Source: Phyllobates terribilis (lineage: Eukaryota). Taken from it: a stretch of DNA of 64,000 nucleotides. The stretch spans positions 16,120,001 through 16,184,000 of the forward strand of contig NW_027362765.1 of the NCBI RefSeq assembly GCF_046119375.1, read 5' to 3'. Positions 1 to 64,000 of this stretch are shown one piece after another. The notes below the pieces were generated by a model. It made no database searches. It had not been told where the DNA came from and saw nothing but the letters and a program-made list of their open reading frames with translations. Position numbers and translations under genes: made by a program. Position 1 is the first letter of the stretch; each line of letters opens with the position of its first letter.

Positions 1-402
1 TTGTTGGACAGATGGATAAATCAATAATTTTATTTATTTATCACATATAAATTCATAAAAGTAAAATATTTATAGAATAACAGACATGTGTAGGGGGACG
101 GGGATAAATAGTCACATAATAGCAGCCAGAACATCAGCAACTCAGGGAGCCTATCAAACCCATTAGGGGGTTATAAGGTAAGATAACATGAGTATTGAAC
201 AGAAAACCCCCCACAGAGAGTTAATTAATATCTAAGCAAAATCCCATGGCCCAAGAGGGTAACGGCTAAGGTAAATAATATGCCGGGTCGGGAATTGATG
301 AGACAGTTTAGGGGAAAACCGGAAAAAATATCTCAAAATAGTGCAAAGGCTCACCCTGAGAAAGACTGAAGCCCACGGTGGTGGGTAAGACCCGTGCCGC
401 TT

Positions 403-440
403 CCCAACGCGAGTTTCGCGTGTCCTGCTTTCTCAAGGGA
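403..440 (-). ncRNA. Degenerate minimal hammerhead-ribozyme-like motif, probably in a PLE pseudo-LTR remnant (~1-560)
   Basis: Minus strand reads CCC-UUGAGAA-AGC-AGGACAC-GC-GAAAC-UCGCGU-UGGG. It has the PLE-type layout but deviates from CUGAnGA. Confidence 0.4.
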
Positions 441-639
441 AGATGTGGCTATTGTGCTGTCAGGACCTTTGAAATACCCAGGTGACCGATCACATGGTAC
501 ACAGTCTGCTGATATCCTGGCTGCTATTATGTGACTATTTATGTCTCTGTTATTCATATATATTGTACTTTTATGAATTTATATGTGAAAATTATTGATT
601 TTATCCATCTTTCCAACAAAACTCAATTTTTTCTCTTGT

Positions 640-698
<59 letters not shown>

Positions 699-1249
699 AG
701 ACCAAAAGTTTGGACACACCTCATTTAAAGATTTTTCTGTATTTTCATGACTATGAAAATTGTACATTCACACTGAAGGCATCAAAACTATGAATTAACA
801 CATGTGGAATTATATACTTAACAAAAAAGTGTGAAACAACTGAAAATATGTCTTATATTCTAGGTCAGGGGTCCTCAAACTACGGCCCGCGGCCCACATG
901 TGGCCCGCGGAGGATTTTTATCCGGCCCGCCGGGCTGTGGGCAGAGGGGAGAGGTGTCAGCGCCCGCCCTTCCCCCCGCTTTCTCAGGGCCCCGGCAGCC
1001 CGATACTTACCTCTCCCCGTGCCTTCGCAGATCCGCTGTCTTCCTGGTCTGCGCTCCCTGTGACATCTCAGGTCAGAGGGCGCGGTGACGTCTTTACAAC
1101 GCGCCCTCCCGAGTGCCGTCACAGGCAGCGCAGAGATGGACGACGCCGGAGGCGCTGGAGTCCGGACCTGAGCAGCGGCAGCAGGCAAGGAGAGAGGTGA
1201 GTATTGGATTTTTTTTTTTTTTATGTATGGAGGCATGGGACATAATATT

Positions 1250-1810
1250 AGGGGTGACATCCTGCATGGGGCATTATATGGGTGGGTGACATCCTGAATG
1301 GGGCATTATAAAGACAGGGGAGTGATATCCTGCATGGGTCATTATATGAGGGGGAGGGGTGACATCCTGAATGGGGCATTATATTGGGGGGGGTGACATC
1401 CTGAATGGGGCATTATAAAGACAGGGGAGTGATATCCTGCATGGGTCATTATATGGGGGGGGGGGGTGACATCCTGAATGGGGCATTATATGGGGGGTGA
1501 CATGCTGCATTATATGGGGGGGTGACATCCTGCATGGGGCATTATAAAGACAGGGGAGTGATATCCTGCATGAGTCATTATATGGGGGGGTGACATCATG
1601 AATGGGGCATTATATGGGGGGTGACATCCAGCATGGGGCATTGTATGGGGTGGGGGTGACATCCTGAATGGGGCATTATAAAGACAGGGGAGTGATATCT
1701 ATCCTGCATGGGTCATTATATGGGGGGTGGTGACATCCTGAATGGGGCATTATATGGGGGGTGACATCCTGAATGGGGCATTATAAAGACAGGGGAGTGA
1801 TATCTTGCAT
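1250..1810. repeat. G-rich minisatellite A inside the hAT (ggggtgacatcctgaatggggcattatat variants); second copy ~5940-6720
   Basis: Visible tandem variants; explains the spurious Pro/His-rich ORFs. Confidence 0.85.
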
Positions 1811-1939
1811 GGGGCATTATATGGTGGGAGAAAGGGAAATCCTGCATGGGGCATTATATGGTGGGAGAAAGGGAAATCCTGCATGGGGCATAATAAGGGG
1901 GGAACAGCCTGCATAGGGCATTATAAGGGGGAAACAGCC

Positions 1940-2670
1940 TGCCTATTGAGGACCTATGCTGCCTGTTGGGGACATTTACCTGCCTATTGGGGACATTTAT
2001 TTGCCTATTGGGATTATTTACCTGCCTATTGGGGACCTATGCTGCCTATTTGGGACATTTACCTACCTATTTGGGACATTTACCTGCCTATTGGGGACCT
2101 ATGCTGCCTATTGGGAACATTTACCTGCCTATTGGGGACATTTACTTGCCTATTAGGAATCTATGCTGCCTATTGGGGATATTTACCTGCCTATTGGGGA
2201 CATTTATTTGCCTATTGGGATTATTTACCTGCCTATTGGGGACCTATGCTGCCTATTTGGGACATTTACCTACCTATTTGGGACATTTACCTGCCTATTG
2301 GGGACCTATGCTGCCTATTGGGAACATTTACCTGCCTATTGGGGACATTTACTTGCCTATTAGGAACCTATGCTGCCTATTGGGGATATTTACCTGCCTA
2401 TTGGGGACCTATGCTGCCTATTTGGGACATTTACCTGCCTATTGGGGACATTTACCTGCCTATTGGGGACCTATGCTGCCTATTGGGTACATTTACCTGC
2501 CTATTGGGGACCTATGCTGCCTATTGGGTGCATTTATCTGCCTATTGGGGACATTTACCTGCCTATTGGGGATATTTACCTGCCTATTGAGGACCTATGC
2601 TGCCTATTGGGGACATTTACCTGCCTATTGGGGACCTATGCTGCCTATTGGGTACAGTTACCTACCTATT
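1940..2670. repeat. 21-bp minisatellite B inside the hAT (ggggacatttacctgcctatt variants); second copy ~6850-7335
   Basis: 7-aa periodic ORFs (GDIYLPI / LLGTFTC) in several frames. Confidence 0.88.
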
Positions 2671-4342
2671 GAAATACCGGTTGATTTAACTTTACTTGTT
2701 CTTCATTTTAAATATTGTATTTGTTCCAGTATTGTTTTTCTTACTACAAAATAAGATATGTGCAGTGTGCATAGGAATTTGTTCATAGTTTTTTTTAAAA
2801 ACTATATTCCGGCCCTCCAATGGTCTGAGGGACCGTGAACTGGCCCCCTGTTTAAAAAGTTTGAGGACCCCTGTTCTAGGTTCTTCAAAGTAGCCACCTT
2901 TTGCTTTGATGATTGCTTTGCACACTCTTGGCATTCTCTCGATGAGCTTCAAGAGGTAGTCACCAGAAATGGTCTTCCAACAATCTTGAAGGATTTCCCA
3001 GAGATGCTTAGCACTTGTTGGCCCTTTTGCCTTCACTCTGCGGTCCAGCTCACCCCAAACCATCTCGATTGGGTTCAGGTCTGGTGACTGTGGAGGCCAG
3101 GTCATCTGGCATAGCACCCCATCACTCTCCTTCTTGGTCAAATAGCCCTTACACAGCCTGGAGGTGTGTTTGGGGTCATTGTCCTGTTGAAAAATAAATG
3201 ATGGTCCAACTAAACGCCAACCGGATGGAATAGCATGCCGCTGCAAGATGCTGTGGTAGCCATGCTGGTTCAGTATGCCTTCAATTTTGAATAAATTCCC
3301 AACAGTGTCAACAGTGTCACCAGCAAAGCACCCCCACACCATCACACCTCCTCCTCCATGCTTCACGGTAGGAACCAGGCATGTAGAGTCCATCCGTTCA
3401 CCTTTTCTGCGTCGCACAAAGACACGGTGGTTGGAACCAAAGATCTCAAATTTGGACTCATCAGACCAAAGCACAGATTTCCACTGGTCTAATGTCCATT
3501 CGTTGTGTTCTTTAGCCCAAACAAGTCTCTTCTGCTTGTTGCCTGTCCTTAGCAGTGGTTTCCTAGCAGGTATTTTACCATGAAGGCCTGCTGCACAAAG
3601 TCTCCTCTTAACAGTTGTTGAAGAAATGTGTCTGCTGCTAGAACTCTGTGTGGCATTGACCTGGTCTCTAATCTGAGCTGCTGTTAACCTGCGATTTCTG
3701 AGGCTGGTGACTTGGATAAACTTATCCTCAGAAGCAGAGGTGACTCTTGGTCTTCCTTTCCTGGGGCAGTCCTCATGTGAGCCAGTTTCTTTGTAGCGCT
3801 TGATGGTTTTTGCAACTGCACTTGAGGACACTTTCAAAGTTTTCCCAATTTTTCACATTGACGGACCTTCATTTCTTAAAGCAATGATGGCTACTCGTTT
3901 TTCTTTACTTATCTGCTTTTTTCTTGCCATAATACACATTCTAACAGTCTATTCAGTAGGACTATCAGCTGTGTATCCACCAGACTTCTGCACAACACAA
4001 CTGATGGTCCCAACCCCATTTATAAGGCAAGAAATCCCACTTATTAAACCTGACAGGGCACACCTGTGAAGTGAAAACCATTTCCGGTGACTACCTCTTG
4101 AAGCTCATCAAGAGAATGCCAAGAGTGTGCAAAGCAGTCATCAAAGCAAAAGGTGGCTACTTTGAAGAACCTAGAATATAAGACATATTTTCAGTTGTTT
4201 CACACTTTTTTGTTAAGTATATAATTCCACATGTGTTAATTCATAGTTTTGATGCCTTCAGTGTGAATGTACAATTTTCATAGTCATGAAAATACTGAAA
4301 ATTCTTTAACTGAGAAGGTTTGTCCAATCTTTTGGTCTGTAC

Positions 4343-4394
<52 letters not shown>

Positions 4395-5512
4395 CAGGTG
4401 CATCTCACTAAATTAGAACATCATCAAAAATTTATTTCAGTTCTTCAATACAAACAGTGAAACTCATATATTATATAGAGTCAATACAAACAAGAGTGAT
4501 CTATTTCAAGTGTTTATTTCTGTTAACGTTGATGATTATGGCTTACAGCCAATGAAAACACAAAAGTCATTATCTCAGTAAATTAGAATACTTTATAACA
4601 ACAGCTTCAAAAATGTTTTTAAAATCTGAAATGTTGGCCTACTGAAATGTATGTTCAGTAAATGCAGTCAATACTTGGTCGGGGCTCCTTTTGCATCAAT
4701 TACTGCATCAATGCGTCAATGTGGCATGGAGGCGATCAGCCTGCGGCACTGCTGAGGTGTTATGGAAGCCCAGGTTGCTTTGATAGCAGCTTTCAGCTCG
4801 TCTGCATTGTTGGGTCTGGTGTCTCTCATCTTCCTCTTGACAATGCCCCATAGATTCTCTATGGGGTTAAGGTCAGGCGAGTTTGCTGGCCAATCAAGCA
4901 CAGTGATACTGTTGTTTTTAAACCAGGTATTGGTACTTTTGGCCGTGTGGGTAGGTGCCAAGTCCTGATGGAGAATGAAATTTCCATCTCCAAAAAGCTT
5001 GTCGGCAGAGGGAAGCATGAAGTGCTCTAAAATTTCCTGGAAGGCGGCTGCGCTGACTTTGGTCTTGATAAAACACAGTGGACCTACACCAGCAGATGAC
5101 ATGGCTCCCCAAACCATCACTGATTGTGGAAACTTCACACTAGACCTCAAGCAGCTTGGAATGTGGCCTCTCTTCTCTTCTTCCAGACTCTGGGACCTTG
5201 ATTTTCAAATGAAAATTGGAACTCTGGGACCTTGTGGAGTGTGTCAATGACTGCCCTCTGGACATTTGTCAAGTCAGCAATCTTCCCCATGATTGTGGAG
5301 CCTACTGAAACAGACTAAGGGACCTTTTTTGATGCTCAGGAAGCCTTTGCAGGTGTTTTTTGTTAATTATTTTAATTTACTGAGATAATGACTTTTGTGT
5401 TTTCATTGGCTGTAAGCCATAATCATCAACATTAATATAAATAAATCACTCTGTTTGTAATGACTCTGTATAATATAGGAGTTTCACTTTTTGTATTGAA
5501 GAACTGAAATAA
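4395..5512 (-). mobile_element. Internally deleted Tc1 (DD34E) element, copy 1 (far end lost at the duplication junction)
   Basis: TIR caggtgcatctcactaaattag after TA; transposase remnant VMVWGAMS...HQDLAPTH...SPDLNPIE. Confidence 0.85.
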
Positions 5513-5815
5513 GGCTATGTGCCCACGATGCAGAAATGCTCCAGATTTTTTTTGAGCGTTTCTGCATCTCCTTGGCAGAAAAAACGCATGCGGATTGTAC
5601 ATGCGTTTTTCCTGCCAGGGACAAGCGGATGTGAAGCATTCTTCACATGCATTTCCACATGCGGGTTGTCAAGCTCTTTCCAAGCGATTTTAGCATCACT
5701 TGGAAAGTGCTTGACAACTTGGTCACTCTATATAAATCCATGCAACCGGCATGGATTTATATAGTGTGACCGAAAGAATGGTAAAAAAAAAATATTATAC
5801 TTACCTTCCGATGGC
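5513..5815. mobile_element. PIF/Harbinger-type MITE, truncated copy
   Basis: Nearly identical to the first 300 bp of the complete MITE at 20315-21192. Confidence 0.8.
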
Positions 5816-7857
5816 AGCGCAGAGAGGGACGACGCTGGAGACGCTGGAGTCCGGACCTGAGCAGCGGCAGCAGGCAAGGAGGGAGGTGAGTATTGGATTT
5901 TTTTTTTTTTTTTTTATGTATGGAGGCATGGGACATAATATTAGGGGTGACATCCTGCATGTGGCATTATATGGGGGGGGGGTGACATCCTGAATGGGGC
6001 ATTATATGGGGGGGTGACATGCTGCATGGGGCATTATATGGGGGGTGACATCCAGCATGGGGCATTATATGGGGGGGGGGTGACATCCTGAATGGGGCAT
6101 TATAAAGACAGGGGAGTGATATCCTGCATGGGTCATTATATGGGGGGGGGGGTGACACCCTGAATGGGGCATTATATGGGGGGGGGGTGGCATCCTGAAT
6201 GGGGCATTATAAAGACAGGGGAGTGATATCCTGCATGGGTCATTATATGGGGGGGGGGGTGACATCCTGAATGGGGCATTATATGGGGGGTGACATGCTG
6301 CATTATATGGGGGGGTGACATCCTGCATGGGGCATTATAAAGACAGGGGAGTGATATCCTGCATGGGTCATTACATGGGGGGGGTGACATCCTGAATGGG
6401 GCATTATATGGGGGGGTGACATGCTGCATTATATGGGGGGTGACATCCAGCATGGGGCATTATATGGGGGGGTAACATCCTGAATGGGGCATTATAAAGA
6501 CAGGGAAGTGATATCCTGCATGGGTCACTATATGGGGGGGGGGGTGACATCCTGAATGGGGCATTATATGGGGGGGGGTGACATCCTGAATGGGGCATTA
6601 TAAAGACAGGGGAGTGATATCCTGCATTGGTCATTATATGGGGGGGTGACATCCTGAATGGGGCATTATATGGGGGGTGACATCCTGAATGGGGCATTTT
6701 AAAGACAGGGGAGTGATATCTTGCATGGGGCATTATATGGTGGGAGAAAGGGAAATCCTGCATGGGGCATTATATGGTGGGAGAAAGGGAAATCCTGCAT
6801 GGGGCATAATAAGGGGGGGAACAGCCTGCATAGGGCATTATAAGGGGGAAACAGCCTGCCTATTGAGGACCTATGCTGCCTATTGGGGACATTTACCTGC
6901 CTATTGGGGACATTTACTTGCCTATTGGGGACATTTACCTGCCTATTGGGGACCTATGCTACCTATTTGGGACATTTACCTGCCTATTTGGGACATTTAC
7001 CTGCCTATTGGGGACCTATGCTGCCTATTGGGAACATTTACCTGCCTATTGGGGACATTTACTTGCCTATTAGGAACCTATGCTGCCTATTGGGGATATT
7101 TACCTGCCTATTGGGGACCTATGCTGCCTATTTGGGACATTTACCTGCCTATTGGGGACATTTACCTGCCTATTGGGGACCTATGCTGCCTATTGGGTAC
7201 ATTTACCTGCCTATTGGGGACCTATGCTGCCTACTGGGGACATTTACCTGCCTATTGGGGATATTTACCTGCCTATTGAGGACCTATGCTGCCTATTGGG
7301 GACATTTACCGGACCTATGCTGCCTATTGGGTACAGTTATAAATACAATTGAGCCAAACTCTATGGTAAATCTTAAACATTGTCCTGTATATACAGGGTA
7401 CTCCTACTTAAATACATAACCTATAAAGACATGGAGTATAACCCCCAGAAAGAAGTATGGAGTAGTACTAGATGGTATAAAAATTGAAAGCTTTATTAAA
7501 TACAAATATTAAAATCGAAAAAATATTGAAAGTTAACAGGTCACTAGGGGTGAAAAACACAAAGACAGGGCGGCAATTGTGTACAGAGATACACAAGGGG
7601 TCATCTGGCAACACTTAGTCAGAGATTGTACTCTCATGCATATGTGACTAGCCCCATAAAGTAGGGGGCACACAGATAATAAATCCAAATGACAGTGTAT
7701 ACAGTCAACAGAATACAGGTGGCAAGGAATCCACAAATGTGTAAGTTCAATGACGATTCCAACCCTTCTTACATGCATACAAAGCAAATATGGATAATAT
7801 CTACATCATAACAGATGGCTCACCCATGTGTCAAATAACCTCGTATGCCGCGCTGGG

Positions 7858-7895
7858 GCCCCGACGCGCGTTTCGCATATAGCTTCCTCGGGGGG
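7858..7895 (-). ncRNA. Minimal type I hammerhead-like motif in the PLE pLTR, copy 1
   Basis: CCC-CCGAGGA-A-GC-UAUAU-GC-GAA-ACGCGCGU-C-GGGG: palindromic stem III and a GUC cleavage triplet; U4 is replaced by C. Confidence 0.7.
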
Positions 7896-8535
7896 CTGTG
7901 GTTTTACACGTGGACCGCCATCATTATATACCCCACTTCCCTACCCAACAGGTGTACACGCCGATAATCACGGCGCATGCGCGATGACCTCCGCCCCCTC
8001 CGCCGCGTCACTTCCGGCTAATTCCCAGCGGAAGTGTGGGCGGGAACAATGCGTTCCATTGACGTCAATGGCCCACACTTCCGCCATACGGAAGCCTTAA
8101 GGACGCAGTCGGACGGGGACAAGCTCGCGCATGCGTCACACGGCGGCAGCCATATTGGGTAAGGGAGAAAGGATGGGCAGCCATACATGGGACAGGTAAC
8201 AACGCACCAGGAAGACAATCAACCATAAAACATTGCATAAATAAAGGTTTTCACAATTAATTGCAATATACACAAAATCTACCAAGAAAGTATCATTCCT
8301 TCAGCAAGCGTTATGGTTAACAATATGCAAATATAGATGTCTGAGGAGTCCTCCAGTATGTGTTGTTCACAGATATATGCGAAGAAAGACTTGTCCATAT
8401 ACAATAACAAAGGGCTGATCCCAAATAGTTCCGAGAGGTATTCCAGAAATGAAATAAATGATGACGTAAATGCTAAAAAAGAACAAAAGAATTAAAATCC
8501 ACATAATAAAAACAGAAGGAGAAGGGCATATGGAA

Positions 8536-11500
8536 CTAGAGGTAGGGAGCAAAACTGTTCTGTTCATTTAGACCCCTAGGGGTCATCGTGTCCAGTATAG
8601 CTATCCAGCGACACTCCAGCTGCGCCAAAATGCGTTTGTGATTGCCACCCCTAATCCCGAGGTGTACTCGGTCAATGCCTCTAAATTGGAGGCATACGGG
8701 GTCGCAGTTATGGCACAGTCTGAAGTGTCGCGGGATCGTCTTAAGCAGTGATACATCGGGGGCCTCTCGAGCCGCCAAAACGTCTCTGATGTGTTCCCTT
8801 ACTCGGATCCGAAACTCTCTCGATGTGAGCCCCACATAGCTCTAATTGCACGGACATGTGGCCATATACACAATATATGTGGTACTACAAGAGATATATT
8901 GTGTAATTTTAAAGTTTTTTAGGCCATCTGCAGAAGTAAATGATGTTGTGCGAACTATGTTTCTACAAGCCAGACAGGACCCGCAGGGAAAGCAACCCCA
9001 TCTTTGTTTCCCACCCCCAAATAGGGTGGGGGTGGGAGCGACATAGTGGCTTCTAACTAGCGAGTCCTTTAGACTCTTGCCCCTCCTAGCCGTCATCAAG
9101 GGTTTATCAGGTAAAATTTTGTTCAGTGTAGGTTCAGTTTTGAGGATGGACCAATGTTTGGACAGAATCTCTCGTATTTCCCGCCAACGACTATTATAAG
9201 TAGATATAAATCTAATGGGGGGATCCCTCTCAGGTTGTTTTATGGGATTAATTAGGAGAAGATCCCGTGGAGTTTTCCTAGCACGTTTATAGCCTTTCTT
9301 AATACTACGTGTGCTGTACCCACGATCTCGGAATCTCTGGTCAAGGTCCCGAGCCTGAGCCTCAAATGTTACGTCAGAGAAACAAATGCGTTTCATCCTC
9401 AAATAATGTCCAACAGGAATGGCCCGAATTGTTGAAGGTGTATGGGCTGATGTTGCATGTAACAATGAGTTGACTGCTGTCTCCTTACGATAAACATCAG
9501 TCTCTACCATGCCATTCTGTTGGACAATGATCTTAATGTCCAGAAAGTCAATCTGGTTGTGATCAAACTTATAGGTAAGCCTAATGTTCCTATCGTTAAG
9601 ATTTAAAGAGGCAATGAAGTCATGAAGCTCAGACTCGGGACCCTGCCAGATGATGAAGACATCATCTATATATCTGTACCAGCACTGCACATGGGAGGCG
9701 GCGCCGGCTCCATCCCCGAAAATCTCCCTCTCCCAGAAACTGAGAAAGAGATTAGCGCAGGACGGAGCACACGCCGCGCCCATCGCAGTGCCGCGTTTTT
9801 GAAGGAAGAATCTGTCTTTGAATGTGAAAAAATTATGGGTAAGTATGAAATTCAATAATTCCAAGATCAAGGCACAAAGTGAGGCAGCTAAATCACTGGC
9901 TGCAAGGAAAACTCCACGGCTCGTAGTCCATCCTCATGTCCTATGCTCGTATACAGTGACTCCACGTCAACCGCCACCAAAATCATATCCGTGTCAAGAT
10001 ATAGGCCATCAATCTTCCTAAGGACGTCCCCTGTGTCTCTGACATAGGAGGGCAGCGTTTCAACCAACGGATGGAGGTAATGTTCAATGAATTTACAAAT
10101 AGGATCGCACAGCCCTCCAATGCCAGAGACAATGGGAAGTCCCGGGGGTTCTAGAGGATTCTTGTGAATTTTGGGTAGCAGGTAAAGAGTAGGAACTATT
10201 GGGCACTTAATAAGAAGACCATCAAAGATTTTTTTAGGAATAATTCCCTGCTCATATGCCCGCTCCAAAATGTCAAGAAGTACAGCCGAAAAGGCTGCCA
10301 AAGGATTACTGGATAGAGGAATATAAGTTGTCCGGTCCCGGAGTTGCCTAAAGGCCTCTCTCTCATATTTTGTGACTGGCCAGACCACAACGTTCCCTCC
10401 CTTGTCCGCAGGCTTAAACACCACATCTTTAATAGATTGTAGTTCCCTAAGTGCTTTTCGCTGTCCCGGGGTAAGATTATCATTCCTAAACCTCCCAGAT
10501 AGATTCCTAAGATCATCACTGACAAGTTTGTTAAAGATTTCAACTTGTGGGCAGAGGGAGAAGGGAGGGAAGGTGGTGGATCTGGCCAGGACAGAGGTGG
10601 GAAAAGTACCTGTAGGGACCGGAACACTCTCTCTCTCCAGTTCCTCCAAAGTAGACAAGGCTTCCCTTTCCATAGTCGTGTCCAAATAATCATGACAGGT
10701 AGGTTTGGTGTGCAGTTTCCGCAGAATCACTTTCCTGAGGAATAATTGTAGATCTTTTAACGCTGGGAAAAAATTGTAATTGTTAGTAGGTACAAAGGTT
10801 AGGCCCAACGATAGAACCTCTATCTGATCTTCAGACAGTGTGTGGGTAGAGAGATTGATTACCTCTAGGTTATTAAATTTAGATTTTTTCTCCATGGATT
10901 GTGGTGGGGTTAACTTCCGTTTAGAGTTGCTTTTCCCCTTCCATTGTCCACAGTATCTCTCACCCGACAAATTTACACTGTTCGTGCCAGCCTGATTACT
11001 TTTAGATGGCTCTTCATCCATAGATGACAGGGATGAGACAGAGCTGCCCCGATTCCCCAACACTGACCTTGTAGGACTCTTTTTCCTTCTCCATCTATAG
11101 ACCTGCTTTTGGTTAAAGTCCGAAAGGTCTCTTTGATACTTTCTAGTTTTAGAAGTCACTATGTCTCTCTCCCATTTGAGAAATTCGTTATCCAAGTCCA
11201 AATTGAATTTACTCAGTGCTTCTGGGGTTAATTTAGTAGACAGAGAGTCCTGGAGCTGAGTAATCTCCACCTCAATTATGTGTAGAGACGACTCATTAGA
11301 TTTAATCAGAAGTTCCATATAGCCCCTTGAGCAGGTGGATGATAGGTCCTCCCATTGTTTTTTCAATGCATCGTCATCAAACTCAAATGCTGGAAAAACC
11401 TGGACACGAAGACCCCTAGGGATCAACCCCCTAGCCACATAACGTTCCAAGAAAGCCTTATTCCACCATAGGCGGATTTTTTTTATTATATAGGTCTTTC

Positions 11501-11613
11501 AAATTGGATATCAAGTTGTCATTCTCCCTTGTATTTAAAACCACAGTGGATTCCTCCCCAAAGACCTTATTTAACTGAGTGAGCCATGTCTGCTCACGCT
11601 TTTTGTGATCCAT
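8536..11613 (-). pseudogene. PLE polyprotein (~1025 codons): N-terminal domain, reverse transcriptase, Cys linker, GIY-YIG endonuclease; two homopolymer frameshifts and one stop
   Basis: GTAMG and RYIDD RT motifs; CFPCGSCLAC linker; YIVYMATCPC..YVG..R..EH and ECRWI..L.T..PRGLN. Frameshifts near 11480 and 9905; TAG at 8842-8844. Confidence 0.9.
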
Positions 11614-12177
11614 GTGTTCGGATCCAGAAGCTGTGAAAACACACAGTATTAGCCAAACATAAATACAATTGAGCCGAACTTTATGGTAAATCTTAAACAT
11701 TGTCCTGTATATACAGGGTACTCCTACTTAAATACATAACCTATAAAGACATGGAATATAACCCCCAGAAAGAAGTATGGAGTAGTACTAGATGGTATTA
11801 AAATTGAAAGCTTTATTAAATACAAATATTAAAATCGAAAAAATATTGAAAGTTAACAGGTCACTAGGGGTGAAAAGCACAAAGACAGGGCGGCAATTGT
11901 GTACAGAGATACACAGGGGGTCATCTGGCAACACTTAGTCAGAGATTGTACTCTCATGCATATGTGACTAGCCCCAAAAAGTAGGGGGCACACAGATAAT
12001 AAATCCAAATGACAGTGTATACAGTCAACAGAATACAGGTGGCAAGGAATCCACAAATGTGTAAGTTCAATGACGATTCCAACCCTTCTTACATGCATAC
12101 AAAGCAAATATGGATAATATCTACATCATAACAGATGGCTCACTCATGTGTCAAATAACCTCGTATGCCGCGCTGAG

Positions 12178-12216
12178 GCCCCGACGCACGTTTCGCGTAT
12201 AGCTTCCTCGGGGGGG
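12178..12216 (-). ncRNA. Hammerhead-like motif, PLE copy 2
   Basis: Same motif; stem III reads ACGUGCGU. Confidence 0.65.
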
Positions 12217-12852
12217 CTGTGGTTTTACAAGTGGACCGCCATCATTATATACCCCACTTCCCTACCCTACAGGTGTACACGCCGATAATCACGGCGCATG
12301 CGCGATGACCTCCGCCCCCTCCGCCGCATCATTTCCGGCTAATTCCCAGCGGAAGTGTGGGCGGGAACAATGCGTTCCACTGACGTCAATGGCCCACACT
12401 TCCGCCATACGAAAGCCTTAAGGACGCAGTCGGACGGGGACAATCTCGCGCAAGCGTCACACGGCGGCAGCCATATTGGGTAAGGGAGAAAGGATGGGCA
12501 GCCATACATGGGACAGGTAACAACGCACCAGGAAGACAATCAACCATAAAACATTGCATAAAGGTTTTCACAATTAATTGCAATATACACAAAATCTACC
12601 AAGAAAGTATCATTCCTTCAGCAAGCGTTATGGTTAACAATATGCAAATATAGATGTCTGAGGAGTCCTCCAGTATGTGTTGTTCACAGATATATGCGAA
12701 GAAAGACTTGTCCATATACAATAACAAAGGGCTGATCCCAAATAGGTCCGAGAGGTATTCCAGAAATGAAATAAATGATGACGTAAATGCTAAAAAAGAA
12801 CAAAAGAATTAAAATCCACATAATAAAAACAGAAGGAGAAGGGCATATGGAA

Positions 12853-14847
12853 CTAGAGGTAGGGAGCAAAACTGTTCTGTTCATTTAGACCCCTAGGGGT
12901 CATCGTGTCCAGTATAGCTATCCAGCGACACTCCAGCTGCGCCAAAATGCGTTTGTGATTGCCACCCCTAATCCCGAGGTGTACTCGGTCAATGCCTCTA
13001 AATTGGAGGCATACGGGGTCGCAGTTATGGCACAGCCTGAAGTGTCGCGGGATCGTCTTAAGCAGTGATACATCGGGGGCCTCTCGAGCCGCCAAAACGT
13101 CTCTGATGTGTTCCCTTACTCGGATCCGAAACTCTCTCGATGTGAGTCCCACATAGCTCAACTTGCATGGACATGTGGCCATATACACAATATATGTGAT
13201 ACTACAAGAAATATATTGTGTAATTTTAAAGTTTTTTAGGCCATCTGCAGAAGTAAATGATGTTGTGCGAACTATGTTTCTACAAGCCAGACAGGACCCG
13301 CAGGGAAAGCAACCCCATCTTTGTTTCCCACCCCCAAATAGGGTGGGGGTGGGAGCGACATAGTGGCTTCTAACTAGCGAGTCCTTTAGACTCTTGCCCC
13401 TCCTAGCCGTCATCAAGGGTTTATCAGGTAAAATTTTGTTCAGTGTAGGTTCAGTTTTGAGGATGGACCAATGTTTGGACAGAATCTCTCGTATTTCCCG
13501 CCAACGACTATTATAAGTAGATATAAATCTAATGGGGGGATCCCTCTCAGGTTGTTTTATGGGATTAATTAGGAGAAGATCCCATGGAGTTTTCCTAGCA
13601 CGTTTATAGCCTCTCTTAATACTACGTGTGCTGTACCCACGATCTCGGAATCTCTGGTCAAGGTCCCGAGCCTGAGCCTCAAATGTTACGTCAGAGGAAC
13701 AAATGCGTTTCATCCTCAAATATTGTCCAACAGGAATGGCCCGAATTGTTGAAGGTGTATGGGCTGATGTTGCATGTAACAATGAGTTGACCGCTGTCTC
13801 CTTACGATAAACATCAGTCTCTACCATGCCATTCTGTTGGACAATGATCTTAATGTCCAGAAAGTCAATCTGGTTGTGATCAAACTTATAGGTAAGCCTA
13901 ATGTTCCTATCGTTAAGATTTAAAGAAGCAATGAAGTCATGAAGCTCAGACTCGGGACCCTGCCAGATGATGAAGACATCATCTATATATCTGTACCAGC
14001 ACTGCACATGGGAGGCGGCGCCGGCTCCATCCCCGAAAATCTCCCTCTCCCAGAAACCGAGAAAGAGATTAGCGTAGGACAGAGCACACGCCGCGCCCAT
14101 CGCAGTGCCGCGTTTTTGAAGGAAGAATCTGTCTTTGAATGTGAAAAAATTATGGGTAAGTATGAAATTCAATAATTCCAAGATCAAGGCACAAAGTGAG
14201 GCAGCTAAATCACTGGCTGCAAGGAAAAACTCCACGGCTCGTAGTCCATCCTCATGTCCTATGCTCGTATACAGTGACTCCACGTTAACCGCCACCAAAA
14301 TCATATCCGTGTCAAGATATAGGCCATCAATCTTCCTAAGGACGTCCCCTGTGTCTCTGACATAGGAGGGCAGCGTTTCAACCAACGGATGGAGGTAATG
14401 TTCAATGAATTTACAAATAGGATCGCACAGCCCTCCAATGCCAGAGACAATGGGACGTCCCGGGGGTTCTAGAGGATTCTTGTGAATTTTGGGTAGCAGG
14501 TAAAGAGTAGGAACTATTGGGCACTTAATAAGAAGACCATCAAAGATTTTTTAGGAATAATTCCCTGCTCATATGCCCGCTCCAAAATGTCAAGAAGTAC
14601 AGCCGAAAAGGCTGCCAGAGGATTACTGGATAGAGGAATATAAGTTGTCCAGTCCCGGAGTAGCCTAAAGGCCTCTCTCTCATATTTTGTGACTGGCCAG
14701 ACCACAACGTTCCCTCCCTTGTCCGCAGGCTTAAACACCACATCTTTAATAGATTGTAGTTCCCTAAGTGCTTATCGCTGTCCCGGGGTAAGATTATCAT
14801 TCCTAAACCTCCCAGATAGATTCCTAAGATCATCACTGACAAGTTTG
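12853..14847 (-). pseudogene. PLE copy 2, 5'-truncated RT plus GIY-YIG (510-aa open segment at 12853-14385)
   Basis: The ORF track shows an uninterrupted RT-to-endonuclease frame. Confidence 0.88.
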
Positions 14848-16321
14848 ATTGATGGCCTATATCTTGACACGGATATGATTTTGGTGGCGGTTGACGTGGA
14901 GTCACTGTATACGAGCATAGGACATGAGGATGGACTACGAGCCGTGGAGTTTTTCCCTGCAGCCAGTGATTTAGCTGCCTCACTTTGTGCCTTGATCTTG
15001 AAATTATTGAATTTCATACTTACCCATAATTTTTTCACATTCAAAGACAGATTCTTCCTTCAAAAACGCGGCACTGCGATGGGCGCGGCGTGTGCTCTGT
15101 CCTACGCTAATCTCTTTCTCGGTTTCTGGGAGAGGGAGATTTTCGGGGATGGAGCCGGCGCCGCCTCCCATGTGCAGTGCTGGTACAGATATATAGATGA
15201 TGTCTTCATCATCTGGCAGGGTCCCGAGTCTGAGCTTCATGACTTCATTGCCTCTTTAAATCTTAACGATAGGAACATTAGGCTTACCTATAAGTTTGAT
15301 CACAACCAGATTGACTTTCTGGACATTAAGATCATTGTCCAACAGAATGGCATGGTAGAGACTGATGTTTATCGTAAGGAGACAGCGGTCAACTCATTTT
15401 TACATGCAACATCAGCCCATACACCTTCAACAATTCGGGCCATTCCTGTTGGACAATATTTGAGGATGAAACGGTTCCTCTGACGTAACATTTGAGGCTC
15501 AGGCTCGGGACCTTGACCAGAGATTCCGAGATCGTGGGTACAGCACACGTAGTATTAAGAGAGGCTATAAACGTGCTAGGAAAACTCCACGGGATCTTCT
15601 CCTAATTAATCCCATAAAACAACCTGAGAGGGATCCCCCCATTAGATTTATATCTACTTATAATAGTCGTTGGCGGGAAATACGAGAGATTCTGTCCAAA
15701 CATTGGTCCATCCTCAAAACTGAACCTACACTGAACAAAATTTTACCTGATAAACCCTTGATGACGGCTAGGAGGGGCAAGAGTCTAAAGGACTCGCTAG
15801 TTAGAAGCCACTATGTCGCTCCCACCCCCACCCTATTTGGGGGTGGGAAACAAAGATGGGGTTGCTTTCCCTGCGGGTCCTGTCTGGCTTGTAGAAACAT
15901 AGTTCGCACAACATCATTTACTTCTGCAGATGGCCTAAAAAACTTTAAAATTACACAATATATTTCTTGTAGTACCACATATATTGTGTATATGGCCACA
16001 TGTCCGTGCAATTTGAGCTATGTGGGACTCACATCGAGAGAGTTTCGGATCCGAGTCAGGGAACACATCAGAGACGTTTTGGCGGCTCGAGAGGCCCCCG
16101 ATGTATCACTGCTTAAGACGATCCCGCGACACTTCAGACTGTGCCATAACTGCGACCCCGTATGCCTCCAATTTAGAGGCATTGACCGAGTACACCTCGG
16201 GATTAGGGGTGGCAATCACAAACGCATTTTGGCGCAGCTGGAGTGTCGCTGGATAGCTATACTGGACACGATGACCCCTAGGGGTCTAAATGAACAGAAC
16301 AGTTTTGCTCCCTACCTCTAG
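14848..16321 (+). pseudogene. PLE copy 3 (inverted), RT plus GIY-YIG with a small deletion near 15470
   Basis: ORFs 14689-15483 and 15758-16321 match copies 1 and 2 on the opposite strand. Confidence 0.88.
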
Positions 16322-16699
16322 TTCCATATGCCCTTCTCCTTCTGTTTTTATTATGTGGATTTTAATTCTTTTGTTCTTTTTTAGCATTTACGTCATCATT
16401 TATTTCATTTCTGGAATACCTCTCGGACCTATTTGGGATCAGCCCTTTGTTATTGTATATGGACAAGTCTTTCATCGCATATATCTGTGAACAACACATA
16501 TTGGAGGACTCCTCAGACATCTATATTTGCATATTGTTAACCATAACGCTTGCTGAAGGAATGATACTTTCTTGGTAGATTTTGTGTATATTGCAATTAA
16601 TTGTGAAAACCTTTATTTATGCAATGTTTTATGGTTGATTGTCTTCCTGGTGCGTTGTTACCTGTCCCATGTATGGCTGCCCATCCTTTCTCCCTTACC

Positions 16700-16925
16700 C
16701 AATATGGCTGCCGCCGTGTGACGCATGCGCGAGATTGTCCCCGTCCGACTGCGTCCTTAAGGCTTCCGTATGGCGGAAGTGTGGGCCATTGACGTCAGTG
16801 GAACGCATTGTTCCCGCCCACACTTCCGCTGGGAATTAGCCGGAAATGACGCGGCGGAGGTCATCGCGCATGCGCCGTGACTATCGGCGTGTACACCTGT
16901 AGGGTAGGGAAGTGGGGTATATAAT
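16700..16925 (+). promoter_or_regulatory. CpG-rich Pol II promoter in the PLE pLTR (mirrored on the minus strand at ~7925-8160 and ~12245-12480)
   Basis: YY1-like aatatggctgcc (16701), NRF1-like cgcatgcgc (16722 and 16867), inverted ETS cggaagtg / cacttccg (16774, 16821), CRE tgacgtca (16790) and TATATAA (16918-16924). Confidence 0.55.
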
Positions 16926-16952
16926 GATGGCGGTCCACGTGTAAAACCACAG

Positions 16953-16990
16953 CCCCCCGAGGAAGCTATATGCGAGACGCGCGTCGGGGC
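16953..16990 (+). ncRNA. Hammerhead-like motif, PLE copy 3 (GAAA mutated to GAGA, likely inactive)
   Basis: cccgaggaagctatatgcgagacgcgcgtcgggg. Confidence 0.55.
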
Positions 16991-17473
16991 CTCAGCGCGG
17001 CATATGAGGTTATTTAACACATGGGTGAGCCATCTGTTATGATGTAGATATTATCCATATTTGCTTTGTATGCATGTAAGAAGGGTTGGAATCGTCATTG
17101 AACTTACACATTTGTGGATTCCTTCCCACCTGTATTCTGTTGACTGTATACACTGTCATTTGGATTTATTATCTGTGTGCCCCCTACTTTATGGGGCTAG
17201 TCACATATGCATGAGAGTACAATCTCTGACTAAGTGTTGCCAGATGACCCCCTGTGTATCTCTGTACACAATTGCCGCTCTGTCTTTGTGTTTTTCACCC
17301 CTAGTGACCTGTTAACTTTCAATATTCTTTCAATTTTAATATTTGTATTTAATAAAGCTTTCAATTTTAATACCATTTAGTACTACTCCATACTTCTTTT
17401 TGGGGGTTATACTCCATGTCTTTATAGGTTATCTATTGGGTACAGTTACCTACCTATTGAAATACCGGTTGAT

Positions 17474-18718
17474 TTAACTTTTCTCGTTCTTCATTTTAAA
17501 TATTGTATTTGTTCCAGTATTGTTTTTTTTACTACAAAATAAGATATGTGCAGTGTGCATAGGAATTTGTTCATAGTTTTTTTTAAAAACTATATTCCGG
17601 CCCTCCAATGGTCTGAGGGACCGTGAACTGGCCCCCTGTTTAAAAAGTTTGAGGACCCCTGTTCTAGGTTCTTCAAAGTAGCCACCTTTTGCTTTGATGA
17701 CTGCTTTGCACACTCTTGGCATTCTCTCGATGAGCTTCAAGAGGTAGTCACCAGAAATGGTCTTCCAACAATCTTGAAGGATTTCCCAGAGATGCTTAGC
17801 ACTTGTTGGCCCTTTTGCCTTCACTCTGCGGTCCAGCTCACCCCAAACCATCTCGATTGGGTTCAGGTCTGGTGACTGTGGAGGCCAGGTCATCTGGCAA
17901 AGCACCCCATCACTCTCCTTCTTGGTCAAATAGCCCTTACACAGCCTGGAGGTGTGTTTGGGGTCATTGTCCTGTTGAAAAATAAATGATGGTCCAACTA
18001 AACGCCAACCGGATGGAATAGCATGCCGCTGCAAGATGCTGTGGTAGCCATGCTGGTTCAGTATGCCTTCAATTTTGAATAAATTCCCAATAGTGTCAAC
18101 AGTGTCACCAGCAAAGCACCCCCACACCATCACACCTCCTCCTCCATGCTTCACGGTAGGAACCAGGCATGTAGAGTCCATCCGTTCACCTTTTCTGCGT
18201 CGCACAAAGACACGGTGGTTGGAACCAAAGATCTCAAATTTGGACTCATCAGACCAAAGCACAGATTTCCACTGGTCTAATGTCCATTCGTTGTGTTCTT
18301 TAGCCCAAACAAGTCTCTTCTGCTTGTTGCCTGTCCTTAGCAGTGGTTTCCTAGCAGCTATTTTACCATGAAGGCCTGCTGCACAAAGTCTCCTCTTAAC
18401 AGTTGTTGAAGAGATGTGTCTGCTGCTAGAACTCTGTGTGGCATTGACCTGGTCTCTAATCTGAGCTGCTGTTAACCTGCGATTTCTGAGGCTGGTGACT
18501 TGGATAAACTTATCCTCAGAACCAGAGGTGACTCTTGATCTTCCTTTCCTGGGGCAGTCCTCATGTGAGCCAGTTTCTTTGTAGTGCTTGATGGTTTTTG
18601 CAACTGCACTTGAGGACACTTTCAAAGTTTTCCCAATTTTTAACACTGACTGACCTTCATTTCTTAAAGCAATGATGGCTACTCGTTTTTCTTTACTTAT
18701 CTGCTTTTTTCTTGCCAT
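17474..18718 (-). CDS. Uninterrupted DD38E transposase ORF fused to a ~66-aa tail read from the hAT terminus
   Basis: MARKKQ...WSDESKF...QQDNDPKH...SPDLNPIE...YFEEPR then TGVLKLFKQG...EKS*. It also carries a 3-aa duplication (DTVDTI). Confidence 0.6.
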   Translation of the reverse strand: MARKKQISKEKRVAIIALRNEGQSVLKIGKTLKVSSSAVAKTIKHYKETGSHEDCPRKGRSRVTSGSEDKFIQVTSLRNRRLTAAQIRDQVNATQSSSSRHISSTTVKRRLCAAGLHGKIAARKPLLRTGNKQKRLVWAKEHNEWTLDQWKSVLWSDESKFEIFGSNHRVFVRRRKGERMDSTCLVPTVKHGGGGVMVWGCFAGDTVDTIGNLFKIEGILNQHGYHSILQRHAIPSGWRLVGPSFIFQQDNDPKHTSRLCKGYLTKKESDGVLCQMTWPPQSPDLNPIEMVWGELDRRVKAKGPTSAKHLWEILQDCWKTISGDYLLKLIERMPRVCKAVIKAKGGYFEEPRTGVLKLFKQGASSRSLRPLEGRNIVFKKNYEQIPMHTAHILFCSKKNNTGTNTIFKMKNEKS

Positions 18719-19127
18719 AATACACATTCTAACAGTCTATTCAGTAGGACTATCAGCTGTGTATCCACCAGACTTCTGCACAACACAACTGATGGTCCCA
18801 ACCCCATTTATAAGGCAAGAAATCCCACTTATTAAACCTGACAGGGCACACCTGTGAAGTGAAAACCATTTCCGGTGACTACCTCTTGAAGCTCATCAAG
18901 AGAATGCCAAGAGTGTGCAAAGCAGTCATCAAAGCAAAAGGTGGCTACTTTGAAGAACCTAGAATATAAGACATAATTTCAGTTGTTTCACACTTTTTTG
19001 TTAAGTATATAATTCCACATGTGTTAATTCATAGTTTTGATGCCTTCAGTGTGAATGTACAATTTTCATAGTCATGAAAATACAGAAAAATCTTTAAATG
19101 AGGTTTGTCCAATCTTTTGGTCTGTAC

Positions 19128-19129
<2 letters not shown>
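17662..19129 (-). mobile_element. Tc1 DD38E element, copy 2 (duplicated part)
   Basis: Matches 2874-4344; TIR ends ...ggtctgtactg at 19129. Confidence 0.9.
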
Positions 19130-19182
<53 letters not shown>

Positions 19183-19200
19183 AATATATATACATACATA

Positions 19201-21237
19201 CAGGTGCATCTCACTAAATTAGAACATCATCAAAAATGTATTTCAGTTCTTCAATACAAACAGTGAAACTCATATATTTTATAGAATCAATACAAACAAG
19301 AGTGATCTATTTCAAGTGTTTATTTCCGTTAACGTTGATGATTATGGCTTACAGCCAATGAAAACACAAAAGTCATTATCTCAGTAAATTAGAATACTTT
19401 ATAACAACAGCTTCAAAAATGTTTTTAAAATCTGAAATGTTGGCCTACTGAAATGTATGTTCAGTAAATGCAGTCAATACTTGGTTGGGCTCCTTTTGCA
19501 TCAATTACTGCATCAATGCGGCGTGGCATGAAGGCGATCAGCCTGTGGCACTGCTGAGGTGTTATGGAAGCCCAGGTTGCTTTGATAGCAGCTTTCAGCT
19601 CGTCTGCATTGTTGGGTCTGGTGTCTCTCATCTTCCTCTTGACAATGCCCCATAGATTCTCTATGGGGTTAAGGTCAGGCGAGTTTGCTGGCCAATCAAG
19701 CACAGTGATACTGTTGTTTGTAAACCAGGTATTGGTACTTTTGGCCGTGTGGACAGGTGCCAAGTCCTGATGGAGAATGAAATTTCCATCTCCAAAAAGC
19801 TTGTCGGCAGAGGGAAGCATGAAGTGCTCTAAAATTTCCTGGTAGATCGCTGCGCTGACTTTGGTCTTGATAAAACACAGTGGACCTACACCAGCAGATG
19901 ACATGGCTCCCCAAACCATCACTGATTGTGGAAACTTCACACTAGACCTCAAGCAGCTTGGATTGTGTGCCTCTCTACTCTTCCTCCAGACTCTGGGACC
20001 TTGATTTTCAAATGAAAATTGGAACTCTGGGACCTTGTGGAGTGTGTCAATGACTGCCCTCTGGACATTTGTCAAGTCAGCAATCTTCCCCATGATTGTG
20101 GAGCCTACTGAAACAGACTAAGGGACCTTTTTTGATGCTTAGGAAGCCTTTGCAGGTGTTTTTTGTTAATTATTTTAATTTACTGAGATAATGACTTTTG
20201 TGTTTTCATTGGCTGTAAGCCATAATCATCAACATTAATATAAATAAATCACTCTGTTTGTAATGACTGATATAATATAGGAGTTTCACTTTTTGTATTG
20301 AAGAACTGAAATAAGGCTATGTGCCCATGATGCAGAAATGCTCCGGATTTTTTTTGAGCGTTTCTGCATCTCCTTGGCAGAAAAAACGCATGCGGATTGT
20401 ACATGCGTTTTTCCTGCCAGGGACAAGCGGATGTGAAGCATTCTTCACATGCATTTCCACATGCGGGTTGTCAAGCTCTTTCCAAGCGATTTTAGCATCA
20501 CTTGGAAAGTGCTTGACAACTTGGTCACTCTATATAAATCCATGCAACCGGCATGGATTTATATAGTGTGACCGAAAGAATGGTAAAAAAAAATATTATA
20601 CTTACCTTCCGATGGCCCCCCGGTGTCTTTTTCTGATGCGTCCTAGCTTGCTGGCAGCTCACGGTACACTAAAGGACCTGCCGACGTCAGCGGTCGCGTG
20701 ACCCGTCACATGACTAAATGACGTCATGGCAGGTCCTTGAGTCCACCGCGAGCTGCTGGCAAGCCAGGACGCATCGGTAAAGACACCAGGGGCCATCAGA
20801 AGGTAAGTATAATGTATATTTTTTATTTTATTCTTTTTTTTACAGATACTATGGTACCAGGGTCCGGAGGAGTCTCTTCTTCTCCAAACCCGGGTACCAT
20901 CCTCACATTGAAATGCATGGATTCCGCATGTACAGATGCAGTTATGCGGATTCCATGCGTTCTAATGCAAGTCAATGGCGGCGAAAACGCAGCGCTTCCG
21001 CAAAATAATTGGTAGTGCTGCGGATTGTTCCGCAATGATAATCCGCAGCGGAAATTCCCGCAGCATGTGCACAGCACATGTGGATTATCATTGGGGAACA
21101 TGGCAGGCCTTCTACCAAGCGTTTTTTAAGCGTTTCTGCAGCGGAATTGCCGCTGTGGAAACGCTTAAAAAACGCATAGTGGGCACACAGCCTAAATTAA
21201 CTTTTTGATGATATTCTAATTTAGTGAGATGCACCTG
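19201..21237 (-). mobile_element. Internally deleted Tc1 (DD34E), copy 2, both TIRs present
   Basis: caggtgcatctcactaaattag / ctaatttagtgagatgcacctg with TA flanks; the 210-aa ORF joins the N-terminus directly to the catalytic C-terminal half. Confidence 0.88.
20315..21192. mobile_element. PIF/Harbinger-type MITE inserted in the Tc1 TIR
   Basis: TIR ggctatgtgccca / tgggcacacagcc and 3-bp TSD TAA on both sides. Confidence 0.85.
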
Positions 21238-21649
21238 TATATATATACACACACACACTTGTGGAATACCTCAAGCTAACTATTAAACCACCATTCCTGT
21301 CGCTCACTCAGCAGCACCTCTCCTTACTCTGCCTGTCTGAAGGGTAGACTATGACGAGCATAGGGTCATCAGGTCTTAGACCCAATGACGCTATGCAGCC
21401 AGCCAATCACTGTAATGCCATAACCAAGATGGCTACGGCGTTACAGTGAGTGGCAAACAATCCCTGCATGTTCATTGTTCTAAAGAGAGCCAAACATGCA
21501 GGGAGGAGACCCGAGCTCCCGCCCGAGGATCCCAGAAATACTCGAATTTCGAGCATCTCGAGTAGTGAGATGCTCGGGCCAGTACCAAGCACGCTCGCTC
21601 ATCACTAGTCAGCGCTGAACCTTCTACAGTGGAGGCTAAAATGAGGTCC

Positions 21650-21830
21650 TCAAAAAAATCACCTCCGATCTAGACGCAACCCCACATATATGGCTGTTCT
21701 GTGCACACAGGACCTGTGATGAGGTCACAGGAGGGGAGGAGTCAGGGGTCACATGATCAGGGGCCTCAGTGGATGCAGGACTCTGCTGTGCTGGTTGTCA
21801 TGGTGCTGGATGAGCTGAAGTTTATGTGTG
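21650..21830 (-). promoter_or_regulatory. Possible promoter / non-coding first exon of a minus-strand gene beyond the left edge
   Basis: E-box CACATG (21750), gtgatgaggtcac palindrome, GGAGGGGAGG box, YY1-like atatggc and a weak donor near 21661, next to a CpG-rich array. Motif evidence only. Confidence 0.25.
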
Positions 21831-21860
21831 GGGTCAGGAGGGGTTTACAGTGTGGATGTA

Positions 21861-24530
21861 GCAGAGCCGTGTGTGTACGAGGTGTACGGAGCAGAGCCGT
21901 GTGTGTACGAGGTGTACGGAGCAGAGCCGTGTGTGTACGAGGCGTACGGAGCAGAGCCGCGTGCGTACGAGGTGTACGGAGCAGAGCCGCGTGTGTACGA
22001 GGTGTACGGAGCAGAGCCGCGTGTGTGCGAGGTGTACGGAGCAGAGCCGCGTGTGTACGGAGCAGAGTCGCGTGTGTACGAGGTGTACGGAGTGGAGCCG
22101 TGTGTGTACGAGGTGTACGGAGTGGAGCCGTGTGTGTACGAGGTGTACGGAGCGGAGCCGTGTGTGTACGAGGTGTACGGAGCGGAGCCGCGTGTGTACG
22201 AGGTGTACGGAGCAGAGCCGCGTGTGTACGAGGTGTACGGAGCGGAGCCGCGTGTGTACGAGGTGTACGGAGCGGAGCCGTGTGTGTACGAGGTGTACGG
22301 AACGGAGCCGCGTGTGTACGAGGTGTACGGAGCGGAGCCGCGTGTGTGTACGAGGTGTACGGAGCGGAGCCGCGCGTGTACGAGATGTACGGAGCAGAGC
22401 CGCGTGTGTACGAGGTGTACGGAGCAGAGCCGCGTGTGTGTACGAGGTGTACGGAGCGGAGCCGCGTGTGTGTACGAGGTGTACGGAGCGGAGCCGCGCG
22501 TGTACGAGGCGTACGGAGCGGAGCCGCGCGTGTACGAGGCGTACGGAGCAGAGCCGCGCGTGTACGAGGCGTACGGAGCAGAGCCGCGCGTGTACGAGGC
22601 GTACGGAGCAGAGCCGCGCGTGTACGAGGCGTACGGAGCAGAGCCGCGCGTGTACGAGGCGTACGGAGCAGAGCCGCGCGTGTACGAGGCGTACGGAGCA
22701 GAGCCGCGCGTGTACGAGGCGTACGGAGCAGAGCCGCGCGTGTACGAGGCGTACGGAGCAGAGCCGCGCGTGTACGAGGCGTACGGAGCAGAGCCGCGCG
22801 TGTACGAGGCGTACGGAGCAGAGCCGCGCGTGTACGAGGCGTACGGAGCAGAGCCGCGCGTGTACGAGGCGTACGGAGCAGAGCCGCGCGTGTACGAGGC
22901 GTACGGAGCAGAGCCGCGCGTGTACGAGGCGTACGGAGCGGAGCCGCTCGTGTACGAGGCGTACGGAGCGGAGCCGCGCGTGTACGAGGCGTACGGAGCG
23001 GAGCCGCTCGTGTACGAGGTGTACGGAGCGGAGCCGCGCGTGTACGAGGTGTACGGAGCGGAGCCGCGTGTGTATACGGTGTACGGAGCGGAGCCGCGTG
23101 TGTACGAGGTGTACGGAGCGGAGCCGCGTGTGTACGAGATGTACGGAGCGGAGCCACGCGTGTACGAGGTGTACGGAGCGGAGCCGCTCGTGTACGAGGT
23201 GTACGGAGCGGAGCCGCTCGTGTACGAGGTGTACGGAGCGGAGCCGCGCGTGTACGAGGTGTACGGAGCGGAGCCGCGTGTGTATACGGTGTACGGAGCG
23301 GAGCCGCGTGTGTACGAGGTGTACGGAGCGGAGCCGTGTGTGTACGAGATGTACGGAGCGGAGCCACGCGTGTACGAGGTGTACGGAGCGGAGCCGCGCG
23401 TGTACGAGGCATACAGAGAGGAGCCACGCGTGTACGAGGCGTGGGGAGCGGAGCCGCGCGTGTACGAGGTGTATGGAGCGGAGCCGCACGTGTACGAGGC
23501 GTACGGAGCGGAGCCGCGCGTGTACGAGGCGTACGGAGCAGAGCCGCGCGTGTACGAGGCGTACGGAGCAGAGCCGCGCGTGTACGAGGCGTACGGAGCA
23601 GAGCCGCGCGTGTACGAGGCGTACGGAGCAGAGCCGCGCGTGTACGAGGCGTACGGAGCAGAGCCGCGCGTGTACGAGGCGTACGGAGCAGAGCCGCGCG
23701 TGTACGAGGCGTACGGAGCAGAGCCGCTCGTGTACGAGGTGTACGGAGCGGAGCCGCGCGTGTACGAGGTGTACGGAGCGGAGCCGCGCGTGTACGAGGT
23801 GTACGGAGCGGAGCCGCGTGTGTATACGGTGTACGGAGCGGAGCCGCGTGTGTACGAGGTGTACGGAGCGGAGCCGTGTGTGTACGAGATGTACGGAGCG
23901 GAGCCACGCGTGTACGAGGTGTACGGAGCGGAGCCGCGCGTGTACGAGGCATACAGAGAGGAGCCACGCGTGTACGAGGCGTGGGGAGCGGAGCCGCGCG
24001 TGTACGAGGTGTATGGAGCGGAGCCGCACGTGTACGAGGCGTACGGAGCGGAGCCTTGTGTGTACAGAGCCGTGTGTGTGCGGAGCTGTGTGCGTACGGA
24101 GCGGAGCCGTGTGTGTACAGAGTGGAGCCATGTGTATATGGAGTGGAGCCGTGTGTGTGCGGAGCCGAGTCGTGTGTGTACGAGGTGTACGGATCGGTGT
24201 ATATATGGAGCCGTGTGTGTACGGAGCGGAGCCGTGTGTGTGCGGAGTCGTGTGTGTACGAGGTGTACGGATCGGTGTATATATGGAGTCGTGTGTGTAC
24301 GGAGCAGTGTGTGTACAAGGTGTACGGAGTCGTGTGTGTACAGAGCAATGTGTGTACAGAGCAGTGTGTGTACGGAGCCGTGTGTTTGCGGAGTCGTGTG
24401 TGTACGAGGTGTACGGATCGGTGTATATATGGAGTCGTGTGTGTACGGAGCCGTGTGTGTACAGAGCCATGTGTGTACAGAGCCGTGTGTGTACAGAGCC
24501 GTGTGTGTATGGAGCCATGTGTGTACGCTG
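21861..24530. repeat. 30-bp CpG-rich minisatellite (gtgtacgaggcgtacggagcagagccgcgc), ~90 units
   Basis: Exact 30-bp period over long stretches; the ends are degenerate. Confidence 0.95.
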
Positions 24531-25059
24531 TATACAGCTGTATACCCCCCAGGTTCGGTCGGAGACACCGCGGCTCTTTTTCAGACTGTAGAAGAACTGA
24601 CACTGGACACTCGGTAAAACTGCGCTCGGACGTTTCTTGTTTCTCGCACAGATATTGATAACATAAGATGGAGTCAGACAAACCCTCCTACAAAACCTGA
24701 TAACAAAGTCATTACTACAGGACTGGATGAGAAAGGGATTTATTCTACAAGAAACACTGGGGCCACAAATGAGAGAATCCGGGCCCCGTGGCTGGATACT
24801 CCGGGCCCCCAGCGTGTTAGGAGCAGACGGGGTCTTTGTCCCTGGAGCTTCTCTGCTCGGTATAATGAGACTCCGATCTTGTTCTTATAAAGAGGGTTGG
24901 AGTAAAATAGAAGCTGCCTGAATATGAGGACCTTGTCTGATCTCTATGTCCTTGTGTACAGAGCTATGGAGATAGCGCTATTCTCTGTATAATAGATGTG
25001 ATGTCGCTGGAGCCCTAATATTCCTGTACAGGGGTCTCTGTAGAGATAATCTTACCCCA

Positions 25060-25290
25060 GCATTATGGATTGGGAGAAGGGAAAAAGGGGATGGGGGACA
25101 TTTTATTGCAATTTCCCTTTTAAAAAACTGTAATAAAAGATAACTCATTAAAAAAGAAGTGGTTAATTTACCCACCAGTTTGTTTGTAGGAGGTAAAGAC
25201 CTGAGGCTGAAGATGCTTTATCTCCAAAAGTCTACAAAAAAGGGAGGATTGGCAACTCCGAATGTCCTTGTCTATTTTGGATTTGGGAGT
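25060..25290 (+). mobile_element. Old L1-like ORF2 remnant
   Basis: Translates to an R.K..L...K.GGLATPN..Y-like motif with frameshifts. Confidence 0.35.
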
Positions 25291-25471
25291 TAGGAAAAAG
25301 GGGCAGTAGAACACTTATGGGTTTTGATTTGGCAGGTGGGCGCAAGAGATGCAATATTTGTCCATATAGTGTAAATATGACTGAATCTTTGTGATTTCAG
25401 CTCTGCAGGCCACTAATCTGGATTTAAACTGAAACAACTGAGATGCAATTGAAATGATGTAGACTTGCAGA

Positions 25472-25930
25472 TTTTTTTTTTTTTTTTAATCAGATAATTT
25501 TTATTGAATTTTCCAAAACAATATACAAATAGTACAAAGCTAAAAAGAGGAGCATATCAATCTTAACTTCCATCCACCCCCCACCCAGAACTAAACAATT
25601 CTCAGTACAATAGAGGTATCATGGCGTATAAACTAGTACAATTCAAATGAGTTTTAATGGAAATGACTCTGGTTTACAACTCTGACCTCCAATTCTTGGA
25701 ATCTGTGAATTGTCGACCAATAATATTCCTTCTCCAGCTATTACAATAATCTTATAGAGATCCATGAAATTCTTTAAGTACGATCACGGTCCATCACAGT
25801 AAAAATCTCCTAATTGTATGTTCAGTTACATAATTTAGGTTAGGAGGATTCTATTTCTCAACAGTTCAAATGATGCTAATCCTGAGACATTGGGGGTCCC
25901 ACATTTTTTCATATTGTAGATGCCTGCTCC
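25472..25930 (-). mobile_element. L1-like 3' fragment with poly(A) tail
   Basis: T16 run followed by aatcagataattttttattg, resembling the 3' end of the L1 at 49289. Confidence 0.45.
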
Positions 25931-25936
25931 ATTTAA

Positions 25937-28900
25937 CCCCTTGTAAGCTGCCTAATGGTCGCATAGTCGATGGGAGGTATGTGTCACAGAGATGGCTGTC
26001 CAATGTGATGTAACCTGGAGTGTTTCTCTAGTGCACGTAAGCACTAAAAGGCCTATTTGGTGCACCTGGAAGCTGGGTTATGGGTAGCTTGGAGAGACGG
26101 GCATGTCCAGCTACCCACATACCTCACCTCTGGGTGTGGTTAACAGCTTTTAAAAATGGATGCCTTTGTTTGACACATGGTCTGTGTGTTTGGAGGGAGA
26201 ATGCCTCCTGTGTGTTGTTTCGCCGGACTGAGCCATTGAGCTGAACGTTATGCAACCTGCGTGCCCACAGTACTCGCTTAAGCAGAGACTTGCTTAATGG
26301 ACATTTTACTTTGGCCTGAACTAAGGACTGTTTGTATTCCTTTATATTTTTGCCGGGTTTATGAGGTAATAAACCAACATGAAGATTTAAAGTAACGTCT
26401 CCTGTTTGCCTCCCATCGCACCCAAATGAGTAAAATCCCTACACCCTTTACTCCCCAAGCTTGTTTACACCTTCATAACAAGGACAAATTGTATAATTCT
26501 GACCAGTATCACTTTGAGGTAATAACTCTGGAACGCTTCAATGGATCACACTGATTCTGAGAATGTTTTTCCGTAACATTGTACTTCATGATAGTGGTAA
26601 CATTTCTTCGATACAACTTGAGTTTATTTGTGAAAAAAATGGAAATTTGCCAAAAATTTGGCAATTTTAAAACTCTTCATTTTTATGCCCTTAATTTTTT
26701 TTAAATAGTTCATAAATAACATTTCCCACATGTCTACTTTACATCAGCCCAATTTTTCAAACATTTTTGTTAGGAAGTTATAAGGGTGAAAAGTTGACCA
26801 GTGATTTCTCATTTTTCCAACAAAAGTTTCAAAACCATTTTTTTCAGGGACCACATCACATTTGAAGTGACTTTGTGGGGTCTGTATGACAGAAAATACG
26901 CAAAAGTGACACCATTCTAAAAACTGCACCCCTCAAGGTGCTCAAAACCACATTCAAGAAGTTTATTATCCATTCAAGTGATTGACAGGAATTTTTGGAA
27001 GGTGAAAAAAAAAATTAACATTAAACTTTTTCACAAAAATTTTACTTTAGATCCAAATTTTTTTATTTTTGCAGGAGTAACAGAAAAAAATGAACCCCAA
27101 AACTTGTTGTGCAACTTTTCATGAGCATGCCGATACCCCATACGTGGAGGGAAACCACTGTTTGGGCACATGGCAGAGCTCGAAAGGGAAGGAGTGCCAT
27201 TTGACTTTTTGAATGCAAAATTTGCTGGAATAATTAGCGGATACCATGTTTTCAGAGCCCTTGATCTGCCTAAATAGTGGAAACCCCCTATAATTGCACC
27301 ATTTTGGAAACCAGACCCTTCAGGGAACTTATCTAGATGTGTGGTAACCATTTGGATCCCCCAGGTGTTTCACAGAAGTTTATAACGTTGAGCCGTGAAA
27401 ATAAAAACAAACAGATTTTTCCTACAAAAGTGTTTTGGAGCCCCAAAGATTACATTTTTACAAGGGTGACAGGAGAAATTGTACCTCACAATTTGTTGTG
27501 CAATTTCTCCTGAGTACGCCGATACCCCATATGTGGGGGAAAACTATTGTTTGGGCACACGGCAGGGCTCGGAAGGTAAGGAGCACCATTTGACTTTTTG
27601 AACTCAAAATTTGCAGGAATCATTAGCAGACGCCATGGAGAGCCCCTGATGTGCCTAAACAGTGGAAACCCACCACAAGTGACCCCATTTTGGAAACTAG
27701 ACCCCTCAAGGAATTTATTTAGATATGTGGTGAGCACTTTGAGCCCCCAGGTGCTTCACAGAATTTTACAACTTTGATCTTTGAAAATTACAAAAATATA
27801 TAATTTTTTCCACAAAAAATTTGTTTTAGGCCCAAATGTTTTCATTTTCACAAGGATAGCAGGAGAAAAATGACCCCAAAATTTGTTGTGCAATTTCTCC
27901 TGAGTACATAGATACACCATATGTGGTCGAAAACTATTTTTGAGGCAGAGTGCAAAGCTCAGAAGGAAAGAAGTGCCATATTGGAGTTCAGATTTTGCTG
28001 GAATGGTTTGAGGATGGCATGACACATTGACAGGGCCCCTGAAGTGCCAGCACAACAGAAACGCCCATATGCGACTTCATTTTACAAACTACACCCCCCA
28101 ATAAATTCATCTAGGGGTGCAGCGATCATATTGACACTACATGTGCCTCATAGAATTTTATACTATTGGGTGGTGAAGAAAGAATAAATTACATTTTTCC
28201 CACTAAAATTTTGTTTTAGCCCCAAGTTTTACATTTTTCTAAGGGCTAATAGTAGAAATGTTTACACCACTTTGAGGTCCATTTTTTCCTGAGTACACCA
28301 ACACCCTATGTGTAATCTGGAAATATTTCTCAGGCACAGTGCAAAGCTCAGAAGGGAAGGAGCGTCATATAATAGTGCAGATTTTACAGTTATGGTTTAC
28401 AGGAGCTATGTCACATTGGCAGAGGTGCCAGAACAGCAGACCCCATTCTACAAACCAGACCTCTGAATGAATCCATCTAGGGGTGCAGTGATCATATTGA
28501 CAACACAGGTGGGTCACAGAATTTTATAACATTGGGCAGTGAAGAAAAAATAAATTTTTATCACCAAAATTTTGTTTTAACCCCAGATTTTACATTTTCA
28601 CACAGGGAATTGGGTAAAAAATGGCACCAAAATTTGTCACAATTTCTGCTGAACGTGGCAATACCCCCATAAGTGGCTGTACAGTACTGCTTAGTCTCAT
28701 GGCGAGTCTTGGTAGGGAAGGAGCACTATTTGCCTCCTGGAGCACAGATTTTCCTAGAATAGTTTGCAGACTCCGTATGCAGAGCTCTTAAGTGCTAGAA
28801 GAGCAGAATCCCCCCTCAACGGACCACATTTTGGAAATTATAACCCTTTGGGAATCTATCTACAGGTGTAGTGATGATTTTGACTCCATGGGTGTTTTAC

Positions 28901-29080
28901 AGAATCAAGCAACAATGGATGCTGCTGAGTGAAGATTGTAAACTATCGTTGTAGTGACCAGTATGTTGTAGTGACTAGCTCATGCTTTTGGAGACATATA
29001 CCCATAAATAAAGCGGGTTCTCATCGCTACAGAAATGCCAAAACATGTGGATGCTAAATGTTTTGTTGCAGAGCAAGGAA
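25937..29080. mobile_element. TTAA-targeting (piggyBac-like) non-autonomous element with ~400-bp internal subrepeats; far end not identified
   Basis: Starts ttaa|cccct. After removing the LTR it aligns with the reverse complement of 35940-36063. Confidence 0.65.
25942..26443 (+). mobile_element. Solo LTR
   Basis: TG...CA termini, 4-bp TSD ccct and AATAAA; homologous to 48271-48960. Confidence 0.8.
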
Positions 29081-29116
29081 AAGGCTGTATAGGCAGCATT
29101 CGCATTAGTGGTAACT

Positions 29117-29345
29117 AATTTTTTGGGAAACTCAAAAGCAGATAACTATGAAGAGTTGGTGGAAAATCTCATCAAAACAAATAATGATCTTAGCTGTGTC
29201 CTTAAAGGTTAATTTCTTACATTTGCATCTGAATGGTATTCCATCACTGCGGAGCAGTGAGCGAGGAAACAGAGATTTCACCAAGGTATTGCGGCTATGG
29301 AGAAAAGATAAAGGAAAATGGAATCCATAAATGCTTGGACAATTT
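29117..29345 (+). pseudogene. Degraded DNA-transposase C-terminus, Chapaev3-like
   Basis: NFLGNSKADNYEELVENL...SLKVNFLHLHL...GAVSE...RFHQGIAAMEKR...GKWNP. The family assignment is from recollection of this motif. Confidence 0.5.
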
Positions 29346-29983
29346 TAAGAGATGATCCGATGTAGGAGTACAAGAGACAAGCAAAAAAAAAAGTTGTCAC
29401 TGAATGAGGAGTAAATTTTGTAGTGCAATTTCTTTAACTGTTTATAATTCGCAATAGTGTTTAGACAGGTTTTAGTGAATTGAATTGTTGCCAAGTTTTC
29501 TCTAAAGAAATATCAGAAAATTAGCATAACAAAATATTCTGCATCTTTATATTTGCAAAAATAATAGTGTTTCAAACTACTGAAAATTTTATGCATTAAT
29601 TATATGTAGCAGTAAAAGGAAGATTCTTTAATATCATAGAAATAAGAGCCAACAAAAAAATTTTATTGTAAGATTTTAATTCAGGAGGTGAAAAATAATT
29701 ATGAAATGAGCGTTACATGATCTGAAAGGTCCTTGAGCTAGTCGGGTGGAAGGTTCTTCAGCTGCTCACTCAGGAGGTGCAGCCTCTGTGCAGGTCCTGG
29801 TACATTCCGCTCCTGCTCTACACCAATCAGTTAAATAAGTGTGGGGATTGAGGAGAGAGCAGTTTTCTCAGTGATCAGGAAAGACATTGTCTCAGCGCTC
29901 TCCTCTGTCAGAGGAAGCTGCCTTCAGTCTATAAGACACACTCACTTATTATCAAGAATTTTTCTTGCTAAAAGTGCGTCTTG

Positions 29984-30347
29984 GGGTATGTGCCCACGTA
30001 GCGTTTTACAAGCGTATATGCTGTGGAATTTCCGCAGCGTAAACGCTTGTGAAACGCTTGGTAATCTGTCCCTCATGGTCCCCAATGAGAATCCGCAATT
30101 TCAATGCCCATGCTGCGGATTTTTCCGCAGCCTTTTTGATGCGCTCAAAAATCCGCAGCATGTCCTTTAATTTTGCGTTTACACATGCGGAATTGCCTTG
30201 TGAATGCAATAAAAACGCAAGGCAATTCCGCATGTCCCAAACGCTTCTAAAACGCGCGCCAAATTCCGCAAGCGTTTTTCCGGGAAAGGACATGCGGAAA
30301 TGAAGCAGAAATTTTCTGCTTCATTTCTGCATCGTGGGCACATAGCC
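29984..30347. mobile_element. Harbinger-type MITE (same TIR family as 20315) inserted in the terminus of a pogo-like MITE ending at 30367
   Basis: gg(g)tatgtgcccacg / cgtgggcacatagcc; 3-bp TSD TTG on both sides. Confidence 0.75.
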
Positions 30348-30566
30348 TTGTAGTACAAAAAATACAGTAAATTCTAAACTAACTTCCCTTTCTCATTTAA
30401 CTATTTGACTGTCTGTTATAAGTCTTTGCACAATTTGTCAACATATATAGTTTCTCCACCGTCTAAGTTATTTTTGACGGTCAACAAAATTTGATTTTCC
30501 AGTAATTCATTTTTCACACTCTAGGTGTGATAATGACTTCTCATGTGTAGAATTTTTGATGTTTAA

Positions 30567-31027
30567 AAGGGTTCTCCACTACTTCGATAATTTCTTCTTA
30601 TTCCTCATGTTTGGTCTTATTAAAAAAAAACGAATTATACCAACCTCCCATGCTTGCGCCGTTCCATCGGTGTCGGCACTCGTGTTCCCAGGGCTCATGT
30701 GAGGTTGTAACATCATGTGAGCACTGCACCCAATCAGCGCTGGCATCACTGTCCCCACCTTCAGACAAATCGAACATCACAAGGAAATCAGAGAGCAGCC
30801 GCAGCACTGGCTTCCTGTTGATGTTCAATACATCCAAAGGTGGGTACAGTGAAGCCGGAACTGATTGGACCAGGGCTCGTGTGATGTAACAACCTCATAT
30901 GAGCCACGGGAAGGCGAGTCCCGACACCACTGGAACCGCAAAGGCACAGAAGGTGAGTATGAGTGTTTTTATTTTAAGGAGGCCAAACATGATGAATGAC
31001 AGGGGTTGTCCTAGTAGTGGGCAACTT
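30567..31027. mobile_element. Degenerate T2/Kolobok-type MITE
   Basis: ttaa|aagggttctccactact ... agtagtgggcaacttc|taa. Confidence 0.55.
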
Positions 31028-31066
31028 CTAAAAAAGATCCAATTTTAGGTTAAAACATTTCCCACA

Positions 31067-32424
31067 TTAAGAACATGAAAAAGGCTTCTCCCCTGTGTGA
31101 CTGCTCTGGTGACGAAGAAAAGATGATTTCTTCACAAAACGTTTTCCACATTCTGAACATGAAAATGGCTTCTCCCCTGTGTGAGTTCTCTGATGTCTGA
31201 TAAGACTTGATGTATGTGTAAAACATTTACCACATTCTGAACATGAAAAAGGCTTCTCCCCTGTGTGAGTTCTTTCATGTATAACAAGGTGCGCTTTCCG
31301 GTTAAAACATTTCCCACATTCTGAACATGAGAAAGGCTTCTCTCCTGTGTGAGTTCTCTGGTGCGCAATACAACCTGATTTCTGGTTAAAACATTGTTCA
31401 CATTCTGAACATGAAAAAGGCTTTTTCCCTGTGTGAGTTCTTTGGTGTATAACAAGACTCCATTTCCGTTTAAAATATTTCCCACATTCTGAACATGAAA
31501 AAGGTTTCTTCCCTGTGTGAGTTCTTTGGTGTATAACAAGACTCCATTTCTGCTTAAAATAATTCCCACATTCTGAACAGGAAAAAGGCTTCTCCCCTGT
31601 GTGGGTTCTCTGGTGGCTATCAAGATGCGTTTTCCGGGTAAAACATTTCCCACATTCTGAACATGAAAAAGGTTTCTTCCCTGTGTGAGTTCTTTGGTGT
31701 ATAACAAGACTCCATTTCTGCTTAAAACAATTCCCACATTCTGAACAGGAAAAAGGCTTCTCCCCTGTGTGGGTTCTCTGGTGGCTATCAAGATGTGTTT
31801 TCCGGGTAAAACATTTCCCACATTCTGAACATGAAAAAGGCTTCTCACCTCTGTGGGTTCTTTGGTGTGTAACAAGATGCGCTTTTCGGTTAAAACATTT
31901 CCCACATTCTGAACATGGAAATGGCTTTTCCCCTGTGTGAGTTCTCTGGTGCCTAATAAGATCTGATTTCAGATTAAAACATTTTCCACATTCTGAACAT
32001 GAAAATGGCTTCTCCCCTGTGTGAGTTCTCTGGTGCCTAATAAGCTCTATTTTCTGATTAAAACATCTCCCACACTTAGAACAAGAAAATCTTTTCTCCG
32101 ATTTGTGACACTTTTGATATTTAAGAAAAGACTTTTCAAGGGGAAAACCATTTCCATATTCTGAACGTGAAAATGGCTTCTTTGACTTAGGAGTAGTTTG
32201 TTTTTTATGGCTTATTTTGCGACTTTGATTTTCATTAGTAGTCGGTAATGAATCAGAAGATAGGACCTGTTTGAAAGGATCAGATGACAAATTTTTGCAG
32301 TGAAGGGATGATGGTATATCTGGAGTAATGGCATTCACTTCAATTGTGTCCTGTGGGATCTCAAGATTGTCTGATTTAAAAATTGAAGATGTCAGCTGTC
32401 CCTCTGATCTCCTGGTACAGTCAT
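31067..32424 (-). CDS. Terminal exon of a C2H2 zinc-finger protein (oocyte/gastrula zinc finger XlCOF/XlCGF-like), 12 intact fingers
   Basis: Tandem CxxC..HQRTH fingers with TGEKPF linkers. Acceptor ttttattcttggcAG at 32425-32426 (phase 1), so the ORF-track Met at 32431 is not the real start. Confidence 0.88.
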
Positions 32425-33465
32425 CTGCCAAGAATAAAACAAATTATTATTTCTTAATAAAATATCATCGAATTATATATTTTTAAACATTTCTACTTAA
32501 ACTGTAAAAATGGCAAATTATGTAAAAATATTGAATTATTCACCAAGAAAATAACAGTTCACAGTCTAATCGAAGACCTCATAGCAAGAACCAGTAGAGC
32601 ATGGTGTTCAACTGTTTGTTCATTCTGCCTCCCAAATATGGAATATAAAGTTAAACATTGTTATGTAGGCAAAAATAATACCAATAAAAACTTCTCATCT
32701 AAGAAAAAACAAGTCTCTACTCAGATACATCATCTGTCAGTGGAAAAACAGAGGTTTTCACATTATTAGTGGCTCAAAGACTCTTGAAAAGCAACTTTGT
32801 TTATAAAAACCAATCCAGCAAAATTCACTCTCCTAAAGTCAAATTTCCCCCTCGCTTCTGAGCCTTACAATGTGCCCAAACCACATTTAGCCTCCATGTA
32901 TTTGGGATTACTATATTGAAAAGTTCCAACTTAATTTACGGTGTGTGTGTATCCTGGAGCATAATCTGGGCACTATGTGTTGGGCAATAAAATCAGACCG
33001 GTATCCAAAGGGTAACATTTCACCTTAAGCATGCCAAGGTGAGGAGACTTTTATGCCACAATGCTCTTCTAGGAAATATGCAAATTGTGTCTTCAGAGAA
33101 GAAGAGGACTAGAACTCTAGTGCCACCTTTAGGAAGTAGCAATCCTAAAAGTCAATATCTTCCCTTTAACGAACCTTGTCATATGACTTGGGGTCGATAT
33201 TGACTTTTAGGAAAAAATGGCATATTTGTAATTTTCTCTTTGCAACATCCACTGCGTGCTAATTTACAGAAAGTGACTGTGGAGTCAAAATAGTAACAAC
33301 TTCTAAAGATTAATTCATTGAGGGTTATAATTTCCAAAATGTAGTCACTATATGGGGATTTCTACTGCTCTGATTTTCTGACATTTTTTCATATTAGGGC
33401 TTCTACAAATGGTGTGTCCCATCTCCTCTAAACAGCATATAGTAGTGTTCAAAAACATGAGTTAA

Positions 33466-33831
33466 AGGGGTAGTCCCATCTCCAAGATCCTATCCCAAAA
33501 TGTAGTAAGTGTAATAATAATAATATTAGCAAATACTTACAATTAGAAATGTAGTATAGTATTTTTGATTCGCTATGTCAAATTCCTCATGTGCAGGCAT
33601 TGCAGGACCTTAGGTATCCATGGTTACGTCCACTGATAAAGTGAAAGTTAGTTAGCTAGCTGCTAGTGGTCGTAACCATGGATACCTAAGGTCCTGTATT
33701 GCCTGCACATGAGGAAGGTGGCATAGCGAATCAAAAAATACTATACTACATTTCTAATTGGAGATATTTGCTAATATTATTATTACACCTACTATATAAT
33801 GGGATAGGATCTTGGAGATGGGAATACCCCT
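33466..33831. mobile_element. T2/Kolobok-type MITE, near full-length palindrome
   Basis: TTAA TSD; aggggtagtcccatctccaagatcctatccca and its inverted copy. Confidence 0.85.
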
Positions 33832-34429
33832 TTAAGCACAAAGTTGTTACACTAGTTTTTATTTCCATGCTTTTGGAACATTGCAAACTGTTTTCTATTC
33901 AAAAACATAGAGTAATGTATATAATTTTTAACTACTTTACAGAAAATAACAAAAAATGAACATTGGGCTGTTCTAAAAAATAGCAGTGTCTGTATTTGTC
34001 TTTACAAACTCATGATATGTACTCTTTTTTTTTTTGTTGAGGATTTTGCATTCCTGTGAATCACTAACCTAATATTTATTTGTATACCCACAGTTTTTGA
34101 GAACTGCTTCACATGTTGCATAGAGTCAACCAACTTCTGGCACCTATCAACGGTTATTCCAGCCCAGGATGCTTTGACTACATCCCTCAATTTTTTGGCA
34201 TTTGTTGGCTTTGCCTCAGAAACTGCATTTTTGATGTCACCCCACAAGTATTCTATCGGATTAAGGTCTGGGGATTGGGCTGGCCACTCCATAACCTCAA
34301 TTTTATTGGACTGGATCCAAGATTTTGCTCATTTACTGGTGTGTTTAGGGTCGTTGTCTTGTTGAAACACCCATTTCAAGGGCATATCTTCTTCAGCCTA
34401 AGGCAACATGACCTCTTCAAGTATTTTAA

Positions 34430-36063
34430 CCCCTTACTGACATTGTCAGTAATAGTAAGTCCCTGTGCCCTGGGCCTTACGGACCAGGTGCGTACTATTA
34501 TGCATAATGTGATTGCGCCCGCATACAAGTGGTGCGGGGCAATCGCCACCGGGTGTCAGCTGTGTACTACGAGCGGTCCCGCGCCGCTCCCAGCACATTA
34601 ACCCCTGAAATGCTGTGATCAAAGTCGATCGAAGCATTCCAGGAGCAATGGGAGGTAAGCGCCGCTTACTTACCTCTTCTTCGGCATCTCGCGCTATCTC
34701 TGCTGGGTCCCGGAGGTTGTCATGGTGACCCGATGTCCGGGTCACCAGCAGGCAGGAAGTTACTTTGATCATGCGCACTGCATGATAAAATCCTTAAGGG
34801 ATTTAGTTTCCAAAATGGGGTCACTTGTGGGGGGTCTTCACTGTTTAGGCGCATCAAGGGCTCTCCAAATGCAAGATGGCGTCCGCTCTCGATTCCAGCC
34901 AATTTTGTGTTCAAAGTCACACAGTGCTCCTTCCCTTCTGAACCCTGCCGAGTGCCCAAACAGTGTATTTTCCCCACATATGGTGTATCGGCGTACTCAG
35001 GAGAAATTGCACAAGTTTTGGGATCCATTTTCTCCTCTTACCTTTGTGAAAATAAAAAATTTGGGGCTAAAAGATAATTTTTGTGGAAAAAGTTAGATTT
35101 TTTTTTATTTTCACGGCTCTACGTTATAAACTTCTGTGAAGCACCTGGGGGTTCAGGGTGCTCACCACACATCTAGATAAGTTCACTGAGGGGTCTAGTT
35201 TCCAAAATGGAGTCACTTGTGGGGGGTTTCCACTGTTAAGGCACATCAGGGGCTCCCCAGACGCGACATGGAGTCCGCTAATTATTCAAACAAATTTTAC
35301 ATTCAAAAAGTCAAATGGCGCTCCTTCCCTTCCGAACCCTGCCGTGCACGCAAACAGTGGTTTTTCCCCACATATGGGGTATCTGCATGCTCAGGAGAAA
35401 TTGTACAACAAATTTTGAGGTCCATTTTTTCCCGTTACCGCTGCGAAAATAAAAAAAAATGGGTCTAAAGTAACATTTATGTGAAAAAAATTCCTGTGAA
35501 GCACCTGATGGGTTAATAAACTTCTTGAATGTGGTTTTGAGCACCTTGAGGGGTGCAGTGTTTAGAATGGTGTCACTTTTGGGTATTTTCTGTCATATAG
35601 ACCCCTCAAAGTAACTTCAAATGTGGTGTGATCCCTAAAAAAATGGTTTTGTAAATTTTGTTGTAAAAATGAGAAATCGCTGGTCAACTTTTAACCCTTA
35701 TAGCTCCCTAATGAAAAAAAAAATTTGGGCTCCAAAATTGTGCTGATGTAAAGTAGACATGTGGGAAATGTTATTTATGAACTATTTTGTGTGACATATC
35801 TCTGATTTAAGGGCATCAAAATTCAAATTTTGAAAATTGAGAAATTTTCGTCAAATTTCTGATTTTTTCACAAATAAAAGCAAGTCATATTGAAGAAATT
35901 TTACCACTATCATGAAGTAAAATATGTCACGAAAAAACAATCTCAGAATCAGTGGGATCTGTTGAAACGTTCCAGAGTTATTACCTCATAAAGTGACAGT
36001 GATCAGAATTGTAAAAATTGGCCCGGTCATTAACGTGCAAACCACCCTCGGGGGGTAAAGGGG
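34430..36063. mobile_element. piggyBac-like non-autonomous element
   Basis: TTAA TSD (34426-34429, 36064-36067) and cccctt...aagggg termini; splits the Tc1 transposase. Confidence 0.82.
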
Positions 36064-37018
36064 TTAATATATGCAAACTGGTCCATGATCTCTGGTATGC
36101 GGTAAATAGGTCCGGCACCATAGTAAGAGAAACATGCCCATACCATGATGCTTGCACCACCATGCTTCACTGTCTTCAGAGTGTACTGTGGCTTGAATAC
36201 AGAGTTTGGAGGTCGTATGATCAACTGTCTGCGGCCCTTGGACCCAAATAAAACTATTTTACTTTCATCAGTCCACAAAATGTTTCTCCATTTCTCTTTA
36301 TGCCAGTTGATGTGTTGTTTGGCACATTGTATCCGCTTCAGTGCATGTCTTTTTTTTTTATTTTTTTAATTTTTAACAGTGGGATTTTGTGGGGACTTCT
36401 TGCTAAGAGTTTAGCTTCACACAGGCATCTTCTAACTGTCACAGTACTCACAGGTAACTTGAGACTGTCTTTGATCATCCTGGAGCTGATGATTGGCTGA
36501 GCCTTTGCCATTCTGGCTATTCTTCGATCCATTTGAATAGTAGTTTTCTGTTTTCTTCCACGTCTCTATGGTTTTGCTTTCCATTTTAAAGCACTGGAGA
36601 TTATTTTAGCTGAACAGTTTATCATTGTCTGCATTCTTTATAAGTTTTACCCTCTCCAATCAACTTTTTAATCAAAGTACGTTTTCTTCTGGACAATGTC
36701 TCGAACTACCCATATTTCTCAGGCTTTCAAGGAGAAATGCATATACAACATGTGATGACTTCACCCTTAAATAAGGTCCACATGGCTCCTCACTAAATGA
36801 ACTCCACGCTGCTATTATTTTGAACACACCCCTTTCAATTAATTATTCAAATACACAGACTCAAAAACATGCAGATCATGAATGCTGAGTCTGTTGGTTT
36901 TCTTAGACTCTACTGCACCAACTGGTAAATTGTTTGACACGTGGTAATATAATTTATTCCAAAAACAGTGATTAATCTGGTTAGTCATACTGGACTGCTA
37001 TTATTTCGAACACTACTG

Positions 37019-37405
37019 TATTACCCAAAGGGTAAAAAGACCCTATTTAAGTGATATGCTGAAAGATACGTTATTTATTTTCGGGTTAAAAGTGGTCAAG
37101 ACAATTTAAAACTACTATAGTGGACTTGTATTCTTTCATTGTATTTATATCAGCTACAACTAACTAGACCTTACTATATACACATATTCTCACATCCAGA
37201 TCATGGCTGCAGTTCATAGATCTGTGTAGACCTCTCTTAACTGGTCATTTCTCCTTCCTACAAGTACCACTTAAGAACCTAAAAATCACACACACCGCTC
37301 CCCCGACTAGCTTCATTTATACAGGCTCCCTCAGAGAGCCAGAGCTATAATGATAGTGAAAAATGGAGGGTTTGGCTTTATAAGGCCTTGGATCTCGTAT
37401 AATGG
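37019..37405 (-). repeat. pLTR-like repeat with a degenerate hammerhead; inverted copy at 49128-49288 plus 53419-53655, adjoining fragment match 49025-49125 vs 54585-54690
   Basis: Direct reverse-complement alignment by eye; motif ctgagg(a/g)agcctgtata...gaag(c/t)tagtcgggg. Confidence 0.6.
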
Positions 37406-38348
37406 GTCCTTAGATGAGGCCAATAGATAAGGGCTTAACACAACTCCAATCACATTCTTTCTCAACCTAGGCCATTCAATGCTAACATAACGTGCTTAAA
37501 CCATCATTACCAATCCAATAGAATTACTGCTTATGCATTCATATACCTCCTCCCCGTTCTGTAGGTAGACCTTGAGAAGAATGAAGCTAATGCTCGTTTT
37601 CGGCGTCAGACGCCAACCACTTTATTATACCGTATCAATAATAGCAGTGTCCAATCAGGGTCGGACTGGAGTGTTTAGGGCCCACAGGGGTAATTGATTC
37701 CAGAGAGCCCACCCTACTGCTACTGTATGTAGACATTTTACTGGTTCAAATTCCAGCCTCATGAACATGTACAACATACAATACAGTGTGTAAAACAGCA
37801 TGTGCCTCCTAATGAATTTGGCACATTTTTCAGCTTGCATGCGCCTCCACAAGAAATGTCCTAGTCAGGGACTCACTGACACTTCTGTTGTATTTTCACC
37901 GCTTTTGTGGAGTAAATAATGTTGACAACGCTTTTTCAAGAGACAGATCAGAGCCTTTTATTTAGTCTCATGCTACCTGTATAGTGAAGCCAGTCCTATC
38001 ACGTCTACAAGAGGGCCTGCCTAGATCAGATTTCCCTCCGATCTGGGCAGTAACAGCAAGAGTGCAGCTGTTTATTACCACCATCCTTCTCCTGCTGGTG
38101 ATGCTGTGAACATAATGGCAGTATCTGCACCATTACCTTGATGTCATAGTATGTTAGAACCACTTTTTTGGCACATGGAATGGAAAGATTTATTCTTGTG
38201 ACATTTTTTTAGGGAGAAACTGGATGATGGGAAAAAAAATAGTAAATCCATAACCAATTCTTAATGCATGTGCATTCACCATATCTTTATTATATCAAGG
38301 TGCCACGGCCAAGACTGGCTGTGGTATCTGAGGGGAAAGCACTAGCAC

Positions 38349-38695
38349 GTGACAGTGCAGGCGCCGGTCGTGTAACTAAACCATCACTATGCCATAATAA
38401 ATAGCACTGCAGTATGCGGTGAGAGATTACAATTCCCAGCAAGTGACAGTGCAGGCACAGGTCGTGTTCCTAAACCATCACTGCGTCATAATTGGACTGC
38501 AGTATGTGGTGAGAGACTACAACTCCCAGCAAGTGACAGTGCAGGCACAGGTCGTGTTCCTAAACCATCACTGCGTCATAATTGGACTGCAGTATGTGGT
38601 GAGAGACTACAACTCCCAGCAAGTGACAGTGCAGGCACAGGTCCTGTAACTAAACCATCACTGCAGTATGTGGTGAGAGACTACAACTTCCAGAA
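38349..38695 (+). repeat. 90-bp tandem repeat (~4 copies), each with ACTACAAnTCCCAG
   Basis: Unit starts at 38349, 38443, 38533 and 38623. Confidence 0.85.
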
Positions 38696-38879
38696 AGTTT
38701 GTTGTTTCTTTTTATGTTACACGCTGCTGTTTACCACAGTGAATTACCAGACAGATCTGCACCAAAATCATACAATGCAAATTTGCCGTTGTGGATTTTC
38801 TTGCGGATTCTTGCTAATTTGCTCTGATTTTCTATGGAACTTCTCCACAAAAAATCTGCTACATTTGAGCAGATCCTTA

Positions 38880-40017
38880 GGCCTCATTCAGACATCTGTA
38901 GTTTTCTGGTACATTAAAAAAAACAAAACACACTGATTTTCATCAAAGGGATGGATCAGAATTTTATCAATGTTTGTTACAATATACAAAAAAAAAAAAA
39001 TGGATATGTGAACTGCCCCATAGAAGTTAAAGGGTGCGTATTCTGTCTGTCAACAATATGGATGTAAGGCCTCTTTCACACTTCCTGATATTTCCGGTAC
39101 TGGAAAACCAGTACAGGAGATATCCATGTCAACCTGTGTGGCATACGTGTGGCAACCATGTGCCGCATCAGAATCACCCATACCGGCGCCTGGGAATCAG
39201 AGGTACAGTTGGCATTGCTCCCAGGCGCCAGGTGCTAAAGGCATCTCTCATCATTGTCCCCTGCTTGGGCTGCGATCAGCACCAGCAGGGAACAATGTGG
39301 ACAGTTATATTGTGCCCCTGCTGTGTCCAGAAAGTGTAAAAATAAGAGTAAAATTAAAAAAAAAAAAATTATACTCACCTGTCCGACAATTCTGCATCAG
39401 TGTCTGCAGTGGGTTGAAGCGACCGCATACGATGAGGAGCAGAGGAGAATGACTGGCTGCAGCGAGCGGGCCCCTCACCCACGCTGAGCTCAATGAGTGA
39501 CAGGACACCGCTCAATGAGATCGCTGATGCAGAATTGGATTACAGCATGGGACAGTATATCGGACAGGTGAGTATAAGTGTTTTTTATTTTATTCTTATT
39601 TTTACACTTACAGGACACAACCGGAGCAGAATACAACTGTCAACATTATCCCCTGCTGGTGCTGATCACAGCATAAGCAGGGGACAATGATGACGGATGC
39701 CTTCAGCACCTTGCACTTGGGAACAGTGCTGATTTCAAGGTGCCGGTACATGTCACACTGATGACACACGGATATCATCCGTGTGTAAGTGCGGGACGTT
39801 TTGCAGCCTGTGCAACTGGAAAAAAATGGACGTCAGCATATTTTGCCCACGGATACAAGGTCCGTGGAAACACACTGACATGTGTCCATTCATTTTAATT
39901 GGTCTACGTGTGTAAGTGTCTCCAGTACGTGTGAAAACTGTCACCACACGTACTGGACATGGTGACCTGTCAAAGAGGCATAACGCATATGTAAAAAACA
40001 GATGTGTGAACTAGACC
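38880..40017. mobile_element. Harbinger-type MITE containing a second Harbinger-type MITE (39068-39980, TAA TSD)
   Basis: Outer termini ggcctcattcagacatctg / cagatgtgtgaactagacc. The inner element starts ggcctctttcacac, ends aaagaggc and has long internal inverted arms. Confidence 0.65.
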
Positions 40018-40446
40018 TTTACCCCATAGGATTATCTACCTATAGTGCACCTCTCACGCCATACATAGCATTTACAGAAAGGCTACTCATCAACACATAA
40101 GATCGCTCTGTGATCTATAAAGTAGTCCTCCTCCTCCCCATACATTGCACACACTACATATACATTTACAATAAAGTTGCTCCAATAAAATCGGTTTATA
40201 GAGGATAAAACTGCCCCACACTTACCACATATAACCAAGTCCCTATCCCCCATACATAGCATACAGCCAAGTTCCCCTCCTCCACAGAGGGCTGTGGAGT
40301 CGGAGTCCGTATAAAATGGACCGACTCCTAAAATATATAATAAATTGGGTACAGTAGTTCATTGCAGAATGTGCTGAATATTTTTTCATAGGAATTTGGG
40401 AAAGTTCTGAAATGTCCTATAAATGGCAGTTCTATTCCTGATCTAA

Positions 40447-40763
40447 GGCTACATTCACACACAGCGTTTTTGCTGCGTTTTTTGAGGATACGTTTTTCAG
40501 CTGCAAAAGCAGATCAGCTTTTTAAAAAAACGCATCACCTGAAAGGTTTTTGAGCTCATAGGTAATGTTTTCAATAGCAAAAACAGATTAGAAAAACGCC
40601 GCACAAACTGACATGCTCATTCTTTGTGAGGATCCTCACAAAACGATGTGTCTGAATGTCATATCTTGAAACCCATTGACTTTGCTGGGAAGCCCAAAGT
40701 CACTGCATTTTACTGCAAAAAAAGGATCTGCAAAAACGCTGTGTGTGAATCATGGCCGTAGCC
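40447..40763. mobile_element. Harbinger-type MITE inside the hAT
   Basis: taa|ggctacattcacacacagcgttttt ... aaaaacgctgtgtgtgaat; right boundary imprecise. Confidence 0.55.
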
Positions 40764-41334
40764 AGCGAGGGGCAGGGGGGGCAGCTGCCCCCCCCTAGAA
40801 GCAGGGGCACACACCTATCAAAACTCACTTGTATGCTGCAGTGCTCTCGTCCTGCACCGGCTCCAGACTGCAGGGGGCAATCTCTCTCCTCTGTCCTGTA
40901 GGGAGAGGGAGAGGTGCCTGCCCTGCAGAGGATCCGATTCCTGGGCCCGGAGCTGGAGAAAGTGAAAGTACTACTTCTCATCTCTGTCACAGGTAGGTAA
41001 CTAATACTAATATTGTAGGTGATTATTATGTGCTCTCTGTACGTGTGAACTATATGTGCGATATGTGCAATGTACTATTTGCTGTCTGTAGCTGTCATCT
41101 GTCTATCACACTCTATCCCTCCATGTATTCATCTATCTATCTATCCCTCCATCTATCCTTTCATCTATCCCTCCATCTATGCATCCACATGGCTATCTAT
41201 CATATATCTATCCATACATTTATCCATCCATCCCTGTATCTATCTATCTATCTATCTATCCATCCATCTCTCCATCCCTCTATCTATCTATCCATCCATT
41301 TATCCATATCTGTCTATCCATATCTTATCTGTAC

Positions 41335-41794
41335 CAAAAAGAATGAAGCTCTGACTGAGGTAGCAGTTAGGATGAGTGGCCTACAGGAGGACTGCCAGGC
41401 GCAAGAGGACTTGGGTCCTGACAGTGCTACTGTTGCCATATCTTCATCCTCATCAGATTAGGAGTTTAAATTTGACAAGTATTTGGATGACATGGAGCAG
41501 GCAAAGCGTTGCCGCAAGGAAAAAGATTTCACTCCATCTCCTATAGCAAGCAGATTGATCATATTTCAGCAAAATGTTTCACTTGCTCTCAAAGAAATAG
41601 AAAAATTCAACCGTTCATCAAAACAGACTGTGCATGAGGCAATTCCTTTATACCCCGAAATTCTTAGAGATGTTGCCCATGTGGTTAGTGTAGAGCGGTT
41701 GTTCTCTAGCCTTAAAATTATTAGGTCAGATTTGAGGTCATCTATGAAGGAGGATCTGATGGAGGCAATTCTATGTCTTAGAACAAATTCATAG
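41335..41794 (+). pseudogene. hAT transposase C-terminal dimerisation-domain remnant
   Basis: VSVERLFSSLKIIRSDLRSSMKEDLMEAILCLR (SxERxFS motif). Confidence 0.75.
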
Positions 41795-41858
41795 ACTGCA
41801 CAAATGTTATTTAGTATGTTTTTGTTGAAAACTGTTATTTGCCACTTACATAGTTTAT

Positions 41859-41918
<60 letters not shown>

Positions 41919-41920
41919 TA

Positions 41921-43406
41921 CAGTACAACTGAAAATATATGTCTTATATTCTAGGTTCTTCAAAGTAGCCACCTTTTGCTTTGATGACTGCTTTGCACAC
42001 TCTTGGCATTCTCTTGATGAGCTTCAAGAGGTAGTCACCGGAAATGGTCTTCCAACAAACTTGAAGGAGTTCCCAGAGATTCTTAGCACTTGTTGGCCCT
42101 TTTGCCTTCACTCTGCGGTCCAGCTCACCCCAAACCATCTCGATTGGGTTCAGGTCTGGTGACTGTGGAGGCCAGGTCATCTGGCGTAGCACCCCATCAC
42201 TCTCCTTCTTGGTCAAATAGCCCTTACACAGCCTGGAGGTGTGTTTGGGGTCATTTTCCTGTTGAAAAATAAATGATGGTCCAACTAAACGCAAACCGGA
42301 TGGAATAGCATGCTGCTGCAAGATGCTGTGGTAGCCATTCTGGTTCAGTATGCCTTCAATTTTGAATAAATCCCCAACAGTGTCACCAGCAAAGCACCCC
42401 CACACCATCACACCTCCTCCTCCATGCTTCACGGTGGGAACGAGGCATGTAGAGTCCATCCGTTCACCTTTTCTGCGTCGCACAAAGACACAGTGGTTGG
42501 ATCCAAAGATCTCAAATTTGGACTCATCAGACCAAAGCACAGATTTCCACCGGTCTAATGTCCATTCCTTGTGTTCTTTAGCCCAAACAAGTCTCTTCTG
42601 CTTGTTGCCTGTCCTTAGCAGTGGTTTCCTAGCAGCTATTTTACCATGAAGGCCTGCTGCACAAAGTCTCCTCTTAACAGTTGTTGAAGAGATGTGTCTG
42701 CTGCTAGAACTGTGTGTGGCATTGACCTGGTCTCTAATCTGAGCTGCTGTTAACCTGCGATTTCTGAGGCTGGTGACTCGGATAAACGTATCCTCAGAAG
42801 CAGAGGTGACTCTTGGTTTTCCTATCCTGGGGCGGTCCTCATGTGAGCCAGTTTCTTTGTAGCGCTTGATGGTTTTTGCAACTGCACTTGGGGACACTTT
42901 CAAAGTTTTCCCAATTTTTCGCACTGACTGACCTTCATTTCTTAAAGTAATGATGGCCACTCGTTTTTCTTTACTTAGCTGCTTTTTTCTTGCCATAATA
43001 CTAATTCTAACAGTCTATTCAGTAGGACTATCAGCTGTGTATCCACCAGACTTCTGCACAACACAACTGATGGTACCAACCCCATTTATAAGGCAAGAAA
43101 TCCCACTTATTAAACCTGACAGGGCACACCTGTGAAGTGAAAACCATTTCCGGTGACTACCTCTTGAAGCTCATCAAGAGAATGCCAAGAGTGTGCAAAG
43201 CAGTCATCAAAGCAAAAGGTGGCTACTTTGAAGAACCTAGAATATAAGACATATTTTCAGTTGTTTCACACTATTTTGTTAAGTATATAATTCCACGTGT
43301 TAATTCATAGTTTTGAGGTCTTCAGTTTGAATGTACAATTTTCATAGTCATGAAAATACAGAAAAATCTTTAAATGAGAAGGTGTGTCCAATCTTTTGGA
43401 CTGTAC

Positions 43407-43408
<2 letters not shown>
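41921..43408 (-). mobile_element. Tc1 DD38E element, copy 3; one TIR has a ~135-bp deletion
   Basis: cagtac joined directly to aactgaaaat through an AC microhomology; the other TIR is intact; (TA)n on both sides. Confidence 0.9.
41944..42996 (-). CDS. Full-length 350-aa DD38E transposase ORF with the second catalytic Asp changed to Glu
   Basis: MARKKQLSKE...EEPRI*; QQENDPKH here versus QQDNDPKH in copies 1 and 2. Confidence 0.7.
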   Translation of the reverse strand: MARKKQLSKEKRVAIITLRNEGQSVRKIGKTLKVSPSAVAKTIKRYKETGSHEDRPRIGKPRVTSASEDTFIRVTSLRNRRLTAAQIRDQVNATHSSSSRHISSTTVKRRLCAAGLHGKIAARKPLLRTGNKQKRLVWAKEHKEWTLDRWKSVLWSDESKFEIFGSNHCVFVRRRKGERMDSTCLVPTVKHGGGGVMVWGCFAGDTVGDLFKIEGILNQNGYHSILQQHAIPSGLRLVGPSFIFQQENDPKHTSRLCKGYLTKKESDGVLRQMTWPPQSPDLNPIEMVWGELDRRVKAKGPTSAKNLWELLQVCWKTISGDYLLKLIKRMPRVCKAVIKAKGGYFEEPRI

Positions 43409-43497
<89 letters not shown>

Positions 43498-44149
43498 GAT
43501 ATTACATAGTGTATTAAATATGTACAATTTATTACAGTTTTTTGGTGTTCTAAAGTTGTATTCCAATAAATATATATTATGTTCTATCTAAATATCTTGA
43601 TTATTGTATCATAAAAATGATTAAATGTCTGATGTTCACATTGTACTACAATAAATTTTTCACTTAAAAATAAGCAATATATGTGGGAGTCGGAGTCGGA
43701 GTCATTGTAAGGGAAATTGAGGAGTCGGAGTCGCAGGTTCGGCTTACCGACTCCACAGCCCTGCCTCCACATATAGCATAGATAGCCAAGTCCCCATCCC
43801 CCATACATAGTATATACAGCAAAGTTCCCCTCCTCCATGTAAAGCATAGATTGCCAAGTCCCCATCACCCATATCCAGCTAAGTTCTCCTCCTCCATGTA
43901 TAGCATACAGTATATAGACAAGTCCTCCTCCCCCACATATAGCATATATTGCCAAGTTCCCCTCCCTCACACATAGCATTCAGTATATACACAAGTCCCC
44001 CTCCCTTACATGTAGAATATATAGCTAAGTTCTTCTCCCCCACATATAGCTAAGTAATCATCCCACACACATAGCATACAGTATATAGACAAGTCCCGCT
44101 TTCCCCACATATAGCATTATATAGACATATAGCAGTATATAGACATATA

Positions 44150-45272
44150 TCATATTTTTCGGACTATAAGACGCACCGGACCATAAGACGCACCTAGGTT
44201 TTAGAGGAGGAAAATATAAAAAAATGTAAGCAAAAAATGTGGTCACGATGCACTGTTAAAGGGGAGCGGGTCTACTGCGGACACTGGTATAGGGGTAATG
44301 TCCCCCAATTCTGATAATATCCCCCATCCTGGTAGATATGCACCCCCTTCCTATTATACGTGGCCCCCATACCCATCCTGGTATGCATGGCACCCCTCCA
44401 TCCTGGTATGCATGGCACCACTCATCCCTATCCTGGTATGCATGTCACAGCAATCCCCATCCTGGTATGCATGGCACCCCTCATCCTTACCCTGGAATGC
44501 ATGGCACCCCTCATCCCTATCCTGGTATGCATGGCACCCCTCATCCCTATCCTGGTATGCATGGCACCCCTATCCTGGTATGCATGGCACCCCTCATCCC
44601 TATCCTGGTATGCATGGCACCCCTCATCCCTATCCTGGTATGCATGGCACCCCTCATCCCTATCCTGGTATGCATGGCACCCCTCATCCCTATCCTGGTA
44701 TGTATGGCACCCCTTATCCCTATCCTGGTATGTATGGCCCCCTCGACCTTATCCTGGTATGTATGGCCCCCTCGACCTTATCCTGGTATGTATGGCCCCC
44801 TCGACCTTATCCTGGTATGTATGGCCCCCTCATCCTTATCCTGGTATGCATGTCTCCCTCATCCTTATCCTGGTATGTATGTCCCCCTCATCCTTATCCT
44901 GGTATGTATGTCCCCCTCATCCTTATCCTGGTATGTATGTCCCCCTCATCCTTATCCTGGTATGCATGTCCCCCTCAACCTTATCCTGGTATGTTTGGCC
45001 CCCCTCTTCCTTATCCTGGTATGTATGGCCTCCTCATCCTCATCCTAGTATGCATGGTCCCCCTAATCCCCATCACGCTGCAGATAAAAAAATAAACACT
45101 CCTACTCTCTCTCCTCCAGCGCTACATCCTGTCTGCCCACACTGATCCACTGATCTCATGTGAGCCGCGCATGGCATCACTGCCATGCGCTGCTCACAAG
45201 GAGAGATCAGCTGCTGGAAATAACTGCTCCCCACGCCGGGACTGTGAGCGCCTTATAGTCAAAAAAATACAA
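44150..45272. mobile_element. pogo/Tc-like MITE with an internal 30-bp minisatellite (cctggtatgcatggcacccctcatccctat, ~44330-45060)
   Basis: TA flanks; termini tcatatttttcggactataagacgc / gcgccttatagtcaaaaaaatacaa. Confidence 0.7.
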
Positions 45273-45536
45273 TAGACATTATAAAGACATATAGCCGTAT
45301 ATAGACATATAAGAGTATATATAGACATATATAGACAAGTCCCCCTCCCCCACACATTGCATACAGTATATAGGCAAGTCCCGCTTCCCCCACATATAGC
45401 ATATATAGCAAAGTAATCCACCCCACACATAGTTTACAGTATATAGACAAGTCCCTCTCACATAGTATATATAGCCAAGACCCCCACATTTAGCATACAG
45501 TATATAGCCAAGTGTCCCTCCACCAAAATTGATATA

Positions 45537-47104
45537 CACTGCTCAAAAAAATAAAGGGAACACTTAAACAACACAATGTAACTCCAAGTCAATAACACTT
45601 CTGTGAAATCTACCTGTCCAGTTATGAAGCAACACTGATTTGTGAATCAATTTCTCCTGCTGTTGTGCAAATGGAACAGACAATAGGCAGAAATGATAGG
45701 CAATTAGCAAGATGCCCCCTATAAAGGAGTGGTTTGCAGGTGGTGATCACAGACCATTTCTCTGTTCTCATCCTATTTGGCTGTTGTTTTGGTCACTTTT
45801 TCATTTTGCCATTGCTCTCACCCCTAGAGGTACAGTAGCATGAGGCAGTGTCTACAGTACAACCTACAGAAGTTGCTCAGGTAGTGCAGTTCATCCAGTA
45901 TGGCACGTCAGTGCGAGCTGTGGCAAAAAGGGTAGCTGTGTCTGTCAGCACAATGTCCAGAGCATGGACCAGATACCAGGAGATGTGGAGGGAGCCATAG
46001 GAGGGCAACAACCCAGCAGGAGGACTGCTACCTCAGCCTTTGTGCAAGGAGGAACAGGAGGAGCACTGCCAGAGCCCTGCAAAATGACCTCCAGCAGGCC
46101 ACAAATGTGCATTTGTCTGCACAAACGGTTAGAAACCGACTCCATGAGGGTGGTATGAGGGCCCGACGTCCACAGATTGGGGTTGTGCTCCCAGCCCAAC
46201 ACCGTGCAGGACGCTTGGCATTTGCCACAGAACACGAGGATTGGCAAAGTCGCCACTGGCGCCCAGTGCTCTTCACAGATGAAAGCAGGTTCACACTGAG
46301 CACATGTGACAGACGTGACAGTCTGGGGACGCCGGGGAGAGCGATCTGCTGACTGCAACATCCTACAGCATGACTGGTTTGGCAGTGGGTCAGTAATGGT
46401 GTTGGGTGGCATTTCTTTGGAGGGCCGCACAGCCCTCCATGTGCTCGCCAGAGGTAGCCTGACTGCCATTAGGTACCAAGATGAGATCCTCAGACCCCTT
46501 GTGAGACCATATGCTGGTGCGGCTGGCCCTGGGTTCCTCCTAATGCAGGACGATGCCAGACCTCGTGGCTGTAGTGTGTCAGCAGTTCCTGCAAGATGAA
46601 CACATTGAAGCTATGGACTGGCCCACCCGTTCCCCAGACCTGAATCCGATTGAGCACATCTGGGACATCATGTCTCGCTCCATTCACCAACGTCACGTTG
46701 CACCACAGACTGTCCAGGAGTTGGCGGATGCTTTAGTCCAGGTCTGGGAGGAGATCCCACAGGAGACCATCCGCAACCTCATCAGGAGCATGCCCAGGTG
46801 TTGTAGAGAGGTCATACAGGCACGTGGAGGTCACACACAATACTGAGCCTCATTTTGACTTGTTTTAAGGAGATTACATCAAAGTTGGATCAGCCTGTAG
46901 TGTGTTTTTCCACTTTAATTTTGGGGGTGACTCCAAATCCAGGCTTCCAATGGTTAATAGATTTGATTTCCATTGATGATTTTTGTGCGATTTTGTTGTC
47001 AGCACATTCAACTTTGTACAGAACAAAGTATTCAATGGGAATATTTCATTCATTCAGATCTAGGATGTGTTATTTGAGTGTTCCCTTTATTTTTTTGAGC
47101 AGTG
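45537..47104 (+). mobile_element. Tc1 (DD34E-type) element, full length, frameshifted transposase (~45840-46846)
   Basis: TIR cactgctcaaaaaaataaagggaacact and its inverse with TA flanks; LFTDESRF and SPDLNPIEHIWD motifs. Confidence 0.9.
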
Positions 47105-48134
47105 TATATAGATCTACTATTCTACTACACATATAATTACAGTATTAAATGTTAACTGCTTCCACTCACAGTCTTCTGCACTCACAGGAGTCTTCTTGCT
47201 GATTATTGCATTAGCAGCAGATGGGGGAGAAGATCCGGCAGCTGCTGCATGCTGGGTAAAGAGGCAGGACTGATCGCAGCACAGCCTCACCAAGCTCCTA
47301 CTCTAAGGTGCGAGAGAGGAGTGGGGGGACAGACTGGTGTGGTAACCTTAACCCAACCACAAGATCTCATTGTGCCGAGTGGGGGAGGGGCACTTGAAGC
47401 TGGTCAGACTGACACCTCTGCAGGAGAGGTGTCAATTAGCAGGCTCATTAGCTAAGCACTGTTCAGTTAAACCCCATCCATGGCTCCACACTCCCTCCTT
47501 CTCCTGCTGTGCTGGCTATAGGTGTTTGAGTCAGACTGACACCTGTGCAGGAGAGATGTTGCTGTCTGTGGCACCTCTTCTGTACACGTGTCAGTCTGAC
47601 TCTGACACCTAGGTGCGAGCACAGCAGGGGAAGGAGGGAGTGTGCAGCTATGGATGGGGATTAGCTGAGCAGTGCATTGATGTGCTAGTGTAGGAGGGGG
47701 AGGAGCCTTCCATCTCTAGTTAGTGCTGGCCCTGCAGCGGGGCCCACCAGGGGGTTCCCCGATTTCCCAGAAGGCCAGTCCAAGCCTGTGTCCACTCCAT
47801 GCATAGTTAACTGCGCCTGCGCATTTTACTTTCACCGTTTGCCCCCAATCACATCAGTTCAGACTGCCTACCAATCCTGTTCCACTGCAATGTCTATACT
47901 GAAGTGTCCAATTGGTGGATGCATAACAACATCACTACTGCATCAGGGTGTTTGCGTCAGTGCAAGCACTGCGCATGCGCCCTAGTGAATATATCAATCC
48001 AATTATAAATGAGAAAAATGTATCTGCACGTCACAAGGTTTCTCAATAAATGCATCGGACTATCCATTGTGTATGTCAGGAGACATAGTGCAGAAATCAA
48101 ACCATGATAGTTTAATCGAATAATAAACAATGTC

Positions 48135-48176
<42 letters not shown>

Positions 48177-48270
48177 AAGAGGCAGAAACTGTAATATCAA
48201 AGATCTCATAATTAATTATGAATTCCCTAGATGTTCTTAAAAAAGTTTATATATATATATATTTATTTAT

Positions 48271-48960
48271 TGTAAGGTAGCTAATGGACACATAGTGGAT
48301 GGGAGGTATGTATCACAGAGATGGCTGTCCTCTGTGATGTAATCCAGGAATGTTGCTCTAGTACAGTCTTCCCCAACTCCAGTCCTCAAGGCCCACCAAC
48401 AGGTTATGTTTTCAGGATTTTCTTACTATTACACAGGTGGTGGAATTATTGCCTGTGTAGGTGATGCAGTTATCACCAGAGCAATACTAAGGAAATCCTG
48501 AAAAGATGGAAAGTTGGTGGGCCTTGAGGACTGGAGTTGGGGAACCCTGCTCTAGTGCACGTAAGCACTAAGAGGACTGTTTGGTGCACCTGGGACCGGG
48601 CTACGGGTAGTTGGAGAGAAGGGCGGGTCTGGCTACCCGCATACCTCTCCTCTGGATGTGGTTTAGAGGTTATAATGGAGTCCGTTGTTTGGCACATGGT
48701 CTGTGTTTGGAGGGAGAAGGCCTCCTGTGTGTTGTTGTCTCCAGAATGAGCCAGTGAACTGGATGCTATCCAGCCTGTGTGCCCACGGGACAGGCTAACC
48801 AGAGGCTTTGCCTAAAGGACTGTTTACTTTGTTTGCCTGCACTAAAGGCTGTTTGTTTTTTCTTTTGGCCGATTTATGAAGCAATAAACTGACATGGACA
48901 TTTAAATGAAAACTATTCCTGTGTGCCTCCTGACGCACCCAAGCGAGTAGAAACCCCACA
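48271..48960 (+). mobile_element. Solo LTR, same family as 25942-26443
   Basis: TG...CA termini; colinear homology once the MITE is removed; TSD imperfect (ttat / atat). Confidence 0.75.
48364..48549. mobile_element. hAT MITE inside the solo LTR
   Basis: Long inverted arms and TSD ctctagta / ctctagtg; the empty site is visible in the other LTR (~26026). Confidence 0.82.
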
Positions 48961-49288
48961 ATATTATATATGGGTGCATCATTTTCATTTAAATGTCCAT
49001 GTTGGTTTATTGCTTTATAACCCAGCCAAAATTAGATAAAAAAAAAGTCTCCATTACCTCTTCCAAATGCCCGAGATCTAAATTTAAGGCACCTAAATTG
49101 CCAAGAGCCACCAAGCTCCAAAGCCACAGAGATCCAAAGCCTTATAAAGCCAAACCCTCCATTTTTCACTATCATTATAGCTCTGGCCCCCTGAGGAAGC
49201 CTGTATAGGTGAAGTTAGTCGGGGGGAGCTATGTGTGCATTTTTTTAGGTTCTTAAGTGTTACTTGTAGGAAGGAGAAATGACATGTT

Positions 49289-52200
49289 TTTTTAAATCAG
49301 ATACATTTTTATTCATTTAAAGATAGAATAATAAAATACATCTTCAGTACAATAATTTCCCATTTTCTTATTATCAAAAAGAACCCCTCACCCACCCCCC
49401 CTCCCCTTTTACGGACTACAATAAACCTTTATCGTTATATAAAATATGGTTCAACATCTTATAATCATTACAATGTATTTTATAATGTAATGTAATCACC
49501 GGATTCTTTCCTCCAAAAGCATTAACACACCTTCCATGGTGCCCATAGGTTGTCAATGAGTTTGGCGTTTTTCCTTTTTAAATACATTTTTTCCTCCATC
49601 CGTACCACATAATCCACCTGCCTTATGTACTCCTGTCTAGAGGGAGGCTCCGGTCGCACCCAATACCTAGCTATTACTTTCCTAGCTGCATATAAGAGTC
49701 TGGCAATTGCCAGTTTTGCGACATCATTCCCCACAAGTTTCTCCACATATCCCAGCAAGCAAACCACTGGATCCCTAGGAATTATACAATGATACCGTCC
49801 TTCAATTAGGCCAGCTACTTCAGACCAATAGTTTGCAAGTTTTGGGCAACTCCACATAACATGTAGTATACCGGCAGTTTCTGACCCACATCTCGGGCAG
49901 TCCGAATTCTCCCGTACCCCTATCCTGAACAAAAAATCAGGTGATCTATATGCTCTATGTACAAGAAGTAGTTGGGACATTCTGGCAGGTTCATTTAGAG
50001 ACAACCTAGGGATATATTCCAAAATGGACTCCCACCTGTCATCTTCAATGGTACCAACATCTGCTTCCCACCTTTCCCTCGCAAAAACAGGATAGTTCAA
50101 TAGAAAGGTGTGAAGCAGATCAGCATACACCTTAGATATGACGCCTGCTGTACATCCCCCCATACAAATATAGTCAATAACGATATCCTTTTGAACAGAC
50201 AGGTTCCTGATTTTCCTTTGCTTAATGAACGCATGCTTAACCTGTGCATACTGATAGCTGTGTCTGTCTAATAAATGAAATTCCTCTTTCAGCATCTCCA
50301 AGGTTTTGATGTTTTGGTTCTCCATCAGTTGGTAAATATACTGTATACTCCTTGCCACCCATCCTCTCAGCTCTTCTATTTTATAAAATTCACCTAAGTT
50401 TTCGTTATCCCAAATAGGAGTATACATAGACATTCCCACTATGCCTCTAATCTTCTTCACCCTCGTCCACAATTTATGGACAAAGCCACAGGTCGGGTAC
50501 GACCTGCCTATCTTCCCAAAAAGTCCCGACTCTAGGCTCACTACCAATGGACTCTTTTTAAGATCAACTTCCAAAACCGCCTGGATAGTCCCCTTCGCCG
50601 CCCTCCGTGCCCACCCTCTAATATGCTGGGACTGTGCTGCCCAAAAATATATCCACGGGTTTGGTAGGGCGAGACCCCCCTCTTCTTTCGGCCTCTGGAG
50701 AGTCTCCAGCTTAATCCTAGGTTGTCCTCCACCCCAAACCAGATCCCTAAATATTGAATTAATACGCTGGAACACAGACCGAGGAATCCACACAGGGGAG
50801 TTATGTAAAACATATAGCAATTTGGGCATCAGCACCATTTTAAGAAGACTGGTGCGTCCCACCACCGAGAGGTGCATTTTGCTCCATGTAGATGCTTGAT
50901 CTTTTAATTTCCCAATTATCGGGTATACATTCAACTGAAGGTACTCCTTTACTGGTAGTGTTATTATAATTCCAAGATATTTAAACTCTAGTTCAACATC
51001 TAAGCCATCTAGGGTATCTAATTCCATAATATGAGATTTATCTCAATTAATTTGCAGCCCAGATAACAGGCCAAATCTATTGATGATAGCTATTGCACCA
51101 TGTAATGATGCCTGAGGGTCCTGTAAGAATAATAGAATATCATCTGCGTACAACGCTATCTTCTCCGCAACCATTCCATACCGAAATCCCTTTACCATGT
51201 CTGACTGTCTCATTACAGAAGCCAGTGGATCTACGGCCAGGGCAAATAACAGCGGGGAAAGGGGGCAGCCCTGTCTGGTTCCTCTTGCCATATCAAATTT
51301 ATCTGATCGTTCCCCATTTATTCTTACTCTAGCTACCGGGCGTGTGTACAATAACTTTACCCAGGCCATTAAAACCGGAGCAAATCCCATCAATTGGAGA
51401 ACTCGCCAGAGATAGCCCCACTCCACTCTATCAAAGGCCTTCCGTGTGTCCAGTGAGACCACAACTCTATGCCCAGCATTGTCAGCGGCCAATTGCATGT
51501 TAAAAAATAGTCGCCTCAAGTTAATGGCCGTTGATCTAGCCGGCATAAAACCTGACTGATCTGAGTGTATAACACTAGAAACTACACGGCTTAGTCGGTT
51601 AGACAATACTTTAGCTAAGATTTTAATATCAGCCAGTAGTAGAGATATGGGTCTATACGAATCTGGCTGTGTCCGGTCCTTATCCGCCTTGGGCAAAACC
51701 ACTACTGTAGCCTCCCGCATTGACTCCGGTAATTCTCCCACCTCCAGAAACACATCCTTCAATTTTGGCAATAGTACATCTCTAAGATGTTTATAAAATT
51801 CTGTTGGTAGGCCATCCGCTCCTGGGGCTTTATTATTTGCCATTGAAGCCAGAGCTTCCTCCATCTCCTCCGCCGTCAGGGGGCCTCCCAAGCTATCCCT
51901 AGCCTCCTCACTAAGTTTAGATATCTGGGTTCCCCTCAAGAATTGGTCTATATCATCTCCCGTATTACTTAACTTAGAATTATATAGATCACTATAGAAG
52001 TCCTTAAACACCCTCAAGATATCTCGCGTTTCAGTGACTAAGGTGCCAGTGGGATCCAGGAGACCATATATATATCCCGGTTCTCTCTGCGCTGCCGCTA
52101 TAATAGACAACAGGTGGCCAACTTTTTCACCTTCTTCATAAAGGCAATTTTTCGAAATTCCCTCTTTTTTTCCCCACTGGCCAGAAATATTTTATCCACC

Positions 52201-53418
52201 CCTTTTTGAGCTTCCCTCATGATCTGTTGCGCCTCTACGGTGGGGTTAAGCACCAATTCCTCCTCTGCTCTCTTCAGCACGGCCAATGCCTCTCTTTCCT
52301 CCATTCTGTTCTGATTTTTACATCTGGAGATATCTCAAATCAGTAAACCCCTAACATATGCCTTCATTGTGTCCCACACAGTTCCTATGGCTGTACTTCC
52401 CACATTATTCTGGAAGAATTCCTCCACTTCTCTGGCTATTTTCTGAATATCCACCATTTCCAGCCATACTGGGTGAACCTTCCATTCTTTCAGTCCACCG
52501 CCCCCACATATACCTGACCTCAGCTCTACCAACAAGGGACAATGATCAGAGAGTATCCTAGGTAGATATTCAATATGCATAATGTTTTAGTCAATCATCC
52601 CATTTCCCAGGGCTAGGTCTATTCTAGACATAGAGCTGTGTGTCGAAGAGTAGCACGAGTATGTCCTCACTCCCACATGTCTCACTCTCCACAAATCTAT
52701 CAGGCCCACCTCTGACACATACTTAGCAAAGGGTGTCTCCTCTTCTCCGTCATTTCTTCCCGGTTGCCTATTAGTTTTGTCCCAAATTATATTCATTATG
52801 TTGTTAACATCCCCAATCAGCAACACAGGAATCCCTGTCCAATGCCTCGTGAGCTCTATAATCTCCTGCAGTTTCGTCCCAGTATATGGCGGTGGAAAAT
52901 ATACTGCCACACGCAATATAATTTGCCATAAAGTCTGCAAACTAGAAAAATGTATTGCCCGTCTTTATCTATTTTAAGCTCAACCTCCTCAAACGGAGTC
53001 CCCGCATGCACCTGGATAGAAACCCCCCTTGCATATGCAGAATAGGTAGAATGGTATGCTCTTTGAACCCACTTCCTCGCTAAAAAAACTATTTTGTCCC
53101 TTGTCAGGTGTGTTTCCATAAGGCAGATAATGGAGGGCCCTTGAGCCATAATATTTTGGAGAATAGTGGCCCGTCTCTTATGGTCCGCCAAACCACGTAT
53201 GTTCCAGCTTAATACCTTAACCATACCCGCTATTATTTATCAGAATCAATATCTGTGTATATAACCACATCATACAGTGCCCCCCATGCCGTCCACCCCC
53301 CCCATACCCCAAACCAAAAACTCTTCTAACTCTTCTAACCATCCCTGTCACCTCCAATCCGCCTCCCAATTTGTCGTTCCGTTCTCTCTCTCTATCCGAG
53401 AGTGGGTGAATGAAACCA
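49289..53418 (-). mobile_element. L1-clade LINE, 5'-truncated just upstream of ORF2, ORF2 frameshifted (49522-53224)
   Basis: APE endonuclease (SWNIRG, SDHCP), RT (QGCPLSP, YADD), C-terminal CPRC..H..WSC and poly(A); 13-15-bp TSD gagaaatgacatgtt (49274-49288, 53419-53433). Confidence 0.92.
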
Positions 53419-54234
53419 GAGAAATGACATGTTAAGAGAGGGCTACACAGATCTATGGACTGCAGCAATGATCTGGATGTGAGAATATGTGTATATAGTA
53501 AGGTCTAGTTAGTTGTAGCTGATATAAACACATTTAAAGAATACAAGTCCACTATAGTAGTTTTAAATTGTCTTGACCACTTTTAATCAAAAATAAATAA
53601 AAGTTATCTTTTAGCATATCCCTTAAATAAGGTCCTTTTACCCTTTGGGTAATATGTTGTGTAAAAATTTTTGTCCCTAAAGGGGAGCTAGCACCTTGAC
53701 ATGATTATACTCCCATTTCCTCTGGGGACTGCTTCTGCGACGTCTGCTTCTGTCACCAGGTGCCGCCTTATTCATTCTACAGGCGGCGCTGGTGATGGAG
53801 AAGATGTCAGAACCAGAAGGTCTAGGCGGTTCATGCTCTGTCTAGCCACTAAGATTAGGCTGCCTGGGACCAGTGGTACAGCGAGTCTGGTCGTATGGGT
53901 GTGTGTGCTGTCCAGTTGAAGTAATCAGCTCCCTGCTTCAGCCAACTGGAGATCACCACACCCTACTAAATCTCAAAGAATAGTGCTGGAAACTGACAGA
54001 TACAGCCTTGCTCTCCTGTGGTTCAGTCCTCTGTGCTAAGCTCCCAGCTTGTGTATTTGTTTCCTGTTGTGACCCCGGCCCGTTTACTGACTACTCTTGT
54101 GTCTTCTGATTTTGTATTTTCTCTGCCCTTCTGGTTCTGACCTGGCTACCTGACTATTCTTCTTCCCATCTCACTCCACAGAACAGCAGATAACACCGTG
54201 GCCCAAGACTAGGGGTCTCTGTATAAGTCTAGAT

Positions 54235-54419
54235 CAGTGTTTCCCAAACTCCAGTCCTCACGGCCCCACACAGGTCATGTTTTCAGGATTTCTATAGTGC
54301 TGCACAGCTAAGAGAATTACTGATGCCTTGATGATACTTCCACCACCTAGCCAATGCTAAGAAAATGCTGAAAACATCAGCTGTAGGGGTCCGTGAGGAC
54401 TGGAGTTTGGGAAACACTG
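54235..54419. mobile_element. hAT MITE
   Basis: TIR cagtgtttcccaaactccagtcctcacgg and its inverse; perfect TSD gtctagat. Confidence 0.88.
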
Positions 54420-55688
54420 GTCTAGATCCATAAAGAGGGGTTAAAGGGTGATGGGCTAAACTGTGACTATAGACAATAACACATCGACTGAAATGATCAA
54501 GCTGAACAGTCTTATTCAGTAAAAAAAAAAAAAAAAAAAGAGACTAACTAGTGGTGAAACCTCTCTGGGGTAATTAGAGTATGGGGCTCGGTGGCTTTTG
54601 GCAATTTAGACTATCATAAGGTGTATTAAATTTAAATCTCGGGCATTTGGAAGAGGTAATGGAGACTTTCTTTTATTTATTTTTTATTTAAGATTACCAG
54701 GTAGTTACAGAGTCACATAAGTGAGGCAAACCGATCCCACCACAATCAAACTATCATTGTCAGGTATTCCACAGAAACAACACCGGGGAGATTATGCAGT
54801 ATCTCGCCGTTGCCGTCACTCTGTCAGGATTTCGTCAGGGATACACGAGCACACGACCCCGACTACTCACTACGTAGGTATCGGCAAGCGACCAGTGAGC
54901 ATATGGCGTCACACCTTCGGATTCCAATGCATGGAATATGTATATACGCCCCCCGTACGGTCACTGTCAGCTTCACGATAGACCAATTATTATTATTCTC
55001 TGCCACCACCATCCAGATTTGAAATATAATACAGGCCTGGCCGAACACCTGCGTTCTGGTAGCATATATGGCTTCGGGGGAGGGAACGATTACAGGACAA
55101 AAGAAACAGGACTATTAAATTTTATATTTAATCCAAAAGGGAAGCAGTGTTATGAAAAATATACAAGATTTTACAAATGGACATTTACAATACAGAATAG
55201 ACAGTTACATAAAATAAACAGGATTACAGAAGAAACTTACTATAGAGTTTGTAGGGACGAATCAGTATAGCTGGAAAAGGGGCTCCCCAATTTGATTTGA
55301 GCGTTATCGAACGCCATTGTTGCTTATAGTATCTATACCCCCCTGGCAAAGAATGCTCATCTATCCTCTGTGGACTCTTTTATGCATAAGGGAAGATTTG
55401 CCCACACACCCCTGTGCTGACATCACAGGGCTGGACTCTAACCTGCACATTTAATTTAATATATCTGTTTTTTGGGATAACTTATCACTGGTTGATCCCA
55501 GAAGCCCAAAAGTGATACCATATTTTCTATTATGATTTTACCTTCATTTGGAGACCACACATGGCGTAGCTGCGATCCGTTATTCTGGTGCTCTTGCGCT
55601 ACAGCTCCCTGGAGGGGCTTACGGCTTTGAAACAATAAACATCTTGTTCCTTGGCTGACCCTGCCACTAAAAATATGGGTCCCCTTAG

Positions 55689-55940
55689 ATAGTATTTAAG
55701 GTTGAAGGAAGGCTAAGTCCATCTAGTTCAACCCATAGCCTAACAGGTTGATCCAGAGGAAGGCAAAAAAACCAATGTGGCAAACGCTAAGCTCCACATT
55801 GGGGAAAAAATTCCTTCCTGACTCCACATACGGCAATCAGACTAGTTCCCCGGATCAACGCCCCCATCAAGGAATCTAGTATATGTAACCTGTAATATTA
55901 TATTTTCAAGAAAGGCATCCAGGCCCTTCTTAAATTTTAG
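55689..55940 (-). mobile_element. CR1 LINE 3' end (last ORF2 codons and 3' UTR)
   Basis: Reverse complement reads LKFKKGLDAFLE, continuing the frame from 61891. Confidence 0.8.
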
Positions 55941-58900
55941 ACAATGTGAACTGAGGTCTAAGATGGCAGACATACAAGAAACAGAGGCATGTTCACACTA
56001 GCAAAAAAGAAGCAAGACAAAAATATATCTCATACCCTACCATAATTATATATAAATGTAAAGCAAAGTTGCATAATAAATATAGGGTACTTAGTGAACT
56101 ATTTTTGATCAAAAAAAGTATACAAGCCGTCCCACCAGTGGCAAGGTGACCCTAAATTGGGACGGTACCTATACTGCCTATATTAAAAACCTTACTGTAT
56201 ATCAAAGTTGAAGTAATGCATATAAAAGGGTAGACAAATAGGACCGGGTCCCAACTCCAGACCACCTAGGCCCGTGGTAAGCTACATATATACCAATCAG
56301 CTCAACAAAGGGCATGCCACACCCTTAAATTGCACAGAATGCAAACAAGTCAAAAAACCAGACAATGTGAACTGAGGTCTAAGATGGCAGACATACAAGA
56401 AACAGAGGCATGTTCACACTAGCAAAAAAGAAGCAAGACAAAAATATATCTCATACCCTACCATAATTATATATAAATGTAAAGCAAAGTTGCATAATAA
56501 ATATAGGGTACTTAGTGAACTATTTTTGATCAAAAAAAGTATACAAGCCGTCCCACCAGCGGCAAGGTGACCCTAAATTGGGACGGTACCTATACTGCCT
56601 ATATTAAAAACCTTACTGTATATCAAAGTTGAAGTAATGCATATAAAAGGGTAGACAAATAGGACCGGGTCCCAACTCCAGACCACCTAGGCCCGTGGTA
56701 AGCTACATATATACCAATCAGCTCAACAAAGGGCATGCCACACCCTTAAATTGCACAGAATGCAAACAAGTCAAAAAACCAGACAATGTGAACTGAGGTC
56801 TAAGATGGCAGACATACAAGAAACAGAGGCATGTTCACACTAGCAAAAAAGAAGCAAGACAAAAATATATCTCATACCCTACCATAATTATATATAAATG
56901 TAAAGCAAAGTTGCATAATAAATATAGGGTACTTAGTGAACTATTTTTGATCAAAAAAAGTATACAAGCCGTCCCACCAGCGGCAAGGTGACCCTAAATT
57001 GGGACGGTACCTATACTGCCTATATTAAAAACCTTACTGTATATCAAAGTTGAAGTAATGCATATAAAAGGGTAGACAAATAGGACCGGGTCCCAACTCC
57101 AGACCACCTAGGCCCGTGGTAAGCTACATATATACCAATCAGCTCAACAAAGGGCATGCCACACCCTTAAATTGCACAGAATGCAAACAAGTCAAAAAAC
57201 CAGACAATGTGAACTGAGGTCTAAGATGGCAGACATACAAGAAACAGAGGCATGTTCACACTAGCAAAAAAGAAGCAAGACAAAAATATATCTCATACCC
57301 TACCATAATTATATATAAATGTAAAGCAAAGTTGCATAATAAATATAGGGTACTTAGTGAACTATTTTTGATCAAAAAAAGTATACAAGCCGTCCCACCA
57401 GCGGCAAGGTGACCCTAAATTGGGACGGTACCTATACTGCCTATATTAAAAACCTTACTGTATATCAAAGTTGAAGTAATGCATATAAAAGGGTAGACAA
57501 ATAGGACCGGGTCCCAACTCCAGACCACCTAGGCCCGTGGTAAGCTACATATATACCAATCAGCTCAACAAAGGGCATGCCACACCCTTAAATTGCACAG
57601 AATGCAAACAAGTCAAAAAACCAGACAATGTGAACTGAGGTCTAAGATGGCAGACATACAAGAAACAGAGGCATGTTCACACTAGCAAAAAAGAAGCAAG
57701 ACAAAAATATATCTCATACCCTACCATAATTATATATAAATGTAAAGCAAAGTTGCATAATAAATATAGGGTACTTAGTGAACTATTTTTGATCAAAAAA
57801 AGTATACAAGCCGTCCCACCAGCGGCAAGGTGACCCTAAATTGGGACGGTACCTATACTGCCTATATTAAAAACCTTACTGTATATCAAAGTTGAAGTAA
57901 TGCATATAAAAGGGTAGACAAATAGGACCGGGTCCCAACTCCAGACCACCTAGGCCCGTGGTAAGCTACATATATACCAATCAGCTCAACAAAGGGCATG
58001 CCACACCCTTAAATTGCACAGAATGCAAACAAGTCAAAAAACCAGACAATGTGAACTGAGGTCTAAGATGGCAGACATACAAGAAACAGAGGCATGTTCA
58101 CACTAGCAAAAAAGAAGCAAGACAAAAATATATCTCATACCCTACCATAATTATATATAAATGTAAAGCAAAGTTGCATAATAAATATAGGGTACTTAGT
58201 GAACTATTTTTGATCAAAAAAAGTATACAAGCCGTCCCACCAGCGGCAAGGTGACCCTAAATTGGGACGGTACCTATACTGCCTATATTAAAAACCTTAC
58301 TGTATATCAAAGTTGAAGTAATGCATATAAAAGGGTAGACAAATAGGACCGGGTCCCAACTCCAGACCACCTAGGCCCGTGGTAAGCTACATATATACCA
58401 ATCAGCTCAACAAAGGGCATGCCACACCCTTAAATTGCACAGAATGCAAACAAGTCAAAAAACCAGACAATGTGAACTGAGGTCTAAGATGGCAGACATA
58501 CAAGAAACAGAGGCATGTTCACACTAGCAAAAAAGAAGCAAGACAAAAATATATCTCATACCCTACCATAATTATATATAAATGTAAAGCAAAGTTGCAT
58601 AATAAATATAGGGTACTTAGTGAACTATTTTTGATCAAAAAAAGTATACAAGCCGTCCCACCAGCGGCAAGGTGACCCTAAATTGGGACGGTACCTATAC
58701 TGCCTATATTAAAAACCTTACTGTATATCAAAGTTGAAGTAATGCATATAAAAGGGTAGACAAATAGGACCGGGTCCCAACTCCAGACCACCTAGGCCCG
58801 TGGTAAGCTACATATATACCAATCAGCTCAACAAAGGGCATGCCACACCCTTAAATTGCACAGAATGCAAACAAGTCAAAAAACCAGACAATGTGAACTG

Positions 58901-61876
58901 AGGTCTAAGATGGCAGACATACAAGAAACAGAGGCATGTTCACACTAGCAAAAAAGAAGCAAGACAAAAATATATCTCATACCCCACCATAATTATATAT
59001 AAATGTAAAGCAAAATTGCATAATAAATATAGGGTACTTAGTGAACTATTTTTGATCAAAAAAAGTATACAAGCCGTCCCACCAGCGGCAAGGTGACCCT
59101 AAATTGGGACGGTACCTATACTGCCTATATTAAAAACCTTACTGTATATCAAACCTTAAAGGTTTTTAATATAGGCAGTATAGGTACCGTCCCAATTTAG
59201 GGTCACCTTGCCGCTGGTGGGACGGCTTGTATACTTTTTTTGATCAAAAATAGTTCACTAAGTACCCTATATTTATTATGCAACTTTGCTTTACATTTAT
59301 ATATAATTATGGTAGGGTATGAGATATATTTTTGTCTTGCTTCTTTTTTGCTAGTGTGAACATGCCTCTGTTTCTTGTATGTCTGCCATCTTAGACCTCA
59401 GTTCACATTGTCTGGTTTTTTGACTTGTTTGCATTCTGTGCAATTTAAGGGTGTGGCATGCCCTTTGTTGAGCTGATTGGTATATATGTAGCTTACCACG
59501 GGCCTAGGTGGTCTGGAGTTGGGACCCGGTCCTATTTGTCTACCCTTTTATATGCATTACTTCAACTTTGATATACAGTAAGGTTTTTAATATAGGCAGT
59601 ATAGGTACCGTCCCAATTTAGGGTCACCTTGCCGCTGGTGGGACGGCTTGTATACTTTTTTTGATCAAAAATAGTTCACTAAGTACCCTATATTTATTAT
59701 GCAACTTTGCTTTACATTTATATATAATTATGGTAGGGTATGAGATATATTTTTGTCTTGCTTCTTTTTTGCTAGTGTGAACATGCCTCTGTTTCTTGTA
59801 TGTCTGCCATCTTAGACCTCAGTTCACATTGTCTGGTTTTTTGACTTGTTTGCATTCTGTGCAATTTAAGGGTGTGGCATGCCCTTTGTTGAGCTGATTG
59901 GTATATATGTAGCTTACCACGGGCCTAGGTGGTCTGGAGTTGGGACCCGGTCCTATTTGTCTACCCTTTTATATGCATTACTTCAACTTTGATATACAGT
60001 AAGGTTTTTAATATAGGCAGTATAGGTACCGTCCCAATTTAGGGTCACCTTGCCGCTGGTGGGACGGCTTGTATACTTTTTTTGATCAAAAATAGTTCAC
60101 TAAGTACCCTATATTTATTATGCAACTTTGCTTTACATTTATATATAATTATGGTAGGGTATGAGATATATTTTTGTCTTGCTTCTTTTTTGCTAGTGTG
60201 AACATGCCTCTGTTTCTTGTATGTCTGCCATCTTAGACCTCAGTTCACATTGTCTGGTTTTTTGACTTGTTTGCATTCTGTGCAATTTAAGGGTGTGGCA
60301 TGCCCTTTGTTGAGCTGATTGGTATATATGTAGCTTACCACGGGCCTAGGTGGTCTGGAGTTGGGACCCGGTCCTATTTGTCTACCCTTTTATATGCATT
60401 ACTTCAACTTTGATATACAGTAAGGTTTTTAATATAGGCAGTATAGGTACCGTCCCAATTTAGGGTCACCTTGCCGCTGGTGGGACGGCTTGTATACTTT
60501 TTTTGATCAAAAATAGTTCACTAAGTACCCTATATTTATTATGCAACTTTGCTTTACATTTATATATAATTATGGTAGGGTATGAGATATATTTTTGTCT
60601 TGCTTCTTTTTTGCTAGTGTGAACATGCCTCTGTTTCTTGTATGTCTGCCATCTTAGACCTCAGTTCACATTGTCTGGTTTTTTGACTTGTTTGCATTCT
60701 GTGCAATTTAAGGGTGTGGCATGCCCTTTGTTGAGCTGATTGGTATATATGTAGCTTACCACGGGCCTAGGTGGTCTGGAGTTGGGACCCGGTCCTATTT
60801 GTCTACCCTTTTATATGCATTACTTCAACTTTGATATACAGTAAGGTTTTTAATATAGGCAGTATAGGTACCGTCCCAATTTAGGGTCACCTTGCCGCTG
60901 GTGGGACGGCTTGTATACTTTTTTTGATCAAAAATAGTTCACTAAGTACCCTATATTTATTATGCAACTTTGCTTTACATTTATATATAATTATGGTAGG
61001 GTATGAGATATATTTTTGTCTTGCTTCTTTTTTGCTAGTGTGAACATGCCTCTGTTTCTTGTATGTCTGCCATCTTAGACCTCAGTTCACATTGTCTGGT
61101 TTTTTGACTTGTTTGCATTCTGTGCAATTTAAGGGTGTGGCATGCCCTTTGTTGAGCTGATTGGTATATATGTAGCTTACCACGGGCCTAGGTGGTCTGG
61201 AGTTGGGACCCGGTCCTATTTGTCTACCCTTTTATATGCATTACTTCAACTTTGATATACAGTAAGGTTTTTAATATAGGCAGTATAGGTACCGTCCCAA
61301 TTTAGGGTCACCTTGCCGCTGGTGGGACGGCTTGTATACTTTTTTTGATCAAAAATAGTTCACTAAGTACCCTATATTTATTATGCAACTTTGCTTTACA
61401 TTTATATATAATTATGGTAGGGTATGAGATATACTTTTGTCTTGCTTCTTTTTTGCTAGTGTGAACATGCCTCTGTTTCTTGTATGTCTGCCATCTTAGA
61501 CCTCAGTTCACATTGTCTGGTTTTTTGACTTGTTTGCATTCTGTGCAATTTAAGGGTGTGGCATGCCCTTTGTTGAGCTGATTGGTATATATGTAGCTTA
61601 CCACGGGCCTAGGTGGTCTGGAGTTGGGACCCGGTCCTATTTGTCTACCCTTTTATATGCATTACTTCAACTTTGATATACAGTAAGGTTTTTAATATAG
61701 ACAGTATAGGTACCGTCCCAATTTAGGGTCACCTTGCCGCTGGTGGGACGGCTTGTATACTTTTTTTGATCAAAAATAGTTCACTAAGTACCCTATATTT
61801 ATTATGCAACTTTGCTTTACATTTATATATAATTATGGTAGGGTATGAGATATATTTTTGTCTTGCTTCTTTTTTG
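55941..61876. repeat. 421-bp tandem array arranged as a giant inverted repeat (7.6 copies then 6.5 inverted copies), inserted with a TSD
   Basis: Unit starts at 55941, 56362, 56783, 57204, 57625, 58046, 58467 and 58888; inversion at 59141-59158; cttcttaaattttag at 55926-55940 and 61877-61891. Confidence 0.95.
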
Positions 61877-63776
61877 CTTCTTAAATTTTAGTAGTGAATC
61901 ACTCATTACAACATCATGCGGCAGAGAGTTCCATAGCCTCACTGTTCTTACAGTGAAGAATCGGCGTCTAAGATCATGATTAAACCTTCTTTCCTCCAGA
62001 CGTAGAAGATGCCCCCTTGTCACAGTCTCAGAGTAAAGATCAGTAGAAAGGTTTTTGTACTGTCCCCTCATATATTTGTACATAGTAATAAGATCACCCT
62101 AAGCCTTTGTTTTTCCAAACGAAATAACCCCAAGTGTAATAACCTGTCTTGGCATTGCCGACCCCCATTCCTCTAATAACCTTGGTCGCTCTTCTCTGCA
62201 CCCGCTCTAGTTCAGCTATGTCTTTCTTATACACCGGAGACCAGAAATGTACACAGTATACTAAGTGCGGTCGCACTAGTGACTTGTATAGAGGTAAAAT
62301 TATGTTCTCCTCATGAGCATCTATGCCTCTTTTAATGCATCCCATTATGTTATTTGCATTTGCAGCAGCTGCCTGACACTAGCCACCAAAGGTGAGCTTG
62401 TCGTCCACCAATACACCCAGGTCTTTTTCAGTTACAGTTTTGTCCAGTGCTTTACAATTAAGCACATAATTATACATTTTATTTCCTCTGCCCAAGTGCA
62501 TTACCTTACATTTATCCCCATTAAAGCTCATTTGCCATTTATCAGCCCAAGCTTCTAGTTTACATAGATCCTCCTGTAATATAAAATTGTCCTTCTCTGT
62601 ATTGATTACCCTGCAGAGTTTAGTGTCATCTCCAAATATTGAAATATTACTCTGTATGCCCCCTACAAGGTCATTAATAAATATGTTAGAAAGAAGCGGG
62701 ACCAATACTGACCCTTGTGGTACCCCACTGTTAACTGTGACCCAGTCTGAGTATGTTCCATTAATAACCACCCTTTGTTTCCGATCACTGAGCCAGTTCT
62801 TAACCCACTTGCATATATTTTCCCCTATCCCCATTGTTCTCATTTTATGTATCAACCTTTTCTGTGGAACCGTATCAAAAGCTTTTGAAAAGTCCATATA
62901 CACAACATCCACTGCATTTCCTTGATCCAGTCCGGAACTTACCACTTCATAAAAGCTGATCAGATTAGTTTGACAGGAACGGTCCCTCGTAAACCCATGT
63001 TGATATTGGGTCATGAGGTTATTCTTCTTCAGATACTCTAGTATAGCATCTCTTAGGAAACCCTCCAGGATTTTACTCACAGTAGAGGTTAAGATTACTG
63101 GCCTATAATTTCTAAGTTCAGCGTTTGTCCCCTTTTTGAATATTGGCACCACATTGCTATACGCCAGTCCTGTGGTACAGACCCTGTTATTATGGAATCT
63201 TTAAAGATTAATAATAATGGTCTATCTATGACGTTACTTAATTCCTTCAGTACTCGCGGGTGTATCCCATCCGGGCCCGGGGATTTGTCAACTTTAGTGA
63301 TTTTTAGACGCCGCCGTACTTCCTGCTGGGTTAAGCAAGTGACATTTAATGGAGAATTTTTGTCACCACTGATCATGTTTTCTGTCATGTGACTTTCTTT
63401 TGTAAATACTGTTGAAAAAAAAACCATTTAGCATATTGGCTTTTTCCTCATCCTCATCCACCATTTCACCCAGACTATTTTTAAGGGGGCCAACACTATC
63501 AGTTTTTAGTTTCTTACTATTTATGTAATTAAAGAATATTTTGGGATTATTTTTACTTTCTTTGGCAATGAGTCTCTCAGCCTCAATCTTTGCTGCCTTG
63601 ATTTGGTTTTTACAGAATTTATTTAATTTTCTGTATTTATTTAATGCGTCATCACTACCTACTTGCTTTAGTTCTCTAAATGCTTTCTTTTTGTCACTTA
63701 TTGCACCCCTTACAGCTCTATTTAGCCATAGTGGTTTCCTCCTATTTCTAGCATGTTTATTCCCATAGGGTATATA
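61877..63776 (-). mobile_element. CR1 LINE ORF2 (RT), degraded; cut at its 5' side by a Tc1
   Basis: SPGPDGIHPRVLKEL, NYRPVILTS, DFSKAFD, GVPQGSVL, FGDDTKL and LWNSLP motifs. Confidence 0.92.
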
Positions 63777-64000
63777 CAGTGCCTACAAGTAGTATTCAAC
63801 CCCCTGCAGATTTAGCTGGTTTGATAAGATGCAAATAAGTTAGAGCCTTCAAACTGCAAATGAGAGTAGGTTTTATGAACAGAAGCATAAATCTTACAAA
63901 CCAAAAAGTTATGTTGCTCAGTTGAATTTTATTAAATTTTAAACATAAAAGTGTGGGTCAATTATTATACAACCCCTATGTTTAATATTTTGTGGAATAT
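63777..64000. mobile_element. Left end of a further Tc1-like element (runs off the window)
   Basis: ta|cagtgcctacaagtagtattcaacccc terminus. Confidence 0.6.

Follow-up and report, generated by a model that had tools for sequence, protein, structure and literature searches.

Two insertions lie 38 kb apart in the 64,000-nucleotide stretch of DNA analysed here (the window): a frog Penelope-like retrotransposon (PLE) present as three copies, and a very young array of 421-bp non-coding units. Do they record the same mode of insertion and, if so, could the enzyme of a PLE have put the array in place? The transposition cycle of PLEs is described as "still undefined" (PMC8557442), and it is recognised as an open question by what route they integrate and what gives rise to their tandem and inverted arrangement and to the tail on one side. 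The published signature combines partial tandems, an inverted 5'-truncated copy and a one-sided "tail" (PMC8557442, PMC3846280).

Two insertions with a two-armed footprint

The anatomy of both loci is given in Table 1. At each of them, one target duplication (TSD) of 15-16 bp encloses two arms, with tandem copies on the left and inverted copies on the right. The original prediction had proposed this common geometry, and the coordinates and the empty sites confirm it.

Table 1. Features of the two insertions, in window positions.
Feature	Positions	Strand	Remarks
Paralogous empty site	2645-2660	.	PLE 16-mer once; other copy of a tandem duplication of ~4.7 kb
PLE locus	7324-17448		full copy, 5'-truncated tandem copy and inverted 5'-truncated copy
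PLE TSD, left copy, 16 bp	7324-7339	.	CTATTGGGTACAGTTA; within a 21/41-bp minisatellite; single copy at the empty paralogous site
PLE copy A, full 4319-bp unit	7340-11658	-	tblastn of frog PLE proteins
Copy A 3' UTR	7340-8538	-	about 1.2 kb
Hammerhead-like motif, PLE 3' UTR, sense strand	7857-7897	-	Hammerhead_1, sub-threshold
Copy A ORF	about 8539-11613	-	one frameshift and one stop
PLE copy B, in tandem with A	11659-14846	-	5'-truncated within the ORF
PLE copy C, inverted	14847-17432	+	5'-truncated; without the terminal 76 nt ("tail")
PLE TSD, right copy, 16 bp	17433-17448	.	CTATTGGGTACAGTTA
421-bp array including TSDs	55926-61891		7.64 direct and 6.46 inverted units
Array TSD, left copy, 15 bp	55926-55940	.	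CTTCTTAAATTTTAG; last AG also unit positions 1-2
Array left arm, 7.64 units of 421 bp	55941-59153	+	top strand would be the cDNA under target priming
CCTTA, 5 nt, head-to-head junction	59154-59158	.	repeats unit positions 252-256; creates a 7-1-7 palindrome
Array right arm, 6.46 inverted units	59159-61876	-	from unit 255 at the centre to unit 62-64 at the target
Array TSD, right copy, 15 bp	61877-61891	.	CTTCTTAAATTTTAG; first CT also complement of unit positions 63-62

The flank of the PLE is itself duplicated: positions 2645-5815 correspond to 17433-20616, matching at 99.3% in the initial 968 bp and with an overall mismatch of 1.39%. Since the 16-mer occurs there once and without insert, 2645-2660 is a true empty site, and the TSD of the PLE is proven. 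For the host repeat of the array, no empty site was found within the 64-kb window. Public contigs of this repeat run uninterrupted from ...TTTTAG into TAGTGAATCAC..., the sequence that sits at 61892 onward in the window; these empty copies establish that the 15-bp TSD is real.

The two 3' ends of the PLE had been noted to face outward, and the orientation of the ORFs bears this out: the 3' end of copy A faces left and abuts the target junction, that of copy C faces right, and at each target 3'-OH the strand that continues into the element is the antisense one, that is, cDNA. Copy C breaks off at the equivalent of 7416, or 76 nt before the canonical 3' end, which is set independently by the tandem junction of copies B and A. 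At the right junction, 4 of 5 nt can anneal to the template, while the head-to-head join of copies B and C shows a microhomology of 0-1 nt. The three copies are equidistant, with pairwise differences of 1.28-1.32% and 18, 17 and 16 private changes, which fits one insertion event.

In the array, the outer termini correspond to positions 1-3 and 62-64 of the unit and are offset by 61 nt, where about 60 had been announced; taken alone, such an offset has about a 29% chance of arising on a 421-nt circle. Both outer junctions, TTTTAG/ACAATG and TTTTTTGC/TTCTTAAA (the slash marks the junction), share a 2-nt AG microhomology, and each end is hence ambiguous by 2 nt. Across the 5.9 kb of the 14 units there are only 5 differences, all of them singleton transitions in edge units (L1, L8, R1 and R2), and the interior units are 100% identical. 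All 14 have alleles that are in the minority within the family: the array reads, for instance, C at 56313 and T at 56350, and at these positions G and A make up 66-70% of the genomic word depth. Minority alleles shared to this extent fit a single template.

There is, of course, the question of whether the palindromic form, the unit count or the homogeneity of the array is an artefact of assembly or polishing. Identical interior units with five variants at the edges are what the polishing of collapsed repeats could yield, and assemblies are known to have difficulty with inverted structures of the PLE kind (PMC8557442). A palindrome due to a missed adapter, however, would mirror the flank too. 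The flanks of the array are unique and differ from each other, its TSD is exact and backed by an independent empty site, its arms are of unequal length and its centre is non-trivial. We regard an artefact as most improbable.

The comparison involves one locus of each kind. No clear consensus is shared by the targets of the PLE and of the array, and the motif ATTGT, which occurs near both priming sites, was judged a chance resemblance, its offsets being different.

An element with an enzyme, a unit without one

Copy B of the PLE retains an uninterrupted stretch of 565 amino acids with a reverse transcriptase (RT), a Cys-rich linker and a GIY-YIG-like endonuclease (EN). The RVT_1 matches on ORFs of the window are sub-threshold; the 565-aa ORF has 393 homologues (best E 7e-265), all of them frog or fish RT/GIY-YIG proteins, and in tblastn these map across all three copies, which identifies a PLE-type reverse transcriptase at the locus. 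The C-terminus of the window's PLE ORF has no direct match in Pfam. The pattern YIVY...YVG..R..H..E..N is visible there, and the ORF aligns end-to-end with P0066, a protein whose residues 557-646 pass PF01541; both observations place a GIY-YIG endonuclease at the C-terminus. Directly upstream of this block lies CFPCGSCLAC, a Cys-rich linker; a linker of the form CX2-5CxxC upstream of the EN is a trait of Neptune and Nematis (PMC8557442). The element is provisionally labelled Neptune-type, with RT plus GIY-YIG. Its family is multi-copy and young in organism A, where 60-68% of the 31-mers of the copy are found in low-coverage DNA contigs.

The locus displays every feature of the complex PLE insertions in the literature (Evgen'ev & Arkhipova; PMC3846280, PMC8557442): a partial tandem forming a pseudo-LTR (pLTR), an inverted 5'-truncated copy upstream, a one-sided extension, a short TSD, and a site within a micro- or minisatellite. 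Only the length of the "tail" departs from the published 30-40 nt, since it is 76 nt here. The array resembles the same insertions in the arrangement of its arms, the length of its TSD and its offset termini. Unlike them, it encodes nothing, and it has no sequence in common with the PLE.

Indeed, the longest ORF of the 421-bp unit has 39 amino acids, and exact look-ups of its six short ORFs gave no match, nor did a metagenome scan with a 35-nt core of the unit. Its family resembles a satellite and is extremely abundant: the summed word depth reaches about 1e6, and thousands of contigs of organism A carry the unit. When the unit was compared with the window, PLE included (blastn, word size 7), chance matches of at most 20 nt were all that appeared, and a kinship between the unit and the pLTR, considered for the PLE of this window, was rejected.

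Ribozymes were searched for in several ways. Two units submitted to Rfam on both strands returned no ribozyme match at the gathering score or at E<=10, a scan of the whole window at the gathering score placed no ribozyme in the unit, and a manual search for a hammerhead core found the unit free of CUGANGA on both strands and of GAAA on the presumed RNA strand. A type I hammerhead in every unit, the feature that defines retrozymes, was accordingly rejected. With neither a hammerhead nor any Rfam match, the 421-bp unit lacks the one cis-link so far published between PLEs and their tandem clients.

Priming from one end or from both

The original prediction explained both loci by reverse transcription primed at the two ends of the target, near the 3' end of the element, followed by internal joining of the two cDNAs. 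This part of the explanation stands, in that it agrees with the anatomy of both loci; the dependence of the 421-bp unit on the PLE, which was attached to it, is an analogy, and the explanation as a whole is partly supported. The two clean insertions, verified by their empty sites, supply a concrete footprint of polarity, offsets and microhomologies, and this footprint favours priming from both target ends.

The scenario would run as follows. A staggered cut would leave two target 3'-OH ends 15-16 nt apart, each of which would anneal to an RNA template through 0-2 nt (through 4 of 5 at the right junction of the PLE) and then be extended. The two cDNAs would start from the outer ends, 61-76 nt apart on the template, and extend toward the centre until their 3' ends are joined head-to-head, each cDNA then serving as template for the second strand of the other. 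For the PLE, the left cDNA would extend over 1.74 units, by way of a read-through RNA or of an end-to-end template jump. For the array, the same copying would use a repeating RNA, circular or multimeric, whose strand would be complementary to the top strand of the left arm and which would derive from a single minority subfamily of a highly abundant non-coding repeat; the RT/EN of a PLE, acting in trans, would most likely be the enzyme. We give about an even chance to this complete reading, in which each locus arose in a single retro-insertion by double-ended target-primed reverse transcription.

Priming from a single end is the first alternative: the 3' end of one cDNA would fold back and copy itself into the inverted arm, and the free end would then join the other target end by microhomology, possibly still with a PLE RT at work. 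Self-priming and palindromes have been proposed at the inverted junctions of PLEs (PMC3846280), and in each insertion the direct arm is the longer of the two. The centre of the array also lends itself to this idea: its arms meet nearly in phase, at unit 268 versus 255, a gap of 13 nt that has p about 0.06 if the arms are independent, and the 18-nt asymmetric centre holds the 7-1-7 palindrome with its locally templated CCTTA. Yet at the turning point in this centre neither cDNA 3' end meets a complementary stretch on which it could prime itself, and of the 4 variants of the array that fall in mirrored parts, none is mirrored (0/4). The centre of the PLE is unlike that of the array: its inner ends are separated by 515 nt of unit phase, it is asymmetric by 514 nt, and it lacks a palindrome. 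Moreover, the inverted arm of the PLE ends 76 nt short of a unit boundary lying inside the unbroken left arm. Nothing in fold-back copying would make it halt there, whereas priming at the 3' end of an RNA predicts such an end point. Double-ended priming therefore fits the PLE better than a snap-back, and we consider the fold-back rather unlikely as an account of the loci.

Double-ended priming has a well-known precedent in L1 twin priming, whose products carry TSDs of about 15 bp and inverted segments, with a 3' end pointing outward on either side. In the model of Ostertag and Kazazian (2001), both target 3' ends reportedly prime cDNA and the products are joined internally at a microhomology. 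Priming at both ends, outward 3' ends, internal joining and a TSD of about 15 bp are thus common to L1 twin priming and to the loci described here, and one may ask whether the RT/EN of an L1-like or other non-LTR LINE mobilised a multimeric 421-nt transcript in trans, with the PLE playing no part. The target of the array is AT-rich (...AAATTTTAG), as this would have it, and the TSD and inversion are classical for L1. The junctions speak otherwise: they bear no hallmark of L1 or CR1, that is, no poly(A), A-rich or microsatellite tail at either end of the array, and the nicks lie at TTTTAG/TA and AAGAAG/GG rather than at TTTT/AA. An L1-type twin-primed insertion, with an A-tail and a TTTT/AA-like nick, was rejected on these junctions. 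The arms, instead of being consecutive segments of an RNA, overlap wholly in template content, each making several turns round the unit. A LINE origin of the array seems to us quite improbable; if a PLE is responsible, the type of endonuclease also differs from that of L1 twin priming.

One could also dispense with RNA altogether, and suppose that an extrachromosomal satellite circle, amplified by rolling-circle replication, was captured at a staggered break, or that the array is a foldback transposon or arose from a smaller insert by palindromic amplification. The abundance and satellite-like character of the family, and the foldback-like appearance of an insert with 2.7-kb inverted arms, agree with such origins. 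However, the outer termini differ and are 61 nt out of phase, which leaves no terminal inverted repeats for a transposase, and a 15-bp TSD with 2-nt microhomologies of the primer type is atypical both of DNA transposons and of capture by end joining. The geometry of the array, furthermore, matches that of a bona fide retroelement in the same window. A foldback-type DNA transposon was rejected for want of identical terminal inverted sequences, and DNA-level origins in general appear unlikely to us.

The 421-bp repeat as a possible client of PLEs

That PLEs mobilise units of this kind has been put forward before, for non-LTR retrozymes: these tandem, non-coding units bear hammerheads and have been proposed as clients of PLEs (PMC7229834; bioRxiv 10.64898/2026.07.22.740005). 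The array shares with metazoan non-LTR retrozymes, the repeats of the newt satellite-2 type (PMC7229834; 10.64898/2026.07.22.740005), its non-coding tandem units of a few hundred bp, their high copy number, its dispersed blocks, TSDs longer than 4 bp, and presence in an amphibian alongside PLEs. More generally, it consists of non-coding dispersed tandem units with TSDs, within the roughly 50-1000 bp by which non-LTR retrozymes are recognised. For metazoan retrozymes, copying from circular or multimeric RNA by a PLE RT has been proposed, as we propose for the array. In contrast with retrozymes, the array has no type I hammerhead or other Rfam ribozyme, and no likeness to the pLTR of this PLE; trans-mobilisation by rotifer PLEs used pLTRs in cis (PMC3846280). 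A ribozyme-less family and an explicit two-armed footprint are what is new here: in the retrozyme and PLE literature that was searched, we did not find a head-to-head, two-arm architecture inside one TSD described.

The footprint does not prove that a PLE enzyme moved the 421-bp repeat, and the proposal that the unit is a client of PLE RT and GIY-YIG is here an analogy between the loci. In a k-mer index, near-identical 421-bp units were found in organisms B-E, and the PLE family only in A and faintly in B, which speaks weakly against the proposal, these being low-coverage contigs. The RNA-library contigs of organism A hold 73-77% of the words of the unit, with the flanking repeat equally present, so that carry-over of DNA or hnRNA is possible; these contigs carry no direction and give no strand readout for the RNA of the unit. 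Reads of the unit numbered 0 in an rRNA-depleted RNA run of organism C, which also counts against the proposal. In favour of the scenario, folding is better for the predicted template strand, at -120 kcal/mol (z -3.3), than for its complement, at -88 kcal/mol (z -1.9).

Should the family depend on PLEs, the concept of retrozyme would widen to units without ribozymes, and the seeding of satellite-like arrays at new loci in one step, in large amphibian genomes, would be explained. A bolder and rather doubtful conjecture is that a ribozyme-free, circular or multimeric 421-nt RNA parasitises the RT/GIY-YIG of PLEs, and that symmetric insertion at two ends is their general mechanism; were the parasite reading true, hammerheads and pLTR sequences would be dispensable for PLE parasitism.

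A minor observation concerns the 3' UTR of the PLE itself. Its hammerhead-like motif matches Hammerhead_1 in copy A only, with 19 bits and E 1.6 where the gathering score is 34, and all three copies read CCGAGGA at the presumed CUGANGA box, as judged by eye on the alignment of the copies and not on the cmscan alignment.

Layout and origin of the Penelope-like insertion

The original prediction held that the Penelope-like element (PLE) insertion and the array of non-coding 421-bp units are alike in their insertion geometry, and this is what we observe: both loci have target-site duplications (TSDs) of 15/16 bp, direct copies on the left and inverted copies on the right.

Coordinates of the two insertions and of other repeats in the window
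Feature	Position	Details
PLE TSD	7324-7339 and 17433-17448	CTATTGGGTACAGTTA; both edges of insert
PLE copies A, B	from 7340	two direct copies, period ~4319 bp; ORFs on minus strand
PLE copy C	14847-17432	inverted; ORF on plus strand
Tandem segmental duplication, ~4.7 kb	1124-5815 vs 5813-7339 + 17433-20616	mismatch 1.39%
PLE empty site	2645-5815 vs 17433-20616	TSD 16-mer once
Array TSD		CTTCTTAAATTTTAG; both sides of array
Array left arm	55939/41-59153	7.64 direct units
Array right arm	59159-61876/78	6.46 inverted units
Array host repeat	55740-55940, 61877-62100	dispersed
Tc1/mariner-type DNA transposon	17662-18964, 2874-4176, 41949-43242	three copies, 96-99% alike
30-bp minisatellite	21860-24055 (to ~24530)	73 copies, 67% GC, strong G skew
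389-bp tandem repeat	27023-27947	2.4 copies, 77% alike
Inverted segment	34785-36062	7 kb off the 389-bp repeat
84-bp periodic array	31048-32089	12.4 copies

The three PLE copies, delimited by repeat analysis, are all matched by frog and fish PLE proteins in their ORF orientations (tblastn). Copy B contains an uninterrupted stretch of 565 amino acids with 393 homologues, of which the closest, from dendrobatid frogs, reach at most 67% identity, and several contain RVT_1 and GIY-YIG domains. At its C-terminus this stretch has the linker CFPCGSCLAC and the block YIVY...YVG, and it aligns over its full length with a protein that passes Pfam GIY-YIG at the C-terminus. Since the linker is given as a feature of Neptune and Nematis (PMC8557442), 'Neptune' is reasonable as a provisional name. 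The 3' UTR contains a hammerhead-like motif, with a score of only 19 bits.

The other copy of the ~4.7-kb duplication has the TSD 16-mer without the insert: it is a genuine empty site. The PLE copies stand at equal distances from one another (1.28-1.32% for each pair; 18, 17 and 16 private changes), and the two copies of the flanking duplication differ by 1.39%; this indicates a single insertion event of moderate age, followed by independent decay. The duplication, which has the PLE in its second copy only, also contains two composite minisatellites (units of 36/107 bp and 21/41/62 bp) and a copy of the Tc1/mariner-type transposon, an element whose terminal inverted repeats are 104 bp long and whose 417-aa ORF has HTH_Tnp_Tc3_2 and DDE_3.

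In the PLE, the antisense strand is continuous with each target 3'-OH, which is the expected product of target-primed cDNA synthesis from both nicks. The alternative, proposed in PMC3846280, is self-priming or fold-back, with the inverted arm copied from the continuous A+B strand. Copy C reaches only to the equivalent of 7416 and lacks the 76 nt up to the end common to copy A and the B/A tandem junction: fold-back copying offers no reason for a stop before this internal boundary, whereas priming near the RNA 3' end does. Inverted pseudo-LTRs (pLTRs, from tandem PLE copies), with or without a tail, are recurrent in the literature (PMC3846280, PMC8557442) and likewise favour RNA 3'-end priming. 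Microhomology at the B/C junction is 0-1 nt. The claim that both target ends prime reverse transcription is well supported for the PLE; for the array, it is plausible.

The 421-bp array and its template

Public contigs were compared with the left flank of the array and 1.5 units. Because host-repeat copies run from ...TTTTAG straight into TAGTGAATCAC..., the sequence after the right TSD copy, these empty copies prove the target duplication of the array. The empty site is a family-level one, since the host repeat is very abundant (summed word depth 3-9e5 in DNA contigs of organism A, which carries both loci).

The arms, delimited by TRF and repeat analysis, are separated by 5 nt, CCTTA. When all units are aligned in register, five differences appear over 5.9 kb. 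Each is a singleton transition in an edge unit, and none is mirrored between the arms. In organism A, the unit occurs in thousands of contigs at 90-100% identity (summed word depth ~1e6). All 14 units of the array carry the family's minority alleles at 56313 and 56350, for which one template accounts better than gradual growth. ORFs in the unit do not exceed 39 aa, and Rfam gives no match to it, even at E<=10.

The outer termini of the array correspond to unit positions 1-3 and 62-64, and at each the AG that ends the putative primer also occurs in the unit. Poly(A) and microsatellite tails, the L1- or CR1-type hallmarks that would have refuted the prediction, are absent from both ends. Summed DNA contig depth, a poor measure, is about two-fold lower at unit positions ~26-81 (56384-56439 / 55964-56019), in the segment flanked by the insertion termini, unit 3-62; the dip might stem from a variable region or from short insertions in which this segment is under-represented.

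Because each arm spans over six rounds of the unit without junction heterogeneity, the template would be continuous: a multimeric transcript, or else a circle. By the logic of the PLE, it would be the strand complementary to the top strand of the left arm. This predicted strand forms the more stable fold, at -120 kcal/mol (z -3.3) against -88 kcal/mol (z -1.9) for its complement, a result that is suggestive only. Unlike those of the PLE, the arms meet with a difference of 13 nt in unit phase, on either side of a small palindrome that includes the locally templated CCTTA; this near-in-phase centre may be due to run-off where both templates share an RNA 5' end, to polymerase-theta-like joining or to fold-back.

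The PLE as candidate enzyme

The further claim, that the 421-bp unit is a client of the PLE RT and GIY-YIG, is a reasonable analogy but unproven. In its favour are the common architecture, the TSD lengths of 15 and 16 bp with tail-less ends, and the presence, in this organism, of a PLE family that is young and multi-copy; tandem non-coding retrozymes have been proposed to derive from pLTRs and to be PLE clients (PMC7229834; 10.64898/2026.07.22.740005). Contrary to retrozymes, however, the unit lacks their defining hammerhead, no core being found in it, and no similarity to the PLE of the window was found. PLE trans-mobilisation in rotifers, which uses pLTRs in cis (PMC3846280), also counts against the PLE as enzyme, and the comparison of target consensus gave no clear motif common to the PLE and array targets.

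A last point against the PLE is that near-identical units (82-91% of 31-mers), 99.4-99.7% like the array, occur in public runs labelled as organisms B-E, whereas the k-mer index gave the PLE family of the window only in A, with a faint signal in B, a contrast weakened by low coverage. In organism C the unit is low-copy only (word depth ~26). Its presence in four other organisms may reflect shared ancestry or recent spread.

Other repeats of the window

The GC-rich 30-bp minisatellite grades into degenerate 16-21-bp variants. The 389-bp tandem repeat, which is older, has no Rfam match at gathering score, and the inverted segment is related to it. The minus strand of the 84-bp array can be read as consecutive C2H2 zinc-finger repeats.

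What the first reader, a model, noticed from the sequence alone, without database searches (positions are those of the whole stretch)
55926..61891. A 421-bp non-coding unit inserted in one step as a 14-copy palindromic concatemer with a 15-bp TSD
Seen: about 14 units, differing at only a few positions, sit inside the last codons of a CR1 ORF2. The frame LKFKK|GLDAFLE resumes across the array, and cttcttaaattttag is duplicated on both sides (its outer 2 bp on each side also match the unit). The first 7.6 units point one way and the last 6.5 the other. No long ORF. Inference: a long TSD around a whole array points to staggered-cut, target-primed insertion of an already multimeric template (concatemeric or circular RNA), not slow unequal crossing-over. 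This would be a mobile element that makes instant palindromic satellites.
Basis: partly seen in the sequence, partly recalled or inferred. Interest (0 to 1): 0.92.

Follow-up and report, generated by a model that had tools for sequence, protein, structure and literature searches.

The report
Head-to-head 421-bp array, Penelope-style insertion
A 5.9-kb block of fourteen near-identical 421-bp non-coding units, half pointing each way and bracketed by a 15-bp target duplication inside an old CR1 element, has the tandem-plus-inverted shape that Penelope-like retrotransposons leave, so it is a clean new example of a known process, not a new kind of mobile element.

Summary
There are 7.64 units of 421 bp at 55939-59153 and 6.46 inverted units at 59159-61878. 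An exact 15-nt duplication (55926-55940, 61877-61891) flanks them. Removing the array and one duplicate restores the CR1 ORF2 tail, and a frog CR1 homologue reads the same motif without interruption.

Opposite-facing ends inside one duplication mean the inversion arose at insertion, so target-primed reverse transcription (TPRT) is the best fit. It is not a new kind of element. An autonomous Penelope-like element (PLE) in this same window (7340-17432) has the same architecture:
- 1.74 tandem copies plus an inverted 5'-truncated copy, joined head-to-head
- a 16-bp duplication, confirmed by a paralogous empty site at 2645-2660
- 3' ends that differ by 76 nt (60 nt in the array)
- equal private substitutions in all three copies, which indicates a single event

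Published biochemistry shows that a PLE protein nicks and extends both DNA strands from two internal RNA start sites.

The unit has no hammerhead, no Rfam match and no similarity to the neighbouring PLE, so its partner enzyme is inferred from architecture only. A circular RNA template is unproven. All five substitutions lie in end units of the arms, which leaves in-situ turnover or assembly polishing open.

The parts
55926..55940 (.). Left copy of the 15-nt target-site duplication CTTCTTAAATTTTAG. The last 2 nt (AG) also match unit positions 1-2.
55941..59153 (-). Left arm: 7.64 units of 421 bp. The + strand is the A-rich strand, and the inferred RNA sense strand is the minus strand. It starts at unit position 3 next to the duplication and ends at unit position 268 at the centre.
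   Evidence: Sense is inferred by analogy with the head-to-head PLE complex.
55941..56000 (-). 60-nt 'tail', present at the outer end of the left arm only. It folds as one stem-loop with a 10-bp closing stem, and the two inferred reverse-transcription start sites lie at its two feet.
59154..59158 (.). Centre junction: 5-nt filler CCTTA. With its neighbours it forms the local palindrome AAACCTT-A-AAGGTTT. The arms are offset by 13 nt (unit position 268 versus 255), giving an 18-nt unpaired spacer.
59159..61876 (+). Right arm: 6.46 inverted units (the + strand is the U/T-rich inferred sense strand). It runs from unit position 255 at the centre to unit position 63 next to the duplication.
61877..61891 (.). 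Right copy of the 15-nt target-site duplication. The first 2 nt (CT) also match the unit.
61892..63427 (-). Host CR1 ORF2 upstream of the insertion: decayed reverse-transcriptase domain and C-terminal region, ending ...LKFKK at the duplication.
   Evidence: (RVT_1 E=5.7e-31)
55845..55925 (-). Host CR1 ORF2, last 27 codons (GLDAFLENIIL...PGN*), downstream of the insertion.
7340..14846 (-). Comparator in the same window: an autonomous Penelope-like element with 1.74 tandem units (period about 4320 bp). [quoted passage not shown]
14847..17432 (+). Comparator: inverted 5'-truncated copy of the same PLE, joined head-to-head. Its 3' end stops 76 nt short of the other arm's 3' end.
7324..7339 (.). 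Comparator: left copy of the 16-bp target duplication CTATTGGGTACAGTTA of the PLE complex. The right copy is at 17433-17448.
2645..2660 (.). Comparator: paralogous empty site. It holds one copy of CTATTGGGTACAGTTA with matching flanks on both sides.

Best explanation
The array is the product of one retro-insertion of Penelope-like (PLE) type. A reverse transcriptase with an endonuclease nicked both strands of an AT-rich site in a CR1 element, 11-15 bp apart. Each exposed 3'-OH primed copying of the same U-rich RNA made of 421-nt units. Synthesis started at two sites 60 nt apart, at the feet of one stem-loop, and ran 3.2 kb on one strand and 2.7 kb on the other. The two cDNA ends were then joined head-to-head by end joining, leaving a 5-nt templated filler.

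The 421-bp unit is a non-coding, non-autonomous element copied in trans. It carries no hammerhead ribozyme (tested; see evidence). The many copies come from a multi-unit (or possibly circular) template or from repeated template jumps, and were largely present at birth.

Shown: the architecture, the duplication, the restored host frame, and a PLE complex of the same shape in the same window. Inferred: which enzyme did it, which strand is the RNA, the nature of the template, and that all 14 units date from the insertion.
For: - The two ends of the insert face opposite ways inside one exact 15-nt duplication. An inversion arising later inside an array would leave both ends in the same orientation.
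- The PLE complex at 7340-17432 in this window has the same topology: tandem copies plus an inverted 5'-truncated copy, head-to-head, with a 16-bp duplication. A paralogous empty site at 2645-2660 confirms that duplication.
- The PLE's three copies carry 18, 17 and 16 private substitutions in 2,581 bp, a star tree, which indicates one event.
- The two 3' ends are offset by 76 nt in the PLE and by 60 nt in the array. This matches the PLE 'tail'.
- Arm lengths are in the same range: 3.2 and 2.7 kb for the array, 7.5 and 2.6 kb for the PLE.
- The ORFs are PLE-type. The nearest Atlas cluster has RVT_1, GIY-YIG and HTH_animal (score 0.97). Frog homologues carry PF00078 and PF01541 and some are named GIY-YIG domain-containing. 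DKG and IVY-x3-CPC-x3-YVG motifs are present.
- Literature: an Anolis PLE protein nicks and extends both strands, starts reverse transcription at two internal sites, the tail is the sequence between them, the template holds multiple copies, and targets are AT-rich (PMC11167929). Partial tandems, an inverted 5'-truncated copy and a tail are typical of PLEs, and non-autonomous relatives give multicopy head-to-tail insertions (PMC8557442). Head-to-head is the commonest arrangement and mobilisation in trans is documented (PMC3846280).
- The centre has a 13-nt offset plus a 5-nt filler, and the nearby variants are not mirrored. That fits end joining and does not fit a fold-back read.
- The inferred sense strand folds better than shuffles (z = -3.3).
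Against: - The unit shows no sequence similarity to the non-coding regions of the neighbouring PLE.
- It has no hammerhead. The sense strand contains no GAAA at all, and Rfam finds nothing at E<=10.
- The tail is 60 nt, against the published 30-40 nt.
- Both junctions show 2-nt microhomology (AG primer ends against CU in the RNA). The neighbouring PLE shows 0-1 nt, and the Anolis enzyme starts at non-homologous sites.
- All five substitutions lie in end units of the arms and the 11 inner units are identical. That pattern is not expected for an array left untouched since a one-step birth.
- No second locus of this family could be examined.
Confidence: 0.55

Rival explanations
1. The same kind of head-to-head retro-insertion happened, but it was small (about 1-2 units per arm). 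Each arm then grew and was homogenised in place by unequal crossing-over or gene conversion.
For: - All five substitutions are in end units of the arms and the inner 11 units are identical. Edge units typically escape homogenisation in arrays.
- One variant is a CpG-to-TpG change, typical of ageing in the genome.
- The recent retrozyme preprint assumes local amplification by unequal crossover (bioRxiv 10.64898/2026.07.22.740005).
Against: - The inner-unit consensus of the two arms is identical, although the arms would have expanded separately. Taking the edge-unit mutation density as the rate, about 3 fixed differences between the arms would be expected (my estimate).
- The arms have similar lengths, within the cDNA-length range of the neighbouring one-event PLE complex.
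- No length variants or indels occur in any unit.
Confidence: 0.15
2. A LINE of the CR1, L1 or Tx1 type mobilised a long satellite transcript in trans, and classical twin priming created the inversion.
For: - The 15-bp duplication is in the LINE range.
- Both junctions show 2-nt microhomology, and the centre junction fits microhomology-mediated joining.
- LINE reverse-transcriptase ORFs are present in the window.
Against: - Neither end has poly(A) or a microsatellite tail.
- The unit shows no similarity to any LINE 3' end in the window.
- It would need a 5.9-kb satellite transcript of 14 near-identical units.
- Multicopy tandem-plus-inverted products with a one-sided tail are described for PLEs, not for LINEs (PMC8557442, PMC11167929).
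Confidence: 0.15
3. The interior of the array is an assembly product. The copy number and the place of the orientation switch come from collapsed or fold-back long reads, and inner units were polished to a consensus.
For: - The 11 inner units are identical and variants occur only where reads can be anchored.
- PLE-type tandem/inverted structures are known to trouble assemblies (PMC8557442, PMC3846280).
Against: - Both outer junctions carry the same duplication and restore the CR1 frame, so the opposite-facing ends, and hence at least one switch, are real.
- The centre is not a perfect mirror: 13-nt offset, 5-nt filler, and two variants 138-168 bp from the centre with no counterpart in the other arm.
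- The nearby PLE complex has the same shape, with diverged and therefore unambiguous arms.
Confidence: 0.08
4. The event was DNA-level: rolling-circle or extrachromosomal circular satellite DNA was captured at a staggered double-strand break, or a DNA transposon carried an internal satellite.
For: - The units are near-identical, as a rolling-circle copy of one monomer would be.
- First-stage notes in this genome, unchecked, report satellites riding in DNA transposons.
Against: - There are no terminal inverted repeats. The ends fall at unit positions 3 and 63 and are not symmetric.
- From general knowledge, 11-15 bp is longer than the duplications of known cut-and-paste superfamilies.
- Break capture does not normally create a duplication.
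- A single linear concatemer would not give two opposed arms.
Confidence: 0.07

Closest known systems
Penelope-like element (PLE) insertion complexes and their non-autonomous derivatives (for example MRC1 of the Chlamys group in Chlamydomonas; pLTR-mediated mobilisation in trans in Adineta vaga)
   Same: - Head-to-tail multicopy insertion, an adjacent inverted copy joined head-to-head, a duplication of variable length, and a one-sided terminal extension ('tail').
- AT-rich target.
- Priming from both strands fits the Anolis PLE biochemistry (PMC11167929).
- A PLE of the same shape, with a 16-bp duplication, lies 40 kb away in the same window.
   Different: - No similarity to that PLE's ends, and no ORF remnant.
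- 14 short units, where PLE complexes have 1-2 long ones.
- The tail is 60 nt, not 30-40 nt.
- Both junctions show 2-nt microhomology.
Metazoan non-LTR retrozymes (tandem 150-450-bp units with a type I hammerhead; newt satellite 2 type)
   Same: - Unit size (421 bp), low GC (about 38%), non-coding, tandem, and a duplication longer than 4 bp.
- Occurs in an amphibian genome rich in PLEs.
- Retrozymes are proposed to be non-autonomous PLE derivatives (bioRxiv 10.64898/2026.07.22.740005).
   Different: - No hammerhead on either strand.
- Circular RNA was not tested.
- The palindromic two-arm arrangement is not mentioned in the retrozyme paper I searched for it (PMC7229834: no occurrence of 'inverted').
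L1-type twin priming (5' inversion of LINE, SVA or Alu insertions)
   Same: One duplication around two opposed segments of the same RNA, with the 5' ends meeting at an internal junction that shows microhomology or filler.
   Different: No poly(A), no LINE tail, and a tandem multi-unit template. In LINEs the second priming is a by-product. For the one PLE protein tested in vitro (Anolis, PMC11167929), extension of both strands appears to be a regular activity of the enzyme.

Membership tests
PLE-type insertion complex (autonomous or non-autonomous) | Head-to-tail (partial or multiple) tandem copies made at insertion | tested here: met
   7.64 and 6.46 in-register units with no indels. Whether all date from the insertion is inferred.
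PLE-type insertion complex (autonomous or non-autonomous) | Adjacent inverted 5'-truncated copy, joined head-to-head | tested here: inconclusive
   Two opposed arms are present. Head-to-head versus tail-to-tail cannot be read without an ORF or RNA data. It is inferred from target-primed logic and from the neighbouring PLE.
PLE-type insertion complex (autonomous or non-autonomous) | Target-site duplication of variable length around the whole complex | tested here: met
   15 nt (11-15 allowing for microhomology). The neighbouring PLE has 16 bp, with an empty site to confirm it.
PLE-type insertion complex (autonomous or non-autonomous) | Terminal 'tail': extra sequence at one end, lying between two internal reverse-transcription start sites | tested here: met
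   The left arm extends 60 nt further than the right (unit position 3 versus 63). The neighbouring PLE shows 76 nt. Published tails are 30-40 nt (PMC8557442, PMC11167929).
PLE-type insertion complex (autonomous or non-autonomous) | Sequence shared with an autonomous PLE (pLTR, 3' end or reverse-transcriptase binding region) | tested here: not met
   No similarity to the only PLE available, at 7340-17432. Other PLE families of the genome could not be searched.
Non-LTR retrozyme | Type I hammerhead ribozyme in every unit | tested here: not met
   Rfam finds nothing at E<=10 on 1.5 kb. There is no CUGANGA...GAAA motif. The sense strand has no GAAA, and the antisense CUGAGG...GAAAC is non-canonical.
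Non-LTR retrozyme | Tandem non-coding units of 150-450 bp, GC below 50%, duplication longer than 4 bp | tested here: met
Non-LTR retrozyme | Unit-length circular RNA | not testable with these tools
   No transcript data are available.
LINE-mediated insertion with twin priming | Poly(A) or LINE-specific 3' tail next to one duplication copy | tested here: not met
   The ends read ...CACATTGT(CT) and ...CTTTTTTG(CT). There is no match to LINE 3' ends in the window.
HDV-like self-cleaving ribozyme (as claimed for similar-sized units elsewhere in this genome) | Nested double pseudoknot (P1, P1.1, P2, P3, P4) with a catalytic C in J4/2 | tested here: inconclusive
   A descriptor written after I had seen the candidate finds one hit per sense unit (for example 59610-59689) and hits 0.3% of shuffles. 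No Rfam HDV-family match was found even on 131 nt. P4 is weak, the first pair is G1-C rather than G.U, and J4/2 is over-long.
Terminal-inverted-repeat DNA transposon carrying a satellite | Terminal inverted repeats at the insert ends and a family-specific short duplication | tested here: not met
   The ends lie at different unit positions (3 and 63) and are not inverted copies of each other. The duplication is 11-15 bp.

The most novel reading that the evidence does not exclude
A ribozyme-bearing or ribozyme-free 421-nt RNA, possibly circular, is copied by rolling-circle reverse transcription from both nicked target strands by a Penelope-like enzyme. A palindromic 14-unit satellite is then born in one event. 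The candidate HDV-like fold on the sense strand would make this a delta-type retrozyme, a class I found no description of in the held paper library (one targeted search).
Probability: 0.12. Interest if true: 0.75.

Novelty: new member of a known kind. Interest (0 to 1): 0.38.

Why it matters
How tandem arrays of retrozyme-like units arise is still open. The 2026 preprint on vertebrate retrozymes assumes local growth by unequal crossover after insertion. This window puts two things side by side: an autonomous PLE whose tandem and inverted copies date from one event (equal branch lengths, duplication verified by an empty site), and a young non-coding array of the same shape with kilobase-long arms. 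Together they argue that PLE-type reverse transcription can seed a multi-unit, two-armed satellite in one step. They also give exact coordinates (start sites, centre, duplication) that a genome-wide survey or an in vitro assay can test. The case does not define a new class of element.

Tried and rejected
- Rfam gave nothing on the whole window at gathering threshold, nothing at E<=10 on 1.5 kb of array and on the PLE untranslated region, and only noise on a 131-nt segment.
- tRNA scan of the array: none.
- Hammerhead motif scans of the unit and of the PLE: none credible.
- A strict HDV-like descriptor gave 0 hits. A relaxed one gave only AU/GU-rich noise. A tailored descriptor gave one candidate, kept as a lead only.
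- BLAST of the unit against the rest of the window found no other copy. BLAST of the CR1 flanks found no paralogue at DNA level.
- Local alignment of the unit against the PLE non-coding regions was no better than shuffles.
- Two exact-match scans of metagenome contigs for 22-24-mers of the unit, in the hope of host contamination, found nothing.
- PDB sequence search with the PLE ORF found nothing. Pfam found only a weak RVT_1 match.
- The Rana temporaria tandem-repeat paper was searched for a 421-bp family: none.
- Explanations considered and rejected: DNA transposon (no terminal inverted repeats), Helitron or tyrosine-recombinase elements (which make no duplication, from general knowledge), and a later inversion inside a one-way array (which cannot turn a terminal unit at the exact duplication boundary).
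Full report
**1. What is there**

Tandem Repeats Finder reports two abutting arrays of one 421-bp unit: 55939-59153 (7.6 copies) and 59159-61878 (6.5 copies), 99% matches and no indels. The AT-skew changes sign at about 59.15 kb, so the second array is the reverse complement of the first.

I put every unit in register. The left arm runs from unit position 3 (position 1 if the 2-nt overlap is counted) to position 268. The right arm runs from position 255 back to position 63 (or 61). Only five substitutions exist in 5,935 bp, all transitions. The 11 inner full units are identical to the consensus.

The 15-mer CTTCTTAAATTTTAG flanks the block at 55926-55940 and 61877-61891. It occurs nowhere else in the window, where 0.01 matches are expected by chance. 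Deleting the block and one copy restores a single minus-strand frame...SLLKFKKGLDAFLENIIL...PGN*, in a decayed CR1 ORF2. A CR1-tail protein from Eleutherodactylus coqui reads ...IEEFKRGLDVFLERKD... without interruption, which supports that reading of the empty site. There is no ORF of 50 aa or more inside the block, no tRNA, no Rfam family and no other copy of the unit in the window.

**2. What the geometry forces**

The two ends of the insert face opposite ways, and each abuts a copy of the same duplication. An inversion arising later within a one-way array would leave both terminal units in the original orientation. So the two-armed state dates from the insertion (inference).

Both outer junctions restore the host frame. 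At least one orientation switch is therefore real, whatever the assembler did inside.

The centre is not a mirror fold. The left arm overshoots by 13 nt and a 5-nt filler CCTTA follows, forming the local palindrome AAACCTT-A-AAGGTTT. Two variants 138-168 bp from the centre have no counterpart in the other arm. This looks like end joining with a short templated insertion. It does not look like a fold-back read.

**3. The comparator in the same window**

ORFs at 8842-11450 and 12853-14385 (minus strand) carry the DKG motif, reverse-transcriptase motifs and IVY-MAT-CPC-KLS-YVG...R..EH. This is a GIY-YIG endonuclease with two cysteines between GIY and YIG, which PMC8557442 gives as the PLE diagnostic. 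Pfam sees only a weak RVT_1 match. The nearest Atlas cluster carries RVT_1, GIY-YIG and HTH_animal (score 0.97). Frog homologues (best 66% identity, dendrobatids) carry PF00078 and PF01541.

This PLE forms a complex:
- 1.74 tandem units of about 4320 bp on the minus strand (7340-14846), then an inverted 5'-truncated copy on the plus strand (14847-17432). The 5' ends meet at the centre and the 3' ends lie outside.
- It is flanked by CTATTGGGTACAGTTA at 7324-7339 and 17433-17448.
- A paralogous copy of the host (a satellite-plus-Tc1 composite) at 2400-2760 carries that 16-mer once, with matching flanks on both sides. This is an empty site, so the 16-bp duplication is genuine.
- The inverted copy's 3' end stops 76 nt short of the other arm's 3' end.
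- Over the 2,581 bp shared by all three copies, private substitutions number 18, 17 and 16. Branch lengths are equal, as expected if all three copies were made in one event.

**4. Matching the array to that pattern and to the literature**

The array shares five features with the PLE complex: tandem copies, opposed arms, one duplication (15 versus 16 bp), outer ends offset by tens of nucleotides (60 versus 76), and kilobase-scale arms (3.2 and 2.7 kb versus 7.5 and 2.6 kb).

Published descriptions fit:
- PLE insertions are partial tandems, often with an inverted 5'-truncated copy and a 30-40-bp tail at one end. Non-autonomous relatives give multicopy head-to-tail insertions (PMC8557442).
- Head-to-head is the commonest arrangement, duplications are 8-10 bp in a rotifer, and mobilisation in trans through pLTRs occurs (PMC3846280).
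- A purified Anolis PLE protein nicks and extends both DNA strands, starts reverse transcription at two internal RNA sites, and the tail is the sequence between them. It prefers AT-rich targets and probably uses multi-copy RNA (PMC11167929).

In the array the 60-nt offset segment folds as one stem-loop with a 10-bp closing stem, and the two inferred start sites sit at its two feet. The duplication is 80% A+T. By analogy the RNA is the U-rich strand (minus in the left arm, plus in the right). That strand also folds better than shuffles (z = -3.3, against -1.9 for the other strand).

**5. What does not fit or remains open**

- The unit shows no similarity to the neighbouring PLE's non-coding regions, so the enzyme partner is inferred from architecture alone.
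- There is no hammerhead on either strand, so the unit is not a retrozyme as defined.
- Both junctions show 2-nt microhomology (primer ends AG against CU in the RNA). The neighbouring PLE shows 0-1 nt, and the Anolis enzyme starts without homology.
- All five substitutions lie in end units of the arms, four within 200 bp of an arm end. Under a uniform model this has a probability of about 0.002, though the test was chosen after seeing the data. It could mean in-situ homogenisation, polishing of multi-mapping reads, or chance.
- Private substitutions are 0.08% per bp in the array against 0.66% in the PLE copies. The array is either roughly eight times younger or it has been homogenised.
- The template (long array transcript, circle, or repeated template jumps) cannot be told from sequence.

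**6. A lead I could not settle**

First-stage notes on other windows of this genome, all unchecked, claim HDV-like folds in 431- and 459-nt tandem units with 13-bp duplications. I therefore looked for such a fold here.
- A strict descriptor found nothing.
- A relaxed one found only AU/GU-rich noise.
- A descriptor with the general HDV topology, written after I had seen a candidate, hits once per sense-strand unit, for example at 59610-59689: P1 GUCCCA/UGGGAC, P2 UAGGG/CCCUA, P3 UCA/UGG, L3 CCUUGCCGC, P1.1 CC/GG. It does not hit the antisense strand, and it hits 0.3% of shuffles.

Against the candidate: no Rfam HDV-family model matches, even on 131 nt at E<=10. P4 is weak. The first pair is G-C rather than G.U, and J4/2 would be about 10 nt. 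I rate it at about 10-15%.

**7. Verdict**

The feature is real. The best reading (0.55) is a single PLE-type, dual-strand target-primed insertion of a non-autonomous 421-nt unit that was multi-copy from birth.

Rivals:
- a small head-to-head insertion that later grew in place (0.15)
- LINE twin priming of a satellite transcript (0.15)
- an interior produced by the assembly (0.08)
- DNA-level capture (0.07)

This is a new member of a known kind. Its value is as a dated, coordinate-exact natural example, next to its autonomous analogue, bearing on whether retrozyme-like arrays are born multi-unit.

The host is an anuran. Its nearest protein matches are to other frogs at 66-67% identity. The species was not identified.

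Noticed in passing
window 7324-17448, with the empty-site paralogue at 2645-2660: An autonomous Penelope-like element inserted as 1.74 tandem units plus an inverted 5'-truncated copy, with a 16-bp target duplication. The empty site is preserved in a paralogous satellite-plus-Tc1 composite 5 kb away. The three copies carry equal private substitutions (18, 17, 16), which indicates one event.
   Followed up: yes
window 1250-3837 and 5926-7339 + 17433-18727: Two paralogous composites, each made of a 36-bp G-rich satellite, a 20/41-bp satellite (CCTGCCTATTGGGGACATTTA) and a Tc1/mariner transposase ORF. The satellites appear to travel with, or next to, the Tc1 element.
   Followed up: partly
window 59610-59689 (+), and the same place in every unit: Candidate HDV-like nested fold on the U-rich strand of the 421-bp unit. 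It is found only by a descriptor written after seeing it (0.3% of shuffles) and not by Rfam. It echoes unchecked first-stage claims of delta-type ribozymes in 431/459-nt tandem units elsewhere in this genome.
   Followed up: partly
window 56139, 58985, 59015, and the last two units of the right arm (61098-61876): All five substitutions of the array lie in end units of the arms, and the 11 inner units are identical. This could be homogenisation, read polishing or chance.
   Followed up: partly
window 21860-24055: A 73-copy array of a 30-bp GC-rich unit (AGCGGAGCCGCGCGTGTACGAGGTGTACGG), open in all six reading frames over about 3 kb.
   Followed up: no
window 31067-32431 (-): A long exon encoding about 11 tandem C2H2 zinc fingers (Pfam zf-C2H2, zf-H2C2_2).
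   Followed up: no
window 49522-53224 (-): A LINE with an apurinic-endonuclease-like N-terminus (MVKVLSWNIRGL...) and an RVT_1 domain. The ORFs are long and split into pieces.
   Followed up: no
window 27023-27947: 2.4 copies of a 389-bp AT-rich tandem unit at 77% identity. Its nature was not examined.
   Followed up: no
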